Shown here piece by piece: positions 1 through 64,000 of a stretch of 64,000 nucleotides of DNA (position 1 is the stretch's first letter; every line of letters starts with the position of its first letter). Both the position numbers and the translations under genes were made by a program. Under the pieces are notes generated by a model. It made no database searches and was not told the origin of the DNA. It was given only the letters and a program-made list of their open reading frames with translations. Source of the stretch: an uncultured Candidatus Rokubacteria bacterium (lineage in GTDB: Bacteria; Methylomirabilota; Methylomirabilia; Rokubacteriales; CSP1-6). The stretch is from contig CAVXJS010000011.1 of NCBI GenBank assembly GCA_963762145.1, positions 672,001-736,000 of the forward strand. The letters are read 5' to 3'.

Positions 1-70
1 CGTGGCCGCCGAGTCGCGCGCGATCTACGTGGAGATCCCGCCGAGCCGGCTGCCCGGCGGCGGGCACTAG
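1..70 (+). CDS. 3' end of a gene entering the window (..VAAESRAIYVEIPPSRLPGGGH*), possibly a hot-dog/thioesterase protein
   Basis: Open frame from base 2 to TAG at 68-70; too short to assign. Confidence 0.4.
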   Translation, partial: VAAESRAIYVEIPPSRLPGGGH

Positions 71-1818
71 GCGCCGGCGTCCGGCGGCAGCGACTCCCAG
101 AACCGGCGCTCCGCTTCCCGCGGCGCGGCCTCCACGCGGCACGGCCGGTCGAGAATCATGGTGCGGCGGTGGGTGCTGTCGTAGGCGGGCCAGTCGCCGA
201 TGCCCGCGTGGCCCGGCCGCCCGGTGCGCGCGAAGGCGATCCACGCATCCTGGATCTGCCCGGCGAGGGCGTGTGCGGGCGCGCCTTTTCCGGTGAACGG
301 GCGAATGAGCCGGTGCTCGAGCGTGCCGAAGAGAAAGGGCAGCTCGAGCGCGTGACAGGCGCCGAAGAGCCCGCCCATCGCGGGGGAGGGCCACGTGAAG
401 AGATACGCGTAGGTCTCCGGCTGATGGGCCGCCTGCAGCGCGGCGAGCCGCATCGCGGGGTACCGCATGGTGCGATCGGACTCGATCGCGAACCAGAGAT
501 CGCCCGGCTCCGCGCGCTCGCCGCGCCCGGCCCGCGCGTCCCGGTAGACCGCGATCGCCCGGCGCGCCGCGTCCGTCCCGCCGGGAATCGCCTCCGCGCA
601 CCGGGCGAGCAGCTCGGCCTCGTTGAGCGTCGCGGCCTCCGGATCCAGCGGCGCGAACAGCCGCGCCTCGTCGAGGTTGGTGCCGACCAGGAGCGGGATG
701 TCGCGGGCCTCGCCGTCGCGAATGGCGTCGAGCGGCTCGCGCGGAATGACGTCGCCATCGAGCACGGGCTGGAAGGGCAGGCCGCGCGTGCGCAGGACCC
801 GGAGCGCGGCCATCTCCGGCGCGGTCGGCGCGCGGCGCCGGCTCCCGCGGCGTCGCAGCAGGTCCAGCAACCCGCGTGACACCGGCACCACCGCCCGGCC
901 GAAGCGGCGGCGCGCGAGCGTGAGACCGAGGAAGACCGCGCCCGCCATGCGCTGCCCGGACGGCGAGAGCGTGCCGAGGACGTGTTGCTCGCCCAGCATC
1001 AGATCCATGAAGAGACGACGCTGGGCCGCCAGGAGGCGCGCGGGGGCGGCGGCGCGGAGCTCCTCGGGCGAGCTCACTCCGAGGTCCGCGAGCACGCGGT
1101 CGGCGATGCGCGCGGCGGTGCCGCGCGGCCAGAGGTAGTTCGCGGCGCCGGATTCCAGGATCGCCCGGCGGAAGAGGCCCCGGGCGCGCGGCACGCCGAG
1201 CAGGGTCGCGCAGCTCATCGCGCCCGCCGACTCGCCGAAGATCGTCACGTTATCGGGATCGCCGCCGAACGCGGCGATCTCGTCGCGCACCCACGCGAGC
1301 GCCGCCACCTGGTCGAGCAGCCCCTCGTTGCCGGTCGCGGGCAGGCGCTCGCCGAAGCGGTCGCGCAGGCGCAGGAAGCCCAGCGCGCCCAGCCGGTAGT
1401 TGATGGTGACGACGACCACGTCGCCGCGGCGGGCCAGGGCCGCGCCGTTGTAGAGCATCTGCGAGCCGGAGCCCAGGATGAAGGCGCCGCCGTGGATCCA
1501 CACGAGCACCGGCCGGCGGCCCCGGTCCGCGGCGGGCGTCCAGACGTTCAGGTAGAGGCAGTCCTCGCCGGTGCGGGTGATGCCCAGGCTCATCAAGGGG
1601 CCGACGAGCGCCCCGTTCTGCGCCGCCGACGGCCCGAAGCGGGCCGCGTCGAGGACGGCGGTCCAGGGCGCGGGTGGCTCGGGGGGCCCGAAGCGGAGCG
1701 GGCCGACCGGCGGGCGCGCGAAGGGAAGGCCGCGGAACACCGCGAGGCCGCCTTCGGCGATGCCGCGCACCGGGCCGCGTCGCGTCTGGACCAGGACGTC
1801 CACGGGTCGCGGGCTCAC
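67..1818 (-). CDS. Carboxylesterase type B (para-nitrobenzyl esterase-like)
   Basis: EDCLYLNVW, WIHGGAF, FGESAG (Ser), GTNLDE (Glu), GACHALE (His); GTG start overlaps the DUF445 stop (GTGA). Confidence 0.92.
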   Translation of the reverse strand: MSPRPVDVLVQTRRGPVRGIAEGGLAVFRGLPFARPPVGPLRFGPPEPPAPWTAVLDAARFGPSAAQNGALVGPLMSLGITRTGEDCLYLNVWTPAADRGRRPVLVWIHGGAFILGSGSQMLYNGAALARRGDVVVVTINYRLGALGFLRLRDRFGERLPATGNEGLLDQVAALAWVRDEIAAFGGDPDNVTIFGESAGAMSCATLLGVPRARGLFRRAILESGAANYLWPRGTAARIADRVLADLGVSSPEELRAAAPARLLAAQRRLFMDLMLGEQHVLGTLSPSGQRMAGAVFLGLTLARRRFGRAVVPVSRGLLDLLRRRGSRRRAPTAPEMAALRVLRTRGLPFQPVLDGDVIPREPLDAIRDGEARDIPLLVGTNLDEARLFAPLDPEAATLNEAELLARCAEAIPGGTDAARRAIAVYRDARAGRGERAEPGDLWFAIESDRTMRYPAMRLAALQAAHQPETYAYLFTWPSPAMGGLFGACHALELPFLFGTLEHRLIRPFTGKGAPAHALAGQIQDAWIAFARTGRPGHAGIGDWPAYDSTHRRTMILDRPCRVEAAPREAERRFWESLPPDAGA

Positions 1819-3098
1819 CACAGCAGGTCCAGCAGCCGGTGGATCGCGTAGAGGCCGCCGCCCGCCAGGCCTCCCACGACCGTGCCGTTCACACGGATGT
1901 ACTGGAGATCGTCGCCCGCGTGCTCCTCGATGAGCCGGACCGCGCCCTCCGGGCCGAGCGCGTGCACGCCCCGCTCGATGAAGTGCGCGATACGGTCGTG
2001 ATAGCGGTCCACCGCCTCGGTGAGCCGCTCCTTGAGCCAGCGGTCGAGCGACTTCCGGAGCGCGGTGTCGTCCGCCAGCGTGCGCCGCGCGCGGTCGAGC
2101 CGGGCGGTGATCCAGCTCACCAGCTCGGACGGCTGGGCCGCGAGATCCGCGATCACGATCTTGCGGAGCCCGACCGCGGCATCCTCGAGCAGACGCGCCA
2201 CCGCCACGCTCGCCAACAGCTCCTCCTTGGCCGCCTCGACGCGCGCGGCGAGGGCCGGGTCGGTGCGGAGCCGCTCGGGTAGCGCGGCGAGCGTCTCGAC
2301 GAGACGCCGGCGCAGGGGATCGTCGGGGTCGTCCGCGATCTTCTTCAGCGCCTGGTGGAGCGCGGTGACGATGCGCTCCCGGTCGATGAGCCCGAACGTG
2401 CTCGCCAGCCCCATCAGGATGCGCGGATAGACGCCCATGCGGGTGCGATAGTCGGCCAGCACCTCGTCCACCAGATCGCCGACGGTGGCGCGGAAGTCCG
2501 GGCGCTCGAGCGCGTCGATCAGCGCCGCCGCCGTCGCCTCGATGAGCCGCTGATCCCAGCCCTGCTTGCGTGCGATCTCGATGCCGGTGGCGAGCAGCGG
2601 CGCGATGGGGTTCGCGCGGGCCAGGCGAGTCAGCCAGACCGCGGCGTCCCCGGTCGCCGTGGGCGTGACCTGCTCCGTCGCCCAGCGCGCGATCGCGCCG
2701 ACCATCGCTTCGAGGTCGGCGGGCCTGACGCGCTCGGCCCCGCGGGCCAGCAGCTCCGCGATGTCGAAGCGCTCGATCTCGTGCCCGACGTAGTCCTTGG
2801 TGAGCACCCGATCGCCGACCATGCTCCCCACGCGCCGGGCCATCAGCTCCCAGTTGGCCGGGATGATGGCGGTGTGGGGGATGGGCAGACCGAGGGGATG
2901 CCGGAAGAGCGCGGTGACCGCGAACCAGTCCGCGAGGCCACCCACGATGCCGGCCTCGGCGACCGCCAGGACGAAGCCGCCCCACCACCGGGTGCGCAAC
3001 GGGTACGCCGCCACCGCCAGGGCGACCGCGGCCAGCAAGACGAGCAGGGCGAGCCGGCGCTGGCGGGTCGGTCGCCGGTGTTCGGAAGCGCCGTCCAC
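1815..3098 (-). CDS. DUF445 family membrane protein
   Basis: GGLADWFAVTALFRHPLGLPIPHTAIIP and C-terminal DLQYIRVNGTVVGGLAG motifs. Confidence 0.9.
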   Translation of the reverse strand: MDGASEHRRPTRQRRLALLVLLAAVALAVAAYPLRTRWWGGFVLAVAEAGIVGGLADWFAVTALFRHPLGLPIPHTAIIPANWELMARRVGSMVGDRVLTKDYVGHEIERFDIAELLARGAERVRPADLEAMVGAIARWATEQVTPTATGDAAVWLTRLARANPIAPLLATGIEIARKQGWDQRLIEATAAALIDALERPDFRATVGDLVDEVLADYRTRMGVYPRILMGLASTFGLIDRERIVTALHQALKKIADDPDDPLRRRLVETLAALPERLRTDPALAARVEAAKEELLASVAVARLLEDAAVGLRKIVIADLAAQPSELVSWITARLDRARRTLADDTALRKSLDRWLKERLTEAVDRYHDRIAHFIERGVHALGPEGAVRLIEEHAGDDLQYIRVNGTVVGGLAGGGLYAIHRLLDLLW

Positions 3099-3183
3099 GC
3101 TCGCAGCCTACTATGGAGCGCCCGGCCCGCCTAGCCTGCCCCGCTCTCCTCGGATGATCGGGGCCGAATGCTATGATCGGCGC

Positions 3184-4197
3184 ATGATCGCCGCCGTCCT
3201 TCGCGGCCCCCGCGCGCTCGACATCACGACCGTCCCGTCGCCCACGCCGGGCCCGAACGACGCGGTCATTCGCGTCACCGCGGCCGGGCTCTGCGGCACC
3301 GACTACCGCATCTGGACGGGGGAGCGCCCGGTGCGCTACCCGCTCGTGATGGGGCACGAGTTCGTGGGCACGGTGGCGGCCATCGGGAGCGCGGTCCGGA
3401 ATGTCGCGGTCGGTCAGGCGGTGGCGGTGGAGCCCAACTACTCCTGCGGGACGTGCGCGCTGTGCCGCGAGGGCAACCGTAACCTGTGTCTCTCGCGCGT
3501 GGCGGTCGGCATCGACGTGGACGGGGGCTTCGCCCAGGAGGCGGTCGTGCCCGCCCGCTGCTGCTGGCCGGCGCCGGTCGCCCTCTCCACCGAGCGGCTG
3601 CTGATGGCCGAGCCGCTCGCGGTGGTGGTGCGCGCGGTCGGTCGCGCCGCGCCCGTGGCCGGGGAGACCGCGGCGGTGCTCGGGGTGGGCTCGCTCGGTC
3701 TGCTCGCGGTGCAGGTGCTCCGCGCCCGCGGCTGCCGCGTCCTCGCGGTGGCGCGGACCACCAAGCGTCTCGATCTCGCGCGCGAGCTGGGCGCGGAGGC
3801 GGTCGCGCTCTCGGGCGCCGACGACGACACCGCCGCCGCCCGGGCCTTCTCCGGGCGCGAGGGCGTGGACCTGGTGATCGAGACCGCCGGCACGGCCCTG
3901 GCGGTCGAGCAGGCGGTCAACCTCTGCCGGCCCGGCGGGCGGGTGGTGCTCACCGGGCTGCCGCACGAGGCCACCGTGCTCAGCTTCTTCTGGGTCGTGC
4001 GCCGCGAGCTGCGGATCATCGGCTCGATGATCTACCAGGACGAGTTCCCGGAGGCGATGCGGCTCCTCGAGACCGGCGCCGTGCGCACGGACCGGCTCCT
4101 CTCCCTGACCTTTCCGCTGGACCGCATCGACGACGCCTTCGAAGCGCATCGCTCGCCCAGCTCGATCAAGGTCGCGGTCGTCCCGCCCGCCGGCTGA
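3184..4197 (+). CDS. Zn-dependent alcohol dehydrogenase (MDR superfamily)
   Basis: GLCGTD, GHE, CxxCxxC..C structural Zn site, GVGSLG nucleotide-binding motif. Confidence 0.92.
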   Translation: MIAAVLRGPRALDITTVPSPTPGPNDAVIRVTAAGLCGTDYRIWTGERPVRYPLVMGHEFVGTVAAIGSAVRNVAVGQAVAVEPNYSCGTCALCREGNRNLCLSRVAVGIDVDGGFAQEAVVPARCCWPAPVALSTERLLMAEPLAVVVRAVGRAAPVAGETAAVLGVGSLGLLAVQVLRARGCRVLAVARTTKRLDLARELGAEAVALSGADDDTAAARAFSGREGVDLVIETAGTALAVEQAVNLCRPGGRVVLTGLPHEATVLSFFWVVRRELRIIGSMIYQDEFPEAMRLLETGAVRTDRLLSLTFPLDRIDDAFEAHRSPSSIKVAVVPPAG

Positions 4198-5098
4198 CGA
4201 GTTCCAGCGCCCTCGGCTGCGCCTTGCCCTGCGCGATCAGCCGGGCCGCGAAGCGGCCGGCCGCGGCGCCGCGGCGGAATCCGGGACGGTGGACCAGCGT
4301 GACCGGGAGCGACGGCACCGCGGCCCGCTCCCACCTGACCCGGCCGCGATCGAGCTCGGACAGCGCGAGCGCGGGGGCCAGGCCCACGCCCAGTCCTCCC
4401 GAGACGTAGGCGAGGAGGAGGGACACGCTCGGCACGTCAATGGTGGACGTGGGCTGGATGCGCTCGCGGGCCAGGTAGTCCTCGAGCAGCCGACGTCCCT
4501 GGCTCCCCGCGCCGAGCCGGAGCAGGGGCTCGCGGCGGAGCCGATCGGGCAGGGGCACCCGCTTCCCGGCACGCCGCGGGCCGACCCAGACGAAGGGCTG
4601 GTCGAAGAGCCGCTCGGCTTCGAGCCCGCGAGGGATCTCCTGCCCGGTGACCACCGCGCAGTCCGCCTCGCCGAGCCCCACGAGGCGGATGCCCTCGCGC
4701 GAATGGGTGGTGGCGATCTCGAAGCGGAGTGGCACGCGCTCCTCCAGCAGCTCGCGCAGCACCGGAACCAGCAGCGCCTTGCCGAGGTAGTCGCTGACCG
4801 CGACGCGCAGGGTCGCGGGCGGGCGGCCCGACAGCTCGGCCAGGTGGGCGAAGAGCGCTTCGGTCTCGGTGCCGAGCTTCAGGATGCCGGGCAGCGCGGC
4901 CTCGCCCGCCGCGGTGAGCCGGACGCCGCGGCCCGCCCGCTCGAGGAAGGTCACCCCCAGGTGCCGCTCGAGCTTGCGGATCTGCTGGCTGATCGCGGAG
5001 GAGGTGCGATGGTGCAGCCGCGCCGCCGCCCCGACCGAGCCGCTGCGGGCGACGGTCAGCAGGCTCAGCAGGGAGGGGAGAAGCGCCGCGTCGACCAT
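4166..5098 (-). CDS. LysR-family transcriptional regulator, divergent from leuCD
   Basis: N-terminal HTH (AAARLHHRTSSAISQQIRKLE..LTAAG) plus substrate-binding domain. Confidence 0.92.
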   Translation of the reverse strand: MVDAALLPSLLSLLTVARSGSVGAAARLHHRTSSAISQQIRKLERHLGVTFLERAGRGVRLTAAGEAALPGILKLGTETEALFAHLAELSGRPPATLRVAVSDYLGKALLVPVLRELLEERVPLRFEIATTHSREGIRLVGLGEADCAVVTGQEIPRGLEAERLFDQPFVWVGPRRAGKRVPLPDRLRREPLLRLGAGSQGRRLLEDYLARERIQPTSTIDVPSVSLLLAYVSGGLGVGLAPALALSELDRGRVRWERAAVPSLPVTLVHRPGFRRGAAAGRFAARLIAQGKAQPRALELVSRRAGRPRP

Positions 5099-5201
5099 TA
5101 GCGGATCTTACGGGACCGGCAAGAATATTTCACTATACTTAACGGTCTGACGGCGGGACACTCGGCCGGCCGGCCACCCCGCCGGCCACACGGAGGAGAC
5201 C

Positions 5202-6605
5202 ATGGCGTCAACGTTGCTCGACAAGGTCTGGGACGCGCACACGGTGCGCACGCTGCCCTCGGGGCAGACGCAGCTCCTGATCGGACTCCACCTGATTCAC
5301 GAGGTCACCTCGCCCCAGGCCTTCCAGGCCCTCAACGAGCTGAAGCTGCCGGTGCGCATGCCGGAGCGGACCTTCGCGACCCTCGACCACATCATCCCCA
5401 CCACCGCCCAGCAGCGGCCGTTCGCCGACGCGGTGGCCGAGGAGATGACGGTGCACATGATCCGCAACGCCAAGGGGAGCGGGGTCACCCTGTTCGGCCT
5501 CGACAGCGGCCGTCAGGGCATCGTCCACGTGATCGGCCCCGAGCTCGGGCTGACCCAGCCCGGGATGACCATCGCGTGCGGGGACAGCCACACCGCGACG
5601 CACGGCGCGGTCGGGGCGATCGCGTTCGGCATCGGGACCAGCCAGGTGCGGGACGTGCTGGCCACCCAGTGCCTGGCCATGGCCAAGCCGAAGCTCCGCC
5701 AGGTGCGGGTGGACGGCGCGCTGGCCAAGGGCGTCTACGCCAAGGACGTCATCCTCGCGATCATCCGCACGCTGGGCGTCAACGGGGGCGTGGGTTACGC
5801 GTACGAGTATGCGGGCGCGGTGGTGGACCGGATGACGATGGAGGAGCGGCTCACGCTCTGCAACATGTCGATCGAGGGCGGCGCCCGCTCCGGCTACGTC
5901 AATCCCGACCAGACCACCTTCGACTACCTGCGCGGGCGCCAGTACGCTCCGCAGGGCGCGGCCTTCGACCGCGCGGTGACGTGGTGGAAGGGCATGGCGT
6001 CCGACGCCGACGCGACGTACGACGACGTCAAGCGGCTCGACGGGAGTGCCATCCCGCCGATGGTGACCTGGGGCATCAACCCGGGGCAGTCGGTCGGGGT
6101 GGGCGAGCGGATCCCGTCGCCCGAGTCGGCGCCGGAGCCGGAGCGTCCGACCTACCGCGAGGGCCTGGCCCACATGGGCTTCAGCGCGGGCCAGCCCATC
6201 GCGGGCGCGAAGATCGACGTGGTGTTCATCGGCTCCTGCACGAACTCGCGGATCTCGGACCTGCGGGTCGCGGCGGCGGTGGCCAAGGGCAACCGGGTGG
6301 CCAAGGGGGTGCGCGCGATCGTGGTGCCGGGCTCGCAGCTCGTGGCCAAGGAGGCCGAGGCCGAGGGGCTGCACGAGGTCTTCCGCGAGGCGGGCTTCGA
6401 GTGGCGGAACGCGGGCTGCTCGATGTGCCTCGGCATGAACGACGACAAGCTCAAGGGCCGGGAGATGAGCGCCTCCACCAGCAACCGCAACTTCATCGGA
6501 CGCCAGGGCAGCCCCACCGGGCGCACCTTGCTGATGAGCCCGGCCATGGCCGCGGCGGCCGCGCTGCACGGGGCGGTCACCGACGTACGGGAGATGATGA
6601 AATGA
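5202..6605 (+). CDS. leuC: 3-isopropylmalate dehydratase large subunit
   Basis: [45 protein letters not shown]; GGAGGAG RBS. Confidence 0.95.
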
Positions 6606-7194
6606 GCGACAGCACGCGGCGGCAGGTCGCGGGACGGGGGATTCCGATCCCCGGCAACGACATCGACACCGACCGGATCATCCCGGCGCGGTTCCTCAAG
6701 ACGGTCACCAACGAGGGCCTGGGGCTCCACGCCTTCGAGGACGCGCGCAAGCAGGACCCGGAGCACTCGTTCAACCAGAAAGCGTACGAAGGCGCCTCCG
6801 TGCTGGTGGGGGGCATGAACTTCGGGTGCGGGTCCTCGCGCGAGCACGCCCCGAGTCGCTCAAGCAGTGGGGGATCAAGGCCATCGTGGCCGGCTCCTTC
6901 GCCGAGATCTTCTTCGGCAACTGCACCATGCTCGGCATCCCGTGTCTCTCCATCTCCCAGGACGACGTGCTGTGGCTGCAGCGCGCGGTCGGCCGCGATC
7001 CGAAGCAGGCGGTGACGGTGGACGTGGAACGGCAGGAGGTGCGCGTGGGCGATCGGATCATCCCGGCCCGGATCGCCGACGGCGCGCGCAACCAGCTCGT
7101 CTCCGGGGCGTGGAACGCCACCGGCGTGCTGCTGGACGCGGGCGACGCGATCGAGGCCACCGCCGGCCGCCTCCCGTACGTCAAGGGTTTCTGA
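6602..7194 (+). CDS. leuD: 3-isopropylmalate dehydratase small subunit (single frameshift near 6850, probably a C-run sequencing error)
   Basis: [27 protein letters not shown], then [11 protein letters not shown] in another frame. Confidence 0.9.
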
Positions 7195-7210
7195 CCCGGG
7201 TCGAGCTCCC

Positions 7211-8104
7211 GTGCCGACCGTCCGCACGCCGACCCTCGAGATCGGCTACGAGGAGCGGGGGGACGCGGCGGGCCCGCCGGTCGTCCTCCTCCACGGCTTC
7301 CCCGACGACGCGCACGCCTGGAGCGAGGTGGCGCCTCCGCTGGCCGCCCGCGGCTGCCGCGTGCTCGCCCCCTACCTGCGCGGGTACGGACCGACGCGCT
7401 TCCTCGACGCGGCCGCCCCGCGCATGGCGCAGCAGGCCGCGATCGGCCAGGACCTGCTGGACTTCCTGGACGCGCTCGGCATCGAGCGGGCCGCGCTCGG
7501 CGGCTACGACTGGGGTGGGCGCGCGGCCTGCATCACCGCCATCCTGGCGCCGGCCCGCGTGCGCGCCCTCCTCTCCATCGGCGGCTACAACGTCCAGAAC
7601 ACGATCGCGACCCCGGTGCCCGCCTCCGCGCTGCAGGAGCGGGCCAACTGGTACCAGTGGTACTTCAACACCGAGCGCGGGCACCTCGGGCTCGAGAAGA
7701 ACCGCCGCGACATCTGCCGGCTGCTCTGGCGGGACTGGTCGCCGGGCTGGCGCTTCGACGACGCGACGTTCGAGCAGGCGGCGGCCGCCTTCGACAACCC
7801 CGACTTCGTTCCGGTGGTGATCCACTCCTACCGGCATCGGTACCGCCACGCGCCGGGCGAGCCGCGCTTCGACGCGATCGAGCGCCGTCTCGCCGAGCGG
7901 CCGCGCATCGAGGTGCCGAGCGTGATCCTGCACGGCCGCGACGACGGAGTGGACCCCCCGCGGCGCAGCGAGCCGCACCTCGCCCTGTTCCCGGCCGGGA
8001 CCCCGCGGCATGTGATCCCGGACGCCGGTCACTTCCTCCCGCGCGAGCAGCCCGGCGCGGTCGTGGAGGCGCTCGTCTCCCTGCTGGACCGGACGGCGCG
8101 CTAG
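7211..8104 (+). CDS. Alpha/beta hydrolase (epoxide hydrolase-like)
   Basis: LLHGFPD, GYDWGG nucleophile elbow, AGHFLPRE. Confidence 0.9.
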   Translation: MPTVRTPTLEIGYEERGDAAGPPVVLLHGFPDDAHAWSEVAPPLAARGCRVLAPYLRGYGPTRFLDAAAPRMAQQAAIGQDLLDFLDALGIERAALGGYDWGGRAACITAILAPARVRALLSIGGYNVQNTIATPVPASALQERANWYQWYFNTERGHLGLEKNRRDICRLLWRDWSPGWRFDDATFEQAAAAFDNPDFVPVVIHSYRHRYRHAPGEPRFDAIERRLAERPRIEVPSVILHGRDDGVDPPRRSEPHLALFPAGTPRHVIPDAGHFLPREQPGAVVEALVSLLDRTAR

Positions 8105-8107
8105 CCC

Positions 8108-8974
8108 GTGTGGTTCCTGCTCGCGGTGGTCGCGGCCCTGTGCCAGGTGCTGCGCAACACGGTGATGAAGCGCCTCGGCCACTCGCTCGACGAGTACATC
8201 AACGTGTGGGGCCGCTTCACGTTCCTGCTCCCCTTCGCGGGGCTCTTCGTGCTCTGGAACGGGGTGCCCGAGATCAAGCCGGGATTCTACCTCGCCTGCG
8301 CCTCGTTCGCGGTCTCCCAGACCATCTCGACCATGGCGCTGTCCAAGGCCCTCAAGCTCGCCGAGATCTCGATGGTCACCGCGCTGTGGAAGGTGAGCCT
8401 GCTGATCCTGGTCGTGCTCGGCTACTTCACCTTGCGCGAGCAGCCGACCCTCCTCGGCATCGCGGGCATCCTGATCAGCATGTCCGGTGTCTACCTGCTG
8501 AACGTCCACCGGGCCCACATCGCCTGGTGGGCGCCATTGGCGGTGCTCTTCACGGATCGCGGCATGCGCTATAGCCTGCTGGCCGCGCTCTTCTTCGCGC
8601 CGTCGGTGGTCACCATCAAGTGGGCGATGCAGTGCTCCGACCAGTACATGGGTACCCTCGGCGGCTACATCGCCGCGAGCCTGCTGGTGACCCCGATCGT
8701 GCTCAAGACCTCGCGGCGGCACTTCGTGGAGATCCCGAGATACTGGAAGGCCTTCGTGAGCTTCGGGCTCTTCGCCTCGCTGACCACGATCAGCCAGGGC
8801 ACCGCCTACCTCATGACGCTGTCCTCGTACGTGGAGGCGGTGAAGCAGGTGGAGATCCTCTTCGCGATGGCGATCGGCACCGTGATGTTCCACGAGAAGC
8901 AGAAGGTGCGGGACATCGCGCCCGGGGCGGTGGTGATGCTGGCGGGCGTGGTGCTGCTGAGCCTGGCCGGCTAG
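8108..8974 (+). CDS. EamA/DMT family transporter
   Basis: About 10 hydrophobic helices with two-repeat DMT pattern. Confidence 0.85.
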   Translation: MWFLLAVVAALCQVLRNTVMKRLGHSLDEYINVWGRFTFLLPFAGLFVLWNGVPEIKPGFYLACASFAVSQTISTMALSKALKLAEISMVTALWKVSLLILVVLGYFTLREQPTLLGIAGILISMSGVYLLNVHRAHIAWWAPLAVLFTDRGMRYSLLAALFFAPSVVTIKWAMQCSDQYMGTLGGYIAASLLVTPIVLKTSRRHFVEIPRYWKAFVSFGLFASLTTISQGTAYLMTLSSYVEAVKQVEILFAMAIGTVMFHEKQKVRDIAPGAVVMLAGVVLLSLAG

Positions 8975-9336
8975 ACGTCCGGCCGCTTGCCGTGGGTGGC
9001 CCGGACGACCGTCTTGATGCCGCCGCGCACGTGAAGTCGCCGACCACCTCGATCCAGCGGGGCGCCGCGACGGCCACGAAGTCGTCGAGGATCCGGTTGG
9101 TCACGTCCTCGTGGAAGGCCCCCTCGTTCCGGTACGACCAGATGTAGAGCTTGATCGACTTGAGCTCGACCAGGTGCCGGTCGGGCACATATCGTGATCT
9201 CGGATCGTGGCGAAGTCGGGCTGGCCGGTGCACGGGGCAGACGCAGGTGAACTCGGGGATCTCGAGGCTGACCTCGTAGTCGCGGCCGGGTGCGGATTCG
9301 GCACGACGTCGAGCGCTTCGACGGCTGCGTCGGCAT
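8971..9336 (-). CDS. queF: NADPH-dependent preQ0 reductase (frameshifted in this assembly)
   Basis: Across frames: PEFT..CP.TGQPDFATI, VELKSIKLYIWSYRNEGAFHEDVTNRILDD, VRGGIKTVV. Confidence 0.88.
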   Translation of the reverse strand: MPTQPSKRSTSCRIRTRPRLRGQPRDPRVHLRLPRAPASPTSPRSEITICARPAPGRAQVDQALHLVVPERGGLPRGRDQPDPRRLRGRRGAPLDRGGRRLHVRGGIKTVVRATHGKRPDV

Positions 9337-9409
9337 GGCCCGACGCTACCGCGCGGCGCGCGGCGGCGGTCAAGCGCGCTCTCGCCCTCTGGGGCAGACG
9401 GGTGAGGCG

Positions 9410-10295
9410 TCAGCGGCGGACGGTGAGGCCGATGCCGGCCGCGACCATGACGGTCGAGAGGAGCAGCGTCGGGTCAGCTGGTCGCCGGCGATCGCGGCGG
9501 CGACGAGCACGCCGAAGATCGGCGTGGTGAGCGAGCAGGTCGCGAGCGCGCTCGGCCGGTAGACCTGGAAGAGGCGCGAGTTCACGACGAAGTTGAACCC
9601 GGCGACGACGACGCCCTGGTAGAAGAGCGAGGCGGCCAGCGCCGGCGTGTAGCGCGTGGGCGCGCCGGCCTCCAGCACGGACGCTCGCGGCGAGGAAGCA
9701 GGCGCTCCCGATGGCGGACTGGAAGACGAGCAGCTTGATCGGATCGAGCCGCTGGACCGCGCGCGCCATGTACACGATGCGCTCGCCGAGCAGGAGCGCG
9801 CTGGCCGCGACCACGAGGTCGCCGACCAGCGTGTCGCTCCGGAAGGAGAAGTCGCGCGCGAAGAGCAGCACGATGCCGGGGTAGGCGACGAGCACGCCGC
9901 CGAGCTTGGCGGGCGTGAGGCGGTCGCCCGGGATCAAGAAGTGGGCGAGCACCACGGTGTGCACCGCGTAGGAGTTGAGCGAGCACCGCGCCGTGGGTGG
10001 CGGTGGTGAGGCCGATCCCGACGTTCATGAGGCCGATCTGCACCGCGAAGAGCAGGCCGAGCGACGCATCAGGACGCGCCACTCGCCGGGGCGCACGTCG
10101 AAGACGCCCGGCTGGCCGCGTCCACCACGCATAGGCGAGGATCGCGAGCCCGCCGAGCACGAAGCGCATCCAGGCGAGGCGCAACGGCGGCGCGTCGGCG
10201 AGGCCGACCTTCACCGCGAGCGGGTTGGCGCCCCAGAGCGCGGCGAGGACGAGCGCGAGGACGGCGCCCCGCACAGTCGAGGGGACGGAGGGCAC
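9410..10295 (-). CDS. EamA/DMT family transporter (multiple indels)
   Basis: LWGANPLAVKVGL..PPLRLAWMRF, VLAHFLIPGDRLT, LTTPIFGVL across frames. Confidence 0.8.
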
Positions 10296-10383
10296 GCTAC
10301 GGACCAGGCGGGCGCGGCGACCGCGGCCGCCGCGGCGGCGCCGTCGCGGCGGAGGTCCGGCGGCTATGGTAGCATGGCCCTCC

Positions 10384-11473
10384 ATGAAGATCGGGCTGAT
10401 CGGCCTGTCCCGAGAGCGGCAAGACCTCGCTGTTCAACCTGCTGACCGGGGCAGAGCGTCGCGACCTCGTCGTTCGGCGGCGCGCGCGCGCGAGATGCAC
10501 GCGGGCGTGGCGCGCGTGCCCGACGAGCGCGTCGATCGGCTGAGCGCGCTGTTCAAGCCGAAGAAGACGACGCACGCCACGTTCGAGGTGGTCGACCTCG
10601 CCGGGCATCGCGAAGGGCGAGCGGCAGGGCCTCGACGCCAAGGAGTTCCGGAACGCCGACGCGCTGCTCCACGTCGTGCGCGCGTTCCCCGACGCGGCGG
10701 GCGCCGCCGCGAATCCGGGCGGCGACATCGACGACCTCGAGACCGAGCTGATCCTGGCCGACCTCGAGGTGGTGGAGCGGCGGCTCGAGCGGCTCGAGGC
10801 GCAGATCAAGAAGAAGCGGACCGACGCCGACGTGAAGGAGCAGGCCGTGCTCCTGAAGGTGAAGCCCGCGCTCGAGGCGGAGACGCCGATCCGCGCGATG
10901 GGGCTGACCGACGGACGAGGCGCGGGTCCTCCGCGGCTTCACGTTCCTCTCGCAGAAGCCGATCCTGCACTGCCTGAACCTGTCCGAGAAGGAGATCGGC
11001 CGGGCGCCGCGCTCGTGGAGAGCTTCGAGCTCGCCGACGGTGGCGGCGCGCCCGGCGCACGCGCCTCGGCTGGGTCTCCGCGGTGATCGAGGCCGAGGTC
11101 GCGCAGCTCGCCGGGCCGGAGCAGGCCGCGTTCCTCGCCGACCTCGGCCTCGCCGAGCCCGCGATCCGCCGCGTGCTGCAGGACTGCTACGCGCTGCTCG
11201 GCCTCATCTCGTTCTTCACGGTGGGCGAGGACGAGGTGCGCGCCTGGTCCGTTCCCGCGCGGCACCCGCGCCCAGGACGCCGCCGGGCGCCATCCACTCC
11301 GACATCGCGCGGGGCTTCATCCGCGCCGAGGTCGTGGGCTACGACGAGCTCCTCGCCGCCGAGGGCTCGATGGCCGCCGTCCGCGAGCGCGGCCGGTTCC
11401 GCCTCGAGGGCAAGGACTATCACGGTCCAGGACGGCGAGATCTGCCACTTCCGCTTCAACGTGGCGCAAGTAG
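10384..11473 (+). CDS. ychF: Redox-regulated ATPase YchF (OBG family; multiple indels)
   Basis: [80 protein letters not shown]. Confidence 0.9.
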
Positions 11474-11479
11474 CCGCCC

Positions 11480-11682
11480 GTCTAGCTCGGTAGCTCGTCC
11501 CCACGCGACCCAGTGACGGTCGCTGGCCACCTCGCACCGCAGCCGATCGAGCCCCGCCTTCGCGATCTGGCGGAAGCGGTCCACGAAGCCCTGGTTCACC
11601 GCCGCGAAGTCGGCCGCCGCGTAGGCGGTCGCCTGAGTCCGCGGCTCGAGTCATCAGCTCGCGGCTCGAGCACGCGATTCAT
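11480..11682 (-). pseudogene. Internally deleted class I SAM-dependent methyltransferase remnant
   Basis: After indel correction: MNRVLEPELM..QATAYAAADFAAVNQGFVDRF joined directly to [25 protein letters not shown], i.e. recognisable N- and C-termini with no SAM-binding core. Confidence 0.55.
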
Positions 11683-12260
11683 CGTCGCGCCGCCCCCTTC
11701 GTGCCCGCGCCGCACTCGACGGCGCAGAGTGAGCGTGAAGCGGTCGGCGGGATAGGTCCGCTGCGGATCGCGGCAGCCTACCGAGGCGCCGAGCGGATCC
11801 TCGGTGCCGCGGAGATCGCCGTCGCGATGCGAGGCGCAGGCGGTCGTGCGAGCTCGAGGTGCACGTGCGGCACGCCCGCCGAGTTGCCCGAGGCGCCGGA
11901 GAAGCCGATGCGCTCGCCGCGCGCGACCGACTGTCCGGTCGTGACCGTCGCGCCGCGTCAGGTGGCAGTACACGGTCCAGCGCTTGAAGCGGGGATGCGC
12001 GAGCACCACCCCGACGCCGCAGCCCGGCTCGTAGTCGATCAGCAGGCTGACGATCCCGTCGGCGCCCGCCAGGACCGGCGTGCCGACCGGCGCGGCGAAG
12101 TCCACGCCCGCGTGCGGCCGCAGGCGCGGGTGCGCGTTGGCGCCGAGCCGCGAAGCGATAGGGCGGAGAGGATCACCACGTCGGCGGCCTCCTCGGCGAC
12201 CGCGACGGCCGCCGCGACGAGGAGGACCGCGACGGCGAGTCCGGAGCGAGCACCGGACAT
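11679..12260 (-). CDS. Secreted M23 family metallopeptidase (indels)
   Basis: Signal peptide, HAGVDF (HxxxD), TVYCHL, PHVHLE (HxH) across frames. Confidence 0.82.
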
Positions 12261-12263
12261 GCG

Positions 12264-13280
12264 CTACTGGCGGCCGGAGGAAGCCGCGAGCTTCGGCACG
12301 CCGCCCAGGGTCTGCGCGATCTTGACCAGCGTCGCGTCCGAGGTGGCCGATCGGCAGCACGCAGCCCGCGCCGAGGAAGACGCCGCGACCGTCGGTCTGG
12401 GCGAGCGCGTCCCGGCATCTGCGCGAGGGCGGCCTCCGGGGCTCGCATCCTGGAGCGTGGCCCACTGGTCGAGCCCGCCGATGACCGCGCCGGGCACCCG
12501 GGCCTGCGCTTCCCGCAGCGACGGGCCCGCGCGGCGGTCGTCCCAGTTCCAGGCGTCGGCGGGCAGGGTGGCGAGGCGATCGAACATCAGGCGCTCGCCG
12601 TGGCAGTGGAGGATCGTGAGCTTGGAGCGGGGCCGGACCGCCTCCAGGATGCGCCGGTCGTAGGGCTCGCCGAAGCGCGCGGTACTCCTCCTCGGTGTGG
12701 AAGGCGGTGCTCGCCGCCTGCACCGAGTAGAAGATGCCCTCCGCGCCCTCCCGGAAGCACGCGTCGGCGAACGCGAGGATCGTCTCGGTGATGGCCTCGA
12801 GGGCGTCGGTGACGGCCTGCGGGTTCTCCTTGAGGTCGTAGTTGAGGCGATCGCCCGAGAGCTTGCGCGCGAGCGAGAGCGGGCTGAACACGGTCGGCAA
12901 CGGTGGGGCAGTCCGCGCGCCGGTCGACCACGCAGCGGATGATGGTCTCGAGGTGCGAGCCCCACGCGGTGGACTCCATGTTCAGCGGGCGGATCTTCTT
13001 CCAGTCCTCGGGAGCATTGACCGCGTGGCGCGCGCACGGCCGATGGCCGTCCGGCAGGACCTCCGTCGCTCTCCACGCAGCCCCAGTCCGCCACCGCATA
13101 GCCGCCGGTCGGCGTCACCTTGAGGAAGTCCGAGCCGTAGCGCTCGTGGAAGCGCAGCGTGGACTGCGCGAGCGCGGCCGGGTTGCGATCCACGTCCGGG
13201 AAGTGCCGCCAGAAGGCGTAGGGCGGCCGGTCGGTGGGCTCGCGCCGGATCGCGGCCTGGACCCGCTCGAGCTTGGTCAT
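12264..13280 (-). CDS. Uroporphyrinogen decarboxylase/MtaA-like superfamily protein (indels)
   Basis: MTKLERVQAAIRREPTDRPP..FWRHF, TVFSPLS, ILHCHG, IGGLDQ, LGAGCVLP. Confidence 0.8.
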   Translation of the reverse strand: MTKLERVQAAIRREPTDRPPYAFWRHFPDVDRNPAALAQSTLRFHERYGSDFLKVTPTGGYAVADWGCVESDGGPAGRPSAVRAPRGQCSRGLEEDPPAEHGVHRVGLAPRDHHPLRGRPARGLPHRCRPCSARSRSRASSRAIASTTTSRRTRRPSPTPSRPSPRRSSRSPTRASGRARRASSTRCRRRAPPSTPRRSTARFGEPYDRRILEAVRPRSKLTILHCHGERLMFDRLATLPADAWNWDDRRAGPSLREAQARVPGAVIGGLDQWATLQDASPGGRPRADAGTRSPRPTVAASSSARAACCRSATSDATLVKIAQTLGGVPKLAASSGRQ

Positions 13281-14186
13281 GACGCCAGCACGAGCTCCGC
13301 GTCGCGCACCGCGGGGCGGCCGTCTGCCGCGAGCGCCTCGAAGCCCACCACGGCGCCCGCGGGCGAGGACCGCGGTGCCTGGCCCCGGACGACGATCCGC
13401 GAGGGCATCCGCACCATGGCGCCGAAGCGGGCGGTCACCGCGCGCACCGGCGTGGCCGCGCCGCGCGCCTGTCGTCCGAGCGCCTGCGAGATCGCGAGGG
13501 CCAGCGTGGCGGTGCCGTGCAGGATGATGTCGGGCAGCCCGGCGCCCAGGGCGACCGCGCGTCGGTGTGGATCGGGTTCCAGATCCGCGCGCACTCCGTG
13601 TAGACGTGGGCGAGGGCGGCGGCGACCGGGACGTCGGTGGTCCAGGACCACCCGTCACCCTGCCCTCTGCCCCAGAGGGGCGAGGGCTCCGCCTCTCGCG
13701 TCTCGCCCTCTGGGGAGAGGGTCGGCGTGAGCGGCGACGTCGCACTCCACGCCCAGGTACAGCGAGCCGTACTCGGTGGTGCTGACCGGCCGACCCGCCG
13801 CATCGACCGTCTCGATGCGGAGCACCAGATAGGCGCCGGGCGTCCGCGGCTCGAGCGCGGCGACGGTGGCCGTCGTGCTGAGCCGGTCGCCGGCGCGCGG
13901 CGGCCGATGCAAGCGGAGGCGTGCGTGGCGTGCACGCTGCGCACCGCGACCTCGTCGGGCAGCGCCTTGGCCCGGACGTCGACCGCCAGGGGCCACTCGT
14001 AGCAGACGGGGAACAGCGGGTGCGCGAGGACGCCGTCCGGCCGCGTGGTGTCGAAGTATCCGGCGCGTGCTCGCCGAGCGCGGCGGCATAGGCCATGAGC
14101 CAGCGCGCGTCGACTTCCTGCTCGCGCGGGCCGACCGTGATGCCGACGGCGGAGGCGGGAATGCGCATGAGGTCCGGGCCCGTCAC
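13277..14186 (-). CDS. Double MaoC/hot-dog-fold dehydratase (indels; linker contains a palindromic repeat)
   Basis: MAYAAALG, VHATH, YTECARIWNPIHTD, GLPDIILHGTATL motifs. Confidence 0.8.
13651..13734. repeat. Palindromic REP-like element, copy inside the MaoC gene
   Basis: CCCGTCACCCTGCCCTCTGCCCC-AGA-GGGGCGAGGG...TCTCGCCCTC-T-GGGGAGAGGGTCGGCGTGAGCGG; matches 20215-20296. Confidence 0.8.
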
Positions 14187-14213
14187 CCGGCCCTCTCTCC
14201 AGAGGAGAGAGGG
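14179..14213. repeat. Half-copy of the same palindromic element at the RACo/MaoC gene junction
   Basis: CCCGTCACCCGGCCCTCTCTCC-AGA-GGAGAGAGGG hairpin. Confidence 0.7.
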
Positions 14214-16076
14214 GGAGTGCGGGGGAAGTTCATGCAGTCCACGAAGATGGCCTCGAAGTCGGGATGCGCGGCGAGCGAGACGTGCTCGATGCGGCGCGCG
14301 ATGGTCCGCGGCCCGCGCGCGCTCGGGCTCGGACACCAGGGCGAGCTGGGCGCCGAGCGCGGCCGCGTTGCCGACGTAGCGGATCTTCGCTTCGGGGAGG
14401 TCGGGCGGGATGAGCCCGATGCGCAGCGCGCTGCGCACCGAGAGGTAGTTGCCGAAGCCGCCCGCGAGCATCAGCTCGCTCGACGTCGCTCGGGCCCGAC
14501 GCCCGCGATGTGCCGCAGCATCGCCACTCCGGAGGCGATGGCGCCCTTGCAGAGCTGCACCTGCCGCACGTCGTCCTGGGTGAGCACGATCTCCCGCTCC
14601 GCGCCCGTGCTCGGCGGGGCGCGCGAGCACGACCAGGCGCTCCTCCCCGCGCATCTGGACCCGCGCGCGCATGGGGGCGGGAAGCCGGTCGCGGCCATCC
14701 ACGTCGATGAGCCCGGTCCAGTCGATGACGCCCAGCGTCGAGCAGCGACGGCGACCGCGTCGACGAGCCCGGAGCCGCAGAGGCCCTGGGCGGCGAGCGT
14801 CGCCGATCGTGTGCAGGCGGAGGTCGCCGTCCTCCACGCCCACGCGGTCGATGGCCCCGACGCGCGGCCCGCATGCCGTGGCGGATCTGCGCGCCCTCGA
14901 GCGCGGGGCCGGCGGGCGCCGAGCACGCCCAGAGCCGCTCGCGCGAGCCCAGCAGGACCTCGCCATTCGTGCCGATGTCCACCGCGATGCGGAGCGAGGG
15001 CGTGTCGTCGATGCGGGTCGCGAGGGCCACCGCCACCGCGTCCGCGCCCACGAAGCCGGCCACGATCGGGAGCAGGCACACGCGCGCCTCGGGCTGCAGC
15101 TTGAGGAAGAGGTCGCGCGCGGGGAGGATGAGTGGCGTGGCGCATCACCGGCGCGTAGGGGGCGAGGCCGACGTAGGAGGGATCGATGCCGAGCAGCAGG
15201 TGGTGCATGCAGGTGTTGCCGACGACCACGACCTTGTAGATCCACTTGGCGAGGACGCCCGACTCGCGCGCGATCTGCTCGATGTGCTGGTTGAGCAGGC
15301 CGATGATGCGCGTCTGCAGCTTGCGCAGGTTCGCCGGATCGAACTGGGCGAAGGCGATGCGCGACATCAGATCGCCGCCGAAGACGGCCTGCGGATTCAG
15401 GCTCGACGCGGACGCGAGCTGCTCGCCGGACTCGAGCTCCATCAGCGTGGTCACCACGCTGGTGGTCCCGATGTCGATGGCGAGACCGTACTTGTGCAGC
15501 GCCGTGTCACCCGCCTCCACGGCCAAAACGTGCCGGCCGAACGTGGTCACGGTGACCTCGCCGCCGCGCTCGCGCAGCGCGGCGGGCAGGGTCTTCAGCA
15601 CCGCGGGCGGTACGTCCTCGAGGTCGCCCCCCGTCGCGGCGAGCAGCGCCTCCAGGTCGGAGGTCTGGAGATGCTCGTCCTTGGGCAGGGTCACCTGGAC
15701 CGCGCGCTTGCGGACGCCGGCGTCGATCGAGATCGGCGCGGGCGCGCCGGCCGGACGCTCGCCGCCCAGGATCTGGAAGGTGGTGCTCGTCGAGCGGCGG
15801 CGCGATCTGCACGGTGACCGCCTCGGTGAGCGGCCACTGGCAGGAGAGCCGGTAACCCTCGCGGACGAGGGCGTCGCCCAGCTGCAGCTCGTCCATGATG
15901 GTGGGCGGCGGCGCGGTGCCCGCGACCAACTTGACCCGGCAGGACGTGCAGCGGCCCCGCCCGCCGCAGATGGCGTTGATGTCCACGCCGCCGCCGTGCG
16001 CGGCCTTCAGGATGGTCGTGCCGGGCTTGGTGTCGAGGACGCGCGGGCCGGGCAGGATGGTCAGGGAAATGGCCAT
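14183..16076 (-). CDS. ASKHA-domain reductive activator of corrinoid proteins (RACo/RamA-like) with N-terminal 2Fe-2S domain (indels)
   Basis: CGGRGRCTSC..RLSCQ; DIGTTSV; NPQAVFGGDLMSRI; GFVGADAVA; DIGTNGE; AGPALEG; GLCGSGLVD; LTQDDVRQVQLCKGAI; LAGGFGNY. Confidence 0.9.
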
Positions 16077-16183
16077 GCGGGCGCAGGATACCATTCTTTT
16101 TCTTGACTTTACGCGCGTGTTTGCGGATAGTTACCTACTAACCCGTCACAGGGTCTGGGCGGGCACTGTCCCCGGGGGGTGCG

Positions 16184-17110
16184 TTGCTCCGCTACGTCGT
16201 TTATCGCCTCCTCTGGCTGGTTCCGACGCTCCTCGCCATGGCGCTCGTCACCTTCCTGGTGATGCACGCTACGCCGGGTAGCCCTCTCGATCCGGTCGCG
16301 GAGGGGGCGAACCCGTTGTCGCCGGAGGCGCAGAAGAACCTCGCGGAGGCCTACGGGCTGGACAAGCCGCTCTATGTCCAGTTCGGCATCTTCCTCCAGA
16401 AGGCCGTGCGCGGTGATTTCGGCACGTCGTTCGTCTACAAGACCCGCACGGTGGCCGAGATCATGGCCGAGACGTTCCCGATCTCCCTCCTCCTTGGCAG
16501 CATGGCCCTGGCGCTGGCGGTGATCGGGGGGCTCACGCTCGGGGTGCTGGCCGCGGTCTACCAGAACCGGTCCTGGGACTACGTCTCGGTGAGCGTGGCC
16601 ACGCTCGGGGTCAGCGTGCCCAACTTCGTGCTGGCCGTGTTCCTGATCGTGCTCTTCTCGTTCGTCCTGCCCATCTTCCCCACCGGGGGCTGGAACTCGC
16701 CGAAGGACTGGGTCCTACCGACGATCACGCTCGCGCTGGCCCCGATGGGCATCATCGCGCGCTTCACGCGTTCTAGCATGCTGGAAGTCATCCGCTCCGA
16801 TTACATCGTGACCGCGCGGGCCAAGGGGCTGGCCGAGACGCCGGTAATCCTCAAGCACGTGCTCAAGAACGGCTTCATCCCGGTGGTCACGCTGCTCGGC
16901 CCCATGTTCGCCGCGGTGGGGACCGGCTCCTTCTTCGTGGAGTCCATCTTCCGCGTTCCGGGCATGGGCCGCTTCTTCGTGCTCTCGATGACCGGACGCG
17001 ACTATCCGATGATCATGGCGGTCGTGCTGATTTACGGAGGGTTCCTGGCCCTCATGAACCTCGTGGTCGACCTCCTCTATGGCCTTCTCGACCCCCGCAT
17101 CCGATACTAG
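16184..17110 (+). CDS. Peptide/nickel ABC transporter permease (OppB/DppB-like)
   Basis: GLDKPL..Q, GDFGTS, EAA-type loop DYIVTARAKGL, RDYPMI, LDPRIRY. Confidence 0.92.
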   Translation: MLRYVVYRLLWLVPTLLAMALVTFLVMHATPGSPLDPVAEGANPLSPEAQKNLAEAYGLDKPLYVQFGIFLQKAVRGDFGTSFVYKTRTVAEIMAETFPISLLLGSMALALAVIGGLTLGVLAAVYQNRSWDYVSVSVATLGVSVPNFVLAVFLIVLFSFVLPIFPTGGWNSPKDWVLPTITLALAPMGIIARFTRSSMLEVIRSDYIVTARAKGLAETPVILKHVLKNGFIPVVTLLGPMFAAVGTGSFFVESIFRVPGMGRFFVLSMTGRDYPMIMAVVLIYGGFLALMNLVVDLLYGLLDPRIRY

Positions 17111-18002
17111 TCTGCCCACGCCGGACGGCGCGGCGATGGCCCTGCCGCGGGCCGCGATCCGCGGCTCGAGCCTCTGGCGTGACGCCTGGCGGCGTCTGCT
17201 CCGCAACAAGCTGGCGGTCGTGGGCGGGGTAGTGGTCATCTTGCTCCTGCTGCTCGCCGTCTTCGCCGACCTGGTCGCGCCGCAGTCCTACACGAAGCCC
17301 AACTTCGGCCGGCTCTACGAGTTTCCCTCCCGGGAGTTCCCGCTCGGCACCGATCAGCTCGGTCGCGACGTGCTCTCCCGCCTGATCTACGGAGCGCGTG
17401 TCTCGATGCTGGTGGGCCTCGGCGCCCAGGTCATCATCGTGCTGATCGGCGTCCCGATCGGAGCAGTGTCCGGGTTCATCGGTGGCCGCACCGACCTGAT
17501 CCTGACCCGCTTCATGGACGTGATGTACGCCTTCCCGAACCTGCTCTTCGTCATCCTCGTCATGTCGATGCTGGGGGCCGGGCTGATGAACATCTTCATC
17601 GCGCTCGGCCTCACCGGCTGGGTGGGTATCGCGCGCCAGACGCGCGCCCAGGTCCTCTCCATCAAGGAGAAGGAGTTCGTGGAGGGCGCCCGGGCGCTCG
17701 GGGCCGGCTTCTGGCGGGTGATGAGCCGCCACGTGCTGCCGAGCGCGCTCACCCCCATCGTCGTGTCGATCACCTTCGGCATCCCCGAGGCTATCTTCAC
17801 CGAGGCGGCGCTCTCGTTCATCGGGGTCGGCATCAACCCGCCCACGCCTTCGTGGGGCCAGATGGTGGGGGAGAACCAGCAGTTCCTGCGCTCCTACTGG
17901 CACCTGTGCGTGTTCCCGTCGATCGCCATCGCGGTGACCATGCTCTCGTTCACCTTCTTCGGCGACGGGGTCCGCGACGCGCTCGACCCCAAGCTGAAGT
18001 AA
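17079..18002 (+). CDS. Peptide/nickel ABC transporter permease (OppC/DppC-like); start may be 17136
   Basis: LGTDQLGRDVLSRLIYGARVS, EFVEGARALGA, GDGVRDALDPK. Confidence 0.92.
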   Translation: MAFSTPASDTSLPTPDGAAMALPRAAIRGSSLWRDAWRRLLRNKLAVVGGVVVILLLLLAVFADLVAPQSYTKPNFGRLYEFPSREFPLGTDQLGRDVLSRLIYGARVSMLVGLGAQVIIVLIGVPIGAVSGFIGGRTDLILTRFMDVMYAFPNLLFVILVMSMLGAGLMNIFIALGLTGWVGIARQTRAQVLSIKEKEFVEGARALGAGFWRVMSRHVLPSALTPIVVSITFGIPEAIFTEAALSFIGVGINPPTPSWGQMVGENQQFLRSYWHLCVFPSIAIAVTMLSFTFFGDGVRDALDPKLK

Positions 18003-18022
18003 CTCACAGGAGGACACCCACC

Positions 18023-19753
18023 ATGCGCATTCCAGACGAGCAGATGGAACTCTTCGCCAAGCGCCTCGAGTCCATCGGGGTCGGCCGGCGCGACTTCCTG
18101 AAGGTGGTCGGCGCCATGGCCGCGTTCGGCGGGCTCGGCTTCGCCACGCAGGCCGGGGCGGCCGCGCCGTCCAAGCCTGGGCCGGGCGAGAAGCTGGCCA
18201 AGGAGCAGGTGCTCCGCTACGGCGGCGGCGGGTGGATGCAGAACGATCCGTCCAGCCACGATTTCAACAAGGACCTCTACTGTGGCGGAGCGAACTCGCT
18301 GTTCGCAGGGCTCATGGTGTTCAACGCCGACTTCGTGTCGATCCCTTGGATGGCTTCCAAGGTTGAGGGGAACAAGGACGGCTCGGTGTGGACCTTCACG
18401 ATCCGGAAGGACAGCCGCTGGTCGGACAACTCGCCGGTATCGGCGCGGGACTTCGAGTGGTCGTGGAAGCGCCAGCTCGATCCAGCCACCGCCGCGCCCT
18501 ACGCCTCCTTCCTGTACGACCTGAAGAATGGCGAAGCGTACAACAAGAAGCAGGTCACGGACGCGAGCCAGGTCGGCGTGCGCGCCAAGGACGACTGGAC
18601 GCTCGAGGTGACGCTCGAGGGCCCGCGCGGCTACTTCCCGGTGCTCGCGGCCTACCTGGCCGCTCTGCCGGCTCACCGCGGTGCGGTGGAGAAGCACGGT
18701 GACAAGTGGACGGAGGCGGCCAATATCGTGACCAACGGGCCGTTCACTCTCGAGGCCTGGGAGCACAACAAGCAGGTTGTGCTCAAGAAGAACCCGTACT
18801 ACTACGGCGCCAAGAACGTGCACCTGAGCCGGGTGGTCATTCCGATCATTCCGGTAGCCTCCGGCGCGCTGCCCTACGAGAACAACGAGCTCGACCTGAC
18901 CGCGCTCCAGGCGGGGGATCTCAAGCGGCTGCAGTCCGACCCGCGCATGTCGAAGGACGTCTTCCGGTACCCGTTCCCGGGCACCTGGTACCTGCTGCCG
19001 CAGACCACGAAGCCGCCGTTCGACAACCTGAAGGTCCGTAAGGCGGTTGCCCACGCGATCGACCGGGAGAACGTCGTCAAGGTGAGCCAGGGACTCACGA
19101 TTCCCGCCTGGTCGATGATCCCACCTGGATTCCCCGGCGCGCTCGACGACCCCAAGATCAAGGCGATCCAGAAGTACGATAAGAAGCTGGCTCTGGAACA
19201 GCTCAAGGGCACGCCCTTTGAAGGTGGCAAGAACTGGCCCAAGATCACGCTCTCGATGCGTGACGAGGGTCTCGGCTCGAAGCCGCTCGCGGAGGCGGTC
19301 CAGGCGGTGCTGCTGGACACGCTCAACATGAAGACGGATCTGGAAGTTCTCGAGCCGCGGGTGTTTCGCGATCGCCTCTGGAAGCAGGAAATGCAGTTCG
19401 TCTGGATCCGCTGGTTCATGGACTATCCGGATCCGCACAACGAGTATTTCGACACCTTCTACGGCAAGAAGACCACCGGCCGGCGTCAGGCGTGGGTCAA
19501 TGAGGCCTTCGACAAGGAGCTGGAGGCGGGCCGCGACACCCGCGATCCCAAGAAGCGCCTCGAGCACTACAAGAAGGCCGAGGAGATCATGCAGCAGGAC
19601 GCCGGTTATGTGCCGGTGGCCTGGGTACTCCGCTACGCGGCCAAGAAGCCGTGGGTCGGCGGGATCGAGAAGAACAAGGCGGGGGAGTTCGTGGTGGACG
19701 GCAACATCTACGTGGACATGTTCCAGCACGTCTACATCACCGAGAAAGGGTAG
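18023..19753 (+). CDS. Family 5 peptide ABC substrate-binding protein with Tat signal
   Basis: RRDFLK Tat motif, WTFTIRKDSRWSD, TNGPFTL, PFDNLKVRKAVAHAIDR; AGGAGG RBS. Confidence 0.92.
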   Translation: MRIPDEQMELFAKRLESIGVGRRDFLKVVGAMAAFGGLGFATQAGAAAPSKPGPGEKLAKEQVLRYGGGGWMQNDPSSHDFNKDLYCGGANSLFAGLMVFNADFVSIPWMASKVEGNKDGSVWTFTIRKDSRWSDNSPVSARDFEWSWKRQLDPATAAPYASFLYDLKNGEAYNKKQVTDASQVGVRAKDDWTLEVTLEGPRGYFPVLAAYLAALPAHRGAVEKHGDKWTEAANIVTNGPFTLEAWEHNKQVVLKKNPYYYGAKNVHLSRVVIPIIPVASGALPYENNELDLTALQAGDLKRLQSDPRMSKDVFRYPFPGTWYLLPQTTKPPFDNLKVRKAVAHAIDRENVVKVSQGLTIPAWSMIPPGFPGALDDPKIKAIQKYDKKLALEQLKGTPFEGGKNWPKITLSMRDEGLGSKPLAEAVQAVLLDTLNMKTDLEVLEPRVFRDRLWKQEMQFVWIRWFMDYPDPHNEYFDTFYGKKTTGRRQAWVNEAFDKELEAGRDTRDPKKRLEHYKKAEEIMQQDAGYVPVAWVLRYAAKKPWVGGIEKNKAGEFVVDGNIYVDMFQHVYITEKG

Positions 19754-19761
19754 TGCTAAGA

Positions 19762-20199
19762 ATGAGAGGAAGTATTCGCGCTGCACGAGTGGTGCTGTTC
19801 GTGGCCGTGGGGTTGATGCTGGGAACCGGGGTGGCCGCCGCCCAGGTGGACGTGGGCAAGGCGCTGGTCGGGACGTGGAAGGGTGAGCTCCAGCAGCGTT
19901 CGCAGAAGGACGCGGATCCCACCCTCGTGCTGGTGATCAAGTCGGTCAAGGAGGAGAACGGCAAGTGGATGGCGGATGCCCGCGTGGGCGCCACCGAGGA
20001 CAAGACCGCGAAAGTGAATCTCGAGATCGACACCAGCGGTGCCAAGCCAGCCGTTCGGTGGACGGGTGGGAAGGGGGCTGTGTACGATCTCAGCCTCCTG
20101 GATGACAAGAACCTTGTGGGGACGGCCCTGCTGACCACCGGCGCTGGTGGCGCCAACCGGGACCGGTCCCGGTCTGTGAAGCTCGAGAAGAAAGAGTAG
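19762..20199 (+). CDS. Hypothetical secreted protein
   Basis: Signal peptide (..AAAQ), LVGTWKG beta-rich body, typical codon bias. Confidence 0.7.
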   Translation: MRGSIRAARVVLFVAVGLMLGTGVAAAQVDVGKALVGTWKGELQQRSQKDADPTLVLVIKSVKEENGKWMADARVGATEDKTAKVNLEIDTSGAKPAVRWTGGKGAVYDLSLLDDKNLVGTALLTTGAGGANRDRSRSVKLEKKE

Positions 20200-20214
20200 G
20201 AGCCGAGACCACGG

Positions 20215-20296
20215 CCCCTCACCCTGCCCTCTCCCCAACGGGGAGAGGGCTGTTCGGACCCTCGCCCCCGCAGGGGGAGAGGGTAGGGTGAGGGGG
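20215..20296. repeat. Palindromic REP-like element between convergent genes (possible bidirectional terminator)
   Basis: CCCCTCACCCT..CCCTCTCCCC-AAC-GGGGAGAGGG and CCCTCGCCCC..GGGGGAGAGGGTAGGGTGAGGGG; terminal inverted repeats enclose two hairpins. Confidence 0.85.
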
Positions 20297-20310
20297 ACGT
20301 CCGCAGGCGG

Positions 20311-21123
20311 TTACTTCGAGACCTGCACCGTGCCCTTCATGTTGGGGTGCAGCGCGCAGCTGTAGTTGAAGACGCCCTCGTCCTTGAAGGTCAGGGACGC
20401 GTTCTGGCCCTTCAGCAGGAATCCCGTCTTGAGCGGCGTGCCCGCCACCGTGACCTGGTGCGGCGACTCATCCGTGTTGGTCCAGGTGACGGTCTTGCCC
20501 GGGGCGACCGTGATGCCGGGAGGGCCGAAGGTGAAGGCGCCGATGTTCACGCCGATGGACCCCGCGGGCGCCGGCGCCGCGCTGGCCACCATGGTCCGGC
20601 CCGCCAGCGCCGGGTACGAGATCACGTAGTCGATCTGATCGTGGGGCTTGTGGCACTGGAAGCACGCCTTGTAGTTGGCCTTGTCGTTGAACTTGCCGTC
20701 CGCCCCGAAGGCCGAGTACTCCCACTCCCCGTTGCGGATGTCGTCCCCGTACTCCGTGCCCCAGCCGGTGCGCTTCTCCATGACGGTGTAGGCGATCAGG
20801 TCGCCCTTCAGGAAGCGGCCCTTGGCGTCCTTGAGCGGGTTGCCCTGAGCGTCCACCTGGGCCTTGTACTGGACCAGGGTGAGGACGGTGCCGCTCGGGA
20901 GCGGCTTGCCTTCCTTGGCCGCCTGGACGGCGGCGGCCGGGCTGGCGTAGAGCTCGCGGTACTGTTTGACGTCATACCGGTCCGCAATGGTGTAGAGCAC
21001 CCCGTCCTTGTAGTTGGCCGGGAACACGATCTTTTCCGGTCCCGCGCTGCTCCGCGAGGCCACCGCGGCCAGCGCGGCCAGGACCAGGGTCACCACGACG
21101 AGCCCGAGAACCCGTTTGCTCAT
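20311..21123 (-). CDS. Cytochrome P460/c'-beta-fold domain fused to C-terminal cupredoxin (amicyanin/plastocyanin-like)
   Basis: Signal peptide; FPANYK, LPSGTVL, VMEK, NGEWEYS, CFQCH heme motif; then FGP..ITV.PG.TVTWTN.D..PH and YSCALHPNMKG. Confidence 0.85.
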   Translation of the reverse strand: MSKRVLGLVVVTLVLAALAAVASRSSAGPEKIVFPANYKDGVLYTIADRYDVKQYRELYASPAAAVQAAKEGKPLPSGTVLTLVQYKAQVDAQGNPLKDAKGRFLKGDLIAYTVMEKRTGWGTEYGDDIRNGEWEYSAFGADGKFNDKANYKACFQCHKPHDQIDYVISYPALAGRTMVASAAPAPAGSIGVNIGAFTFGPPGITVAPGKTVTWTNTDESPHQVTVAGTPLKTGFLLKGQNASLTFKDEGVFNYSCALHPNMKGTVQVSK

Positions 21124-21206
21124 ATCCCCTCCGTGTGCGGGCGTGATTGGACGTTCTGAGGACTCTACGGGCGAGGCGGCCGCCCGGACGTCACAACCGT
21201 GTGAAT

Positions 21207-21620
21207 TCATCGCCGGCCGTGAGCGCTCTCCGACTGGGTGGGGAGCAGGGAGACGTGGCTGTGGACGGCCAGCCACCGGCCGTCCCGCCGGGCGAGGTTG
21301 AACGTGGCGCGGCCGTGCCGCGTGAAGGGCTTCCCGTCGGGGCCGGTGGCCTCAGACGCCCAGGTCGCGGCGACCCAGGCCGAGTCGCCGGCACCCCCGG
21401 CGTCCGGATGCGCGTCGAAGCGAAAGCCCCGGATGCGCGGCCAGATCTGGCGCCACTGCTCGCGCTCGATGTTGTCGAGCCCGTGAACCGCGGTCGCGTA
21501 GGTGCCGAAGGCCACCGCGTCCGGGGCGAAGAGGCGGCGCCCCGCCGCGAAGTCCTGTCCGCGGCACGCGGCCTCGAACGTGGCCAGCCACTCGAGCGCT
21601 TCCGATCGGGCGTCGGACAT
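21207..21620 (-). CDS. SnoaL-like/NTF2 family protein
   Basis: LFAPDAVAFGT, GRATF, WLAVHSHVS. Confidence 0.85.
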   Translation of the reverse strand: MSDARSEALEWLATFEAACRGQDFAAGRRLFAPDAVAFGTYATAVHGLDNIEREQWRQIWPRIRGFRFDAHPDAGGAGDSAWVAATWASEATGPDGKPFTRHGRATFNLARRDGRWLAVHSHVSLLPTQSESAHGRR

Positions 21621-21626
21621 GCGCGG

Positions 21627-21654
21627 ATTATGGGGCGATCCGGGGCCTTGTCAA
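21627..21654 (-). promoter_or_regulatory. Sigma70-type promoter for the NTF2 gene, probably leaderless
   Basis: Minus strand TTGACA-16nt-CATAAT, ATG 6 nt after the -10. Confidence 0.6.
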
Positions 21655-21685
21655 GCACGGGCCGAGTCGTTATCCTTCGGCTCCA

Positions 21686-22102
21686 ATGACGGTCCCGGGG
21701 TTCGTCACGCTCTCGCTCGCCACCGCGGCGCTGCTCGTGGGTCTCGGGGGCGATCTGGCCGGGGAGGATCGCGCGCCCGTGTCCGACGATTCCTCGACGA
21801 AGGTCGCGCGGGCGCTCCTCGGCCCGACCCACGACGAGCCGGGGGATACGCCGGGCGGCTCCATGCACCAGCAGGACGGCCCGGGCCCGACCCGGCTCGT
21901 CGCGGTGAGGTCGCTCGGGGTCGGGGCGACCCACAACGGGTCCGTGAGTCAGCCGGAGTCGTCGCCGACCCGCGGACCTCCCGGCGAGGTGTCGTCCGTC
22001 TCGTCGTCCCCGCTCCATCCCGCTTCGGCAACACCTCGCTCGACCCGCCCCACCGCGTTCGCTACGGCTGTGGTCCGCCCACGTGCAGTGCACGCTTCAT
22101 AA
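21686..22102 (+). CDS. Hypothetical low-complexity protein with signal-like N-terminus
   Basis: Hydrophobic N-terminus; TATCCT just upstream; otherwise unrecognised. Confidence 0.35.
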   Translation: MTVPGFVTLSLATAALLVGLGGDLAGEDRAPVSDDSSTKVARALLGPTHDEPGDTPGGSMHQQDGPGPTRLVAVRSLGVGATHNGSVSQPESSPTRGPPGEVSSVSSSPLHPASATPRSTRPTAFATAVVRPRAVHAS

Positions 22103-22124
22103 CCCGAACACAGGAGACAGCATC

Positions 22125-22382
22125 ATGAGACTGCTCTCGATTGCGATCGCAACCGCCCTGGTGGGAATCTGCGGTGCCCCGGCCCTGGCCGGTGAGTGCC
22201 CGATGCTGCAGGCGCAGATGGAGCGTCAGACCAGCAACCGGCTCGACAGTGCGGCCTACAACGCCCGGGAGACCATGAAGCAGGCCAACACGCTCCACTC
22301 GCAGGGCAAGCACGCCGAGTCGGTGGCCAAGTACGACGAGGCGGCCAAGTCCCTCGGGGTGAAGCTTCAGAAAAAGCAGTAG
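22125..22382 (+). CDS. Small secreted helical hypothetical protein
   Basis: AGGAG RBS, signal peptide ..PALA, then ECP..HSQGKHAES. Confidence 0.75.
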   Translation: MRLLSIAIATALVGICGAPALAGECPMLQAQMERQTSNRLDSAAYNARETMKQANTLHSQGKHAESVAKYDEAAKSLGVKLQKKQ

Positions 22383-22412
22383 GAGGACTGGACTCGCGGC
22401 GGCGCGGGGTGA

Positions 22413-22568
22413 GTCGACCGGCACGTCCGCGCCGCCGCGAGCGGAAGGGATGAAGATAGGCCGAGCCTCGAGCCAGGGACGAGCCCGAGCCGGTCATCCT
22501 CCCGATCGAGGATTCGCTCGATCTCGACGCCTTTGCCCCCCGGAGGCATCCGCTCGACGGTGGACGAC
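22413..22568 (+). pseudogene. Decayed duplicate of the 5' end and upstream region of the smr gene
   Basis: Encodes DEPEPVILPIEDSLDLDAFAPR/IRSTVDD versus MDEPDPVILPIEDSLDLHTFAPRDVRSVVEE at 26772; ATG replaced by AGG, frameshift. Confidence 0.85.
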
Positions 22569-22804
22569 GGCACCTCGATGCGCCCCTTTCTAGGCCGAAG
22601 GTCTTATAGACCGCACGGGCTTCGCCCGACATGATCCGGTAGGCCGGGCCATTCCCGCCCGCTGGAGGCAGCAATGCGCGAGACGGCACGGAGCGCGGTA
22701 CCGAGACTGGGTTCTACCCGCCTCGTGCCACAGGGGTACCCCGACATCTGCCTCGAACGCGACACTCATCGCGGCTGATCGGCGTCGCACGGAGGCGGGA
22801 AAAC

Positions 22805-24508
22805 GTGGTGCTATCGAGCTTCGTCCCCAGCATTGCCTGGCTGCGGCACTACCCGCGCGAATGGCTGCGCCCGGATCTGATTGCCGGCCTCACGGCCGCC
22901 GCTGTGGTCATCCCCAAGGCGATGGCCTACGCCACGATCGCGGGCCTGCCGCTGCAGGTCGGTCTCTACACGGCGATCGTGCCGATGGTCGTGTACGCGC
23001 TGGTCGGCACGTCGCGCCCGCTCAGCGTCAGCACGACCACGACGATCGCGATCCTTTGCGGCGCCGAGCTCGCCCGGGCCGCACCCGGCGGCGACCCCGG
23101 GGCCCTGATCGCCGCCGGCGCGACGCTCGCGGTCCTTACCGGCGCCATGCTGGTGGCCGCGTCCGCGCTGCGACTCGGCTTCGTCGCCAACTTCATCTCC
23201 GAGCCGGTGCTCACGGGCTTCAAGTCCGGTATCGGGCTGGTGATCGTGATCGACCAGGTCCCCAAGCTGCTCGGCGTGCACATCGAGAAGGCCGGCTTCT
23301 TCCGCGACCTGCTCGCGATCGTGCGCGAGCTGCCCCACGCCTCCGTCGCCACGGTCGCGATCGCCGTCTGTCTGCTCGTGCTAATCTTCGGCCTCGAGCA
23401 TTTTGTCCCGCGCGCGCCGGCCCCGCTCCTCGCGATCGCCGCGGCCATTGTCGCGTCGAGCCTGCTGGGCTTGAGCGCCGCCGGCGTGGCGACGGTCGGC
23501 AGCCTGCCCGGCGGCCTGCCGGCACCCGTCTGGCCCCGCTTCGATCTCGTCACCGAGATGTGGCCGGCGGCGGCCGGCATCGCGCTGATGAGCTTCACCG
23601 AGACGATCGCGGCGGCGCGCGCATTCGGCGCGCCCGGAGAGCCGCCGCCCGTGCCCAACCAGGAGCTGCTTGCGGTTGGCCTGGGAAACGTCGCGGGCGG
23701 CTTCCTGGGGGCCATGCCCGCGGGCGGTGGCACAACGCAGACGGCGGTCAACCGCAAGGCGGGAGCCCGGACCCAGGTAGCCGAGCTCGTCACCGCCGCG
23801 GCGGCCCTGGCGACGCTGCTGCTGTTGGCGCCGGTCATCGCGCTCATGCCGCAGGCGGCGCTGGCGGCGGTCGTGGTGGCGTACTCGTTCGATCTGATCA
23901 AGCCGGCGGAGTTCGCGGCGATCCGCCGCGTGCGGGGTGTCGAGTTCGCCTGGGCGCTCAGCGCGTTTGCCGGCGTCGTCCTCCTCGGAACGCTCAAGGG
24001 CATACTCGTGGCGGTCGTCGTCTCGCTGCTCGCGCTTTCCCAGCAGGCGTACAACCCGGCCGTTTACGTGATGGCCCGCAAGCGCGGCACGCAGGTGTAC
24101 CGCCCGCTCTCGAGCGAGCATCCGGACGACGAGACCTGGGCGGGGCTGCTGATCCTGCGCATGGAGGGCCGCCTGTTTTTCGCCAACGCGCAGGGCGTGG
24201 TCGAGAGGATGCGCTCGCTCATCGACCAGGCGAGGCCGTCGGTCGTGTTGCTCGATTGCGACGCCGTGATCGACATCGAGTACACCGCGGTCAAGATGCT
24301 GATCGAGGCGGAGCGAAAGCTGCACGACGAAGGGATCGCGCTCTGGCTGGCGGCGCTCAATCCGGGGGTGCTCGCGGTCGTGCGGCGCACGACACTGGCC
24401 CAGACGCTGGGCCGGGAACGGATGCTCTTCAACCTGGAGACCGCGGTGGAGCAATTCGAGCTGACCGCAGTCCATCGACCGTCACCACAGAAAGGGGCTG
24501 GCTCATGA
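22805..24508 (+). CDS. SulP/SLC26 anion permease with STAS domain
   Basis: DLIAGLT..VIPKAMAYA..AGLP..GLY, NFISEPVLTGF, NQEL..GLGN, GRLFFANA. Confidence 0.92.
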   Translation: MVLSSFVPSIAWLRHYPREWLRPDLIAGLTAAAVVIPKAMAYATIAGLPLQVGLYTAIVPMVVYALVGTSRPLSVSTTTTIAILCGAELARAAPGGDPGALIAAGATLAVLTGAMLVAASALRLGFVANFISEPVLTGFKSGIGLVIVIDQVPKLLGVHIEKAGFFRDLLAIVRELPHASVATVAIAVCLLVLIFGLEHFVPRAPAPLLAIAAAIVASSLLGLSAAGVATVGSLPGGLPAPVWPRFDLVTEMWPAAAGIALMSFTETIAAARAFGAPGEPPPVPNQELLAVGLGNVAGGFLGAMPAGGGTTQTAVNRKAGARTQVAELVTAAAALATLLLLAPVIALMPQAALAAVVVAYSFDLIKPAEFAAIRRVRGVEFAWALSAFAGVVLLGTLKGILVAVVVSLLALSQQAYNPAVYVMARKRGTQVYRPLSSEHPDDETWAGLLILRMEGRLFFANAQGVVERMRSLIDQARPSVVLLDCDAVIDIEYTAVKMLIEAERKLHDEGIALWLAALNPGVLAVVRRTTLAQTLGRERMLFNLETAVEQFELTAVHRPSPQKGAGS

Positions 24509-25332
24509 AAGCGAAGAAGCGCGACAACGGAGAGGCGGACGGGGATGGCGCAGAGCCGAAGAAGCTGAAGCGCAAGGCCTATGACAAGGAGCTTGAGCGG
24601 CTGCACGTCGAGCTCGTCAAGCTCCAGGAATGGGTCAAACACAAGGGGCTGAAGGTCTGCATCTTGTTCGAGGGGCGCGACGGTGCCGGAAAGGGCGGAA
24701 CGATCAAGGCGATCACCGAGCGGGTGAGCCCGCGCGTCTTTCGCGTGGTCGCGCTGCCCGCGCCGACCGAGCGGGAGAAGAGCCAGATGTACGTGCAGCG
24801 ATACCTGCCCCACTTGCCGGCCGCGGGCGAGGTCGTGATCTTCGATCGGAGCTGGTACAACCGCGCGGGCGTCGAGCGGGTCATGGGTTTCTGCTCCGAG
24901 GAGGCGGTGGAGAAATTCCTCGAGGTCGCGCCGGGCTTCGAGAAGCTGATGGTCGAGTCCGGCATCATCCTCGTCAAGTACTGGTTGGAAGTGACGATGG
25001 AGGAGCAGACCCGGCGGCTCGAGTCGCGCATCGACGACGGACGCAAGATCTGGAAGCTCTCCGGGATGGATCTGAAATCCTACGGGCGCTGGTACGACTA
25101 CTCACGGGCGCGCGACGACATGTTCGCGGCGACGGACACGAAGTGGGCGCCGTGGCACGTGGCGCGGACCGATGACAAGCGGCGCGGGCGCCTGAACATC
25201 ATCCGGCACCTCCTCAAGCAGATTCCGTACAAGGACGCGCCGCGCGACAAGGTGAAGCTGCCGAAGCGGCAGAAGCGCCACGGCTACCGCGAGCCCGACT
25301 ATCCGTTCAAGTTCATCCCGGAGAAGTACTGA
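24505..25332 (+). CDS. ppk2: Polyphosphate kinase 2
   Basis: FEGRDGAGKGG Walker A, FDRSWYNRAGVERVMGFC, WKLSGMD. Confidence 0.95.
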   Translation: MKAKKRDNGEADGDGAEPKKLKRKAYDKELERLHVELVKLQEWVKHKGLKVCILFEGRDGAGKGGTIKAITERVSPRVFRVVALPAPTEREKSQMYVQRYLPHLPAAGEVVIFDRSWYNRAGVERVMGFCSEEAVEKFLEVAPGFEKLMVESGIILVKYWLEVTMEEQTRRLESRIDDGRKIWKLSGMDLKSYGRWYDYSRARDDMFAATDTKWAPWHVARTDDKRRGRLNIIRHLLKQIPYKDAPRDKVKLPKRQKRHGYREPDYPFKFIPEKY

Positions 25333-25463
25333 TTTGACCGGGGCGGATATAGGACGACCATTCTCACCAGCCGCGCGGGCCCCGTGATCACCCGAATTGC
25401 CTCGTGCGCGGTCGCGGCCCTGATCGCGAGGGCGCGCCGGGCGAATGTGGCGAGGGCGATGCC

Positions 25464-26669
25464 GTGAGTGACGCGATTCTCGTTCTGAACGCCGGCTCGT
25501 CCAGCATCAAGTTCGTGCTCTTCGCCGAGCGGCAGCGGACACTCGCGCCTGTCGTTCAGGGTCAGATCGAGGGCATCGGGACGGCGCCGCGGTTTGTGGC
25601 GCGAGGGCCGGAGAGCGAGGTGCTCGCGGAGAAGTCTTGGGGCGATGGGGTGAGCCTCGGCCACGACGGCGCCATGTCGCATCTCGCGGAGTTTTTGCGC
25701 CAGCAGGGCGGCGGTCTCGAACTCGCGGCGGTCGGCCACCGGGTGGTCCACGGCGGGATGGAGTATGCGGAGCCTGTCCGGCTCGATCCCGTTGTAGTCG
25801 GCGTGCTCGAGAAATTCATACCGCTTGCCCCGCTCCATCAGCCGCACAACCTGGCGCCGATTCGCCTCCTGATGGAGCAGCGGCCGAGTCTGCCGCAGGT
25901 CGCCTGCTTCGACACCGCATTTCATGCCACGAATCCCGACATCTCGCGGCGCTTCGCCATTCCCGTGGAGCTCCACGACGCTGGGGTGAGACGCTACGGC
26001 TTTCACGGCCTGTCCTACGAGTACGTCGCCTCGGTTCTGCCGGGGCATGACGCTCGTGCCGCGGCGGGCAGGACAGTCGTATGCCATCTCGGTAACGGCT
26101 CGAGCATGTGCGCGCTGGAGGGCGGCCGGAGCGTCGCGAGCACGATGGGTTTCACCGCGGTGGACGGGCTGCCCATGGGCACGCGGTGCGGGGCCATCGA
26201 CCCCGGCGTGCTGCTCTACCTCATGGACCAGCGCGGAATGGACGCGCGCGCGATCGAAAAGCTCATCTATAGCGAGTCGGGCCTGCTCGGGGTGTCCGGC
26301 ACCTCGAGTGATATGCGGAAGCTCCTGGGCTCGGACGATCCCCGGGCGAAGCTCGCCGTGGACCTCTACGTGTATCGGATTCGGCGCGAGCTGGGCTCGC
26401 TCGCGGCCGCGCTGGGTGGACTCGATGCGCTCGTGTTCACGGCCGGGATCGGCGAGAACAGCCCGGCGGTCCGGGGACGGATCTGCCGCGACGCGGAGTG
26501 GCTGGGACTGGAGCTCGACCGCGCGGCGAACGAGAGGGGCGGGCCGCGGATCAGCATGGCGGGCAGCCGGGTGACCGCGTGGGCCATTCCGACCAACGAG
26601 GAGTTGATGATCGCACAGCATACGCAGCGCCTGATCGCGCACCCTGGCGCGCGAGCCGCCGGAGCATAG
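25464..26669 (+). CDS. ackA: Acetate/propionate kinase
   Basis: LNAGSSSIKF, GHRVVHGG, APLHQP, FDTAFH, RRYGFHGLSY, HLGNGSS, FTAGIGEN, PTNEELMIA. Confidence 0.93.
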   Translation: MSDAILVLNAGSSSIKFVLFAERQRTLAPVVQGQIEGIGTAPRFVARGPESEVLAEKSWGDGVSLGHDGAMSHLAEFLRQQGGGLELAAVGHRVVHGGMEYAEPVRLDPVVVGVLEKFIPLAPLHQPHNLAPIRLLMEQRPSLPQVACFDTAFHATNPDISRRFAIPVELHDAGVRRYGFHGLSYEYVASVLPGHDARAAAGRTVVCHLGNGSSMCALEGGRSVASTMGFTAVDGLPMGTRCGAIDPGVLLYLMDQRGMDARAIEKLIYSESGLLGVSGTSSDMRKLLGSDDPRAKLAVDLYVYRIRRELGSLAAALGGLDALVFTAGIGENSPAVRGRICRDAEWLGLELDRAANERGGPRISMAGSRVTAWAIPTNEELMIAQHTQRLIAHPGARAAGA

Positions 26670-26771
26670 CGGCCACCAAGCGCTCGAAAGAGAGGCCTCG
26701 GGGCGCCACGGATGGGCGACGTCGGCCACGTCCGCCGCCGCACCATAGGGCGGATGCGCTAGGCTGGGGTC

Positions 26772-27047
26772 ATGGACGAGCCGGATCCGGTCATTCTCCC
26801 GATCGAGGACTCGCTCGATCTCCACACGTTTGCCCCGCGGGACGTGCGCTCGGTGGTGGAGGAGTACCTGACCCAGGCCGCCGCGCGCGGCTTTCGCGAG
26901 GTCCGGCTGATCCACGGCAAGGGGACCGGCACCCAGCGGGCGATCGTGCGGAGCGTGCTGGGCGGTCACCCCGCGGTCGTGCGCTTCTTCGACGGCCCGC
27001 CCGAGCGGGGCGGGTGGGGAGCGACGGTGGTGGTGCTGGCGGGCTAG
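26772..27047 (+). CDS. Stand-alone Smr/MutS2 domain protein
   Basis: LDLH, IHGKGTG, GGWGATVV. Confidence 0.9.
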   Translation: MDEPDPVILPIEDSLDLHTFAPRDVRSVVEEYLTQAAARGFREVRLIHGKGTGTQRAIVRSVLGGHPAVVRFFDGPPERGGWGATVVVLAG

Positions 27048-27820
27048 TCCCGGTCGGCCCGCAGCAGCAGCAGGCGGTCGCTGAACGAGACGATGCGCCC
27101 GTTCTCGATGCGGAACTCGAAGGCCTCCCGGCAGTGGGCAGGCGCGGCCAGCACGAAGCGCTCCAGGTCGGCGCGAGCCGCCGGCGTCATCCGCGTCCGC
27201 GTCGTCCACTCGTCCCACGGCCGCGCCTTGCTCATCACCGCCTCGTCGAGCACGGTCAGGCCCGCGGCGCGCAGGAAGGCGGTCCACTCGATCTGACGGT
27301 AGGCCCGGACGTGGCTCGGATCGCGGCGGCGCTCGACTTCCAGGATGAAGGCCGCGGCCTCTTCGTCCTCGTGGCCCAGGATGTCCTCGACCAGGAACGA
27401 CCCGCCGGCGCGCAGCACGCGCGCCACCTGACGCAGCGCCGGGAGCAGGGACGCGAAGTGGTGGGCCGCGATGCGACACGTCACGGTGCCGAAGCGCCCG
27501 TCACGGAAGGGCAGGGCCTCCACGTCGCCGCCGACGAACCGCACGCCGGATGCGGCTTCGTGGGCGACGAATCGTCGGGCGGCCTCGAGCATCGGCAGCG
27601 TGACGTCCATCGCGACCACGCTCTCGGTGAAGCGGGAGAAGGCGAGTGCGGTGTGCCCGCCCCCGGTGGCGATATCGAGCACCCGCGCCGCCCCGCGCTT
27701 GCGCCCCCAGGCGAGCAGCCACTCCAGGTCGGGGCCGGCGGCATGGCCGGCGCTCGCCACGTACGCGGCGGCGCTCGGCCCGAACTGGGCCTGCACCCGC
27801 GCCTGCTGCCTTTCGCTCAC
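27044..27820 (-). CDS. Class I SAM-dependent methyltransferase (UbiE/YcgJ-like)
   Basis: VLDIATGGGH, GDVEALPF, CRIAAHHF, RDPSHVR. Confidence 0.9.
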   Translation of the reverse strand: MSERQQARVQAQFGPSAAAYVASAGHAAGPDLEWLLAWGRKRGAARVLDIATGGGHTALAFSRFTESVVAMDVTLPMLEAARRFVAHEAASGVRFVGGDVEALPFRDGRFGTVTCRIAAHHFASLLPALRQVARVLRAGGSFLVEDILGHEDEEAAAFILEVERRRDPSHVRAYRQIEWTAFLRAAGLTVLDEAVMSKARPWDEWTTRTRMTPAARADLERFVLAAPAHCREAFEFRIENGRIVSFSDRLLLLRADRD

Positions 27821-27854
27821 GTCCGTCTGGACCCGGCGGTCACGACGACCCTCC

Positions 27855-28589
27855 TCACAGATCGCGGACCACGCGGCGGGCGCGATCCACGTTCCGGCGG
27901 AAGAGATCGAAGGAGTTCTCCATCGCGGGCTTGCGGCCCTGTCCGCGGTCGAGGGTGAAGCACGAGAAGGTGATGTCGTGGGCCAGGGGGAAGTCGCGGT
28001 AGAGCTGGCCCGCCACCTTCTGCGGGTTCTCCGAGCGGGTGATCTCGAAGTCCTCGAGCGCGCGCAGCGGGGGCATGCGCTCGCCGTGCTTGGTGCGGAC
28101 CCACTTCATGGTGCCGCCCAGCAGGTAGGACAGGAACAGGCAGTCCACCAGCATGGACTCGGTCCACGGGATGGCCTTCTGGTAGCCCGCCACGAAGCGC
28201 GCCCCGGTGGACAGCAGGAAGTTCTTCGCGGTGTCGGGGGTGACGAAATCGCAGGCGCCGAAGATGTAGCCGGTGCCGGTGCTGGGCCGGCAATGGTCCA
28301 CCAGGGTCTCGAGGCGGATCACCTTGTCGCCGATGCCGACCAGCTTGCGGCGCTGCCCGTGCGAGGCGATGTAGCAGACCTGGAAGGAGCGCCGGCGGCG
28401 GCGGACCTCCTCGAGGAGCAGGCCCAGGTCGTAGCTCGAGTAGAAGCGCCGGTAGACGAGATTGACCCGGATGCCTTCCCAGGCCAGCGACTGCTTGATG
28501 GCCTTCAGGTAGGGCAGCACCGAGGGCTCGTCGTCCAGCAGACGCCCCTTCTTGTTCCACATCGACTCCAGCACCACCACACCCGGCAT
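27855..28589 (-). CDS. Hypothetical protein, caspase/CHAT-like (DUF6642-like)
   Basis: YIASHG and IFGAC His/Cys dyad-like motifs, VAGYQKAIPW. Confidence 0.6.
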   Translation of the reverse strand: MPGVVVLESMWNKKGRLLDDEPSVLPYLKAIKQSLAWEGIRVNLVYRRFYSSYDLGLLLEEVRRRRRSFQVCYIASHGQRRKLVGIGDKVIRLETLVDHCRPSTGTGYIFGACDFVTPDTAKNFLLSTGARFVAGYQKAIPWTESMLVDCLFLSYLLGGTMKWVRTKHGERMPPLRALEDFEITRSENPQKVAGQLYRDFPLAHDITFSCFTLDRGQGRKPAMENSFDLFRRNVDRARRVVRDL

Positions 28590-28694
28590 CGGTCGATCCT
28601 CGAGGAGCGGTCAGTCTCCGGCCCTGGTCTCACCCCGGTAGGAGCCCCCCAGGGACCCGGGGGCGCCATGGTATCACTGGTCCCGGTCATATAG

Positions 28695-28722
28695 AATTGG
28701 ATGATCTTGGAATCATCCAATT
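28695..28722. promoter_or_regulatory. Inverted repeat, candidate MocR operator
   Basis: AATTGGATGAT-6nt-ATCATCCAATT perfect 11-bp inverted repeat in an AT-rich intergenic region. Confidence 0.6.
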
Positions 28723-28771
28723 GGCGCTTTACACGTGTACAAACAGCGAGGTATTGGTTTACATCGAGGCC

Positions 28772-30307
28772 ATGAGAATCCAACTGGACCGAGGGACCGG
28801 CGGAGCGGGCAGGACGTCCCTGTCGCGTCAGATCCAGCTCCACTTCGAGCGGCTGATCAGCCAGGGGCTGCTCGCGGCGGGCATGAAGCTGCCGGCCAGC
28901 CGCGAGCTGGCCCACGAGCTGGGAGTCAACCGCACGACGGTGGCCCTGGCCTACGACGAGCTGGTGGCGGGCGGGTGGGCCCGGGCCCACGTGGGGCAGG
29001 GGACGTTCGTCGCCGATCGCGTCCCCGCCACCGCCAGCATCACGCGGCCGACGACGCCGCGGCTCGACTGGACTCCGTTCCTCTCCAAGGGCGCCCAGGT
29101 GATCGCGGCGGACAGCCGCCGGCGGCGCGGCTACAGCCAGGTGCCGCAGCCCGGGCCGGGTGCCATCTCGTTCGCGGGTGGGATGCCGGACAGCGGGCTC
29201 TTCCCCACCGACGCCTTCCGCCGCGTGCTCAACCGCGTGATCCGCGAGGAAGGGCGCGAGCTGCTGCAGTACTACCCGGGGCGCGGCTATCCGCCGCTGC
29301 GCGAGTTCCTGGCCGGCTACCTGCTGCGCTTCGGGCTCGAGGTCCGCCCGGAAGAGATCCTGATCGTCAACGGCTCGCAGCAGGGCTTCGACCTGGTCGC
29401 GCGGACCCTGCTGGACCCGGGGGATTTCGTCGCGATCGAGGAGCCGTCCTATCCCCGCGCCATGCAGGTCTTCCGCTCGTTCGGGGCCCAGCTCCTGCCG
29501 GTGCCCATGCGCGACGGAGGGCTCGATCCCGAGCATCTCGACCGCCTCCTCGAGCGGCAGTCGCCGAAGCTGCTCTACTGCCAGCCGAGCGCCCATAATC
29601 CCACCGGGCTCACGATGCGGCCAGATGCGCGGAAGCGGCTCCTGGAGGTGGCGGCGCGGCATCGCCTCCCGATCATGGAAGACGGCTTCGACGGCAGCCT
29701 CTTCTTCGGCCCGCAGCCGCCCGCACCGCTCAAGGCGCTCGACGTCTCGGGGCTCGTCATCTACATCGGGACGTTCTCCAAGATCCTGTTCCCCGGGCTG
29801 CGTCTCGGCTGGATCGTGGCCGCCCCGGAGTTGATAGACCGCCTGGAAGTCGCCAAGGATCTGGCGGACATCCACACGAGCCCTCTCATCCAGGCCGCGG
29901 TCTACCATTTCTGCCGTCAGCGCCTGCTCGACCGTCACCAGGCGCGGGTTCTGCGCGAGTACGGGCGTCGCCGCGCCGCCCTGCTCGGCGCGCTCGCCAA
30001 GCGCATGCCGGCGGGCGTGACGTGGACCGAGAACGAGGGCGGTTTCTCGCTGCTGGTGACCCTGCCCGCGGGGCTGGACGCGGCGCCGCTGCTCGAGCGC
30101 GCGGCCGCGCGCGGGGTGATCTTCACGCCCGGAAACGCGTTCTACGTGGACGGTGGCGGCGAGCGGACGCTCCGGCTATCCTTCTCGGCGCTGCCGCTGA
30201 CCCAGATCGACGAGGGCATCAAGCGGCTCGCCGAGATCATTCGTGACGTGCAGCGCCAGCCGGAGCCGGTGGGCCTCGTGGCCGCCCGGGCCGTGCCGCT
30301 GATCTAG
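28772..30307 (+). CDS. MocR/GabR-type PLP-dependent GntR regulator (PdxR-like context)
   Basis: wHTH (LPASRELAHELGVNRTTV..GQGTFV) plus aminotransferase domain (HNPTG, GTFSK..PGLRLGW). Confidence 0.92.
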   Translation: MRIQLDRGTGGAGRTSLSRQIQLHFERLISQGLLAAGMKLPASRELAHELGVNRTTVALAYDELVAGGWARAHVGQGTFVADRVPATASITRPTTPRLDWTPFLSKGAQVIAADSRRRRGYSQVPQPGPGAISFAGGMPDSGLFPTDAFRRVLNRVIREEGRELLQYYPGRGYPPLREFLAGYLLRFGLEVRPEEILIVNGSQQGFDLVARTLLDPGDFVAIEEPSYPRAMQVFRSFGAQLLPVPMRDGGLDPEHLDRLLERQSPKLLYCQPSAHNPTGLTMRPDARKRLLEVAARHRLPIMEDGFDGSLFFGPQPPAPLKALDVSGLVIYIGTFSKILFPGLRLGWIVAAPELIDRLEVAKDLADIHTSPLIQAAVYHFCRQRLLDRHQARVLREYGRRRAALLGALAKRMPAGVTWTENEGGFSLLVTLPAGLDAAPLLERAAARGVIFTPGNAFYVDGGGERTLRLSFSALPLTQIDEGIKRLAEIIRDVQRQPEPVGLVAARAVPLI

Positions 30308-30320
30308 GAGGCAGCCAGCC

Positions 30321-31484
30321 GTGGACTTCCATACCCTCGCGGCCCGCGGCGGGCGCGACGTGCCCTCGGCCAGCCGCCCCCTGACGCCTCCCATCTACCA
30401 GACCAACGTGTACGTCTTCGAGGAGATGGACACGGTCGAGTCGGTGTGGGAGAGCAAGAAGCCGGGCTTCGTCTACGGTCGCTACGGCACCGGCAACCAC
30501 GCGATGCTGGAAGACCTGGTGGCGGCGCTCGAGGGCGCGGAGGCGGCGGTGGCGTGCGCCTCCGGCATGGGTGCCACCACCGCGCTCCTGCTCGGGCTCT
30601 TCGCGCCCGGCGATCACCTCGTCTCGGCGCGCGACCTCTACGGCTCCACCGCCGCGTTCCTGGGCGACGAGGGGCGACGGCTCGGGGTCCAGACCGATTT
30701 CGTGGACGCCACCGACGCCGGGGCGATCGTGGCTGCGCTGCGGCCGAACACCCGCGCGGTGTTCGTCGAAGCGATCTCGAATCCGCTGCTGCGGCTGGTG
30801 GACGTTCCCGCGGTCGCGCCCGAGCTGGCGCGGCGCGGGATCGACCTGATCGTGGACGCGTCCATGGCGTCGCCCGCGGTCTTCCGTCCGCTCGAGCACG
30901 GCGCGACCATGGTCGTGCACAGCCTGACCAAGTTCATCTCCGGCCACGGCGACGTCACCGGAGGGCTCGTGGCCGGCCGCGCCGAGCCGATGGCCCGTAT
31001 CCGCAACGCGATGATCCGCGCCGGCACCAACCTGGGTCCGTTCGACGCCTGGCTGGCGACCCGCGGCGCCCGCACCCTCGCGGTGCGCATGGAGCGGCAG
31101 TGCGCCACCGCCCTGTTGCTCGCCCAGGGTCTCGAGGGGCTGCCCGCGGTGTCGCGCGTCTACTATCCGGGCCTGGCGTCGCACCCGCAGCACGCGCTCG
31201 CGGCGCGCCTGATGCCCGGGCTCTCCGGCGCCATGGTCTCCTTCGATCTGCGCGGCGGGGCGCCCGCGGTGGAGCGCTTCATGGCGCGGGCGCGGCTGCT
31301 CGAGTTCGCGCCGAGCTTCGGGGACGTGGCCACCACGTGGACCTACCCGGCCCGCACGTCGCACCGGCGCGTCGCCGAGGAGGAGAAGGCCGCGATGGAC
31401 ATCGGGGCCGGGCTGGTCCGGGTGTCGGTCGGGCTCGAGGACGCGGCCGAGCTGATGGCCGATCTCGAGGGAGCCATCGCATGA
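30321..31484 (+). CDS. Cys/Met metabolism PLP-dependent enzyme (cystathionine gamma-synthase/lyase family)
   Basis: [37 protein letters not shown]. Confidence 0.9.
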
Positions 31485-32137
31485 GCGCGGTCGGGGTGGA
31501 GCGAGCCTCGTCGGTCGTGTCGCCGGTCACCCTGGTAGGCCGCTGGGTCCGGCTCGAGCCGCTCAGCCGGTCGCACGCGGCGGGTGTGCTCGCCGCCGCC
31601 TTGGGCTCGCGGGACACCTATGGCTTCACGCTGGTGCCCGGGACCGAGGCCGAGACCGCCGCCTACATCGACGGCGCCCTCGCCGAGCAGGAGGCGGGCC
31701 GCGCGCTGCCGTTCGCGACGGTGGACCGGGCGCGAGGCGTGGTGGTCGGCTGCACGCGGCTCTTCAACATCGAGTTCTGGCCGTGGCCCCCCGGCAACGC
31801 CAACCAGCGCGGGACGGACCGACCCGACGTGGCGGAGATCGGCTGGACCTGGCTGGCCGCCGCCGCGCAGCGGACTCCGATCAACACCGAGGCGAAGCTG
31901 TTGATGCTGGCCCACGCGTTCGATCACTGGCGCGTCCATCGCGTGAGCCTGATGACCGACGCGCGCAATCAGCGCTCGCGGAACGCGATCCTGCGCCTGG
32001 GGGCGCGGTTCGATGGCGTGCTCCGGGCGGCCCGGCCCGCGAGCGACGGCGCCATTCGCGACACCGCGGCATTCTCGATCCTGGAGGCGGAGTGGCCCGC
32101 GGTCAGGGCCAATCTCGAAGCGCGACTCGAGCAGTGA
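31481..32137 (+). CDS. GNAT acetyltransferase (RimJ/L-like)
   Basis: [41 protein letters not shown]. Confidence 0.9.
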
Positions 32138-32166
32138 CCCCGAGCACATCACAAGGAGACGAGGAC

Positions 32167-33057
32167 ATGGAGAACATGGAGAGCGGAACCCCGAGACTGA
32201 AGGTGGGCCTGGCCGAGATGCTGAAGGGGGGCGTCATCATGGACGTCACCAACGCCGAGCAGGCCAAGATCGCCGAGGACGCGGGAGCGGTGGCGGTGAT
32301 GGCGCTCGAGCGCGTGCCGTCGGACATCCGGAAGGAGGGCGGGGTGGCCCGCATGTCGCCGGTCACCAAGATCAAGGAGATCCAGAAGGCGGTCACGATC
32401 CCGGTGATGGCCAAGTGCCGGATCGGCCACTTCGTGGAGGCCCAGATCCTGGAGTCGCTCGGGGTGGACTTCATCGACGAGTCCGAGGTGCTGACCCCCG
32501 CCGACGAGCACTTCCACGTGGACAAGTTCGCCTTCAAGGTGCCCTTCGTCTGCGGGTCGCGCGATCTGGGCGAGTGCCTGCGCCGCATCGGCGAGGGCGC
32601 CGCGATGATGCGGACCAAGGGCGAGGCCGGCTCCGGTAACATCGTGGAGGCGGTGCGCCACATGCGCGCGGTGACGTCGGGTATCCGCCGGCTCACCCTG
32701 CTGGGCCCCGAGGAGCTGATGACCGAGGCCAAGAACCTGGGCGCGCCGTACGACATCTTGCGCTGGGTGGCCAAGAGCGGACACCTGCCGGTGCCGAACT
32801 TCTCGGCGGGCGGCATCGCCACCCCGGCCGACGCGGCGCTCATGATGCAGCTCGGCGCCGAGGCGGTGTTCGTGGGCTCCGGCATCTTCAAGTCGTCGGA
32901 CCCGGCGGTGCGGGCCAAGGCCATCGTGCAGGCCACCACGCACTTCAAGGATCCCGACGTCCTGGCCAAGGTCTCCGAGGGCCTCGGCGACGCGATGCCC
33001 GGCATCGAGACGTCGAAGCTGAAGGACTCCGAGCTGCTCCAGACCCGGGGCTGGTAG
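32167..33057 (+). CDS. pdxS: Pyridoxal 5'-phosphate synthase lyase subunit
   Basis: [52 protein letters not shown]. Confidence 0.97.
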
Positions 33058-33078
33058 CGACCAACGCTAGTCAGCAGC

Positions 33079-33693
33079 ATGGATCCCGTACACGCGCTGC
33101 CACCAGACCTACCCGTCCCGGTAGACGACGGCGCCTGCGACCACCTCCCGGGGTCGCGGGTGCCGTCCATCCGTTTGCCGTCGACGGGGGGCGGGGCGGT
33201 GGACCTGGCCGAGGTCGGGTTACGGCCGGCGGTGCTCTTCTTCTACCCGCGCACCGGCGAGCCCGGAAGGTCGGCCGGTGCGGAGTGGGACGCGATTCCG
33301 GGCGCCCGCGGCTGCACGCCCCAGAGCTGCGGGTTCCGCGATCTCCACCGCGAGTTCACGAAGCTCGGGGTCGCCGTCTTCGGCATCAGCACGCAGGAGA
33401 CGGGCTACCAGCACGAGTTCGTCGTGCGCAATCACGTGCCGTTCGACCTGCTGAGCGATCGTGACCTGCTGCTGACCCGCGCGCTCCGGCTGCCGACCTT
33501 CGAGTACCCGGTGGAGCGGGGCGGGCCGACCACGCTGATCAAGCGGATGGCCTGGTTCGTGGAGCGTGGATCGATCGAGAGGATCTGGTACCCGGTCTTC
33601 CCGCCGGACCGGAATGCGGAGACGGTGCTGGCGTGGCTCCACGAGCGCGGCCGCGTGCTCGAGCCCGGGCGAGGAGAGGTCAAGCTCGCATGA
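33079..33693 (+). CDS. Peroxiredoxin (BCP-like)
   Basis: FFYPRTG..IPGARGCTPQSCGFRD, WYPVFPP. Confidence 0.9.
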   Translation: MDPVHALPPDLPVPVDDGACDHLPGSRVPSIRLPSTGGGAVDLAEVGLRPAVLFFYPRTGEPGRSAGAEWDAIPGARGCTPQSCGFRDLHREFTKLGVAVFGISTQETGYQHEFVVRNHVPFDLLSDRDLLLTRALRLPTFEYPVERGGPTTLIKRMAWFVERGSIERIWYPVFPPDRNAETVLAWLHERGRVLEPGRGEVKLA

Positions 33694-34268
33694 AGATCGG
33701 CGTCCTCGCCCTGCAGGGGGATTTCAGCCTCCACCGGAAGTCGCTCGACCGGATCGGAGTGGAGTCCGTCGAGGTGCGCATGCCCCGCCACCTGGAGGAC
33801 GTGGGTGGCCTGATCATGCCGGGCGGCGAGAGCACCACGCTGCTCAAGCTCATGGACGCCTGGGACTTCGTGCCCGCGCTCGAGAAGTTCCACGCCGCCG
33901 GGCGCCCCATCTTCGGGACCTGCGCCGGCATGATCCTGCTCGCCCGGGAAGTGCAGAGCCCCGCCCAGTTCTCCCTGGGCTTCATCGACCTCACCGTCGA
34001 GCGCAACGCCTACGGCCGCCAGAAGGAATCCTTCGAGTCGGTGGGCTCGAGCGATCTGGGGGCCGGGTCGCGCCCCCTCAAGATGGTCTTCATCCGGGCG
34101 CCCCGGATCCGGCGCCTCGGCCCCGCGGTCACACCGCTGGCCGAGCATCGGGAGGAATGCGTGATGGCCCGGCAGGGGAGCGTGGTCGTGGCCGCCTTCC
34201 ACCCCGAGCTGACCGACGAGCCCACCGTCCACGAGTACTTCGCCGGGATGGTGCGCGCCGCCGGCTAG
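33690..34268 (+). CDS. pdxT: Pyridoxal 5'-phosphate synthase glutaminase subunit
   Basis: GVLALQG, PGGEST, GTCAG, RNAYGRQ, FIRAP, FHPEL. Confidence 0.96.
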   Translation: MKIGVLALQGDFSLHRKSLDRIGVESVEVRMPRHLEDVGGLIMPGGESTTLLKLMDAWDFVPALEKFHAAGRPIFGTCAGMILLAREVQSPAQFSLGFIDLTVERNAYGRQKESFESVGSSDLGAGSRPLKMVFIRAPRIRRLGPAVTPLAEHREECVMARQGSVVVAAFHPELTDEPTVHEYFAGMVRAAG

Positions 34269-34915
34269 GCTTTCCCCGCCTCCAGTAGCTCCACCGGGTC
34301 GCCAACCGCGATCCGGCCCCCGCGGTCCACCCCGCAGTCCAGCGCCATCTGCCCCCCGAACTCGGAAGCGATTCGCCGGAGCACCGACAGGTCCTGCTCC
34401 AGAGTGTCGGGATCGTAGGTGGTCATCACGCACCGCGACCGGAGCTTGGCAACGGATGCGACCGCTTCCCCGATCCGGAGCCGGTGTCCCGGCCAGCCCC
34501 GCTCGGTCAGCCCATCCACCCCGCCGATGACGATGTTTGGCCGGAGCCGGCGGTGGTCCACGCCGAGCTGCTCGAAGGCGCCGTCGGTCCCGATCAGGAG
34601 CGGCAGGACGTCGAACCGTTCCGGGCCGTCGTACCGGACCAGACGGGCCTTCGGACCGGCCGCGGCCCGGACCGCCTCCGCGATGTCGGGATCATCCCAG
34701 GGCTTCTGATCGACCAGCACGAGGCCGTCCGGGGCCAGGCTCGACCTGAGCCCGAGCAGGCGGGGATGGCTCCGCGAGGTGATGATGCGATCGCCGGGTC
34801 CGACGACCAGCACCATCCGGTCTCCGACGATCCCGGCGTCGGTGACCTCCGCGCGCTCGATCCGCTCGCCGGCCATCGACTTCACCGGGTATCGCCACAG
34901 CTCCTGGATCCACAT
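34265..34915 (-). CDS. MOSC domain-containing protein
   Basis: LWRYPVKSMAGE, RRLRPNIVI, RCVMTT.DP, GRIAVGD. Confidence 0.9.
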   Translation of the reverse strand: MWIQELWRYPVKSMAGERIERAEVTDAGIVGDRMVLVVGPGDRIITSRSHPRLLGLRSSLAPDGLVLVDQKPWDDPDIAEAVRAAAGPKARLVRYDGPERFDVLPLLIGTDGAFEQLGVDHRRLRPNIVIGGVDGLTERGWPGHRLRIGEAVASVAKLRSRCVMTTYDPDTLEQDLSVLRRIASEFGGQMALDCGVDRGGRIAVGDPVELLEAGKA

Positions 34916-34936
34916 AGGCGCTCCCTCCTCTCGTGC

Positions 34937-34964
34937 TAACCTCTTTGAGTAGAAAAAGAGGTTA
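34937..34964. promoter_or_regulatory. Inverted repeat between divergent MOSC and CGNR genes; candidate operator
   Basis: TAACCTCTTT-8nt-AAAGAGGTTA perfect 10-bp inverted repeat. Confidence 0.6.
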
Positions 34965-35015
34965 ATCGATTCAGATCGGATAGTGATATAGATCGTATTG
35001 ATCTGACAGTAACTT

Positions 35016-35633
35016 ATGAGGATAGTCCGAAGGGAAGTTCTGAGGATTGGCGGCGACCTCGCGGTCGAGTTCGCCAACACGGTCTTCTCCCCGACGGATC
35101 CCGGCGGGTCGCTCCATTCGTGGAGTGACCTCATCGACTTCCTCGAGCTGCGGGGAGGCCTGGCGCCCGGCGACGGCGCCATGCTCCGGGCGATGGGGGC
35201 GACGGACGCCCGTCGCTGCGCCGGGGCTTTCGCGCAGGCCCTGGCGCTCCGCGAGACGATCCGCGCCATGCTCGGGGCCATGGCCAGTAGACGACTCCTG
35301 CGTGCCGGGTGGATCGCCGAGGTCAACGAGGCGCTTGCGGCCGGGGTCGGCGCGCCCCGATTGATCCGCCAGGACGGCGGCTGGCGCCTCGGCCTCTCGC
35401 CGGGTCTGGCCGCGCCCCCCCAGGCCCAGGCCCCGATCGCGCGCGCCGTGGCCGACCTGGTCGTGTCGGGCCGCGGGGTCGAGATCGGCAAGTGCGCCAA
35501 CCCACGGTGCGTGCTCTACTTCCGGGACCGGTCCCGGACCCGCCGCCGCCGCTGGTGCTCGATGGCCGTCTGCGGCAATCGGATGAAGGTGGCCGCCCAC
35601 GTGCGCCGCCACGGCCGCCGCCGCTCCGCCTAG
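35016..35633 (+). CDS. CGNR zinc-finger/ABATE domain protein
   Basis: LAVEFANT; CANPRC..F.D.SR...RRWCSMAVCGNRMKV. Confidence 0.92.
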   Translation: MRIVRREVLRIGGDLAVEFANTVFSPTDPGGSLHSWSDLIDFLELRGGLAPGDGAMLRAMGATDARRCAGAFAQALALRETIRAMLGAMASRRLLRAGWIAEVNEALAAGVGAPRLIRQDGGWRLGLSPGLAAPPQAQAPIARAVADLVVSGRGVEIGKCANPRCVLYFRDRSRTRRRRWCSMAVCGNRMKVAAHVRRHGRRRSA

Positions 35634-35645
35634 CCTGCTTTGCCC

Positions 35646-35695
35646 TTGACAGGTCACCGGGCCGGAGGCAGGCTATGGTCCGACCAGCCGACCAG
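35646..35695 (+). promoter_or_regulatory. Promoter region with FadR-type operator upstream of the oxidoreductase operon
   Basis: TTGACA at 35646; TGGTCCGACCA at 35676-35686 followed by an extra GACCA half-site. Confidence 0.6.
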
Positions 35696-35728
35696 CGGCT
35701 CACCGGACGCGTTTCGAGGAGGTAGGGC

Positions 35729-36934
35729 ATGGCTCACTTCACCTGCGAGGTCGTCTACCGCGGCATCTTCCAGAAGAACCTGGCCGCGCGCATCTGCCGC
35801 GGCATCGTCCTCTCCGCACGGAAAGCCGGGCGGTGGGGGATCGCCTTTGGACGATACGGGGACAGTCCGCAGCGTAACGGCATCCCGGCCAAGGACTTCG
35901 CGATCGTCGCGGACACGCAGGAAGAGCTCGAGCAGAACATGGCGCGCTACGAGCCCAAGGAGGTGGACGTCACGATCTGCGTGGACGACACGCTCTCGAA
36001 GGGCGTGGAGTCCTGGGCCTGGTACGGGCTCCAGCCGATCAACCGGCTCACCATCTCGGGCGGCACGCTCCTGATGACCTCGCTCCAGAGCCCGGCCGCG
36101 CTGCTCAAGGACATCCACAAGAAGGACGCCCCCTACAATCTGGCCCTCATGCGGGCGAAGGCGTCCTTCTCCGGCCTCTGGGTCTACAAGGAGGATCACA
36201 CCGAGGCCCGCATCCTGGGCGCCCTCGCCAAGATCCAGCCCGAGTTCCTGTCGCTTGACGCGGTCTGCGAGGCCATCAAGGAAGCCGAGTGGGGCTCCGA
36301 CCTCAAGGTGGCTTCGGCCCGCAAGGCCCACGAGCGGCTCGAGACCCAGCCGATCAAGATCACCGAGGGCAACTCGGAGATCCCGTACTCCTTCGAGATG
36401 CCCAAGTGGTGGGAGATGCGGGAGGGCGTGACCATCCCGGCCATCCCCATCGGCAAGCCGATGGAGGGAGGCAAGGGGTACGTGCCGGAGCGCAACCCGT
36501 ACTTCAAGAAGTTCACCACCCGCACCATGCGGCCGGTGATCGACTTCGACAAATGCGTGAAGTGCACCCTCTGCTGGATCCAGTGCCCCGACTCCTGCTT
36601 CGACGTGACCCCGGACGGCCTCTACGACGCCAACATGGAGTCCTGCTGCGGCTGCGGTGTCTGCGAGGCGGTGTGCCCGGCCAAGGACTGCGTCACCATG
36701 GTGCGCGAGGACGCCTTCGAGGACAATGCGAGCCAGTGGGAGATGTGGCGGACCGACAAGGCCACCTACAAGACCTGGATGACCGACAAGATCCACAGCA
36801 AGGAGCACATCACCCGGTCCCACGGCTTCCGCTTCCGCGGCCAGTACGAGGAAGAGATCAAGAAGGAGCTGGAGTCGGGCGGCATCGAGATCACCGCGGG
36901 CATTCCCGGCGAGAACGCCGACTCGAAGAAGTAG
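35729..36934 (+). CDS. 2-oxoacid:ferredoxin oxidoreductase gamma/delta fusion subunit (oxalate oxidoreductase delta-like)
   Basis: Divergent gamma domain lacking GRGGQG, plus 2x[4Fe-4S] (CVKCTLCWIQCP; CCGCGVCEAVCP). Confidence 0.85.
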   Translation: MAHFTCEVVYRGIFQKNLAARICRGIVLSARKAGRWGIAFGRYGDSPQRNGIPAKDFAIVADTQEELEQNMARYEPKEVDVTICVDDTLSKGVESWAWYGLQPINRLTISGGTLLMTSLQSPAALLKDIHKKDAPYNLALMRAKASFSGLWVYKEDHTEARILGALAKIQPEFLSLDAVCEAIKEAEWGSDLKVASARKAHERLETQPIKITEGNSEIPYSFEMPKWWEMREGVTIPAIPIGKPMEGGKGYVPERNPYFKKFTTRTMRPVIDFDKCVKCTLCWIQCPDSCFDVTPDGLYDANMESCCGCGVCEAVCPAKDCVTMVREDAFEDNASQWEMWRTDKATYKTWMTDKIHSKEHITRSHGFRFRGQYEEEIKKELESGGIEITAGIPGENADSKK

Positions 36935-36949
36935 GGGAGGACTGAGACC

Positions 36950-38178
36950 ATGGCAGTCGAGACCAAGCCCGCAGGAGCGGTCGCCGATCACAAGGAGATG
37001 CTCATCTCCGGCAGCGAGGCGTGCGCCGAGGCGCTGACCCTCGCCGACATCGACGTGGTGACCGCGTACCCGATCCGGCCCTACGACACGGTCATGCAGG
37101 CCATCGCCAAGAAGATCGCCAACGGCCAGCTCGAGGCCGAGTACATCGTCGCCGAGGGCGAGCACAGCCAGTTCGAGATCGTCAAGCACGCCTCCACGGT
37201 CGGCGCGCGCGTGTTCTGCGGCTCGTCCGGCGTCGGCTGGATGTACGCGATGGAGTGCCTGACCGTCACCCCGCCGCTGCGCGTGCCGATGGTGTGCATG
37301 GTGGGCAACCGGGCCCTCGACGACCCGGGCGCCTTCGGCGTCGAGCACAACGACGCGCTGGTCGTCCGTGACCTCGGCTGGATGCTGATCTGGGTCGACA
37401 CGGCCCAGGAGATGCTCGACACGACCCTGCTCGCCTACCGCATCGCCGAGGACCGGCGGGTGTTCCTGCCCATCGCGATCTCGGCGGACGGCGCGTTCCT
37501 GACCCACTCGCAGGCGATCTGCCAGGTGCCGACCCGGGGGCTGGTGGACAAGTTCCTCCCGCGCTACGACCGCGGCGACCTGCAGCTGCACCCGGACAAC
37601 CCGATCACGGTGGCGCCCCAGGCCAACGAGGACTGGGTCATCGAGATCCGGCGGCAGAACGACGAGGCCATGAAGCGGGCCACCAGCGTGATCGAAGAGG
37701 CCTACGCTGATTTCGGAAAGTCATGGGCCGCGGTCCCGAGAACCCGTGGTTCGAGGAGTACATGACCGAGGACGCGGAGATCATCCTGGTCGGCATGGGC
37801 ACGATCTCGCTGCCGATGAAGGTCGGCATCCGCAACATGCGGGCCCAGGGCAAGAAGGTCGGCCTGGTGCGGCCGCGGTGGTTCCGCCCGTTCCCGACCG
37901 ACCGGATGGTGAAGGCGCTCTCGAAGGCCTCGGCGATCGGGGTCATCGACCGCGACTACTCCTTCGGCTCGCCATTCAACTCGGGGGTGGTCGCCAATGA
38001 GATCCGGGCCGCGATGTACAATGCGGACAAGCGCCCGCCGCTCCTGAGCTTCATCTGCGGCCTGGGCGGCCGCGAGGTCACCCTGGAGGATGTCGCGAAG
38101 GCGGCGGACATGTGCTACGCGGCCGCGAAGGCCGGCAAGTCGGATCCCAAGACCCACTGGCTGGGCGTGCGCGAGTAG
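36950..38178 (+). CDS. 2-oxoacid:ferredoxin oxidoreductase alpha subunit, oxalate oxidoreductase-like (single frameshift near 37715)
   Basis: AYPIRPY, EGEH, GSSGVG, then DAEIILVGMG, WFRPFP, GLGGRE in another frame. Confidence 0.88.
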
Positions 38179-38199
38179 CGCGAGCGAGAGGAGAGCCAC

Positions 38200-39210
38200 A
38201 TGGCCGATACCGCATTCACGAACGCGACGCAGATCCTGGAGCCCTTCAAGGGCGTCAAGAAGGTCACGATCGAGGAGTACTTCACCTCCGGCCACCGCAC
38301 CTGCCAGGGCTGCGAGTCGGCCCTGGTGATGAAGCTCATGGTCAAGGCGGCGGGCCCGCGCACGATCGTGCTCGGCTCGACCGGCTGCATGTACGTGGCC
38401 AACACCACGTACTACACGACCCCGTGGGTGGTGCCGTGGATGCACACCCAGCTCGGCTCCTCGGGCTCCGCCGCCCTCGGCACCGCGGCCGGGCTCAAGG
38501 CGCTGATGAAGAAGGGCAAGATGAAGTCGGAGCCGATCAACGTCATCGCGTTCTGCGGCGACGGCGGCGGCGCCGACATGGGCCTGGGCGCCATCTCCGC
38601 GACGCTGACCCACAGGGAGTACAACTCGCTGATCCTGATGTACGACAACGAGTCGTACGCCAACACCGACATCCAGCTCTCGGGCTCCACGCCGTACGGC
38701 GCGAACACCACGTTCAGCCCGCCGGGCTCGGTCAAGCGCATCATCCACACCCGCTGGAAGAAGAACACCGCGGGCATGCTGGCGGCCGGGCACCCCGAGT
38801 GCCGGTACGTGGCGACCGTCGATGCCTCCTACGCGGTCGAGATGATGAACAAGGTCCGCAAGGCGCTCACCATCGGCGGGCCGACCTTCATCCACTCGCT
38901 CGACCCGTGCCCGAAGGGCTGGGACTACGACCCGATGCTCTCCCACGAGCTGGGCGAGCTGGCTGTCGAGACCGGTATCTTCCCGCTCTACGAGGTGGAG
39001 GACGGCGTGGTGCGGCACTACGGCAAGACGAAGGCGATCGTCGAAGGCCGTCCGCGCAAGCCGGTTCGCGAGTACCTGCTCAAGCAGGGCCGCTTCGCCC
39101 ACTTCACCGAGGAAGACCTCGACTACTTCCAGTCCAAGGTGGACGAGATGTGGGACAAGTGGGAGATCCCGGGCGTGATCCCGTTCTGGAAGGAGCGCCC
39201 CGGCAACTAG
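38200..39210 (+). CDS. 2-oxoacid:ferredoxin oxidoreductase beta subunit (TPP-binding)
   Basis: GHRTCQGC, TGCMYVANT, GDGG..DNESYANT, PCPKGW. Confidence 0.92.
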   Translation: MADTAFTNATQILEPFKGVKKVTIEEYFTSGHRTCQGCESALVMKLMVKAAGPRTIVLGSTGCMYVANTTYYTTPWVVPWMHTQLGSSGSAALGTAAGLKALMKKGKMKSEPINVIAFCGDGGGADMGLGAISATLTHREYNSLILMYDNESYANTDIQLSGSTPYGANTTFSPPGSVKRIIHTRWKKNTAGMLAAGHPECRYVATVDASYAVEMMNKVRKALTIGGPTFIHSLDPCPKGWDYDPMLSHELGELAVETGIFPLYEVEDGVVRHYGKTKAIVEGRPRKPVREYLLKQGRFAHFTEEDLDYFQSKVDEMWDKWEIPGVIPFWKERPGN

Positions 39211-39260
39211 CGGTCCGCAGCACCAGCAGCGACGCCCAACCCCGACCACAAGGAGGGGAC

Positions 39261-40250
39261 ATGACCCGTCACGGTCGACGCCTCGCGGCGCTGGTCCCGG
39301 CCATCCTGGCCGTCGTATTTCTCTGCTCCCCGGCACAGGCCTGGGAGCCGAGCAAGCCCATCGAGTTCGTGATCCCGGCCGGCACCGGCGGGGGCGCCGA
39401 CCAGATGGCGCGTCTGATTGCGGGCATCGTCGAGAAGCACCGGCTCTCGCCGCGCCCGTTCATCGTGGTCAACAAGTCGGGGGGGGCGGGCGCGGAGGGC
39501 TTCCTCCACGTGAAGGGCAAGAAGGGTGACGCCCACACGATGATCATCACGCTCTCCAACCTCTTCACGACGCCGCTCCACACCGGGGTGCCCTTCGGCT
39601 GGAAGGATCTCACCCCGATCGCGCGCATGGCGCTCGACGAGTTCATCCTGTGGGTGAACGCGGAGACGCCCTACAAGACCGCCAAGGAGTACGTCGCGGC
39701 GGCGAAGGAGCGCTCGGGCGGGGACCGCATGAAGATGGCGGGGACCGGCTCGGCCCAGGAAGACCAGATCCTCACCATCCAGCTCGAGCAGGCCACCGGG
39801 GTGAAGTTCACCTACGTGCCCTTCAAGGGGGGCGGCGAGGTGTGCGTGAACCTCGTCGGCAAGCACGTGGACTCGACGGTCAACAATCCCATCGAGTGCG
39901 CCAGCCACTGGAAGGCGGGGCGGGTGCGCCCGCTGGCCGTCTTCGACACCGCGCGGATCACGGTGCCGGAGTGGAAGGACATCCCGACCGTCAAGGAAGC
40001 GCTCGGCGCGGACATCAGCTATCTGATGCTGCGCGGGATCTTCGGTCCTCCCGACATGCCGAAGGACGCGCTGGAGTGGTACCAGGCCCTGCTGAAGAAG
40101 GTCTACGAGTCCGCCGAGTTCAAGGACTACCTCAACCAGGGGGCCCTCAAGCCTGCCTGGGAGACCGGCCCCGAGTTCGTGCAGTGGCTCGGCCAGGCCG
40201 AGCAGCTTCATCGAGACCTGATGACGAAAGGCGGCCTGCTGAAGAAGTAA
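39261..40250 (+). CDS. tctC: Tripartite tricarboxylate transporter substrate-binding protein (TctC/Bug)
   Basis: Signal peptide, P.KPIEFVIP..GGGAD..AR, VVNKSGGAG, YVPFKGGG. Confidence 0.92.
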   Translation: MTRHGRRLAALVPAILAVVFLCSPAQAWEPSKPIEFVIPAGTGGGADQMARLIAGIVEKHRLSPRPFIVVNKSGGAGAEGFLHVKGKKGDAHTMIITLSNLFTTPLHTGVPFGWKDLTPIARMALDEFILWVNAETPYKTAKEYVAAAKERSGGDRMKMAGTGSAQEDQILTIQLEQATGVKFTYVPFKGGGEVCVNLVGKHVDSTVNNPIECASHWKAGRVRPLAVFDTARITVPEWKDIPTVKEALGADISYLMLRGIFGPPDMPKDALEWYQALLKKVYESAEFKDYLNQGALKPAWETGPEFVQWLGQAEQLHRDLMTKGGLLKK

Positions 40251-40261
40251 CCGTCCCCCGC

Positions 40262-40723
40262 ATGCGGACCGCCGACCTGACGACGGCGCTGATCCTAATG
40301 GCCGGGGGCCTCCTGGTGATCTGGGACGCCCTGCGCCTCGGGATCGGCTGGGGGACCGACGGCCCGCAGAGCGGGTTCTTCCCGTTCTGGCTCGCGGTGC
40401 TGCTCCTCGCATCCTGCGCGGCCATCGCGCTGCAGGCCTGGCGGCGGTCGAGCTCCGCCCCCTTCGTCACCCGGCAACGACTCGCGCCCGTCTTGACCAC
40501 GCTGCTGCCCGCGACCGGCTTCGTGGTGCTGACCCAGTTCATCGGGCTCTACGTGGCCACCTGCGCCTTCATGGCCCTGTACATGCGCTGGATCGGCCGC
40601 TACCCGTGGCTGGCGGTGATCTCGGTGAGCGTGCTCTTTCCGCTGGTGACCTTCGTGGTGTTCGAGAAGTGGTTCCTCGTGCCGATGCCCAAGGGTCCGC
40701 TCGAGGCCTGGCTGGGCTACTGA
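40262..40723 (+). CDS. tctB: TTT small membrane subunit
   Basis: Four TM helices, GPQSGFFPF, FLVPMPKG. Confidence 0.88.
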   Translation: MRTADLTTALILMAGGLLVIWDALRLGIGWGTDGPQSGFFPFWLAVLLLASCAAIALQAWRRSSSAPFVTRQRLAPVLTTLLPATGFVVLTQFIGLYVATCAFMALYMRWIGRYPWLAVISVSVLFPLVTFVVFEKWFLVPMPKGPLEAWLGY

Positions 40724-40726
40724 TTC

Positions 40727-42247
40727 GTGGGATTCGAGAATCTGCTCCTCGGCTTCCAGGTGGCGCTGCAGCCCTACAATCTCGGGCTCGCGGTCCTCGG
40801 CATCACCCTCGGCACCATCATCGGGGTGCTGCCCGGGCTCGGCGGAGCCAACGGCGTCGCGATCCTGCTCCCGCTCACCTTCTCGATGGCCCCGACCTCC
40901 GCCATCATCCTGCTCACGAGCCTCTACTGGGGCGCTCTCTTCGGCGGAGCGATCACCTCGATCCTCTTCAACATCCCGGGGGAGCCGTGGTCGGTGGCCA
41001 CCACCTTCGACGGCTATCCGATGGCGCGGAACGGGCAGGGTGGGGAGGCGCTCACCGCCGCCTTCACGTCGTCGTTCGTCGGCGCGCTCTTCTCGGTCAT
41101 CCTGATCACCCTCTTCGCCCCGATCCTGGCCGAGATCGCGCTGAAGTTCGGGCCCCCCGAGTTCTTCGCGATCCAGCTCCTGACCTTCTCGTCGTTCATC
41201 GGCCTGGGCGGGGGCAACCCGATCAAGTCGCTGGTATCCATCCTGCTGGGCTTCATCCTGGCCTCGGCCGGTCTCGACATCGTGACCGGGCAGCTTCGCC
41301 TGACCTTCGGAATCACCGAGCTGATGAAGGGCTTCGACTTCATCGTGGCCGTCATCGGCCTCTTCGGGGTGGGCGAGATCCTGCTCTCGGTGGAGGAAGG
41401 ACTGTCCTTCCGCGGGGTGAAGGCCGCCATGAACCCGCAGGTGGTCTGGCAGACGTGGAAGAGGCTGCCGCGCTACTACCGCACGTTCATCCGCAGCGCC
41501 TTCATCGGCTTCTGGATGGGCTTCAAGCCGGGTGGGGCCACCCCCGCGTCGTTCATGAGCTACGCCTTCGCCAAGCGCTTCTCCCGGCACCCCGAGCGGT
41601 TCGGCAAGGGCGAGATCGAGGGCGTGGTGGCGCCGGAGACCGCGGCCCACGCGGCGGGAGGCGCGTCCCTGCTGCCCATGATCACCCTGGGCATTCCGGG
41701 CAGCCCCACCGCGGCGGTGATGCTGGGCGGGCTCATCATCTGGGGCCTCCAGCCGGGGCCCATGCTGTTCCGCGAGCGGCCCGACTTCGTCTGGGGCCTC
41801 ATCGCGAGCATGTACACCGGCAACGTGATCGGGGTGCTGATGGTGCTGGCCTTCGTGCCGCTCTTCGCGGCCATCCTCCGGATCCCGTTCCCGATCCTGA
41901 CCCCGCTCATCATCGCGGTCTGCGCGGTGGGCTCCTACGCCGTCCACGACAGCATGGTGGACATCTGGTATATGCTGCTGTTCGGTGTGATTGGCTATGT
42001 GTTCAAGAAGCTCGACTACCCTCTCGCCCCGCTGGTCCTGGCGCTCGTGCTCGGCGATCTGGCCGAGAACGCCCTGCGCCAGAGCCTGATCATGTCGCAG
42101 GGCTCGCTCCTGATCCTGTTCACGCGGCCCATCGCCGGCGCCATCAGCGCGGTGGCCATCTTCTTCTTCGCGCTGCCGCTGCTCGCTCCCTACTGGCGGC
42201 GCCGTCGGGCCCAGGACGAGACGCCCGCGGCGGCGGCGCGGCACTAG
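40727..42247 (+). CDS. tctA: TTT large permease subunit
   Basis: GVLPGLGG, NIPGE..SVATTFDGYPMA, GVVAPETA, TLGIPGS, GLQPGP. Confidence 0.94.
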   Translation: MGFENLLLGFQVALQPYNLGLAVLGITLGTIIGVLPGLGGANGVAILLPLTFSMAPTSAIILLTSLYWGALFGGAITSILFNIPGEPWSVATTFDGYPMARNGQGGEALTAAFTSSFVGALFSVILITLFAPILAEIALKFGPPEFFAIQLLTFSSFIGLGGGNPIKSLVSILLGFILASAGLDIVTGQLRLTFGITELMKGFDFIVAVIGLFGVGEILLSVEEGLSFRGVKAAMNPQVVWQTWKRLPRYYRTFIRSAFIGFWMGFKPGGATPASFMSYAFAKRFSRHPERFGKGEIEGVVAPETAAHAAGGASLLPMITLGIPGSPTAAVMLGGLIIWGLQPGPMLFRERPDFVWGLIASMYTGNVIGVLMVLAFVPLFAAILRIPFPILTPLIIAVCAVGSYAVHDSMVDIWYMLLFGVIGYVFKKLDYPLAPLVLALVLGDLAENALRQSLIMSQGSLLILFTRPIAGAISAVAIFFFALPLLAPYWRRRRAQDETPAAAARH

Positions 42248-42268
42248 GCGGCTGACCGGAGACTCCGA

Positions 42269-42963
42269 ATGGATCTGGATTTCCTGATCGGTATCGGCAA
42301 GATCGTGCTCATCGACCTGGCCCTGGCCGGCGACAACGCCCTGGTCATCGCCCTCGCGGTGCGCACGCTGCCCCCCGCCAGCAGCTCCAGGGCCGTATCT
42401 GGGGCACCGTCGGCGCGGTGGGGCTGCGGCTGGCCTTCATCTTCATCGTGACCTACCTCCTCGCCATCCCCCTGCTGCAGGTCGTGGGCGGGCTGCTGCT
42501 CGTCTGGATCGCGCTCAAGCTCGTGCTCCAGACGGATGCGCACGGCGGCGAGAGCGTGAAGCAGGGCACGACGCTGCTCGGGGCCATCTGGGTCATCCTC
42601 GTGGCCGACGTCGTCATGAGCCTCGACAACGTGATCGGGGTCGCCGCCGCCGCCGAGGGCGACATGCGCCTGGTCGTCTTCGGCATCGCGCTGTCCATCC
42701 CGATCGTGGTCTGGGGGTCCGGGGTGCTGGCCCGGCTGATGAACCGGTACCCGTGGATCATCCTGGTGGCGGGCGGCATCCTGGGCGAGGTGGCGGGCAA
42801 GATGATGCTGCACGACCAGTTCATCGTGAGCCGGTTCGGCAACTCGCCCGACGCGGTGGAGTTCGCGCTGCGCATTGGCCTCGCGATCGCCATCATGCTG
42901 GTGGGCTGGCTGGTCACGCGCCGGCGGGCCGCGGTGGCGAACGACGGGGCCGCCGCACGGTGA
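42269..42963 (+). CDS. TerC/YjbE family membrane protein (frameshift in C-run near 42371)
   Basis: IDLALAGDNALVIALAVR, ADVVMSLDNVIGVAAAA, GIALSIPIV. Confidence 0.88.
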
Positions 42964-43724
42964 GCTCGGCCGGCGAGGGGCCGAGTCTCGAGCCGGTCAA
43001 GTCCACCCGGATCTACGAGGAGATCGTCCGCCAGGTCAAGCAGCTCATCGGGGAAGGGCGGCTCAAGTCCGGTGACCGCCTTCCGCCCGAGCGGGACCTG
43101 GCCGAGAAATTCATGGTGAGCCGCACCTCGGTGCGGGAGGCGCTCCGGGCGCTGCAGAGCCGCGGCCTCATCGAGATACGGGCGGGAGAGGGCGCCTTCA
43201 TCCGCGACGTCTCGGTGGAGACGCTGATCGAGCCGCTGGCCCTGGTCATCTTGCCGCATCGCGAGGCGGTCGGCGAGCTCTTCGAAGCCCGCCGGCTGCT
43301 GGAGCCCGCCATCGCGGCCCTCGCCGCGCGGCGGGCGACGCGCGAGGAGATCCAGGAGATGGAGCGCATCCTGGAGGACCAGGCCAAGGAAGTGGCGGCC
43401 GGCCGGACCGGGATGCTCCAGGACGGGGCGCTCCACGCGGCCATCGCCAACAGCGCCCACAATCGCGCCATCACCCGCATCGTGAACGCCCTGATGGATC
43501 TGCTCACCCAGAGCCGCGAGGAGTCGTTGCACACGCCCGGCCGGCCGACGCGGTCTCACGAGGACCATCGCCGCATCCTGGAAGCGGTGCGCCGGCGCGA
43601 CGAGGTGGCGGCTCATCGCTCGATGCTCGACCACCTCATCGCGGTGGAGACCCTGGTGACCGGAGCCCATGCCGACGATCGGAGCGCGACGCCCGTCGCC
43701 CCCAGGAGAAAGCCGCGCCCCTGA
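42960..43724 (+). CDS. FadR/GntR family transcriptional regulator (PdhR/LldR/GlcC-like)
   Basis: GDRLPPERDLAEKFMVSRTSVREALRAL..G.GAF, FCD domain with conserved His. Confidence 0.93.
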   Translation: MSSAGEGPSLEPVKSTRIYEEIVRQVKQLIGEGRLKSGDRLPPERDLAEKFMVSRTSVREALRALQSRGLIEIRAGEGAFIRDVSVETLIEPLALVILPHREAVGELFEARRLLEPAIAALAARRATREEIQEMERILEDQAKEVAAGRTGMLQDGALHAAIANSAHNRAITRIVNALMDLLTQSREESLHTPGRPTRSHEDHRRILEAVRRRDEVAAHRSMLDHLIAVETLVTGAHADDRSATPVAPRRKPRP

Positions 43725-43759
43725 CCCGTCTGTAAGTGCTTGTCTTGCAACATTAATCG

Positions 43760-43788
43760 TTGACATCTCGGGTCGAGCGCCCTACCAT
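43760..43788 (+). promoter_or_regulatory. Sigma70-type promoter upstream of ppdK
   Basis: TTGACA-17nt-TACCAT. Confidence 0.6.
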
Positions 43789-43861
43789 GGCTGATTAACG
43801 CAGGCCCACAGGTGGGCCTGTGTCTTTTTCTCTGCCACCGAATCGCTCAGGGGGTCCTGTG

Positions 43862-46687
43862 ATGGCGCAGGCCGGAAGTCGGAAGAGCGCGCGACAGCGC
43901 GCTGCCCGTCCGTCCAGCGCCACGCCCAAGTACGTGTACTCCTTCTCCGGCGGCAAGGCGGAGGGGTCGAGCGCGATGCGCGACCTGCTCGGCGGCAAGG
44001 GCTGCGAGCTGGCCGAGATGACCAAGATGGGCGTGGCGGTCCCCCCCGGCTTCACGGTCACCACCGAGGCGTGGGCCGCCTACGACGCGGCGGGGAAGAA
44101 GCACCCGACCGGCCTCTGGACCCAGGTGATGGCCCACCTGGCCCGCCTCGAGGCCGCGGCGGGCAGCCGACTGGGCGATCCGGTGCGGCCGCTGCTGGTC
44201 TCGGTCCGGTCCGGGGCGCGCGTCTCGATGCCCGGCATGATGGACACCGTGCTGAACCTGGGGCTCAACGACAAGTCGGTCGAGGGGCTCGCGGCGCGGA
44301 CCCGGAACGAGCGCTTCGCCTGGGACTGCTACCGCCGCTTCATCACGCTCTTCGGGGACGTGGTGCTCTCCATCGATCGGCACACCCTGGACGCGCTTCT
44401 CGAGACCGCGAAGACGCGCGCGGGGGCCAAGACGGATGCCGACCTTCCGCCCGCGGCGCTACGGGAGCTGGTCGCGGAGCTGAAGAAGGTCGTGCAGGCC
44501 AAGACGGGCCGGCCGTTCCCGCAGGATCCGCACGAGCAGCTCCGGCTGGCCATCAACGCGGTCTTCGAGTCCTGGTGGGCCAAGAAGGCGGTGGACTACC
44601 GGCGCATCCATCGCCTGCCCGACAACTGGGGCACCGCGGTGACCGTCATGGCGATGGTCTTCGGCAATCTCGGGTCGACCTCGGGGACCGGGGTGTGCTT
44701 CTCGCGCGATCCGTCGAGCGGCGAGCGGCGCTTCTTCGGCGAGTTCCTCGTCAACGCCCAGGGTGAGGACGTCGTGGCGGGGATCCGCACCCCCGAGCCG
44801 ATCGAGGCCCTCAAGACGCGCATGCCCGCGGTGTACCGCGAGCTCACCGCGATCAAGGATCGGCTCGAGCAGCACTACCGCGACATGCAGGACATCGAGT
44901 TCACGGTGCAGGAGGGAACGCTCTACATCCTGCAGACGCGCTCCGGAAAGCGGACGGCGGCGGCGGCGGTGCGCATCGCGGTGGAGATGTTCGAGAAGGA
45001 GAAGCGCCTCGATCGGGACACCGCGCTCCTGCGGGTCGAGCCGGCCTCGCTCCACCAGCTGCTCGTCAAGACGGTGGACCCGAGCGCCCGCTACACCGCC
45101 ATCGCCACGGGTCTCCCCGCCACCCCGGCCGCGGCGGTGGGGAAGGTGGTGTTCGATCCGGAGAGGGCGGTGGACATGGCCCTCCGGGAAGAGGCGGTCA
45201 TCCTGGTGCGCGCGGAGACCTCGCCGGAGGACGTGGCGGGCATGCACGCCGCGCAGGGCGTGCTCACCTCGCGCGGCGGCCTGACGTCCCACGCGGCGGT
45301 GGTGGCACGCGGCTGGGGCAAGTGCTGTGTGGTCGGCGCGGGCGACGTGGTGGTGGACGAGGAGAACCGTCTGTTCCGGGCCGGGCGCGCGGTCGTGCGC
45401 GAGGGGCAGGTGGTCACGCTCAACGGGGCCACCGGCGAGGTGATCGTGGGCGCCCAGCCGCTCGTGGACCCCAAGCTCTCCGGCGAGTTCCGGAAGCTCC
45501 TCGGCTGGGCCCAGGAGCGCGCGACCACCACGGTTCGCGCCAACGCGGACACGCCCGCGGACGCGGTCAAGGCCCGGGAGTTCGGTGCGGTGGGCATCGG
45601 CCTGGTCCGCACCGAGCACATGTTCTTCGGGGACCAGCGCATCCCGATCGTGCGCGACATGATCATGGCGAGCGACGTCCAGGCCCGGAAGAAGGCGGTC
45701 GACCAGCTGCTGCCGTTCCAGCGCGAGGACTTCATCGGCATCTTCCGGGTCATGGCGCCGTACCCGGTGACGATCCGGCTGCTGGACCCCCCGCTGCACG
45801 AGTTCCTCCCGAAGTACAAGGAGGTGCTCGAGGAGTACACGCGGCTCGACGCCCGCGGCTTCAACCCGGAGCGCCACTCCGAGCTGGGCGCGATCAAGGC
45901 CCGGCTGGAGTCGCTCCTCGAGGCGAACCCGATGCTGGGCCACCGCGGCTGCCGGCTCGGCATCACGTTCCCCGAGATCTACGACATGCAGGTGCGGGCC
46001 ATCATGGAAGCGGCCTGCGCGGTGGCGGCGGAGGGCGTGACGGTGGAGCCCGAGATCATGATCCCGCTCACCGGCACGGTGGCCGAGATGAAGCTGACGC
46101 GCGAGATGACCGACCGCGTGGCCCGGCAGGTGCTCTCGGAGACGGGGCGGAAGGTCGCGTACTCGGTCGGCACCATGATCGAGGTGCCCCGCGCGGCGCT
46201 GATCGCGGACCGCATCGCGCAGTACGCCGAGTTCTTCTCGTTCGGCACCAACGACCTGACCCAGATGACGTTCGGGTACAGCCGGGACGATATCGGCAAG
46301 TTCCTGCCCTACTACCTCGAGAAGAAGCTGCTGCCGAACGATCCCTTCGCGGTGCTCGACCAGGACGGGGTGGGAGAGCTGGTGCGGGTCGGCATCGAGC
46401 GCGGCCGGCAGGCGGTGCCCACGCTGAAGGTGGGCATCTGCGGTGAGCACGGCGGGGAGCCCTCGTCGGTAGAGTTCTGCCATCGCGTCGGGATGACCTA
46501 CGTCTCCTGCTCCCCCTACATGGTGCCGGTGGCGTGGCTCGCGGCGGCCCAGGCCGAGATCAAGGGGCCCCGGCCCGAGCACGCCGAGGCGCGCTCGAAG
46601 GCGAGCCGAGCAAATACAAGAAAAGCAGTCACGGTAGCAGCACGCGGAGCAACACGAACAGGCCGGAAAAGGAGACACACGCGGTGA
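43862..46687 (+). CDS. ppdK: Pyruvate phosphate dikinase
   Basis: [71 protein letters not shown]. Confidence 0.97.
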
Positions 46688-48438
46688 AGCTTTCAGGCGC
46701 CCGGATCGTCCTCGAGTGCATCAAGCGGGAAGGCGTCGATCTCATCTTCGGTCTGCCGGGCGGCGCGGTCCTGCCGATCTACGACGCCCTGTACGACTTC
46801 GAGGGCCTGCGCCACGTCCTGGTACGGCAGGAGGCCGCCGCCGGGCACGCGGCGGAAGGGTACGCGCGGACATCCGGCAAGGTCGGCGTCTGCCTCGTCA
46901 CCTCCGGGCCGGCCGCGACCAACCTGGTCACCGCGCTCCAGGACGCCCTGATGGATTCGATCCCGATCGTGGCCTTCACCGGGCAGGTGCCGACCACCTC
47001 GATCGGCAACGACGCGTTCCAGGAGGCCGACAACGTCGGCATCACCCGCTCGGCCACCAAGCACAACTTCCTGGTGAAGGACGGCAAGGACCTGGCCCCG
47101 ATCATCAAGGAGGCGTTTCACATCGCCTGCACCGGGCGCCCGGGGCCGGTCCACGTGGACCTCCCGAAGGACATCCTGGTCAAGGAGTGGACCTTCGAGT
47201 ACCCCGAGCGCGTGCACCTGCGCTCGTACAACCCGACGTACGAGGGGCACCCCGGGCAGATCAAGAAGGCGGCCCGCTCGATGGTGCGAGCCAAGCGGCC
47301 GGTGCTCTACGTGGGCGGCGGCGCGATCTCCTCGGACGCCTCGCCCGAGCTGCGGGAGCTGGCGGACCTGACCCAGATCCCGCTCACCCAGACCCTCATG
47401 GGCCTGGGCTCGTTCCCGATGGCCGATCCGCTCTCGCTCGACATGCTCGGCATGCACGGCACCTACTACGCCAACATGGCGGTGCACCACTCGGACTGCC
47501 TGGTGGCGGTGGCGGCGCGCTTCGACGACCGGGTGACCGGACGGGTCGACATGTTCTCGCCGAACGCGGAGATCATCCACATCGACATCGATCCCTCGTC
47601 GATCTCGAAGAACATCAAGGTGGACATCCCGATCGTGGGCGACTGCAAGCGCGTGCTGCGCCGGCTGGTGGAGGCGGTCCGCGAGGAGCTGAAGGACGGG
47701 GTCCCGGCCGCGGTGACCGAGGGCCGGCGCCAGTGGGCCGCGCAGATCGCGGACTGGAAGCGCGACTTCCCGCTGCGCTACGACTGGGACGACGACGTGA
47801 TCAAGCCCCAGTACGTCATCCAGGAGCTCTCGAATCTGACCCAGGGCGAGGCCTACGTGGTCACCGGGGTGGGCCAGCACCAGATGTGGGCCGCCCAGTA
47901 CTACCGCTTCAAGCACCCGCGCCGCTGGTGCACGTCGGGCGGCCTCGGCACCATGGGCTACGGGCTGCCCACCGCGATGGGGGTGCAGGCCGCGCATCCG
48001 GGCAAGCTGGTGGTCAACATCGACGGCGACGGCTCCTTCGCCATGAACAGCCAGGAGCTGGCAACCTGCTTCACCGAGAACCTTCCGGTCAAGACCATCA
48101 TCATCAACAACAGCGGGCACGGGATGGTGCGGCAGTGGCAGCGGATCATCTACAAGGAGCGGTTCTTCGCCATCGACCTGCCCGGCATCCCGGACTGGGT
48201 CAAGCTCGCGGAGGCGTACGGCTGTGTGGGCCTGCGCGTCACCAAGCCGAGCGAGGTGGTGCCCGCGCTCGAGAAGATGCTGAGCACGCCGGCCCCGGTG
48301 GTCCTGGACGTCTGCGTGGACAAGGACGAGTGCGTGTTCCCGATGGTGCCGGCGGGCGGAGCCAACAAGGACATGATCTTGTCGCTGCCGACCCGCGAGG
48401 CGGCAGAAAAAGCCGCCAAGACCCAGACCGGGTTCTAG
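46684..48438 (+). CDS. ilvB: Acetolactate synthase large subunit
   Basis: [59 protein letters not shown]. Confidence 0.95.
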
Positions 48439-48447
48439 GAGCGCGCG

Positions 48448-49032
48448 GTGGCCGATACGAGCAAGCATACGATCGCGGTGCTGGTGGAGAACAAGTTCGG
48501 CGTGCTGTCCCGCGTCGCGGGGTTGTTCTCCGCGCGCGGGTACAACATCGAGAGCCTGTCGGTCGGGGAGACCCTCGACCCGTCCGTCTCGCGCATGACC
48601 CTGGTGGTGCGGGGGGACGCCTTCGTCATCGAGCAGGTCATCAAGCAGCTGCACAAGCTGATCGACGTCATCAAGGTCACCGACCTCAGCGAGGAGAACC
48701 ACGTGGAGCGCGAGATGCTCCTGCTGAAGGTCAATGCCGAGCCGGCGAATCGCGCCGAGATCCTCCGCCTGGGCGACATCTTCCGGGCCAAGGTGGTGGA
48801 CGTGACGCCCACCGCCTACACCCTCGAGGTCACGGGAGAGGAGTCCAAGATCGAGGGCATCATCGATCTCCTGCGGCCCTTCGGGATCCAGGAGATCGTC
48901 CGCACCGGCAAGGTGGCCATCGCGCGGGGCCCCAAGACCCGGCTGCGCAAGGTGGAAGAGCGGCTCGGCAAGTCCCGCGAGACGCCCCGTCCGCCGAACG
49001 ACGATCCGAAGGTGGTCGGGTTCGCGGACTGA
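48448..49032 (+). CDS. ilvN: Acetolactate synthase small subunit
   Basis: VENKFGVLSRVAGLFSARGYNIESL ACT domain. Confidence 0.95.
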   Translation: MADTSKHTIAVLVENKFGVLSRVAGLFSARGYNIESLSVGETLDPSVSRMTLVVRGDAFVIEQVIKQLHKLIDVIKVTDLSEENHVEREMLLLKVNAEPANRAEILRLGDIFRAKVVDVTPTAYTLEVTGEESKIEGIIDLLRPFGIQEIVRTGKVAIARGPKTRLRKVEERLGKSRETPRPPNDDPKVVGFAD

Positions 49033-49071
49033 TTTCCCACGAAGGAAACCGAGAGAAAGGCACGAGGAACC

Positions 49072-50076
49072 ATGCCGGCCAAGATCTTCTACGACCAGGA
49101 CGCTGACCTGGGCCTGCTGCGCGGCAAGACCGTCGCCATCATCGGCTACGGCAGCCAGGGGCACGCCCACGCCTTGAACCTGAAGGACTCCGGCCAGAAC
49201 GTGGTGGTCGGCCTCTACAAGGGCTCGAAGAGCTGGGCCCGGGCCGAGAAGGACGGGCTCAAGGTCACCACCGTGAACGACGCGGCCGCCGCGGGCGACA
49301 TCGTGATGATCCTGCTGCCCGACCAGACCCAGCGGCAGGTCTTCGAGGAGTCCATCAAGGGTGTCATGACCAAGGGCAAGATGCTGATGTTCGCCCACGG
49401 CTTCAACATCCACTTCAACCAGGTGGTGCCGCCCCCCGATGTGGACGTCTCGATGATCGCGCCCAAGGCGCCCGGCCACGTGATGCGCGACCTCTTCACG
49501 CAGGGGCCGGGCGTGCCGGGCCTGGTCGCGGTCTACCAGGACGTCTCGGGCAAGGCGCGGGATCTGGCGCTGGCCTACGGCAAGGGCGTCGGCTGCACGC
49601 GGGCGGGCGTGATCGAGACCACTTTCAAGGAAGAGACCGAGACCGACCTCTTCGGGGAGCAGACCACGCTCTGCGGCGGCGTCTCCCACCTGATCAAGGC
49701 GGCCTACGAGACGCTCGTCGAGGCGGGGTACCAGCCCGAGGTCGCGTACTTCGAGTGCATGCACGAGATGAAGCTGATCGTAGATCTCTTCTACCAGGGC
49801 GGCCTCGCCTACATGCGCTACTCGGTGTCCGACACCGCGGAGTACGGCGACTACACCCGCGGGCCGCGGATCATCGATGACCGGACCAAGCTGGAGATGA
49901 AGAAGATCCTCTCCGAGATCCAGTCGGGCCAGTTCGCGCGCGAGTGGGTGCTGGAGAACCAGGCCCACCGCGCCGGCTTCCTCGCCATGCGCAAGCGGGA
50001 CGCCGAGCATGGGATCGAGGAAGTGGGTGGCCGGCTGCGCAAGATGATGGCGTGGATCAAGCCTCCGCGGGAGTGA
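49072..50076 (+). CDS. ilvC: Ketol-acid reductoisomerase
   Basis: [43 protein letters not shown]. Confidence 0.97.
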
Positions 50077-50104
50077 TCGAGCCCGCGGAGCCGCGGCGGG
50101 TCGT

Positions 50105-50731
50105 GTGCGCGTTCCGGTAGCCGCGGAGGGCTGGCCGTTCATCCTGCCTCCCGCGGCCGCCGCATGTATCATGGCCGGGATGGGCTGGGTGGGCACCGCG
50201 GCGGTGCTCGCCGTGGTGGCGCTGGCCTTCCTCGGGTTCTTCCGGGATCCGGACCGGACCGCGCCCGATCTGCCCGGGGCGGTGCTGGCTCCCGCCGACG
50301 GGCGCGTGATGGTCATCACCGAGGCGGTGGACCCGTGGGTGGGCCCGGCGGTGCGGATGTCCATCTTCCTGTCGCCGCTGGACGTGCACGTCAACCGCGC
50401 GCCGATCGGGGGCCTGGTCAAGAACGTGGAGTACGTGGCGGGCCGCTTTCTCGCGGCCTACCGGCCGGAGGCGTCGGAGCAGAACGAGCGGTGCGCGGTG
50501 AGCCTCGACGGTGAGCGGGCCCGCGTGATGGTGACGCAGATCTCGGGCGTCCTGGCCCGCCGCATCGTGTGCCGGGTTCGGCCGGGCGACACGCTGCGGG
50601 CCGGGGAGCGCTACGGTCTGATCCGCTTCGGATCGCGGACGGATCTGGTGGTGCCGCGGGGTACCGAGGTGCGGGTGCGGGTGGGGGATCGAGTGCGGGG
50701 CGGGGAATCGGTGATGGGGGTGCTGCGATGA
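50105..50731 (+). CDS. psd: Phosphatidylserine decarboxylase
   Basis: [26 protein letters not shown] self-cleavage motif. Confidence 0.92.
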
Positions 50732-51582
50732 GACGGAGACACGCGAGCGACGCGGGGCGCGGCCCGCGTCGGAGAAAGTGGCAGGAGCTGCGCCAGCAGC
50801 CGCGGCGCGGAATCTACCTGCTCCCGAGCCTCCTGACGACCGGCAACCTGTTCTGCGGGTTCCTGGCCCTGGTGCTGGCCTCGCAGCAGCGCTTCACGGA
50901 GGCGGCGGTCTCCATCTTCGTGGGCATGCTCCTGGACATGCTGGACGGCAAGGTGGCGCGGCTCACCAAGACCACCAGCCAGTTCGGCGTCGAGCTCGAC
51001 TCGCTCGCCGACGTGGTCTCCTTCGGGGTCGCGCCCGCGTTCGTCCTCTACTCGATGGCCCTGGCCCCGCTGGGCCGCGCGGCCTGGCTCGGCGCGTTTC
51101 TCTTCGTGATCTGCGGCGCCCTCCGCCTCGCGCGATTCAACGTGTACGCGGGGGTGACCGACAAGCGCTATTTCGTCGGCCTGCCGATTCCCGCCGCCGC
51201 CGGCGTGGTGGCCTCGACGGTCCTGCTGCTGGGCACCGACGACATCCCGCGCTGGCTGGGCGCCGCGATCGCGGCGGGGACCTACCTGGTCGCGATCCTG
51301 ATGGTCACCACGTTCCGGTACTACAGCTTCAAGGAGATCGATTTCGCCCGTCGCCGGCCCGCCGGGGTGCTGGTGCTGGTCGTCCTCGGCGTCCTGATCG
51401 TCGCCACCCACCCCCAGTGGTTCCTGTTCCTGCTCTTCTTCGCCTATGCCCTGAGCGGCCCGACGCGCCCGTTCTGGGCGCGGCGTCGCGACGCGATCCC
51501 GGCGGTTCCCATCGGCTCACCTCCCGCGCTGCCCGCGGAGCGGGAGCCGAGGGATACCAGCGAGCGGGACCGGAGGATCTGA
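50728..51582 (+). CDS. pssA: CDP-diacylglycerol--serine O-phosphatidyltransferase
   Basis: [41 protein letters not shown]. Confidence 0.93.
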
Positions 51583-51584
51583 CC

Positions 51585-52679
51585 ATGGCGACGTACAAGA
51601 TCGCGGTGCTGCCCGGCGACGGGATCGGGCAGGAGGTGACGCCGCAGGCGCAGCGCGTTCTCCAGTTCGTCGGCCGGGCCGCCGGCATCGGTTTCGAGTT
51701 CGAGAACGGGCTGGTGGGCGGCTCCGCCATCGACGCGGCCGGGACCCCGCTGCCGCCCGCGACGCTGACGCTCTGTCAGCAGGCGCACGCCATCCTCTTC
51801 GGGGCGGTGGGCGGGCCCAAGTGGGACACGCTGCCGCAAGAGCAGCGCCCCGAGCGCGGGTTGCTCGGCATCCGCAAGGAGCTCGACCTCTTCGCCAACC
51901 TGCGGCCGGCGACCTGCTTCCCCATGCTGGTGGACGCCTCGCCGCTCAAGCGCTCGGTGGTCGAGGGCACCGACATCATGGTGATCCGCGAGCTGACCGG
52001 CGGGCTCTACTTCGGCGAGCCGCGCGGGCGCGAGGAGTTCGCCGACGGGGGGGCGCGCGCGGTCAACACGATGGCCTATACCTCGCGCGAGATCGAGCGG
52101 GTGGCCCGCGCCGCCTTCGACGTGGCGATGAAGCGCAAGAAGCGCCTGGCCTCGGTGGACAAGGCCAACGTCCTGGTGGTCTCGCAGCTCTGGCGGGAAG
52201 TGGTCACGCGGGTGGGGAAGGACTATCCCCAGGTGCAGCTCGAGCACGTGCTGGTGGACAACTGCGCGATGGCGCTGGTCCACAAACCCACCCACTTCGA
52301 CACGATCGTGACCGAGAACACCTTCGGCGACATCCTGTCGGACGAGGCGGCCATCCTCGCCGGCTCGATGGGCATGCTGCCGTCGGCCAGCCTGGGCGGC
52401 AAGGGCGGCCGGATGGGGCTGTTCGAGCCGGTCCACGGCACCGCGCCGGACATCGCGGGCCAGGGGGTGGCCAACCCGATCGCGGCGATCCTGTCCGCGT
52501 CCATGCTGCTGCGCTACTCCCTCGAGCGGGGCGCCGACGCCGACCGGGTGGACGCGGCAGTCCTGCGCGTGCTGGAGCGGGGGCATCGGACCCGGGACAT
52601 CCACTCGGCCGGCACCAAGCTGGTGGGGACGGCGGAGATGGGAGACCTCATCATGGCCGAGGTCGAGAAGTCGTATTGA
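51585..52679 (+). CDS. leuB: 3-isopropylmalate dehydrogenase
   Basis: [45 protein letters not shown]. Confidence 0.96.
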
Positions 52680-52709
52680 AATAATCAGATAAATAGGAGA
52701 CTGTGAGCT

Positions 52710-53714
52710 ATGGCTTCAGGTGTCGTGGTGGCGGTGGTCGGGGTGACCGGTGCGGTGGGGCAGACCACGCTGAAGATCCTCGAGGAGCGCAAGTTCCCGG
52801 TGCGGGAGCTGCGGGCCTTTGCGTCCGCACGCTCGGCCGGGAAGACCGTCACCTTCAAGGGCGAGCCGGTGCGGGTCGAGGCCGTCGGTCCCGGCGTCTT
52901 CAAGGGAGTCGACATCGCGCTCTTCTCCGCGGGCTCGGCCCAGTCCAAGGAGTATGCCCCCCAAGCCGTGAGGGCCGGTGCCCTGGTGGTGGACAAGTCG
53001 AGCGCGTTCCGGATGGACCCGCAGGTGCCGCTGGTGGTGCCCGAGATCAATGCGCACGCGGTGCGCGGTCACCACGGCATCGTGGCGTGCCCGAACTGCA
53101 CCACCATCGTCACCGTGATGCCGCTCAAGCCGCTCCACGAGGCGGGTCGGCTCCGCCGGGTCGTCGCGACCAGCTTCCAGGCGGTCTCGGGCGCCGGCGT
53201 CAACGGGGTGGACGAGCTGCGGACCCAGACGCTCGCGTGGGCCCGGGGTGAAGCGATCACGCCGAAGTTCTTCGCGCATCAGATCGCCTTCAACGTCATT
53301 CCCCACATCGACAAGTTCGGGGCCGACGGCTACAGCGGCGAGGAGATCAAGCTGGTCAACGAGGTCCGGAAGATCCTCGAGCTGCCCGACCTGCCGGTCT
53401 CGCCCACCACGGTGCGCGTGCCGGTGTTCACCGCCCACTCGGTGGCCGTGAACGCGGAGACCGAGGTCAAGATCGGCCGCGAGCGGGCGCGCGAGGTCTT
53501 CGCCGGCTTCCCGGGGCTCAAGCTCTGGGACGAGCCCGCCGAGAATCGCTACCCGATGCCCATCGTGGTGGAGGGCCAGGACGATTGCTACGTGGGCCGG
53601 GTGCGCGAGGACCTGACGCTGCCGAACGGCCTCAACTTCTGGGTGGTGGGCGATCAGCTCCGCAAGGGCGCCGCCCTGAACGGCATCCAGATCGCGGAGC
53701 TGTTGATCCGCTGA
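52710..53714 (+). CDS. asd: Aspartate-semialdehyde dehydrogenase
   Basis: GVTGAVG, SSAFRMDPQVPLVVPEIN, PNCTT, QAVSGAG, DQLRKGAALN. Confidence 0.96.
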   Translation: MASGVVVAVVGVTGAVGQTTLKILEERKFPVRELRAFASARSAGKTVTFKGEPVRVEAVGPGVFKGVDIALFSAGSAQSKEYAPQAVRAGALVVDKSSAFRMDPQVPLVVPEINAHAVRGHHGIVACPNCTTIVTVMPLKPLHEAGRLRRVVATSFQAVSGAGVNGVDELRTQTLAWARGEAITPKFFAHQIAFNVIPHIDKFGADGYSGEEIKLVNEVRKILELPDLPVSPTTVRVPVFTAHSVAVNAETEVKIGRERAREVFAGFPGLKLWDEPAENRYPMPIVVEGQDDCYVGRVREDLTLPNGLNFWVVGDQLRKGAALNGIQIAELLIR

Positions 53715-53721
53715 TCCTCTG

Positions 53722-54509
53722 ATGGGCGAGGCTGGGCGCACCGTCCGGCTCGACGCTCGCCTACGAGGGCACGGACCTGCACGGCTGGCAGGTGCAGCCG
53801 GGGCTCGCCACCGTGCAGGGCCTCCTGATGGAGGCGGCCGCGCGGGTGCTGGGCGGGCCCGTGAAGATCACCGGAGCGAGCCGGACCGACGCGGGCGTGC
53901 ACGCGCTTCGACAGGTCGCGAGCCTCTCCATCTCATCCGCGGTCGCCCCGGCGGCGCTGCACCGCGCGCTGAACGCCCTGTTGCCTCCCTCGGTGCGCGT
54001 GCTCGACGTGCGCGAGGCGCCCGCCGGCTTCGACGCGCGCCGCTGGGCGCGCGGGCAAGCGCTACGCCTACCTGATGGATCGCGGCCAGCAGGCCGATCC
54101 GTTCCTGCGGCGCCACGCGTGGCATACGCCGTTCCCGCTCGACGTGGACGCGATGGCGGCGGGGCTCGCGCTCGTGCGCGGCAAGCACGACTTCAGCGCC
54201 TTCTGCGCCGCGGCGGGCCGCGATCGCACGCCCACCTGCACGATCACGTCGGCGCGGGTGGTGGCCCGGCACGAGCGTCTGGCGATCTGCCTCTCCGCCG
54301 ACAGCTTCCTGCACCACATGGTCCGCAACATCGTCGGGAGCCTGGTCGAGGTCGGACGGGGCGCTCGGCCGCCCGGGTGGATCGGCGAAGTCGTGGACGG
54401 GCTGGACCGGAGGCGGGCCGGACCGACCGCGCCGGCCCAGGGGCTCGTGCTGGTCCGGGTCCTGTACGGTCCCGTCACGGGGCCTCGGGCACTGGGAGGC
54501 GCCGGGTGA
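53722..54509 (+). CDS. truA: tRNA pseudouridine(38-40) synthase (two frameshifts, near 53752 and 54055)
   Basis: LAYEGT..GWQ.Q, ASRTDAGVHA, GKHDFSAF, FLHHMVRNIVG, TAPAQGL. Confidence 0.9.
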
Positions 54510-54856
54510 TGCCGGACGATCTCCCGACAGGCGGCCCGCCCCCGGCTGAGGACGGGGAGGGGTCGCGCCGCGGCAAAGGTTTCAAGGCGCGGAAGCGGGA
54601 GGACCATGCCCTTGTCCTGATCCGGGATCTCCTGGCCAGTCTGGACAATCCCGCCCAGGCCCGGCGTCTCCTCCTGGAGCTGAGCCGCTACTACGATCCC
54701 ATCCTGGGGGGCGGGATCGTGGAGGTCCGCCATCAGCGGGAGATCATGAATGCGATCGAGGCCGGGCGGCTGGAGGAGGCCCGGGCCCTGGTCCAGGCCC
54801 GATACGACCTCTACATCAAGGACCGGGCGCACCTGGGCCGTGGGGAGGAAGGCTGA
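54509..54856 (+). CDS. Hypothetical protein
   Basis: ORF coupled to the truA stop; typical codon bias. Confidence 0.6.
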   Translation: MPDDLPTGGPPPAEDGEGSRRGKGFKARKREDHALVLIRDLLASLDNPAQARRLLLELSRYYDPILGGGIVEVRHQREIMNAIEAGRLEEARALVQARYDLYIKDRAHLGRGEEG

Positions 54857-54864
54857 CGATTGCC

Positions 54865-54893
54865 TTGACACTGGTCTGACCAGTGCCTAGAAT
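54865..54893 (+). promoter_or_regulatory. Sigma70 promoter of the fdh operon with a FadR-type palindromic operator in the spacer
   Basis: TTGACA-17nt-TAGAAT; CACTGGTC-T-GACCAGTG perfect palindrome at 54869-54885. Confidence 0.75.
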
Positions 54894-54944
54894 CCTTTCA
54901 ACTTCACGACCCTAGACGCAGGCGTACCACAGCGAGGTGTCGCC

Positions 54945-57900
54945 ATGAGCCTATCGCGGCGTGATTTCCTGAAATACGCGGGTTCGACCGGCGCCGGTGT
55001 CGCCGTCGGAGCCGCGACCATCGACCTCAAGCCGGTCCAGGCAGCCGCCACGGACCTCAAGATCAAGGAAGCCAAGGTACATCCCGGCGTCTGTCCATAC
55101 TGCGCCGTCGGCTGCATCCAGCTCGTGTACTCGAAGGGCGACAAGATCATCGACATCGAGGGGCATCCGGACACCCCGCATACCCTCGGCCGGCTCTGCC
55201 CCAAGGGCGCGGCGACCATCCAGCTCTCCAATAACCCGCTGCGGCCCACCAAGGCCATGTACCGGGCGCCCGGCTCGGACAAGTGGGAGGAGAAGCCGCT
55301 GGACTGGATGTACGAGCAGATCGCGAAGCGCTACTACGAGGTCCGGGAGAAGCACTTCATCGAGAAGGAGAAGAACAAGGACGGGCAGGAGGTGCTGGTC
55401 AATCGCCTCGACGCCATCGCCTCCCTCGGCTCGGCCTGCATCGACAACGAGGAGTGCTACCTCCTCAGCAAGCTCAACCGCGCCTTCGGCATCGTCTACC
55501 ACGAACATCAGGCTCGAGTCTGACACTCCGCCACGGTCCCAGCTCTGGGGACCACGTTCGGGCGGGGCGCGATGACGACGAACCTGATCGACATCCAGAA
55601 CTCGGATGTCATCATGGCCACCAGCAACTTCGCGGAGAATCACCCGGTCGGCTTCCAGTGGGTGATGAAGGCGAAGGAGCGCGGGGCGAAGTTCATCCAC
55701 GTCGATCCGCGCTTCACCCGCACCAGCGCGGTGGCCGACATCCACGTGCCCCTGCGTTCGGGCACCAACATCGCGTTCTTCGGCGGGCTCATCAGCTACG
55801 CGATCGCCAGCAACCTCTTCTTCAAGGACTACGTCGTCCACTACACGAACGCCTCGTTCCTGATCGATCCCGCCTTCAAGACCGCGACCGACGGCGGCGG
55901 CCTCTTCACCGGCCTCGAGCCGACCGGCAAGGGCGGCGCCGACCCCCACGTGTCGGAGGCCTACAAGCGGGACTCGTGGAAGTACCAGCTCGACGGCGAA
56001 GGCAATCCCAAGCGCGACCTGAGCCTCCGCGATCCGCATAGCGTGTTCCAGCTCATGAAGCGGCACTACAGCCGCTACACCCCCGAGATGGTGGAGCGGG
56101 TGTGCGGGATCCCGAAGGAGAAGTTCGTCCAGGTCGCCAAGCTCTACTGCGAGAACAGCGGGCCCGAGAAGACCGGGACCATCACCTACGCGCTGAACCT
56201 GACCCAGCACACCAACGGGGTCCAGAACATCCGCGCGCTCTGCATGCTCCAGATCCTGCTCGGGAACATCGGGCGGCCGGGCGGCGGGGTGGTGGCCCTG
56301 CGGGGCCACGCCAACGTGCAGGGGGCCACCGACCTCGAGCTGCTCTACCACGAGCTGCCCGGGTACCTGCCGATGCCGCTCCGGGAGCTGCACCCGGATC
56401 TCAAGACGTACCTGGAGAAGGTCACCCCCAAGGGCGGCTTCTGGGTGAACCTGCCCAAGTTCATGGTGAGCCTGCTCAAGGCCTTCTACGGCGACGCGGC
56501 CACCGCCGAGAACGACTACGGCTACCAGTGGCTTCCCAAGCGGGCGTCCGCGGACGCCTACAGCCACCAGCACATGTTCGTGGATATGTACAAGGGCGTC
56601 ATCAAGGGCTTCCTCTCCGACGGGCAGAACCCGGCGGTGGGTGGGCCCAACGCCAAGCTGGCCCGCGCCGCACTCGGCAAGCTCGACTGGCTGGTGGTGA
56701 AGGACATCTTCGTCACCGAGACCGCGGAGTTCTGGAAGGCGCCGGGGGTGACCGCCAAGGACATCAAGACCGAGGTGTTCTTCCTGCCCGCCGCGCCGGC
56801 CGCCGAGAAGGACGGGAGCCTCACCAACACCATGCGGCTGATCCAGTGGCACGAGAAGGCGGTCAACCCGCCCGGCGACGTGACGTCGGACGCCGAGTTC
56901 TTCGTGAGCCTCGCCAAGCGGCTGCAGAAGCTCTACGCGGGGTCCAAGAAGGAGCGGGACAAGGGGTTCCTGGCCGCGAGCTTCGAGTACGGCGACAACC
57001 CCAAAGAGCCGAACATGGAGCTGGTCCTCAAGGAGATCAACGGGTTCGCGACCCAGGAGATCACCGACAAGGACGGCAAGGTGGTCTACAAGAAGGGGCA
57101 GGCGCTCAACACCTTCGCCCACATGACCGACGACGGCAAGACCGCGGGCGGGTGCTGGATCTACACCGGCGTCACGGTGGAGGGCGCCGACGGCAAGCTG
57201 ATCAACAAGGCCAACCTGCGCAAGCCGGCCGACGACAAGGACTACCTGGCCCACGGCTGGGGGTTCGCGTGGCCGGCCAACCGGCGCATTCTCTACAACC
57301 GCGCCTCCGCCGATCTCAACGGCAAGCCCTGGAGCGAGAAGAAGAAGCTGATCTGGTGGGATCCGGAAGCCCCCGGCAACGAGCCGGACAAGAAGGGCAA
57401 GTGGGTGGGCCTCGACGTGCCCGACTTCAACGCGTTCCTGGCTCCGGACGCCAAGAACGGCGACAAGCCGTTCATCATGCGCGCGGACCTGGTCGGCGCC
57501 TTCTTCGGCCCGCTCAACGACGGGCCCTTCCCGGAGCACTACGAGCCGGTGGAGTCGCCCACCAAGAACCTCCTCTCCAAGCAGCAGATGAACCCGGTGG
57601 CCAAGATCTGGAGCGTGCCCGACCAGAAGAACGACCTGGCCCCGGTCGGCTCGCCCGACTATCCCTATGTGGTCACGACCTACCGATTGACCGAGCACCA
57701 CCTCTCGGGCGTCATGTCGCGCTACCTGCCCATGCTCGCCGAGCTGTTCCACTCCCACTTCGCCGAGATCAGCCACGAGCTCGCGGCGGAGCTCGGGATC
57801 GAGAACGGGGAGCGGGTGACCGTGCTCAGCCCGCGAGGCAAGGTCCACGTGACCGCCATGGTCACGCACCGCCTGAAGCCGTTCATGATCGACGGCAAGA

Positions 57901-58055
57901 AGACCCACCAGATCGGCATCCCGTGGCACTGGGGCTACAACGGCATCTCCAAGGGCGACATCACCAACGATCTCTCCGCGACGGTGGGAGACCCGACGGT
58001 CTACATCCAGGAGACCAAGGCCTTCCTCTGCAACGTGAAGAAGGGGGAGGTGTAG
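54945..58055 (+). CDS. fdnG: Selenocysteine-containing formate dehydrogenase alpha subunit (FdnG/FdoG-type, Tat-exported); UGA at 55521-55523 = Sec
   Basis: SRRDFLK; CPYCAVGC..LCPKG; HQARV-U-HSATV..FGRGAMT in one continuous frame; ALRGHANVQGATD; FPEHYEP. Confidence 0.93.
55535..55553 (+). promoter_or_regulatory. Bacterial SECIS element
   Basis: GGUCCCAGCUCUGGGGACC hairpin starting exactly 11 nt after the UGA, as in E. coli-type SECIS. Confidence 0.8.
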
Positions 58056-58057
58056 CC

Positions 58058-58837
58058 ATGGCCCGCACGCTCGCGATGTTCACGGACACCTCCCTCTGCA
58101 TCGGCTGCCGGGCCTGCCAGGTAGCCTGCAAGCAGTGGAACGAGCTGCCGATGGAGGAGCCGCAATGGACCGGCTCCTACCAGAACCAGGCCCACTTCAC
58201 CGACAAGACCTACCGGCTCGTGCGCTTCATCGAGAAGCCGCAGGCGAACGGCGAGCTGCAGTGGCTCCTCATGTCGGACGTCTGCAAGCACTGCGCGCAG
58301 GCGGGGTGCCTCGACGCCTGCCCCACCGGCGCGATCTACCGGACCGAGTTCGGGACGGTCAACATCAACCAGGACGTGTGCAACGGCTGCCGGTACTGCG
58401 TCAGCTCGTGCCCGTTCGGGGTGGTCTCGTTCAATCACGACACCGGCCGGGCCAACAAGTGCACGTTCTGCAACGACCGCATCCACAACGGGCTCGGGCC
58501 GGCCTGCGCCAAGACCTGCCCGACCGAGTCCATCCAGTTCGGATTCCGCGACGAGCTCGCCGCGAAGGCCGAGAAGCGCGTGGCCAAGCTCAAGGAGATG
58601 GGGTACTCCGGCGCCCAGCTGTACGGCGTCGACGACAAGGGCCCCCTCGGCGGGCTGAACGCCTTCTTCCTCCTGCTGGACAAGCCGTCGACCTACGACC
58701 TCCCCGAGAAGCCGCTGCTCCCGCAGCGCAATGTCCTGGTGGACTCGGTGCTGGCGGTGGGCTCGGCGCTGCTCGTCGGGGTGGGCGCGATCATGGCCTT
58801 CCGCGAGCGGGGCGGGCAGGGGGACGATCATGCTTAA
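58058..58837 (+). CDS. fdnH: Formate dehydrogenase Fe-S (beta) subunit with C-terminal TM helix
   Basis: Four 4Fe-4S motifs (CIGCRAC, CKHC..CLDACP, CNGCRYC..CP, KCTFC..CAKTCP). Confidence 0.9.
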   Translation: MARTLAMFTDTSLCIGCRACQVACKQWNELPMEEPQWTGSYQNQAHFTDKTYRLVRFIEKPQANGELQWLLMSDVCKHCAQAGCLDACPTGAIYRTEFGTVNINQDVCNGCRYCVSSCPFGVVSFNHDTGRANKCTFCNDRIHNGLGPACAKTCPTESIQFGFRDELAAKAEKRVAKLKEMGYSGAQLYGVDDKGPLGGLNAFFLLLDKPSTYDLPEKPLLPQRNVLVDSVLAVGSALLVGVGAIMAFRERGGQGDDHA

Positions 58838-59648
58838 GACCCCCGACTGGCACCTGCTGATCGTCTGGTACTTCTTCCTCGGCGGCATCGCGGGCGGCGC
58901 CTATTTCACCGCGGCGATCGCGGACAACTTCGGGGGCCGGCGCGACCGTAACGTGGTGCGCACCGGCTACATCCTGGCGCTGCTCATGATCGGCGTCTGC
59001 GGCATGCTCCTGATCCTCGATCTCGGCACCCCGAGCCGCTTCCTGAACATGATGAAGGCCTTCAAGTTCTGGGACCCGATGTCGATCGGCGCCTGGATGC
59101 TCGGGGTCTTCGGTCTCTTCGCCTTCGCATCCTCCGCGCTGTCGCTGTCGCCCGACGAGCGGCGGGCCTCCCTCCGGCGGAAGATCAGCCTGGTCGGGAT
59201 CATCTTCGGCTTCTTCCTCGCGAGCTACACCGGCGTGCTCCTGAGCGCCACCGCGCTGCCCCTCTGGAGCGACGCGCGGCTCATGGGGGCCTTGTTCCTC
59301 GCCTCCGGCGCCTCCACCGGGATGGCCGCGATCGTGCTGCTGCTCTACCTGAGCGGCGAGTCGGGAACCGAGAGCTTCGAGAAGGTCAACCGGGCGGATC
59401 GGCTGGCGATCCTGTTCGAGCTGGCGGTCCTCGCGCTCTTCCTCGTGTGGCTCGGCTCCGCGGCCACGCCGCTGACGTCCGGCCCGATGGCGCCGCTCTT
59501 CTGGGGCGGCCTCGTCGTGGCGGGGCTCCTGGTTCCGCTCGGGATCGACTTTTTCGCCACCCGCTGGGTTCCCGCCGCGGTCTCGGCGGTCCTGGTCCTG
59601 GTGGGCGGGTTCATCCTGCGCTACGTCGTGGTGATGACGCACGCCTGA
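58830..59648 (+). CDS. NrfD/PsrC family membrane anchor
   Basis: YFFLGGIAGG, LILDLG.P.RF, PMSIGAW, SYTGVLL..T..P.W, LFLASG, GG..LRY. Confidence 0.9.
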   Translation: MLKTPDWHLLIVWYFFLGGIAGGAYFTAAIADNFGGRRDRNVVRTGYILALLMIGVCGMLLILDLGTPSRFLNMMKAFKFWDPMSIGAWMLGVFGLFAFASSALSLSPDERRASLRRKISLVGIIFGFFLASYTGVLLSATALPLWSDARLMGALFLASGASTGMAAIVLLLYLSGESGTESFEKVNRADRLAILFELAVLALFLVWLGSAATPLTSGPMAPLFWGGLVVAGLLVPLGIDFFATRWVPAAVSAVLVLVGGFILRYVVVMTHA

Positions 59649-59673
59649 GCCGGCGTCTGCCGGACCGCCGCAC

Positions 59674-59704
59674 AAGGGGCCCCGAGCGGGGCCCCTTCCT
59701 TTAT
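59674..59704 (+). terminator. Hairpin, probable intrinsic terminator or attenuator after the fdh structural genes
   Basis: AAGGGGCCCC-GAGC-GGGGCCCCTT followed by CCTTTAT. Confidence 0.65.
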
Positions 59705-59728
59705 ACTGAGGCCGGCATCCAACCAGGC

Positions 59729-60478
59729 ATGCGGACCTACTTCCACGTCAAGGGCGGCCGGCTCGAAGAGGTCAAGGGCGAGGTCGTCCGGGAGCAGCCG
59801 TTGACGGTCTACGTCAACGGAGAGCGGTTTCTCACCTTGCTCTGCTCCCCCTTCCAGCTCGACGCGCTGGTGGTCGGCTACCTGTGGATGGAGAAGGTGG
59901 TGGAGGATCTCGCCGAGATCACCCGCCTCGAGATCTCCGAGGTGGACGGGCGCGCCGACGTCACGCTCTCGCGTCCGGTGACGCTGCCCACCGAGCGCAT
60001 CCTCACCTCGGGCTGCGGGGGCGGCATCACGTTCCGCATCGACCCGCGCCTCTTCCCGCGGCTGCACTCCTCGTTGCGGGTCACCCCCGGGCAGCTCGCG
60101 GGCCGGATCAAGGAGCTCTACGGCCAGGCCGAGCGCTACCAGGCCTCCCGCGGCATCCACGGCGCGGCGCTGGCCGACGGCGAGCGGCTGCTGGTGATGG
60201 CGGAGGACGTGGGGCGCCACAATGCGGTGGACAAGGTGAAGGGCGAGGCCCTGCTCAAGGGCATCACGACGGTGGACCGCATCCTGCTCTCCACCGGACG
60301 GGTGTCCTCGGAGATGCTCCTCAAGGCCGCCCGCATGGGCGTGCCGGTGGTCGCCTCGCGCACGTCGCCGACCGAGATGGCGGTCGGGCTCGCCGAGCAG
60401 CTCGGGATCACCGTGATCGGCTACCTGCGTCCGGACGCCCTCAATCTCTACGCGGGCGACGCGCTCGAGGTCGACTGA
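59729..60478 (+). CDS. fdhD: Formate dehydrogenase accessory sulfurtransferase
   Basis: EQPLTVYVNG, TSGCG, HGAAL, EDVGRHNAVDK, GRVSSEM. Confidence 0.93.
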   Translation: MRTYFHVKGGRLEEVKGEVVREQPLTVYVNGERFLTLLCSPFQLDALVVGYLWMEKVVEDLAEITRLEISEVDGRADVTLSRPVTLPTERILTSGCGGGITFRIDPRLFPRLHSSLRVTPGQLAGRIKELYGQAERYQASRGIHGAALADGERLLVMAEDVGRHNAVDKVKGEALLKGITTVDRILLSTGRVSSEMLLKAARMGVPVVASRTSPTEMAVGLAEQLGITVIGYLRPDALNLYAGDALEVD

Positions 60479-60482
60479 CGCC

Positions 60483-61376
60483 ATGCTCGATCATGCCGCG
60501 CTGATGACCGACTGGCGGGCCCTGCTGGCTCGGCGCCCCGCGCTGGCGGAGCCGCTCCGCTTCTGGACCGCGATCATCGAGAACTGGGCGCTCTGGAAGC
60601 CTCCGGCGGTCCTCGTGCCGCTGACGCTGTCGCCCGACGAGTGCCGGCAGCGCTGGCAGGCCGGCCGGACGCTGCTGACCGACGCCGTCCCGGAGCTTCC
60701 CGCCGCCTCGGTGGAGGATCTGCTGGGGCCCGTGATGGAGCGCCTGGCCGCCGACGGTCCCGAATCCGCGGCGGCCCTGGGCCGGTTCGCGGAGGCGTGG
60801 GACGACGGGCGGGTGGACGCTTCGACCCTGCTGCCCCGCCTCGATCGCGACCCGGCGACCGCGCTGCAGGAGCTCTTCGGCCTCGGGTCCCATCTGGGCG
60901 CGTTCCTCCCGGTGGCGGCGCTGCGCCCCGCGCTCGAGACCTACTTCGAGACCGTGCGCGGGCTGCCGGACGGGGTGTGGGAGCGTGGGGGCTGTCCGTG
61001 GTGCGGGGGCGCGCCCTCGTACGGCGATCTCGTGGAGGACGGTCGCCGTCGGCTCTCCTGCCACGTCTGCGGCGGCGCCTGGATCGCGGCCCGGCTGCGC
61101 TGTCCGTTCTGTGAGAGCTGGAACTCGCGAGACCTCGTCCGGCTCGTGGGCGAGGCGCTCGACGAGGGCTACTTCATCGAGGCCTGTCGCGCCTGCCACG
61201 GGTATCTCAAGGGGGTGGATCGTCGTCAGCGGTGGAACGCGGGCGGCCCGCTCGTCGAGGACTGGGGCTCGCCCCATCTCGACCTCTACGCGGCCCGCGA
61301 GGGCTACTGGCGCGCCACGCCGTCCCTCGCCCACCTGCTGCCGCCCGACGGGCCCCCGGGAGAGATCCCGGCGTGA
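60483..61376 (+). CDS. fdhE: Formate dehydrogenase accessory protein
   Basis: CPWCG, CHVC..W...R..CPFC, CRACHGYLK, LDL.A...G. Confidence 0.88.
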   Translation: MLDHAALMTDWRALLARRPALAEPLRFWTAIIENWALWKPPAVLVPLTLSPDECRQRWQAGRTLLTDAVPELPAASVEDLLGPVMERLAADGPESAAALGRFAEAWDDGRVDASTLLPRLDRDPATALQELFGLGSHLGAFLPVAALRPALETYFETVRGLPDGVWERGGCPWCGGAPSYGDLVEDGRRRLSCHVCGGAWIAARLRCPFCESWNSRDLVRLVGEALDEGYFIEACRACHGYLKGVDRRQRWNAGGPLVEDWGSPHLDLYAAREGYWRATPSLAHLLPPDGPPGEIPA

Positions 61377-62179
61377 ACGCGGTGCTCTACGACGTGGCGC
61401 TCACCGCCTACATCCTGGCCGCGGTGGCCGCGATCGGCTCGCTCTTCGGTCGGCGCGACCAGCTCGCGTGGATCGCCCTGCTGCTGACCCAGGCGGGCTG
61501 GATCTGCCATACCGTGGCGGTGATCGCCCGGGGCATCGAGCTGGGTCGCCTGCCGTTCATGACCATGCCGGAGGTGATCTCGCTCGTGATCTGGGCCGCG
61601 GTCCTGCTCGACTTCTGGATCGAGCGCCGTCACCGCATCCGACCGCTCAGCGCCTTCGTGCTTCCGGTCATCCTGGCCCTCGGGCTGGGACTTCCGACCG
61701 GGCTGCGGTCGATGGCGCTGGAGACGCCGGTGAAGAGCGGCTGGATCGTGGTGCACGTGGCGCTGGTGCTGGTGGGCCTGGCCGCGCTCGTGCTGAACTT
61801 CGGCATCGCGCTGATGTACCTCCTGCGCGAGCGCCAGCTCAAGCACAAGCGCACCGGCGCCTTCTACCGCCGCCTGCCCCCGCTGGAGACGCTCGACCGG
61901 CTCGCGGTGGGCACGCTCACCATCGGCTTCCCCTTCCTCACCGTCGGCCTGGCCCTGGGCGTGCTCTCCGCCCCCGCCGCGTGGGGGAGCCTGCTCACCT
62001 TCGATCCGCTCGCGCTCTTCTCGCTCGTGATGTGGGTGATCTACGCGACCACCCTGCTCGGCCGCGTGATGGGGCAATGGGGCGGCCGCCGCGCCGCCTA
62101 CTACGCCATCGCGGGCTTCTGCGTGCTCCTGGCCACCTTGAGCGCGGGCGTCTTCCTCCACGGCCGGCACGGGTCATGA
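61373..62179 (+). CDS. Cytochrome c assembly family protein (CcsA/HemX-like)
   Basis: WIVVHV, RQLK.K..LPPLETLD, GFPFLT.G, DP; directly upstream of hemA. Confidence 0.85.
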   Translation: MNAVLYDVALTAYILAAVAAIGSLFGRRDQLAWIALLLTQAGWICHTVAVIARGIELGRLPFMTMPEVISLVIWAAVLLDFWIERRHRIRPLSAFVLPVILALGLGLPTGLRSMALETPVKSGWIVVHVALVLVGLAALVLNFGIALMYLLRERQLKHKRTGAFYRRLPPLETLDRLAVGTLTIGFPFLTVGLALGVLSAPAAWGSLLTFDPLALFSLVMWVIYATTLLGRVMGQWGGRRAAYYAIAGFCVLLATLSAGVFLHGRHGS

Positions 62180-63468
62180 AGACGCTGTTCGCCGCGGGGC
62201 TGAATCATCGCACTGCGCCGGTGGAGGTGCGCGAGCAGCTCGCGCTCGAGGAGGAGAAGATCCGCGAGATTCTCGCGGATCTCACCGGGCGCGGGCTCCT
62301 CGACGAGGTCATGATCATCTCCACCTGCAACCGGGTCGAGGTCTACGGAGTGGCCGCGGTGCCCGGCGAGGCCCGCACCGCTGCGTTCGGGCGGCTCGGC
62401 AGCCATCGGGGGCTCCAGTGGCGCGATCTCGAGCCCCTGGTCTACACCGTCACCGGCGACGAGGCGGCGCTGCACGCGTTCCGCGTGGCGGCCAGCCTGG
62501 ACTCCATGATCCTCGGCGAGCCCCAGATCCTGGGCCAGGTGAAGGACGCCTTCGCGCTCGCCCAGTCGGCGGGCACCGCGGGGCCGGTGCTCCACGCGCT
62601 CATGAGCCAGGCCTTCGGCGCGGCCAAGCGGGTGCGTACCGAGACCGAGGTGGGCCGGCTGGCGGTCTCGGTTTCCTACGCCGCCGTCGAGCTGGCGCGG
62701 AAGATCTTCGACGGGCTCGAGGGCCGGGCGGTGCTGCTGGTCGGCGCGGGGGAGATGAGCGAGCTGGCCGCCCGGCACCTGGTGGACCACGGGGCGCTTC
62801 CGCTGTACGTGGCCAACCGGACGTGGAGCCGGGCCCAGGAGCTGGCCCGGGGGCTGGGCGGGACCGCGGTCCCGTTCGGGCAGCTCGCGGCCACCCTGGC
62901 CCTGGTGGACATCGTGGTCACGTCGACCGCGGCGCCCGAGCCGATCGTCACCGCGGACCAGGTGCGGGCCGCGCTCGAGAAGCGCCGGACGCGGCCGCTC
63001 TTCTTCGTCGACATCGCGGTCCCGCGCAACGTGGACCCCGCGGTCAACGATGTGGAGAACGCCTTCTGCTACGACATCGACGACCTGCGCTCGGTGGTCG
63101 AGGCGAATCTCAAGGAGCGGCAGCGCGAGGCCCTGCGCGCGCAGGCCCTGCTCGAGGGCGAGGTGGTGAAGTTCGCGGCGCGCCTGCAGCAGCTCGAGGT
63201 GGTGCCCACCATCGTGTCGCTCCGGGAGAAGCTCGAGGCGATCCGTCGCGCCGAGCTGGAGCGGGCGCTCGGGCGCCTGCCCGGCGCGGGCGAGGAGACC
63301 CGGCGGGTGATGGAGGCGCTGAGCCAGGCCATCGTCAACAAGGTGCTGCACGCGCCGATGGTCAAGCTGAAGGACTCGTCACGCGCCGGCCACGCGCGGC
63401 GATGGACCGAGATGATCTCCGAGCTGTTCGGGCTGCGGGGGTCCGCCCGTCCCGACTCGCGCGAATGA
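62176..63468 (+). CDS. hemA: Glutamyl-tRNA reductase
   Basis: GLNHRTAPVEVRE, STCNRVE, SLDSMILGEPQILGQVK, GAGEM, DIAVPRN. Confidence 0.96.
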   Translation: MKTLFAAGLNHRTAPVEVREQLALEEEKIREILADLTGRGLLDEVMIISTCNRVEVYGVAAVPGEARTAAFGRLGSHRGLQWRDLEPLVYTVTGDEAALHAFRVAASLDSMILGEPQILGQVKDAFALAQSAGTAGPVLHALMSQAFGAAKRVRTETEVGRLAVSVSYAAVELARKIFDGLEGRAVLLVGAGEMSELAARHLVDHGALPLYVANRTWSRAQELARGLGGTAVPFGQLAATLALVDIVVTSTAAPEPIVTADQVRAALEKRRTRPLFFVDIAVPRNVDPAVNDVENAFCYDIDDLRSVVEANLKERQREALRAQALLEGEVVKFAARLQQLEVVPTIVSLREKLEAIRRAELERALGRLPGAGEETRRVMEALSQAIVNKVLHAPMVKLKDSSRAGHARRWTEMISELFGLRGSARPDSRE

Positions 63469-64000
63469 AGATTCGTCTGGGCACGCGGGGCAGCCGTCTC
63501 GCGCTGGTTCAGAGTGAAGAGGTGGCGGCGGCGCTGCGCGCCCGCGGCGCCCTGGTCGAGCTCGTGGTCATCAGGACCTCCGGAGATCGCCTGGCCCAGG
63601 TCGCGCTCGCCGACTTCGGCGGCAAGGCGCTCTTCGTGAAGGAGATCGAGGAGGCGCTGCTGGCGGGTCGGGTGGACGTCGGCGTGCACAGCCTCAAGGA
63701 CATGCCGTCGGAGCTGCCGGCCGCGCTCACCCTCGGGGCGTTTCCGCTCCGCGAGGATCCGCGCGATGTCCTGCTCGGGCGGCGCGACGGAGGGTGGGAC
63801 GCGCTGCCCGCGGGCGCGGTGGTGGGGACCTCGAGTCCGCGGCGCCGCGCGATGGTCCTCACGCGCCGGCCGGATCTCCGGGCCGAGCCGATCCGCGGCA
63901 ACGTCGACACGCGCCTCGAGAAGCTGCGCGCGGGCGGGTACGACGCGCTCATCATGGCCGCGGCGGGGCTCAAGCGCCTGGGGCTCGATCCGCCGCATGC
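63465..64000 (+). CDS. hemC: Hydroxymethylbilane synthase (partial; runs off the window)
   Basis: RLGTRGSRLALVQ, GKALFVKEIE, VHSLKD, REDPRD, GTSSPRR, IRGNVDTRL. Confidence 0.93.
   Translation, partial: MKIRLGTRGSRLALVQSEEVAAALRARGALVELVVIRTSGDRLAQVALADFGGKALFVKEIEEALLAGRVDVGVHSLKDMPSELPAALTLGAFPLREDPRDVLLGRRDGGWDALPAGAVVGTSSPRRRAMVLTRRPDLRAEPIRGNVDTRLEKLRAGGYDALIMAAAGLKRLGLDPPH

Follow-up and report, generated by a model that had tools for sequence, protein, structure and literature searches.

Transcriptional regulators of the FadR subfamily recognize sites of the consensus TKGT-N3-ACMA, and the residues at positions 28, 40 and 59 of these proteins favour G/C in TKGT boxes (PMC4494728). LldR of Corynebacterium glutamicum is characterized, in the available part of its description, as a FadR-subfamily repressor with a zinc site formed by one aspartate and three histidine residues (PMC2602784). 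For oxalate oxidoreductase (OOR), the accessible part of the structural work names Arg31 of the YPIRP motif as an oxalate-binding feature and gives two CO2, and no formate, as the products of the canonical enzyme (PMC5020499). The locus described here combines both themes within a window of 64,000 nucleotides (contig CAVXJS010000011.1) from the 6.26-Mb, 88% complete genome of an uncultured soil bacterium of the Rokubacteria. Rokubacteria are an abundant uncultured group in soil.

Two promoters of the window, one in front of an OOR-like/transporter operon and one in front of a formate dehydrogenase (FDH) operon, share a palindrome, and one FadR-family regulator therefore likely controls both operons. 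The original prediction had named a site TGGTCCGACCA with an extra GACCA half-site at the first promoter and a palindrome CACTGGTCTGACCAGTG between the -35 and -10 boxes of the second, and all of these elements were located where predicted. The OOR-like promoter (35646-35674; all window features given here lie on the plus strand) has the -35 box TTGACA (35646-35651) and a probable weak -10 box CAGGCT (35669-35674), which was assigned from the 17-bp spacing; relatives carry TTGAC at the equivalent place together with better -10 boxes, e.g. TAGGGT or TATTCT. Operator 1 (35676-35694), composed of the palindrome at 35676-35686 and the tandem half-site at 35690-35694, overlies the predicted transcription start, and operator 2 (54869-54885) falls within the 17-bp spacer of the fdh promoter (54865-54893), which is bounded by TTGACA (54865-54870) and TAGAAT (54888-54893). 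Exact TGGTCnGACCA occurs only twice in the genome, as these two operators, against 5.7-10.2 copies expected by Markov models, and two TGGT-N3-ACCA were reached in 5 of 100 window shuffles; the site count alone is therefore little proof. An argument from count-based significance was dropped, the 11-mer not being over-represented. A PWM scan of the genome returned two clear sites, one further site ahead of the isc operon (C11:435237), and then noise.

The first operon comprises the gene run delta-alpha-beta-tctCBA-terC-fadR, as had been described. The delta subunit (35729-36934) contains domain III, two [4Fe-4S] clusters and a C-terminal extension of about 70 amino acids, with 5c4i_B as best PDB match; the alpha subunit (36950-38178) contains YPIRP and the switch loop RALDDPGAFGVEH; and the beta subunit (38200-39210) contains TPP and the proximal [4Fe-4S] cluster, with 5c4i_C as best PDB match (E 1e-88). 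Pfam, sequence and synteny identify tctC (39261-40250), tctB (40262-40723) and tctA (40727-42247) as a tripartite tricarboxylate transporter (39261-42247), which is followed by a terC (YjbE-like) membrane protein gene (42269-42963). Frameshifts that had previously escaped notice are present in the alpha gene (one base, near 37710-37720) and in terC (near 42380); that in alpha is likely an assembly error, since orthologues in close relatives have an intact frame of 409 amino acids. A terminator-like hairpin (43798-43823) follows fadR, and the separate ppdk promoter (43760-43788; both elements within 43760-43823) is devoid of an operator.

The best-scoring NCBIfam models for the three subunits are those of OOR (NF045790-2, with NF045790 for delta), although all scores remain below cut-off (delta 81.8/230, alpha 360.6/500 for the intact orthologue P0003, beta 349.2/590), and the PorA/PorB models score below both their cut-offs and the OOR models. 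The YPITP motif that would go with the database label pyruvate:ferredoxin oxidoreductase is absent and replaced by YPIRP; Arg31 and Arg109 are present, and of the 70 alpha-containing loci in which both motifs are visible, 68 retain Arg31 within YPIRP. Asp116 of the OOR switch loop is replaced by Ala in the window alpha subunit and in all 120 close homologues, the sister clade having Asp. In a FastTree phylogeny the OOR-like clade is sister to the Moorella-type OOR (support 0.91), and the window enzyme, as classified from these features, is a member of an uncharacterised sister clade of the Moorella enzyme. The beta subunit was found in 51 of 61 genomes, the main matches being 85-100% identical, with no match to a plasmid. 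In two genomes (G098, G103) a true OOR occurs beside an enzyme of the window-type clade, a pairing that may point to a difference in substrate or conditions between the two. The OOR-like genes of relatives are represented among contigs assembled from four soil runs of RNA libraries; this is no evidence of induction, because the gene itself had served to select the runs and expression levels cannot be ranked from contigs.

The second operon begins with the selenocysteine-containing FDH that had been proposed, an FdnG-type alpha subunit (54945-58055) that is predicted to be Tat-exported, has an in-frame TGA at 55521-55523 (Sec193) and passes TIGR01553 (1140 > 814); several FdnG orthologues have Cys at the Sec193 position. 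It is followed by an FdnH-type Fe-S subunit (58058-58837) and an NrfD-type membrane anchor (58830-59648), together 58058-59648, and by the maturation genes fdhD and fdhE (59729-61376), which are preceded by a hairpin at which the fdh transcript may terminate.

The gene fadR (42960-43724), whose start overlaps the terC stop, encodes a FadR-subfamily regulator with a GntR-type HTH domain (PF00392, 75.6 bits) and an FCD domain (PF07729, 92.5 bits), both above cut-off, and a palindromic site of the TKGT-N3-ACMA type is found near its own operon. Its HTH residues R45, S57 and G76 are spaced like positions 28, 40 and 59. The FCD metal site (Asp and three His) corresponds to D155, H159, H203 and H225, which were matched to the ligands of LldR by pattern rather than by structure; across the aligned portions of 35 linked FadRs these residues are conserved. 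The NCBIfam equivalog cut-offs are missed (LldR 123.9/311, GlcC 96.9/301, PdhR 108/330); among the nine GntR genes of the genome, three of which have an FCD domain, the window FadR alone is LldR/GlcC/PdhR-like. Because fadR heads the operon with an identical site in other families of the class (f8, f10 and f11, where the site follows the fadR promoter in 9 of 10 loci, with one variant), the site is tied to the window-type regulator. The FadR protein is the likely reader of GGTC-n-GACC, its predicted operator. Boxes of the LldR/GlcC type are common to paralogues.

Conservation upstream of orthologues in related genomes had been suggested as a check, and GGTC-n-GACC is indeed kept at the OOR-like and at most FdnG promoters. 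The OOR-like promoter has the site in all 29 loci with upstream DNA (among the best 30 of 54 matches) and in 51 of the 54 loci of a second, overlapping set, the remaining three showing one-base differences. Between -35 and -10 of the FdnG orthologues, including Cys-type enzymes of other families, it was found in 22 of 31 cases, with one further variant and eight promoters devoid of it; the tandem half-site is absent from the fdh site in most genomes. One relative (G035) has the site before a non-orthologous FDH3-type operon, and more distant FDH-like genes (40-55% identity) have the TTGAC-spacer site in none of 19 loci and an adjacent site in a single genome (G060). Control ppdk promoters yielded 0 of 31, and random 260-bp windows 1.4%. 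TTGAC plus site gave 247 matches, summed over 61 genomes, versus 71 for the reversed pattern; outside Rokubacteriales no enrichment was observed (59 versus 70 in the control, 20 genomes). The site core is invariant across families, whereas the centre base and the flanks vary. Among the matches listed, many of 38 further exact ones in relatives fell within ORFs and were disregarded, and 40 more TTGAC-plus-site matches were mixed; 84 additional matches in one scan and 97 in the TTGAC-plus-site scan lie beyond those considered.

A third site precedes korAB-glcDEF-cupin-lutABC, with some 15 bp separating it from the downstream -35 box; its core is identical to that of the OOR and fdh sites, and it shows the same 4-bp tandem arrangement as the OOR site. 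The window FadR likely acts at this operon as well, with either sign of control being possible. The substrate of glcDEF is itself uncertain, since the subunits score under their cut-offs; the presence of glcDEF and lutABC suggests glycolate or lactate. In some relatives the site is also found at a ferredoxin gene and at an RNA-binding-protein gene. The predicted regulon is thus wider than two operons. Repression of both operons by FadR, as originally proposed, agrees with the shared and conserved operator, the likely reader and the repressor-type positions at both promoters; the idea of a two-operon unit had to be given up. The proposed coupling to formate oxidation is likewise not obligatory, because eight of the 31 are without the site and none of nine f8 genomes with the OOR-like enzyme carries the window-type FDH (by the FdnG query used). 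Other FDH-like genes occur in all five f8 genomes tested, and genus g22 has the enzyme without an fdh site. The predicted link to FDH is an addition made within Rokubacteriales and is missing from some lineages.

With a probability of roughly 0.55, we take GGTC-n-GACC to be the operator of a FadR protein that represses the OOR-like/transporter and fdh operons until a small acid, probably oxalate, is bound. At the OOR-like operon the unliganded dimer would cover the start site, and a second dimer may occupy the tandem half-site; at the fdh promoter the dimer would lie over the spacer between -35 and -10. Oxalate imported by TctABC would bind to the FCD metal site and loosen the grip of FadR on DNA; the TPP enzyme would convert oxalate to two CO2 without CoA and pass low-potential electrons to ferredoxin, and the periplasmic FDH, derepressed simultaneously, would deliver formate electrons via FdnH/NrfD to the quinone pool. 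The formate would stem from other sources accompanying oxalate in soil rather than from a canonical OOR. The autoregulated fadR-OOR-TTT core would be old in the class, and fdh and kor-glc-lut would have joined in Rokubacteriales. Oxalate is the likeliest effector, ahead of glyoxylate or lactate, because the true OORs of relatives, which pass the NCBIfam OOR cut-offs, share the kind of FadR (with matching pocket motifs), the site (5 of 7 loci, plus one variant) and TctC (59-65% identical to the window TctC). By profile scores in the 88%-complete genome, neither oxalyl-CoA decarboxylase (oxc best 300/739) nor oxalate decarboxylase (OxdC) nor OxlT passes its cut-off, and the best frc score is 483/504; FDH co-control is left without explanation, as a canonical OOR yields no formate and oxc, OxdC and OxlT fail.

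A direct reason for this co-control would be provided if the same regulator and regulon responded to glyoxylate, glycolate, lactate or oxamate instead of oxalate, an alternative that we consider possible but rather unlikely. In that case glyoxylate would be produced from glycolate by GlcDEF, the TPP enzyme would form formate and CO2 from glyoxylate without CoA (or cleave oxalate to formate and CO2), and FDH would burn the exported formate, an FNT-family channel being present in the genome. The third site lies at classic GlcC/LldR targets, but the uncertain substrate of glcDEF weakens this point; Asp116 is lost clade-wide, whereas Arg31, the second-carboxylate binder, is retained. The co-occurrence of both enzyme clades in G098 and G103 would fit, while the regulator, site and TctC shared with true OOR operons, the f8 genomes and genus g22 speak against this alternative. 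A far-reaching version appears doubtful, in which oxalate or glyoxylate would yield formate in a CoA-independent reaction of the Asp116-less clade and the FadR regulon would connect this enzyme to periplasmic FDH, giving a new C2-acid respiratory route that is near-universal in Rokubacteria and escapes surveys of oxalate degraders by frc/oxc markers.

Less probable still is that only the OOR-promoter site is read by the linked FadR, whereas the fdh and kor sites have little effect or serve a different factor that recognizes a similar box, so that no true shared regulon would exist. LldR, GlcC and PdhR types all use this box, and four relatives (G002, G003, G007, G008) have a second FadR paralogue with a similar box, but these four are without a close FdnG match. 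A paralogue could be missing from the host assembly, given its 88% completeness, yet no second LldR-like FadR is present in it, and the mostly absent tandem half-site at fdh contrasts with the identical core at three promoters and the tandem geometry repeated at kor. That the two matches reflect chance or promoter sequence itself, as the low genome count and the shuffles might suggest, is hardly credible, because the sites are kept in orthologous promoters, with an invariant core amid varying positions and site-free ppdk promoters.

The available parts of PMC13768988, PMC11045627, PMC11312239 and bioRxiv 235028 contain nothing on the oxalate/formate FadR regulon. With the proposed regulon, both a substrate and a mode of control that can be tested are available for one of the most conserved enzymes in an uncultured soil order, an enzyme that databases label 'pyruvate ferredoxin oxidoreductase'. 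If the substrate is oxalate, Rokubacteria would be candidate oxalate oxidisers that rely on an OOR-type route rather than on Frc/Oxc; this would bear on soil oxalate turnover and make oxalate or formate worth trying for enrichment. In the Asp116-less clade, nature provides a test of the bait-and-switch mechanism of OOR.

Compared with known systems, the FDH shares with the FDH-N type (TIGR01553) the Tat signal, the active-site Sec, the Fe-S subunit and nearby FdhD/FdhE, but an NrfD-type anchor replaces FdnI and the promoter contains a FadR-type site. Residues of the window enzyme align to Gln211, Tyr50 and Asn143 of the Moorella OOR, and both enzymes have a domain III without the glycine-rich loop that has a role with CoA. 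The alpha subunit is about 41-46% identical to Moorella-type alphas; the switch loop differs in Asp116 (Ala) and Pro113 (Asp), the delta subunit has its C-terminal extension, the enzyme stays under the NCBIfam cut-offs, and the host, as far as it was tested, is no acetogen. The delta/alpha/beta architecture, Arg31 of YPIRP and Arg109 are shared with the Moorella thermoacetica enzyme (PDB 5C4I; PMC5020499). The window FadR is distant from C. glutamicum LldR (PDB 2di3, E 4e-15), but the main LldR site, TTGTGGTCTGACCATGA, shares the operator core and is adjoined by a weaker second site; LldR controls lactate and fructose genes in the accessible part of its description, whereas a TPP oxidoreductase, a TTT system and FDH are the predicted targets here (PMC2602784). 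LldR, GlcC and PdhR of Escherichia coli use a TGGTCnGACCA-type box as in the window, the glcD site sharing the core, and combine activator and repressor behaviour on targets including glcDEF and lactate dehydrogenase; the available part of that account is free of OOR-like, OFOR and FDH targets, and E. coli splits among three regulators what the window FadR alone is predicted to cover (PMC10272880). The regulatory logic, a FadR-type box with a carboxylate effector, is familiar, and the system is a variant of the LldR/GlcC regulon type.

The first operon encodes, in this order, the delta, alpha and beta subunits of an oxidoreductase whose best solved relative is the Moorella oxalate oxidoreductase (OOR; PDB 5C4I), the tripartite tricarboxylate transporter components TctC, TctB and TctA, TerC, and a GntR+FCD regulator (FadR; 42960-43724); beyond it lie a hairpin resembling a terminator and ppdk's own promoter. 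The delta subunit has a C-terminal extension of about 70 residues past the Moorella protein (36720-36934), which matches no family. The alpha gene shows a one-base deletion relative to two close relatives and the terC frame is shifted, too; both are likely assembly errors, because further genes of this assembly are also split. The split genes terC (42269-42963) and truA (53722-54509) and parts of a glc/lut operon (contig C11:786700-791000) are consistent with assembly indels. The second operon (fdh) encodes a Tat-exported formate dehydrogenase (FDH) of the FdnG type with Sec193, whose partner subunits are an Fe-S protein and an anchor of the NrfD type. Across the order, the FdnG active site alternates between selenocysteine (TGA) and cysteine (loci L061-L090).

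Both motifs of the original prediction are present: the palindrome TGGTCCGACCA at 35676-35686, preceded by TTGACA 25 bases upstream and accompanied by an extra GACCA at 35690-35694, and a 17-base palindrome at 54869-54885 within the near-consensus fdh promoter TTGACA-17-TAGAAT. In the 6.26-Mb genome, exact TGGTCnGACCA occurs only at these two positions, a count that is not significant against the 5.7-10.2 expected from Markov models, and 5 of 100 window shuffles also yielded two TGGT-N3-ACCA motifs.

Among named genomes, the closest to this one belong to Rokubacteria / Methylomirabilota. Of the 61 genomes of the order, 51 have the beta subunit and 46 have FadR, and most of 80 loci preserve the gene order delta-alpha-beta-tctCBA-(terC)-fadR-ppdk. 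Upstream of the OOR-like orthologues, GGT-N3-ACC is located just after the -10 region in all 29 loci inspected (the best 30 of 54 delta matches, minus one lacking upstream DNA), nearly always with a second half-site four bases on. Upstream DNA was available for 54 of the 80 loci, 51 of which contain the exact site and three a version one base off; the 29- and 54-locus sets overlap and their genomes are kin, so that these are not independent draws. Flanks and centre base vary freely around the conserved core. At the fdh orthologues conservation is partial: the exact core lies between -35 and -10 in 22 of 31 FdnG promoters (G010 included) and a one-base variant in one, but eight are without it (genomes G024, G032, G037, G040, G046, G048, G050 and G055). 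Cys-type FDHs of other families keep the site, with a small extra gene between promoter and fdnG, and a non-orthologous FDH3-type operon in genome G035 shows the same promoter arrangement. The small gene (product of about 80-100 residues, ending RRAWEE.ASPE in FdnG loci; L079, L254 and other loci) occurs in many families and is missing from the window's genus g1. As controls, the site is absent from all 31 ppdk promoters and present in 1.4% of 260-base windows drawn at random. Across the 61 genomes, TTGAC with the site after it was counted 247 times, the reversed pattern 71 times.

The window's genome has nine GntR genes, three with an FCD domain, and among these only the operon's FadR resembles LldR, PdhR or GlcC, albeit scoring below all three cut-offs. 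Its R45, S57 and G76 are, in our own mapping, spaced like the Arg, Ser and Gly at positions 28, 40 and 59 that accompany G/C in the TKGT box according to an excerpt of PMC4494728. Within the same class, families f8, f10 and f11 have a related fadR as the first gene of the operon; in nine of ten loci its promoter is followed by the site together with one to three extra half-sites, and the tenth carries a variant. Judged from this layout, the arrangement appears to be one of autoregulation. Four relatives (G002, G007, G003 and G008; L211-L214) possess a second FadR paralogue, absent from the window's genome, which is apparently leaderless, has two similar sites in its promoter and precedes a branched-chain-type ABC transporter.

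The proposed regulon of two operons probably holds for both members but was too narrow, as a third site precedes korA-korB-glcD-glcE-glcF-cupin-lutA-lutB-lutC outside the window (C11:781082 onward; L251, C11:780900-791500); its glc subunits score below cut-offs, and the lut names derive from the LdhH model and sequence reading. This site has the tandem geometry of the OOR site in reverse and precedes the -35 box by about 15 bases. Of the genus g1 loci, 15 of 16 contain it exactly, as do 3 of 13 others, and G029, G030 and G033 have versions that differ by one base. korAB and glcDEF are linked in 18 of 20 loci, the other two being cut by contig ends (L251-L253, L259, L260). In genus g22 the third site is missing from all seven loci examined and the fdh site is absent too, yet the OOR site is retained. 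An RRM-type RNA-binding-protein gene has the site in its -35/-10 spacer in eight genomes of the genus, including the window's own (contig C16:41649-42040; L257), and a ferredoxin gene is preceded by it in four other genera, not in the window's genome. A high-scoring candidate lies 50 bp upstream of the iscR-iscS-iscU-iscA-hscB cluster promoter (C11:435237). In G002 and G003 (L222, L223), a CoxL-like molybdoenzyme gene has the site in its promoter spacer; its orthologue in the window's genome lacks that upstream region. Outside Rokubacteriales the site is not enriched genome-wide, and a search with an FdnG query found FdnG in none of nine f8 genomes, which suggests that fadR-OOR-TTT (TTT, the transporter) is the old core to which the remaining targets were added later.

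The OOR-like enzymes form a sister clade to the Moorella-type enzymes and score below the NCBIfam OOR cut-offs. In the alignment, the alpha subunit retains YPIRP with the oxalate-binding Arg31 of OOR, but Asp116, the partner of Arg31 in the bait-and-switch mechanism, is replaced by Ala (excerpt of PMC5020499). Throughout the clade, down to about 62% identity, the loop RALDDPGAFG[VCT]EH is invariant; three residues before the changed position it has acquired an Asp. Oxalate is our best guess for the effector, because f11 operons encoding Moorella-type enzymes above the cut-offs share a related FadR with the same pocket motifs (FE-R, D-x3-H, [ST]RE-S, RP-x2-S and two more His), the same site (five of seven loci having fadR, and one variant), terC, and a TctC 59-65% identical to that of the window. 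Moorella-type OOR operons in f9 and f11 (L302-L310) comprise fadR, a CDC48-like AAA ATPase gene, split gamma/delta genes, tctCBA and terC. Against oxalate count the presence of both enzyme clades in G098 and G103, the lack of formate among the products of canonical OOR as described in the same excerpt, and the absence of oxc, OxdC and OxlT matches over cut-off from the window's genome, where frc scores just under it. The signal may instead be glyoxylate, glycolate or lactate, which the glc and lut targets keep in play.

With oxalate as the preferred signal, unliganded FadR would likely repress the OOR-like operon, its own gene and the fdh operon until oxalate, once imported, released it. Oxidation of oxalate to CO2 would then fall to the TPP enzyme and that of formate to the periplasmic FDH, which would pass the electrons to the quinone pool. 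We put this mechanism as a whole at about 0.55, since a highly probable shared regulon is combined with a role of oxalate as signal and substrate that is only somewhat favoured.

The original prediction knew of no description of such a regulon, and none of it or of the enzyme clade was found in searches of the open literature that covered titles and the openings of abstracts. The main LldR site of C. glutamicum has the same core as the window sites (excerpt of PMC2602784), and this core also occurs upstream of glcD in E. coli (excerpt of PMC10272880); that paralogues share such boxes weakens the assignment to one FadR. Systems of this kind are already known; novel here are the set of targets and the clade of the enzyme.

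Follow-up and report, generated by a model that had tools for sequence, protein, structure and literature searches.

The closest described relative of the enzyme reported here is the oxalate oxidoreductase (OOR) of the acetogen Moorella thermoacetica (EC 1.2.7.10; PDB 5C4I, 5EXD and 5EXE; NCBIfam NF045790–NF045792). OOR is divided into three chains, an α chain with domains I and II, a chain in which domains III and V are fused, and a β chain with domain VI, and it contains a ThDP site and three [4Fe-4S] sites. PMC5020499 describes the roles of Arg31α and Arg109α in OOR, singles out Asp116 and Arg31 as residues that matter for its bait-and-switch mechanism, and gives YPITP as the canonical OFOR motif. 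The PorABDG-type pyruvate:ferredoxin oxidoreductase (PFOR) of Methanosarcina acetivorans (PDB 9BT4) shares the superfamily and cofactors of these enzymes but has separate γ and δ subunits and a canonical POR γ domain, and is CoA-dependent. The Oxalobacter-type OxlT/Frc/Oxc pathway handles oxalate through unrelated chemistry, a CoA-dependent decarboxylation to formate.

The window, a 64,000-nucleotide stretch of DNA from an uncultured Candidatus Rokubacteria bacterium, contains an operon that encodes a 2-oxoacid:ferredoxin oxidoreductase of three subunits with the chain division of Moorella OOR (α, domains I and II; γδ fusion, domains III and V; β, domain VI). All genes of the operon lie on the + strand. 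The γδ gene (35729–36934) encodes 401 residues that form a divergent domain III, a ferredoxin domain V with two [4Fe-4S] clusters and, at the C terminus, a conserved tail of ∼70 residues, whereas the OOR chain comprises 315 residues. The α gene (36950–38178) encodes domains I and II and contains the YPIRP motif and the loop NRALDDPGAFGVEH. The β gene (38200–39210; 336 residues) encodes domain VI, which binds ThDP and provides the cysteines of the proximal [4Fe-4S] cluster. The oxidoreductase genes are followed by tctC (39261–40250), encoding a periplasmic solute-binding protein of the TctC type that carries a signal peptide (PF03401, 2.7e-28), tctB (40262–40723), encoding the small membrane subunit (PF07331, 1e-17), and tctA (40727–42247), encoding the large membrane subunit (PF01970, 4.1e-153). 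A gene for a TerC-family membrane protein (42269–42963) occupies a conserved position between tctA and gntR (42987–43724, start approximate), which encodes a regulator of the GntR family containing an FCD ligand domain (PF00392, 2.3e-21; PF07729, 3.6e-26). A PPDK (pyruvate phosphate dikinase) gene is located four genes downstream and is syntenic.

The Pfam domains of the superfamily are present as POR_N (PF01855, 6.2e-54), PFOR_II (PF17147, 4.5e-30) and TPP_enzyme_C (PF02775, 6.9e-14). The γδ subunit begins with MAHFTCEVVYRGIFQKN, in which YRGIFQKN occupies the place where GRGGQG would stand, and residues Y10–K16 (YRGIFQK) are invariant in alignment A2. As in Moorella OOR, domain III lacks the GxGGQG motif, and the γδ subunit has no match to the Pfam POR domain (PF01558). 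Two CxxCxxCxxxCP motifs are found at residues 276–317, and their cysteines, C276/C279/C282/C286 and C306/C309/C312/C316, are invariant in the same alignment and correspond to the two [4Fe-4S] clusters of the ferredoxin domain. The β subunit carries SGHRTCQGC and STGCMYVANT, sharing TGCMYVAN with OOR; the ThDP motif GDG...N (G120, D121 and N150) and the proximal-cluster cysteines (C35, C38, C63 and C237) are invariant in alignment A1. The α subunit contains AYPIRPY and GNRALDDPGAFGVEHND. The first-pass annotation had listed YPIRP, YRGIFQKN in place of GRGGQG, GHRTC..TGCMYVANT and DDPGAFGVEH and had described the γ and ferredoxin domains as fused; all of these features are confirmed at the coordinates given there.

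Similarity searches relate every subunit to OOR at a distance. The best PDB matches are chains of 5c4i (8.7e-57 and 3.2e-28 for the two pieces of α, 1.1e-88 for β with 5c4i_C and 1.3e-17 for δ), and the second-best match is the archaeal-type PFOR 9bt4 (α, 1.2e-34; β, 1e-59; δ, 3.6e-12). The OOR models are the top NCBIfam matches for all subunits, and each score falls below the respective equivalog cut-off (δ, NF045790, 81.8 vs 230 bits; α, NF045791, 226.1 + 119.2 bits in two pieces vs 500; β, NF045792, 349.2 vs 590 bits). For domain III, sequence comparison hardly reveals the resemblance to OOR (E = 0.0047). An AlphaFold model of the γδ subunit (pLDDT 65.7) has the OOR δ chain 5exe_E as its best Foldseek match (E = 1.2e-18), and the best eight matches are all OOR δ chains. 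In a β tree of 41 sequences, where OOR is represented by cut-off-level sequences such as P0385 and the Moorella sequence itself is absent, the window enzyme belongs to an OOR-like superclade (support 100/99) that leaves the PorB/VorB representatives outside. Within the superclade, subclades 1 and 2 unite with a support of 100/100 on a stem branch of 0.77, apart from another group that consists of sequences approaching or exceeding the OOR cut-off (such as P0385, 599 vs 590 bits) and subclade 3. The window enzyme is placed as sister to the P0385-containing group, not inside it. Judged by its sequence, the enzyme is a member of an uncharacterised, widespread sister clade of Moorella OOR. The earlier assignment to the OOR clade stands in this broad sense on the database matches, the Foldseek result and the superclade, and the phylogeny proposed as its check yields no clustering with canonical PFOR/VOR.

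Public annotation suggests another identity, an ordinary pyruvate (or 2-ketoisovalerate):ferredoxin oxidoreductase that works with the nearby PPDK. Close homologues are named "pyruvate ferredoxin oxidoreductase beta subunit" or "pyruvate synthase" in the sources, the PPDK gene retains its position downstream of the operon, and PorA and PorB are the second-best NCBIfam models. However, the scores lie below the PorA and PorB cut-offs (208.7 + 109.5 bits vs 550 and 287 bits vs 405, respectively), YPIRP lacks the threonine of YPITP (aypitpq in the 9BT4 chain), and both the GxGGQG motif and PF01558 are missing from the γ region. The β tree sets the clade apart from the PorB/VorB representatives, and the subclade-2 operon is not adjacent to PPDK. 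An ordinary pyruvate or 2-ketoisovalerate enzyme is thus highly improbable. Pyruvate reportedly inactivates Moorella OOR, according to the title of Pierce et al. 2017.

The α subunit combines retained and altered elements of the OOR active site. In a HMMER alignment with 5c4i_A, R43, R121 and A128 of the window α subunit coincide with OOR Arg31, Arg109 and Asp116, respectively. Both arginine equivalents are retained in the two subclades, and YPIRP is found in 68 of 68 subclade-1 and 60 of 61 subclade-2 α genes, the remaining one reading FPIRP. The mobile loop that bears Asp116 in OOR differs, with nralddpgafgveh in the window enzyme and drtldppgdfgeeh in OOR (LDDPGAFGVEH vs LDPPGDFGEEH), which amounts to the substitutions Pro113 to Asp, Asp116 to Ala and Glu119 to Val. 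The OOR loop that the first-pass annotation had given as DPPGDFGEEH is correct in this alignment, and the alanine that it had read at the catalytic aspartate position occupies the Asp116 position in all 132 clade α genes covering the loop. The loop string is identical in every such gene (70/70 in subclade 1 and 62/62 in subclade 2), and a 19-residue run, V118–A136, is invariant within α sequences that elsewhere are 53–56% identical. Since the loop and YPIRP are invariant or nearly so across the clade, these features are not due to chance. An invariant loop without Asp116, Glu119 and Pro113 implies that the electrostatic step driving catalysis must be accomplished differently.

The same loop gives some weight to a different physiological substrate, in which case the fold and the CoA-free chemistry would serve glyoxylate, oxamate, mesoxalate or another C2–C3 2-oxo or dicarboxylic acid, with formate rather than a second CO2 as a possible product. 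A loop that is invariant in two subclades yet unlike that of OOR at three positions, Asp116 among them, has the appearance of a separate active site under selection, and the scores below the OOR equivalog cut-offs and the long separate branch are in line with such a divergence. The two arginines that bind the carboxylates of oxalate are nevertheless both retained, and a different acid is a doubtful, although not negligible, candidate.

In the assembly, the α gene is read in two frames, with domain I at 36950–37765 and domain II at 37723–38178; this frameshift had been missed in the first reading. In comparison with each of the 10 loci from relatives that span this region, one base is missing near 37711–37722, and the α subunit of the relatives is encoded in a single frame. 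All three bridging soil contigs also carry one base more, as a T inserted behind 37710 in X1 and X4 and a G inserted behind 37719 in X7; these contigs represent related populations or strains that share no more than 0.71 of the sampled words and are not proven source reads. The deletion falls in a T run at 37711–37713 (T3 vs T4). Frameshifts also interrupt truA and terC within the window, the N-terminal part of terC lying in the frame 42248–42451 and the remainder in the frame 42256–42963, and many gene matches across the genome appear split. Given the additional base in the relatives and soil contigs and the disruption of truA and terC as well, the split of the α gene is probably a homopolymer assembly error and not biology. 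A dead enzyme specific to this strain, with a genuine one-base deletion and a decaying operon, would agree with the assembly as given and draws on the limited relatedness of the comparison contigs. This explanation is unlikely in view of the position of the deletion in a T run, the frameshifted housekeeping gene truA and terC in the same window and the many other split genes, a pattern of assembly indels; moreover, the other operon genes are intact, and the β subunit is 97–99% identical to those of same-genus relatives.

The transporter genes accompany the enzyme closely. The link to an adjacent TctCBA transporter, proposed in the first-pass annotation, is borne out by the direct succession of tctC, tctB and tctA after the β gene and by the presence of tctC after β in 70 of the 73 subclade-1 loci having at least 1.5 kb downstream. 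The usual C-B-A order with all three Pfam families identifies a tripartite tricarboxylate transporter (TTT), and the tctCBA-terC-gntR block accompanies the enzyme in two distinct arrangements. The best PDB match of TctC is 4x9t (1.1e-35), and its closest relatives of solved structure either are uncharacterised or have other acids as ligands. We know of no TTT (TctCBA, Bug-family) transporter that carries oxalate. None of the papers retrieved on TTT transporters together with oxalate appears to address oxalate carriage by a TTT system. In two relatives (loci L025 and L041), OxlT equivalogs (476.5 and 457.2 bits vs 335) stand straight after β and replace tctCBA. Oxalate is the putative ligand of TctCBA because the transporter is an operon partner of the enzyme and OxlT takes the same position in these relatives.

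Members of the Oxalobacter-type pathway are also found beside other loci of the clade. Among the 80 subclade-2 loci, Frc equivalogs (680–694 bits vs 504) occur in 11, an adjacent Oxc/HACL-like ThDP enzyme occurs in 11, and OxlT (595 bits) occurs in three to four; any of frc, the oxc-like gene or oxlT is present in 15. The ThDP enzyme next to frc scores 230 bits against an Oxc cut-off of 739. The flanks of 78 of the 80 subclade-1 loci and 65 of the 80 subclade-2 loci contain no oxalate-specific gene. Within the genome that the window comes from (88% complete), no Oxc or OxlT equivalog was found, and the best Frc-like gene reaches 483 bits against a cut-off of 504.

The operon promoter contains a −35-like TTGACA hexamer (35646–35651, + strand, from sequence reading) and a GntR-type operator (35676–35694, + strand) composed of the palindrome TGGTCCGACCA and a further half-site, GCCGACCA, 43 nucleotides 5′ of the start codon. 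Within 160 nucleotides upstream of the γδ gene, TTGACA is present in 46 of 53 subclade-1 loci and the GGTnnnACC core in all 53, with the full palindrome in 39. The same TGGTCnGACCA palindrome precedes gntR in 37 of 40 subclade-2 loci, and gntR is syntenic in subclade 1 and the first operon gene in 40 of 44 subclade-2 loci. The regulator is closest to NanR, LldR, PdhR and GlcC among NCBIfam models. It combines an HTH domain and an FCD domain with a TGGTnnnACCA-type palindrome at the promoter, the pattern that we take to be the consensus for the FadR/FCD subfamily of the GntR family. The GntR/FCD protein is presumed to be a repressor acting at the TGGTCnGACCA operators.

The exact word TGGTCNGACCA occurs twice in the window (0.04 expected), and these are its only two sites in the 6.26 Mb genome, one before the oxidoreductase operon and one before a selenocysteine formate dehydrogenase. 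The second promoter (54865–54893, + strand) reads TTGACA, c, TGGTCTGACCA, gtgcc and TAGAAT. It precedes the gene for the large subunit of the formate dehydrogenase (54945–58055, + strand), a Tat-exported molybdopterin protein with TAT_signal, Molybdop_Fe4S4, Molybdopterin and Molydop_binding domains. An in-frame TGA at 55521–55523 encodes selenocysteine in the context HQARVUHSATV, and FdhD and FdhE-like genes lie downstream. In relatives, the second operator is conserved upstream of fdnG at six loci (L190, L191, L192, L199, L200 and L204). Among the first 31 operator sites listed for the relatives, 14 lie elsewhere, and the genome-wide frequency of the operator word is not above that of its reversed control. 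The formate dehydrogenase is a putative co-regulated partner of the oxidoreductase operon.

The genomic context, consisting of OxlT, Frc, the Oxc-like enzyme and the operator shared with formate dehydrogenase, leans towards oxalate as the substrate. A different C2–C3 acid would fit a TTT system, and not OxlT, as the usual transporter partner, and an operator common to formate dehydrogenase would suit a formate-yielding reaction. However, where the context includes specific genes, these belong to oxalate metabolism, with OxlT and Frc at the equivalog level, and an oxalate regulon would be just as likely to include a formate dehydrogenase. We favor, with a probability of about 0.6, a CoA-independent oxalate:ferredoxin oxidoreductase variant, in which both the substrate and the CoA independence are putative. 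The missing GxGGQG motif, the canonical CoA-site signature, and the missing Pfam POR match point indirectly to CoA independence. In such an enzyme, oxalate imported by the co-transcribed TctCBA transporter would be held in the α subunit between the two conserved arginines (the equivalents of Arg31 of YPIRP and Arg109) and would add to the ThDP bound by the β subunit, with loss of the first CO2. Two electrons would then pass through the proximal cluster of β and the two ferredoxin-domain clusters to an external ferredoxin, and the second carbon would be released as CO2 without CoA. The downstream FCD-type GntR regulator would control expression at the TGGTCnGACCA operator over the promoter and, through the identical operator, at the promoter of the periplasmic selenocysteine formate dehydrogenase.

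The differences from Moorella OOR also extend to the organisms and gene partners, with soil Rokubacteria-type hosts here and an acetogen there, and with TctCBA and a GntR operator as partners here. A bolder and less probable proposal is that the clade differs in kind from Moorella-type OOR and represents a new ferredoxin-linked oxidoreductase that is CoA-free and has an invariant active-site loop of its own. Its substrate would be oxalate or a related C2 acid, and its hosts would be non-acetogenic soil bacteria that are probably exposed to oxygen, with the first oxalate-type TTT system and, through one GntR operator, a regulon that includes a periplasmic selenocysteine formate dehydrogenase.

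Oxalate is among the most abundant organic acids released into soil by plants and fungi, and its bacterial breakdown is usually followed through the marker genes frc and oxc. The candidates of one protein search include 2008 β proteins at E ≤ 1e-20, of which the named ones are annotated as pyruvate:ferredoxin oxidoreductase or just as thiamine-dependent enzyme, and one species-representative genome collection contains at least 561 matching stretches. The clade may be an overlooked oxalate-burning route in common soil bacteria. If it oxidises oxalate directly, a large share of the oxalate-degrading potential of soil is now mislabelled as pyruvate metabolism, and if the enzyme is indeed a new CoA-free oxidoreductase, a major route of soil oxalate turnover would be invisible to surveys based on frc and oxc. 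The conserved repressor–operator pair and TctC provide cheap handles for substrate identification. For enzymology, the clade offers a natural experiment in bait-and-switch catalysis, in which the "bait" arginines are kept and the "switch" aspartate is replaced by an equally invariant loop.

The oxidoreductase genes and those of the tripartite tricarboxylate transporter (TTT) form a compact plus-strand gene row at 35729–42247 of the window. ORF reading and domain searches resolve the row into a gamma-delta fusion gene (401 aa; 35729–36934), alpha (36950–38178), beta (38200–39210), tctC (39261–40250), tctB (40262–40723) and tctA (40727–42247), all on the plus strand. The first-pass annotation had described an enzyme resembling the oxalate oxidoreductase (OOR) of Moorella thermoacetica with an altered active-site loop, and every motif that it quoted is present: gamma has YRGIFQKN at its N-terminus, alpha has AYPIRPY and GNRALDDPGAFGVEHND, and beta has SGHRTCQGC and STGCMYVANT. 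The OOR loop that it gave is correct by alignment to the solved Moorella enzyme. The subunit alignments show no variation in the ThDP motif or in any cluster cysteine.

OOR is the closest solved relative of each chain in a PDB profile search (alpha, 8.7e-57 and 3.2e-28; beta, 1.1e-88; delta, 1.3e-17), followed by Methanosarcina PorABDG as the second-best solved match. The top NCBIfam matches are likewise the OOR equivalog models, every one far below its cut-off (alpha, 226 and 119 bits vs 500; beta, 349 vs 590; delta, 82 vs 230). The N-terminal half of gamma-delta has diverged beyond the reach of the Pfam POR model, which matches it neither in a protein search nor in a six-frame genome search. 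An AlphaFold model of gamma-delta (pLDDT 65.7, from an input alignment of 11 sequences) retrieves OOR delta chains as its top eight Foldseek matches (best 1.2e-18), and ordinary gamma subunits come next (2raa, 1.5e-10). A separate KorA-type fused gamma-alpha 2-oxoacid:ferredoxin oxidoreductase (OFOR) with canonical POR and POR_N domains is located ∼45 kb past the window end (G000:C11:781169-782518), and the genome therefore also has a conventional 2-oxoacid:ferredoxin enzyme.

The window enzyme departs from Moorella OOR in the alpha loop, which reads RTLDPPGDFGEEH in OOR and RALDDPGAFGVEH in the window. Arg31 and Arg109 are retained, whereas Asp116 is replaced by Ala, Glu119 by Val and Pro113 by Asp. 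In a passage of PMC5020499, Arg31, part of the unique YPIRP motif, is described as holding the negatively charged substrate, Arg109 as the sole substrate-site residue that OOR has in common with other OFORs, and Arg31 and Asp116 as playing important roles in a bait-and-switch mechanism. The loop change and the low equivalog scores both favor a related acid as the substrate, or a reaction variant that forms formate; this alternative is possible but doubtful.

The loop is not peculiar to the window. Signature residues were tallied in tblastn alignments that had not been pre-selected by pattern, in the window's own group (subclade 1) and in a second group represented by the beta protein P0125 (subclade 2). 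YPIRP is found in 68/68 alpha sequences of subclade 1 and in 60/61 of subclade 2, the remaining one reading FPIRP. Every one of the 70 subclade-1 and 62 subclade-2 alpha genes has the identical 14-residue loop NRALDDPGAFGVEH, and this loop sits within a 19-residue invariant run in an eight-sequence alpha alignment in which the subclades are 53–56% identical. YRGIFQK at the gamma N-terminus is also invariant. The invariance of the loop and its surroundings indicates that the altered loop is a selected feature of the clade rather than a product of decay.

Alpha is split between two frames in the window, which the first-pass annotation had not seen. Domain I closes with a foreign tail at 37765, and domain II is read in a different frame from 37723. 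One base is missing around GATTTCGGAAAGTC relative to all ten relatives' loci that cover the site. An extra base is also present in 3/3 soil-contig records that bridge the break (four coded soil runs, three studies), which are contigs of related populations rather than proven source reads and give neither depth nor strand. In the two nearest soil contigs, the extra base is a fourth T behind 37710, with two other differences each. The tRNA pseudouridine synthase gene truA (53723–54509) is frame-split near 54040–54075; a second frameshift, now in a housekeeping gene, suggests that the assembly carries indel errors. A TerC-family gene that separates tctA from gntR (42248–42963) is also cut, near 42370–42450, and many CoA-transferase hits of the genome fall in adjacent split pieces. 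Because of these breaks, the extra base in relatives and soil contigs, and the state of the assembly (25 contigs, 88% complete), the alpha break is very probably a homopolymer error of the assembly and not a pseudogene mutation. A true pseudogene in this strain is highly unlikely and would bear on this genome alone.

The enzyme is widespread in the window's order: of 41 genomes, 30 encode a beta subunit at 88–100% identity, and two others have partial or fragmented copies. A word-indexed beta search gave 2008 proteins with E ≤ 1e-20 among its candidates. Among the matches listed (120 of 2008), all are at least 79% identical to the window beta, the bins include NC10, Binatia, Armatimonadota, Alphaproteobacteria, Tectomicrobia and Terriglobales, and the names, where given, are pyruvate ferredoxin oxidoreductase, pyruvate synthase or thiamine-dependent enzyme. 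Loci of the subclade-1 type are mostly filed as Candidatus Rokubacteria/Methylomirabilota, with a few at 93–98% identity under other phyla. The latter contigs (L015, L017, L018, L021, L025, L027 and L034) are binned as Verrucomicrobiia, Limnocylindria, Acidoferrum, Nitrosocosmicus (an archaeon), Gemmatimonadales, Thermodesulfobacteriota and Nitrospirae. Such labels on operons of this identity most likely reflect mis-binning, and phylum counts of the clade from MAG labels are therefore unreliable. Subclade 2 consists of metagenome loci with a GC content of 0.56 to 0.71 (ten loci), whose proteins are 60–66% (beta), 58–64% (N-terminal part of alpha) and 41–48% (gamma-delta) identical to those of the window. 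A third environmental group (subclade 3, P0289 type) reaches 417–442 bits with the OOR beta model; a further group lies at or near the cut-off of that model (P0385, 599 bits).

A maximum-likelihood tree built from 41 beta sequences separates the OOR-like superclade from PorB/VorB representatives with a support of 100/99. Subclades 1 and 2 form one clade (support 100/100, stem 0.77) that is sister to the near-OOR group plus subclade 3; as the tree contains no Moorella sequence, membership of the near-OOR group is set by NCBIfam score. The annotated names would make the enzyme an ordinary pyruvate:ferredoxin oxidoreductase; given its place in the OOR-like superclade, that assignment is extremely improbable.

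The neighboring genes connect the enzyme to transport and, in some loci, to known oxalate pathway proteins. The conserved order in subclade 1 is pdxS-pdxT ... gamma-delta, alpha, beta, tctCBA, terC, gntR and PPDK. Among loci with enough sequence, the gene directly after beta is tctC in 70/73 and gntR in two. This slot is occupied in L025 and L041 by an OxlT-type oxalate/formate antiporter (476.5 and 457.2 bits vs an NCBI equivalog cut-off of 335). In subclade 2, an FCD-type gntR opens the operon in 40/44 loci, and tctCBA is found nearby in 19/80, at least 55% (mostly ∼80%) identical to the window's genes and in differing orders and orientations; the order tctCBA-terC-gntR-OFOR occurs in L152 and L168. 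Solved TctC relatives allow no ligand to be inferred for TctC. TerC keeps its position between tctA and gntR in both subclades. PPDK and the following ilvB, ilvN and ilvC genes occupy 43820–50076, and the PPDK-gntR synteny is a feature of subclade-1 loci that subclade 2 does not share. An ABATE/CGNR zinc-finger regulator gene (35016–35633, plus strand) lies directly 5′ of the window operon; it is adjacent in 4/53 subclade-1 loci with enough upstream sequence, and an ABATE gene also stands by the subclade-2 operon of L179.

Formyl-CoA transferase (Frc) equivalogs are encoded in 11/80 subclade-2 loci (680–694 bits vs 504), an adjoining Oxc/HACL-like ThDP enzyme below the Oxc cut-off in 11/80, and OxlT in 3–4/80 (595 bits in L171). 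At least 15 of the 80 loci carry an Frc, Oxc-like or OxlT gene and the majority carry none, these counts being lower bounds because many loci are short. A conserved block 3′ of the operon in L131 (9386–16306), with similar blocks in L125, L129, L142 and L168, contains an Oxc/HACL-like ThDP enzyme, Frc, an ADP-forming acyl-CoA ligase and a bicupin, and looks like a fuller oxalate island. The best NCBIfam match of its ThDP enzyme is an 'acetolactate synthase' model, under the cut-off of that model. The bicupin near some subclade-2 operons matches Cupin_2 only weakly and no NCBIfam model at all, and was rejected as an oxalate decarboxylase. In the window's own genome (88% complete), an NCBIfam search finds no Oxc or OxlT equivalog, and the best Frc-like gene is slightly below the equivalog cut-off.

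A candidate operator lies upstream of the operon, where a TTGACA hexamer (35646–35651) is followed on its 3′ side by the perfect palindrome TGGTCCGACCA (35676–35686) and then a further half-site. All 53 subclade-1 loci have a GGTnnnACC core no more than 160 nt from the gamma-delta start, and 39 of the 53 have the complete TGGTnnnACCA there, with only 41 complete sites in all 1.02 Mb of these loci. In subclade 2, the same palindrome is found just past the −10 region, 5′ of gntR, in 37/40 loci. We infer that this site is the target of the GntR protein encoded by the syntenic gene. Exact TGGTCNGACCA occurs twice in the window against 0.04 expected, and in the 6.26-Mb genome the exact word is present at those two sites only, with the reversed control word at five. 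Genome-wide, the operator word shows no enrichment over the control, and the argument rests on site position, not count.

The second operator site (54872–54882) is positioned between TTGACA and TAGAAT (17-nt spacing), 62 nt 5′ of a gene for a Tat-signal molybdopterin formate dehydrogenase. The large-subunit gene (54945–58055) contains an in-frame TGA (selenocysteine; 55521–55523) in the motif HQARVUHSATV, and ORF callers give it as 54945–55523 plus 55572–58055. Genes for an NrfD-like membrane subunit, FdhD and an FdhE-like protein follow, up to 61376. The operator also precedes fdnG in six relatives' loci; among 31 first-listed sites, ten are before the OFOR, seven before fdnG and 14 elsewhere. 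Other exact sites in relatives were rejected as regulon members since they have unrelated neighbors (radical SAM, SBP_bac_5 protein, HAD hydrolase and U32 peptidase) or lie inside genes. The link to formate dehydrogenase is a further point in favor of the doubtful alternative of a related substrate or a formate-forming reaction.

Two further observations concern the minus strand of the window. A single ORF (20311–21276) combines a cytochrome P460 domain and a plastocyanin/azurin-type copper domain, an unusual fusion possibly tied to hydroxylamine or NO chemistry. A RACo-like protein (reductive activator of corrinoid enzymes; 14471–15694) contains linker, middle and C-terminal ASKHA parts; its gene may be truncated, and no corrinoid protein was recognized among the scanned ORFs nearby.

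The sister clade is without a description in the open-access literature searched. The most economical reading, to which we assign a probability of roughly 0.6, is a CoA-free oxalate:ferredoxin oxidoreductase that is fed by the TTT and repressed by GntR together with a respiratory formate dehydrogenase. Oxalate would be bound in the OOR manner by the two arginines, next to a mobile loop that is different but invariant. The TTT uptake system would supply the substrate to the oxidoreductase, and the GntR regulator would jointly repress the oxidoreductase and the respiratory formate dehydrogenase.
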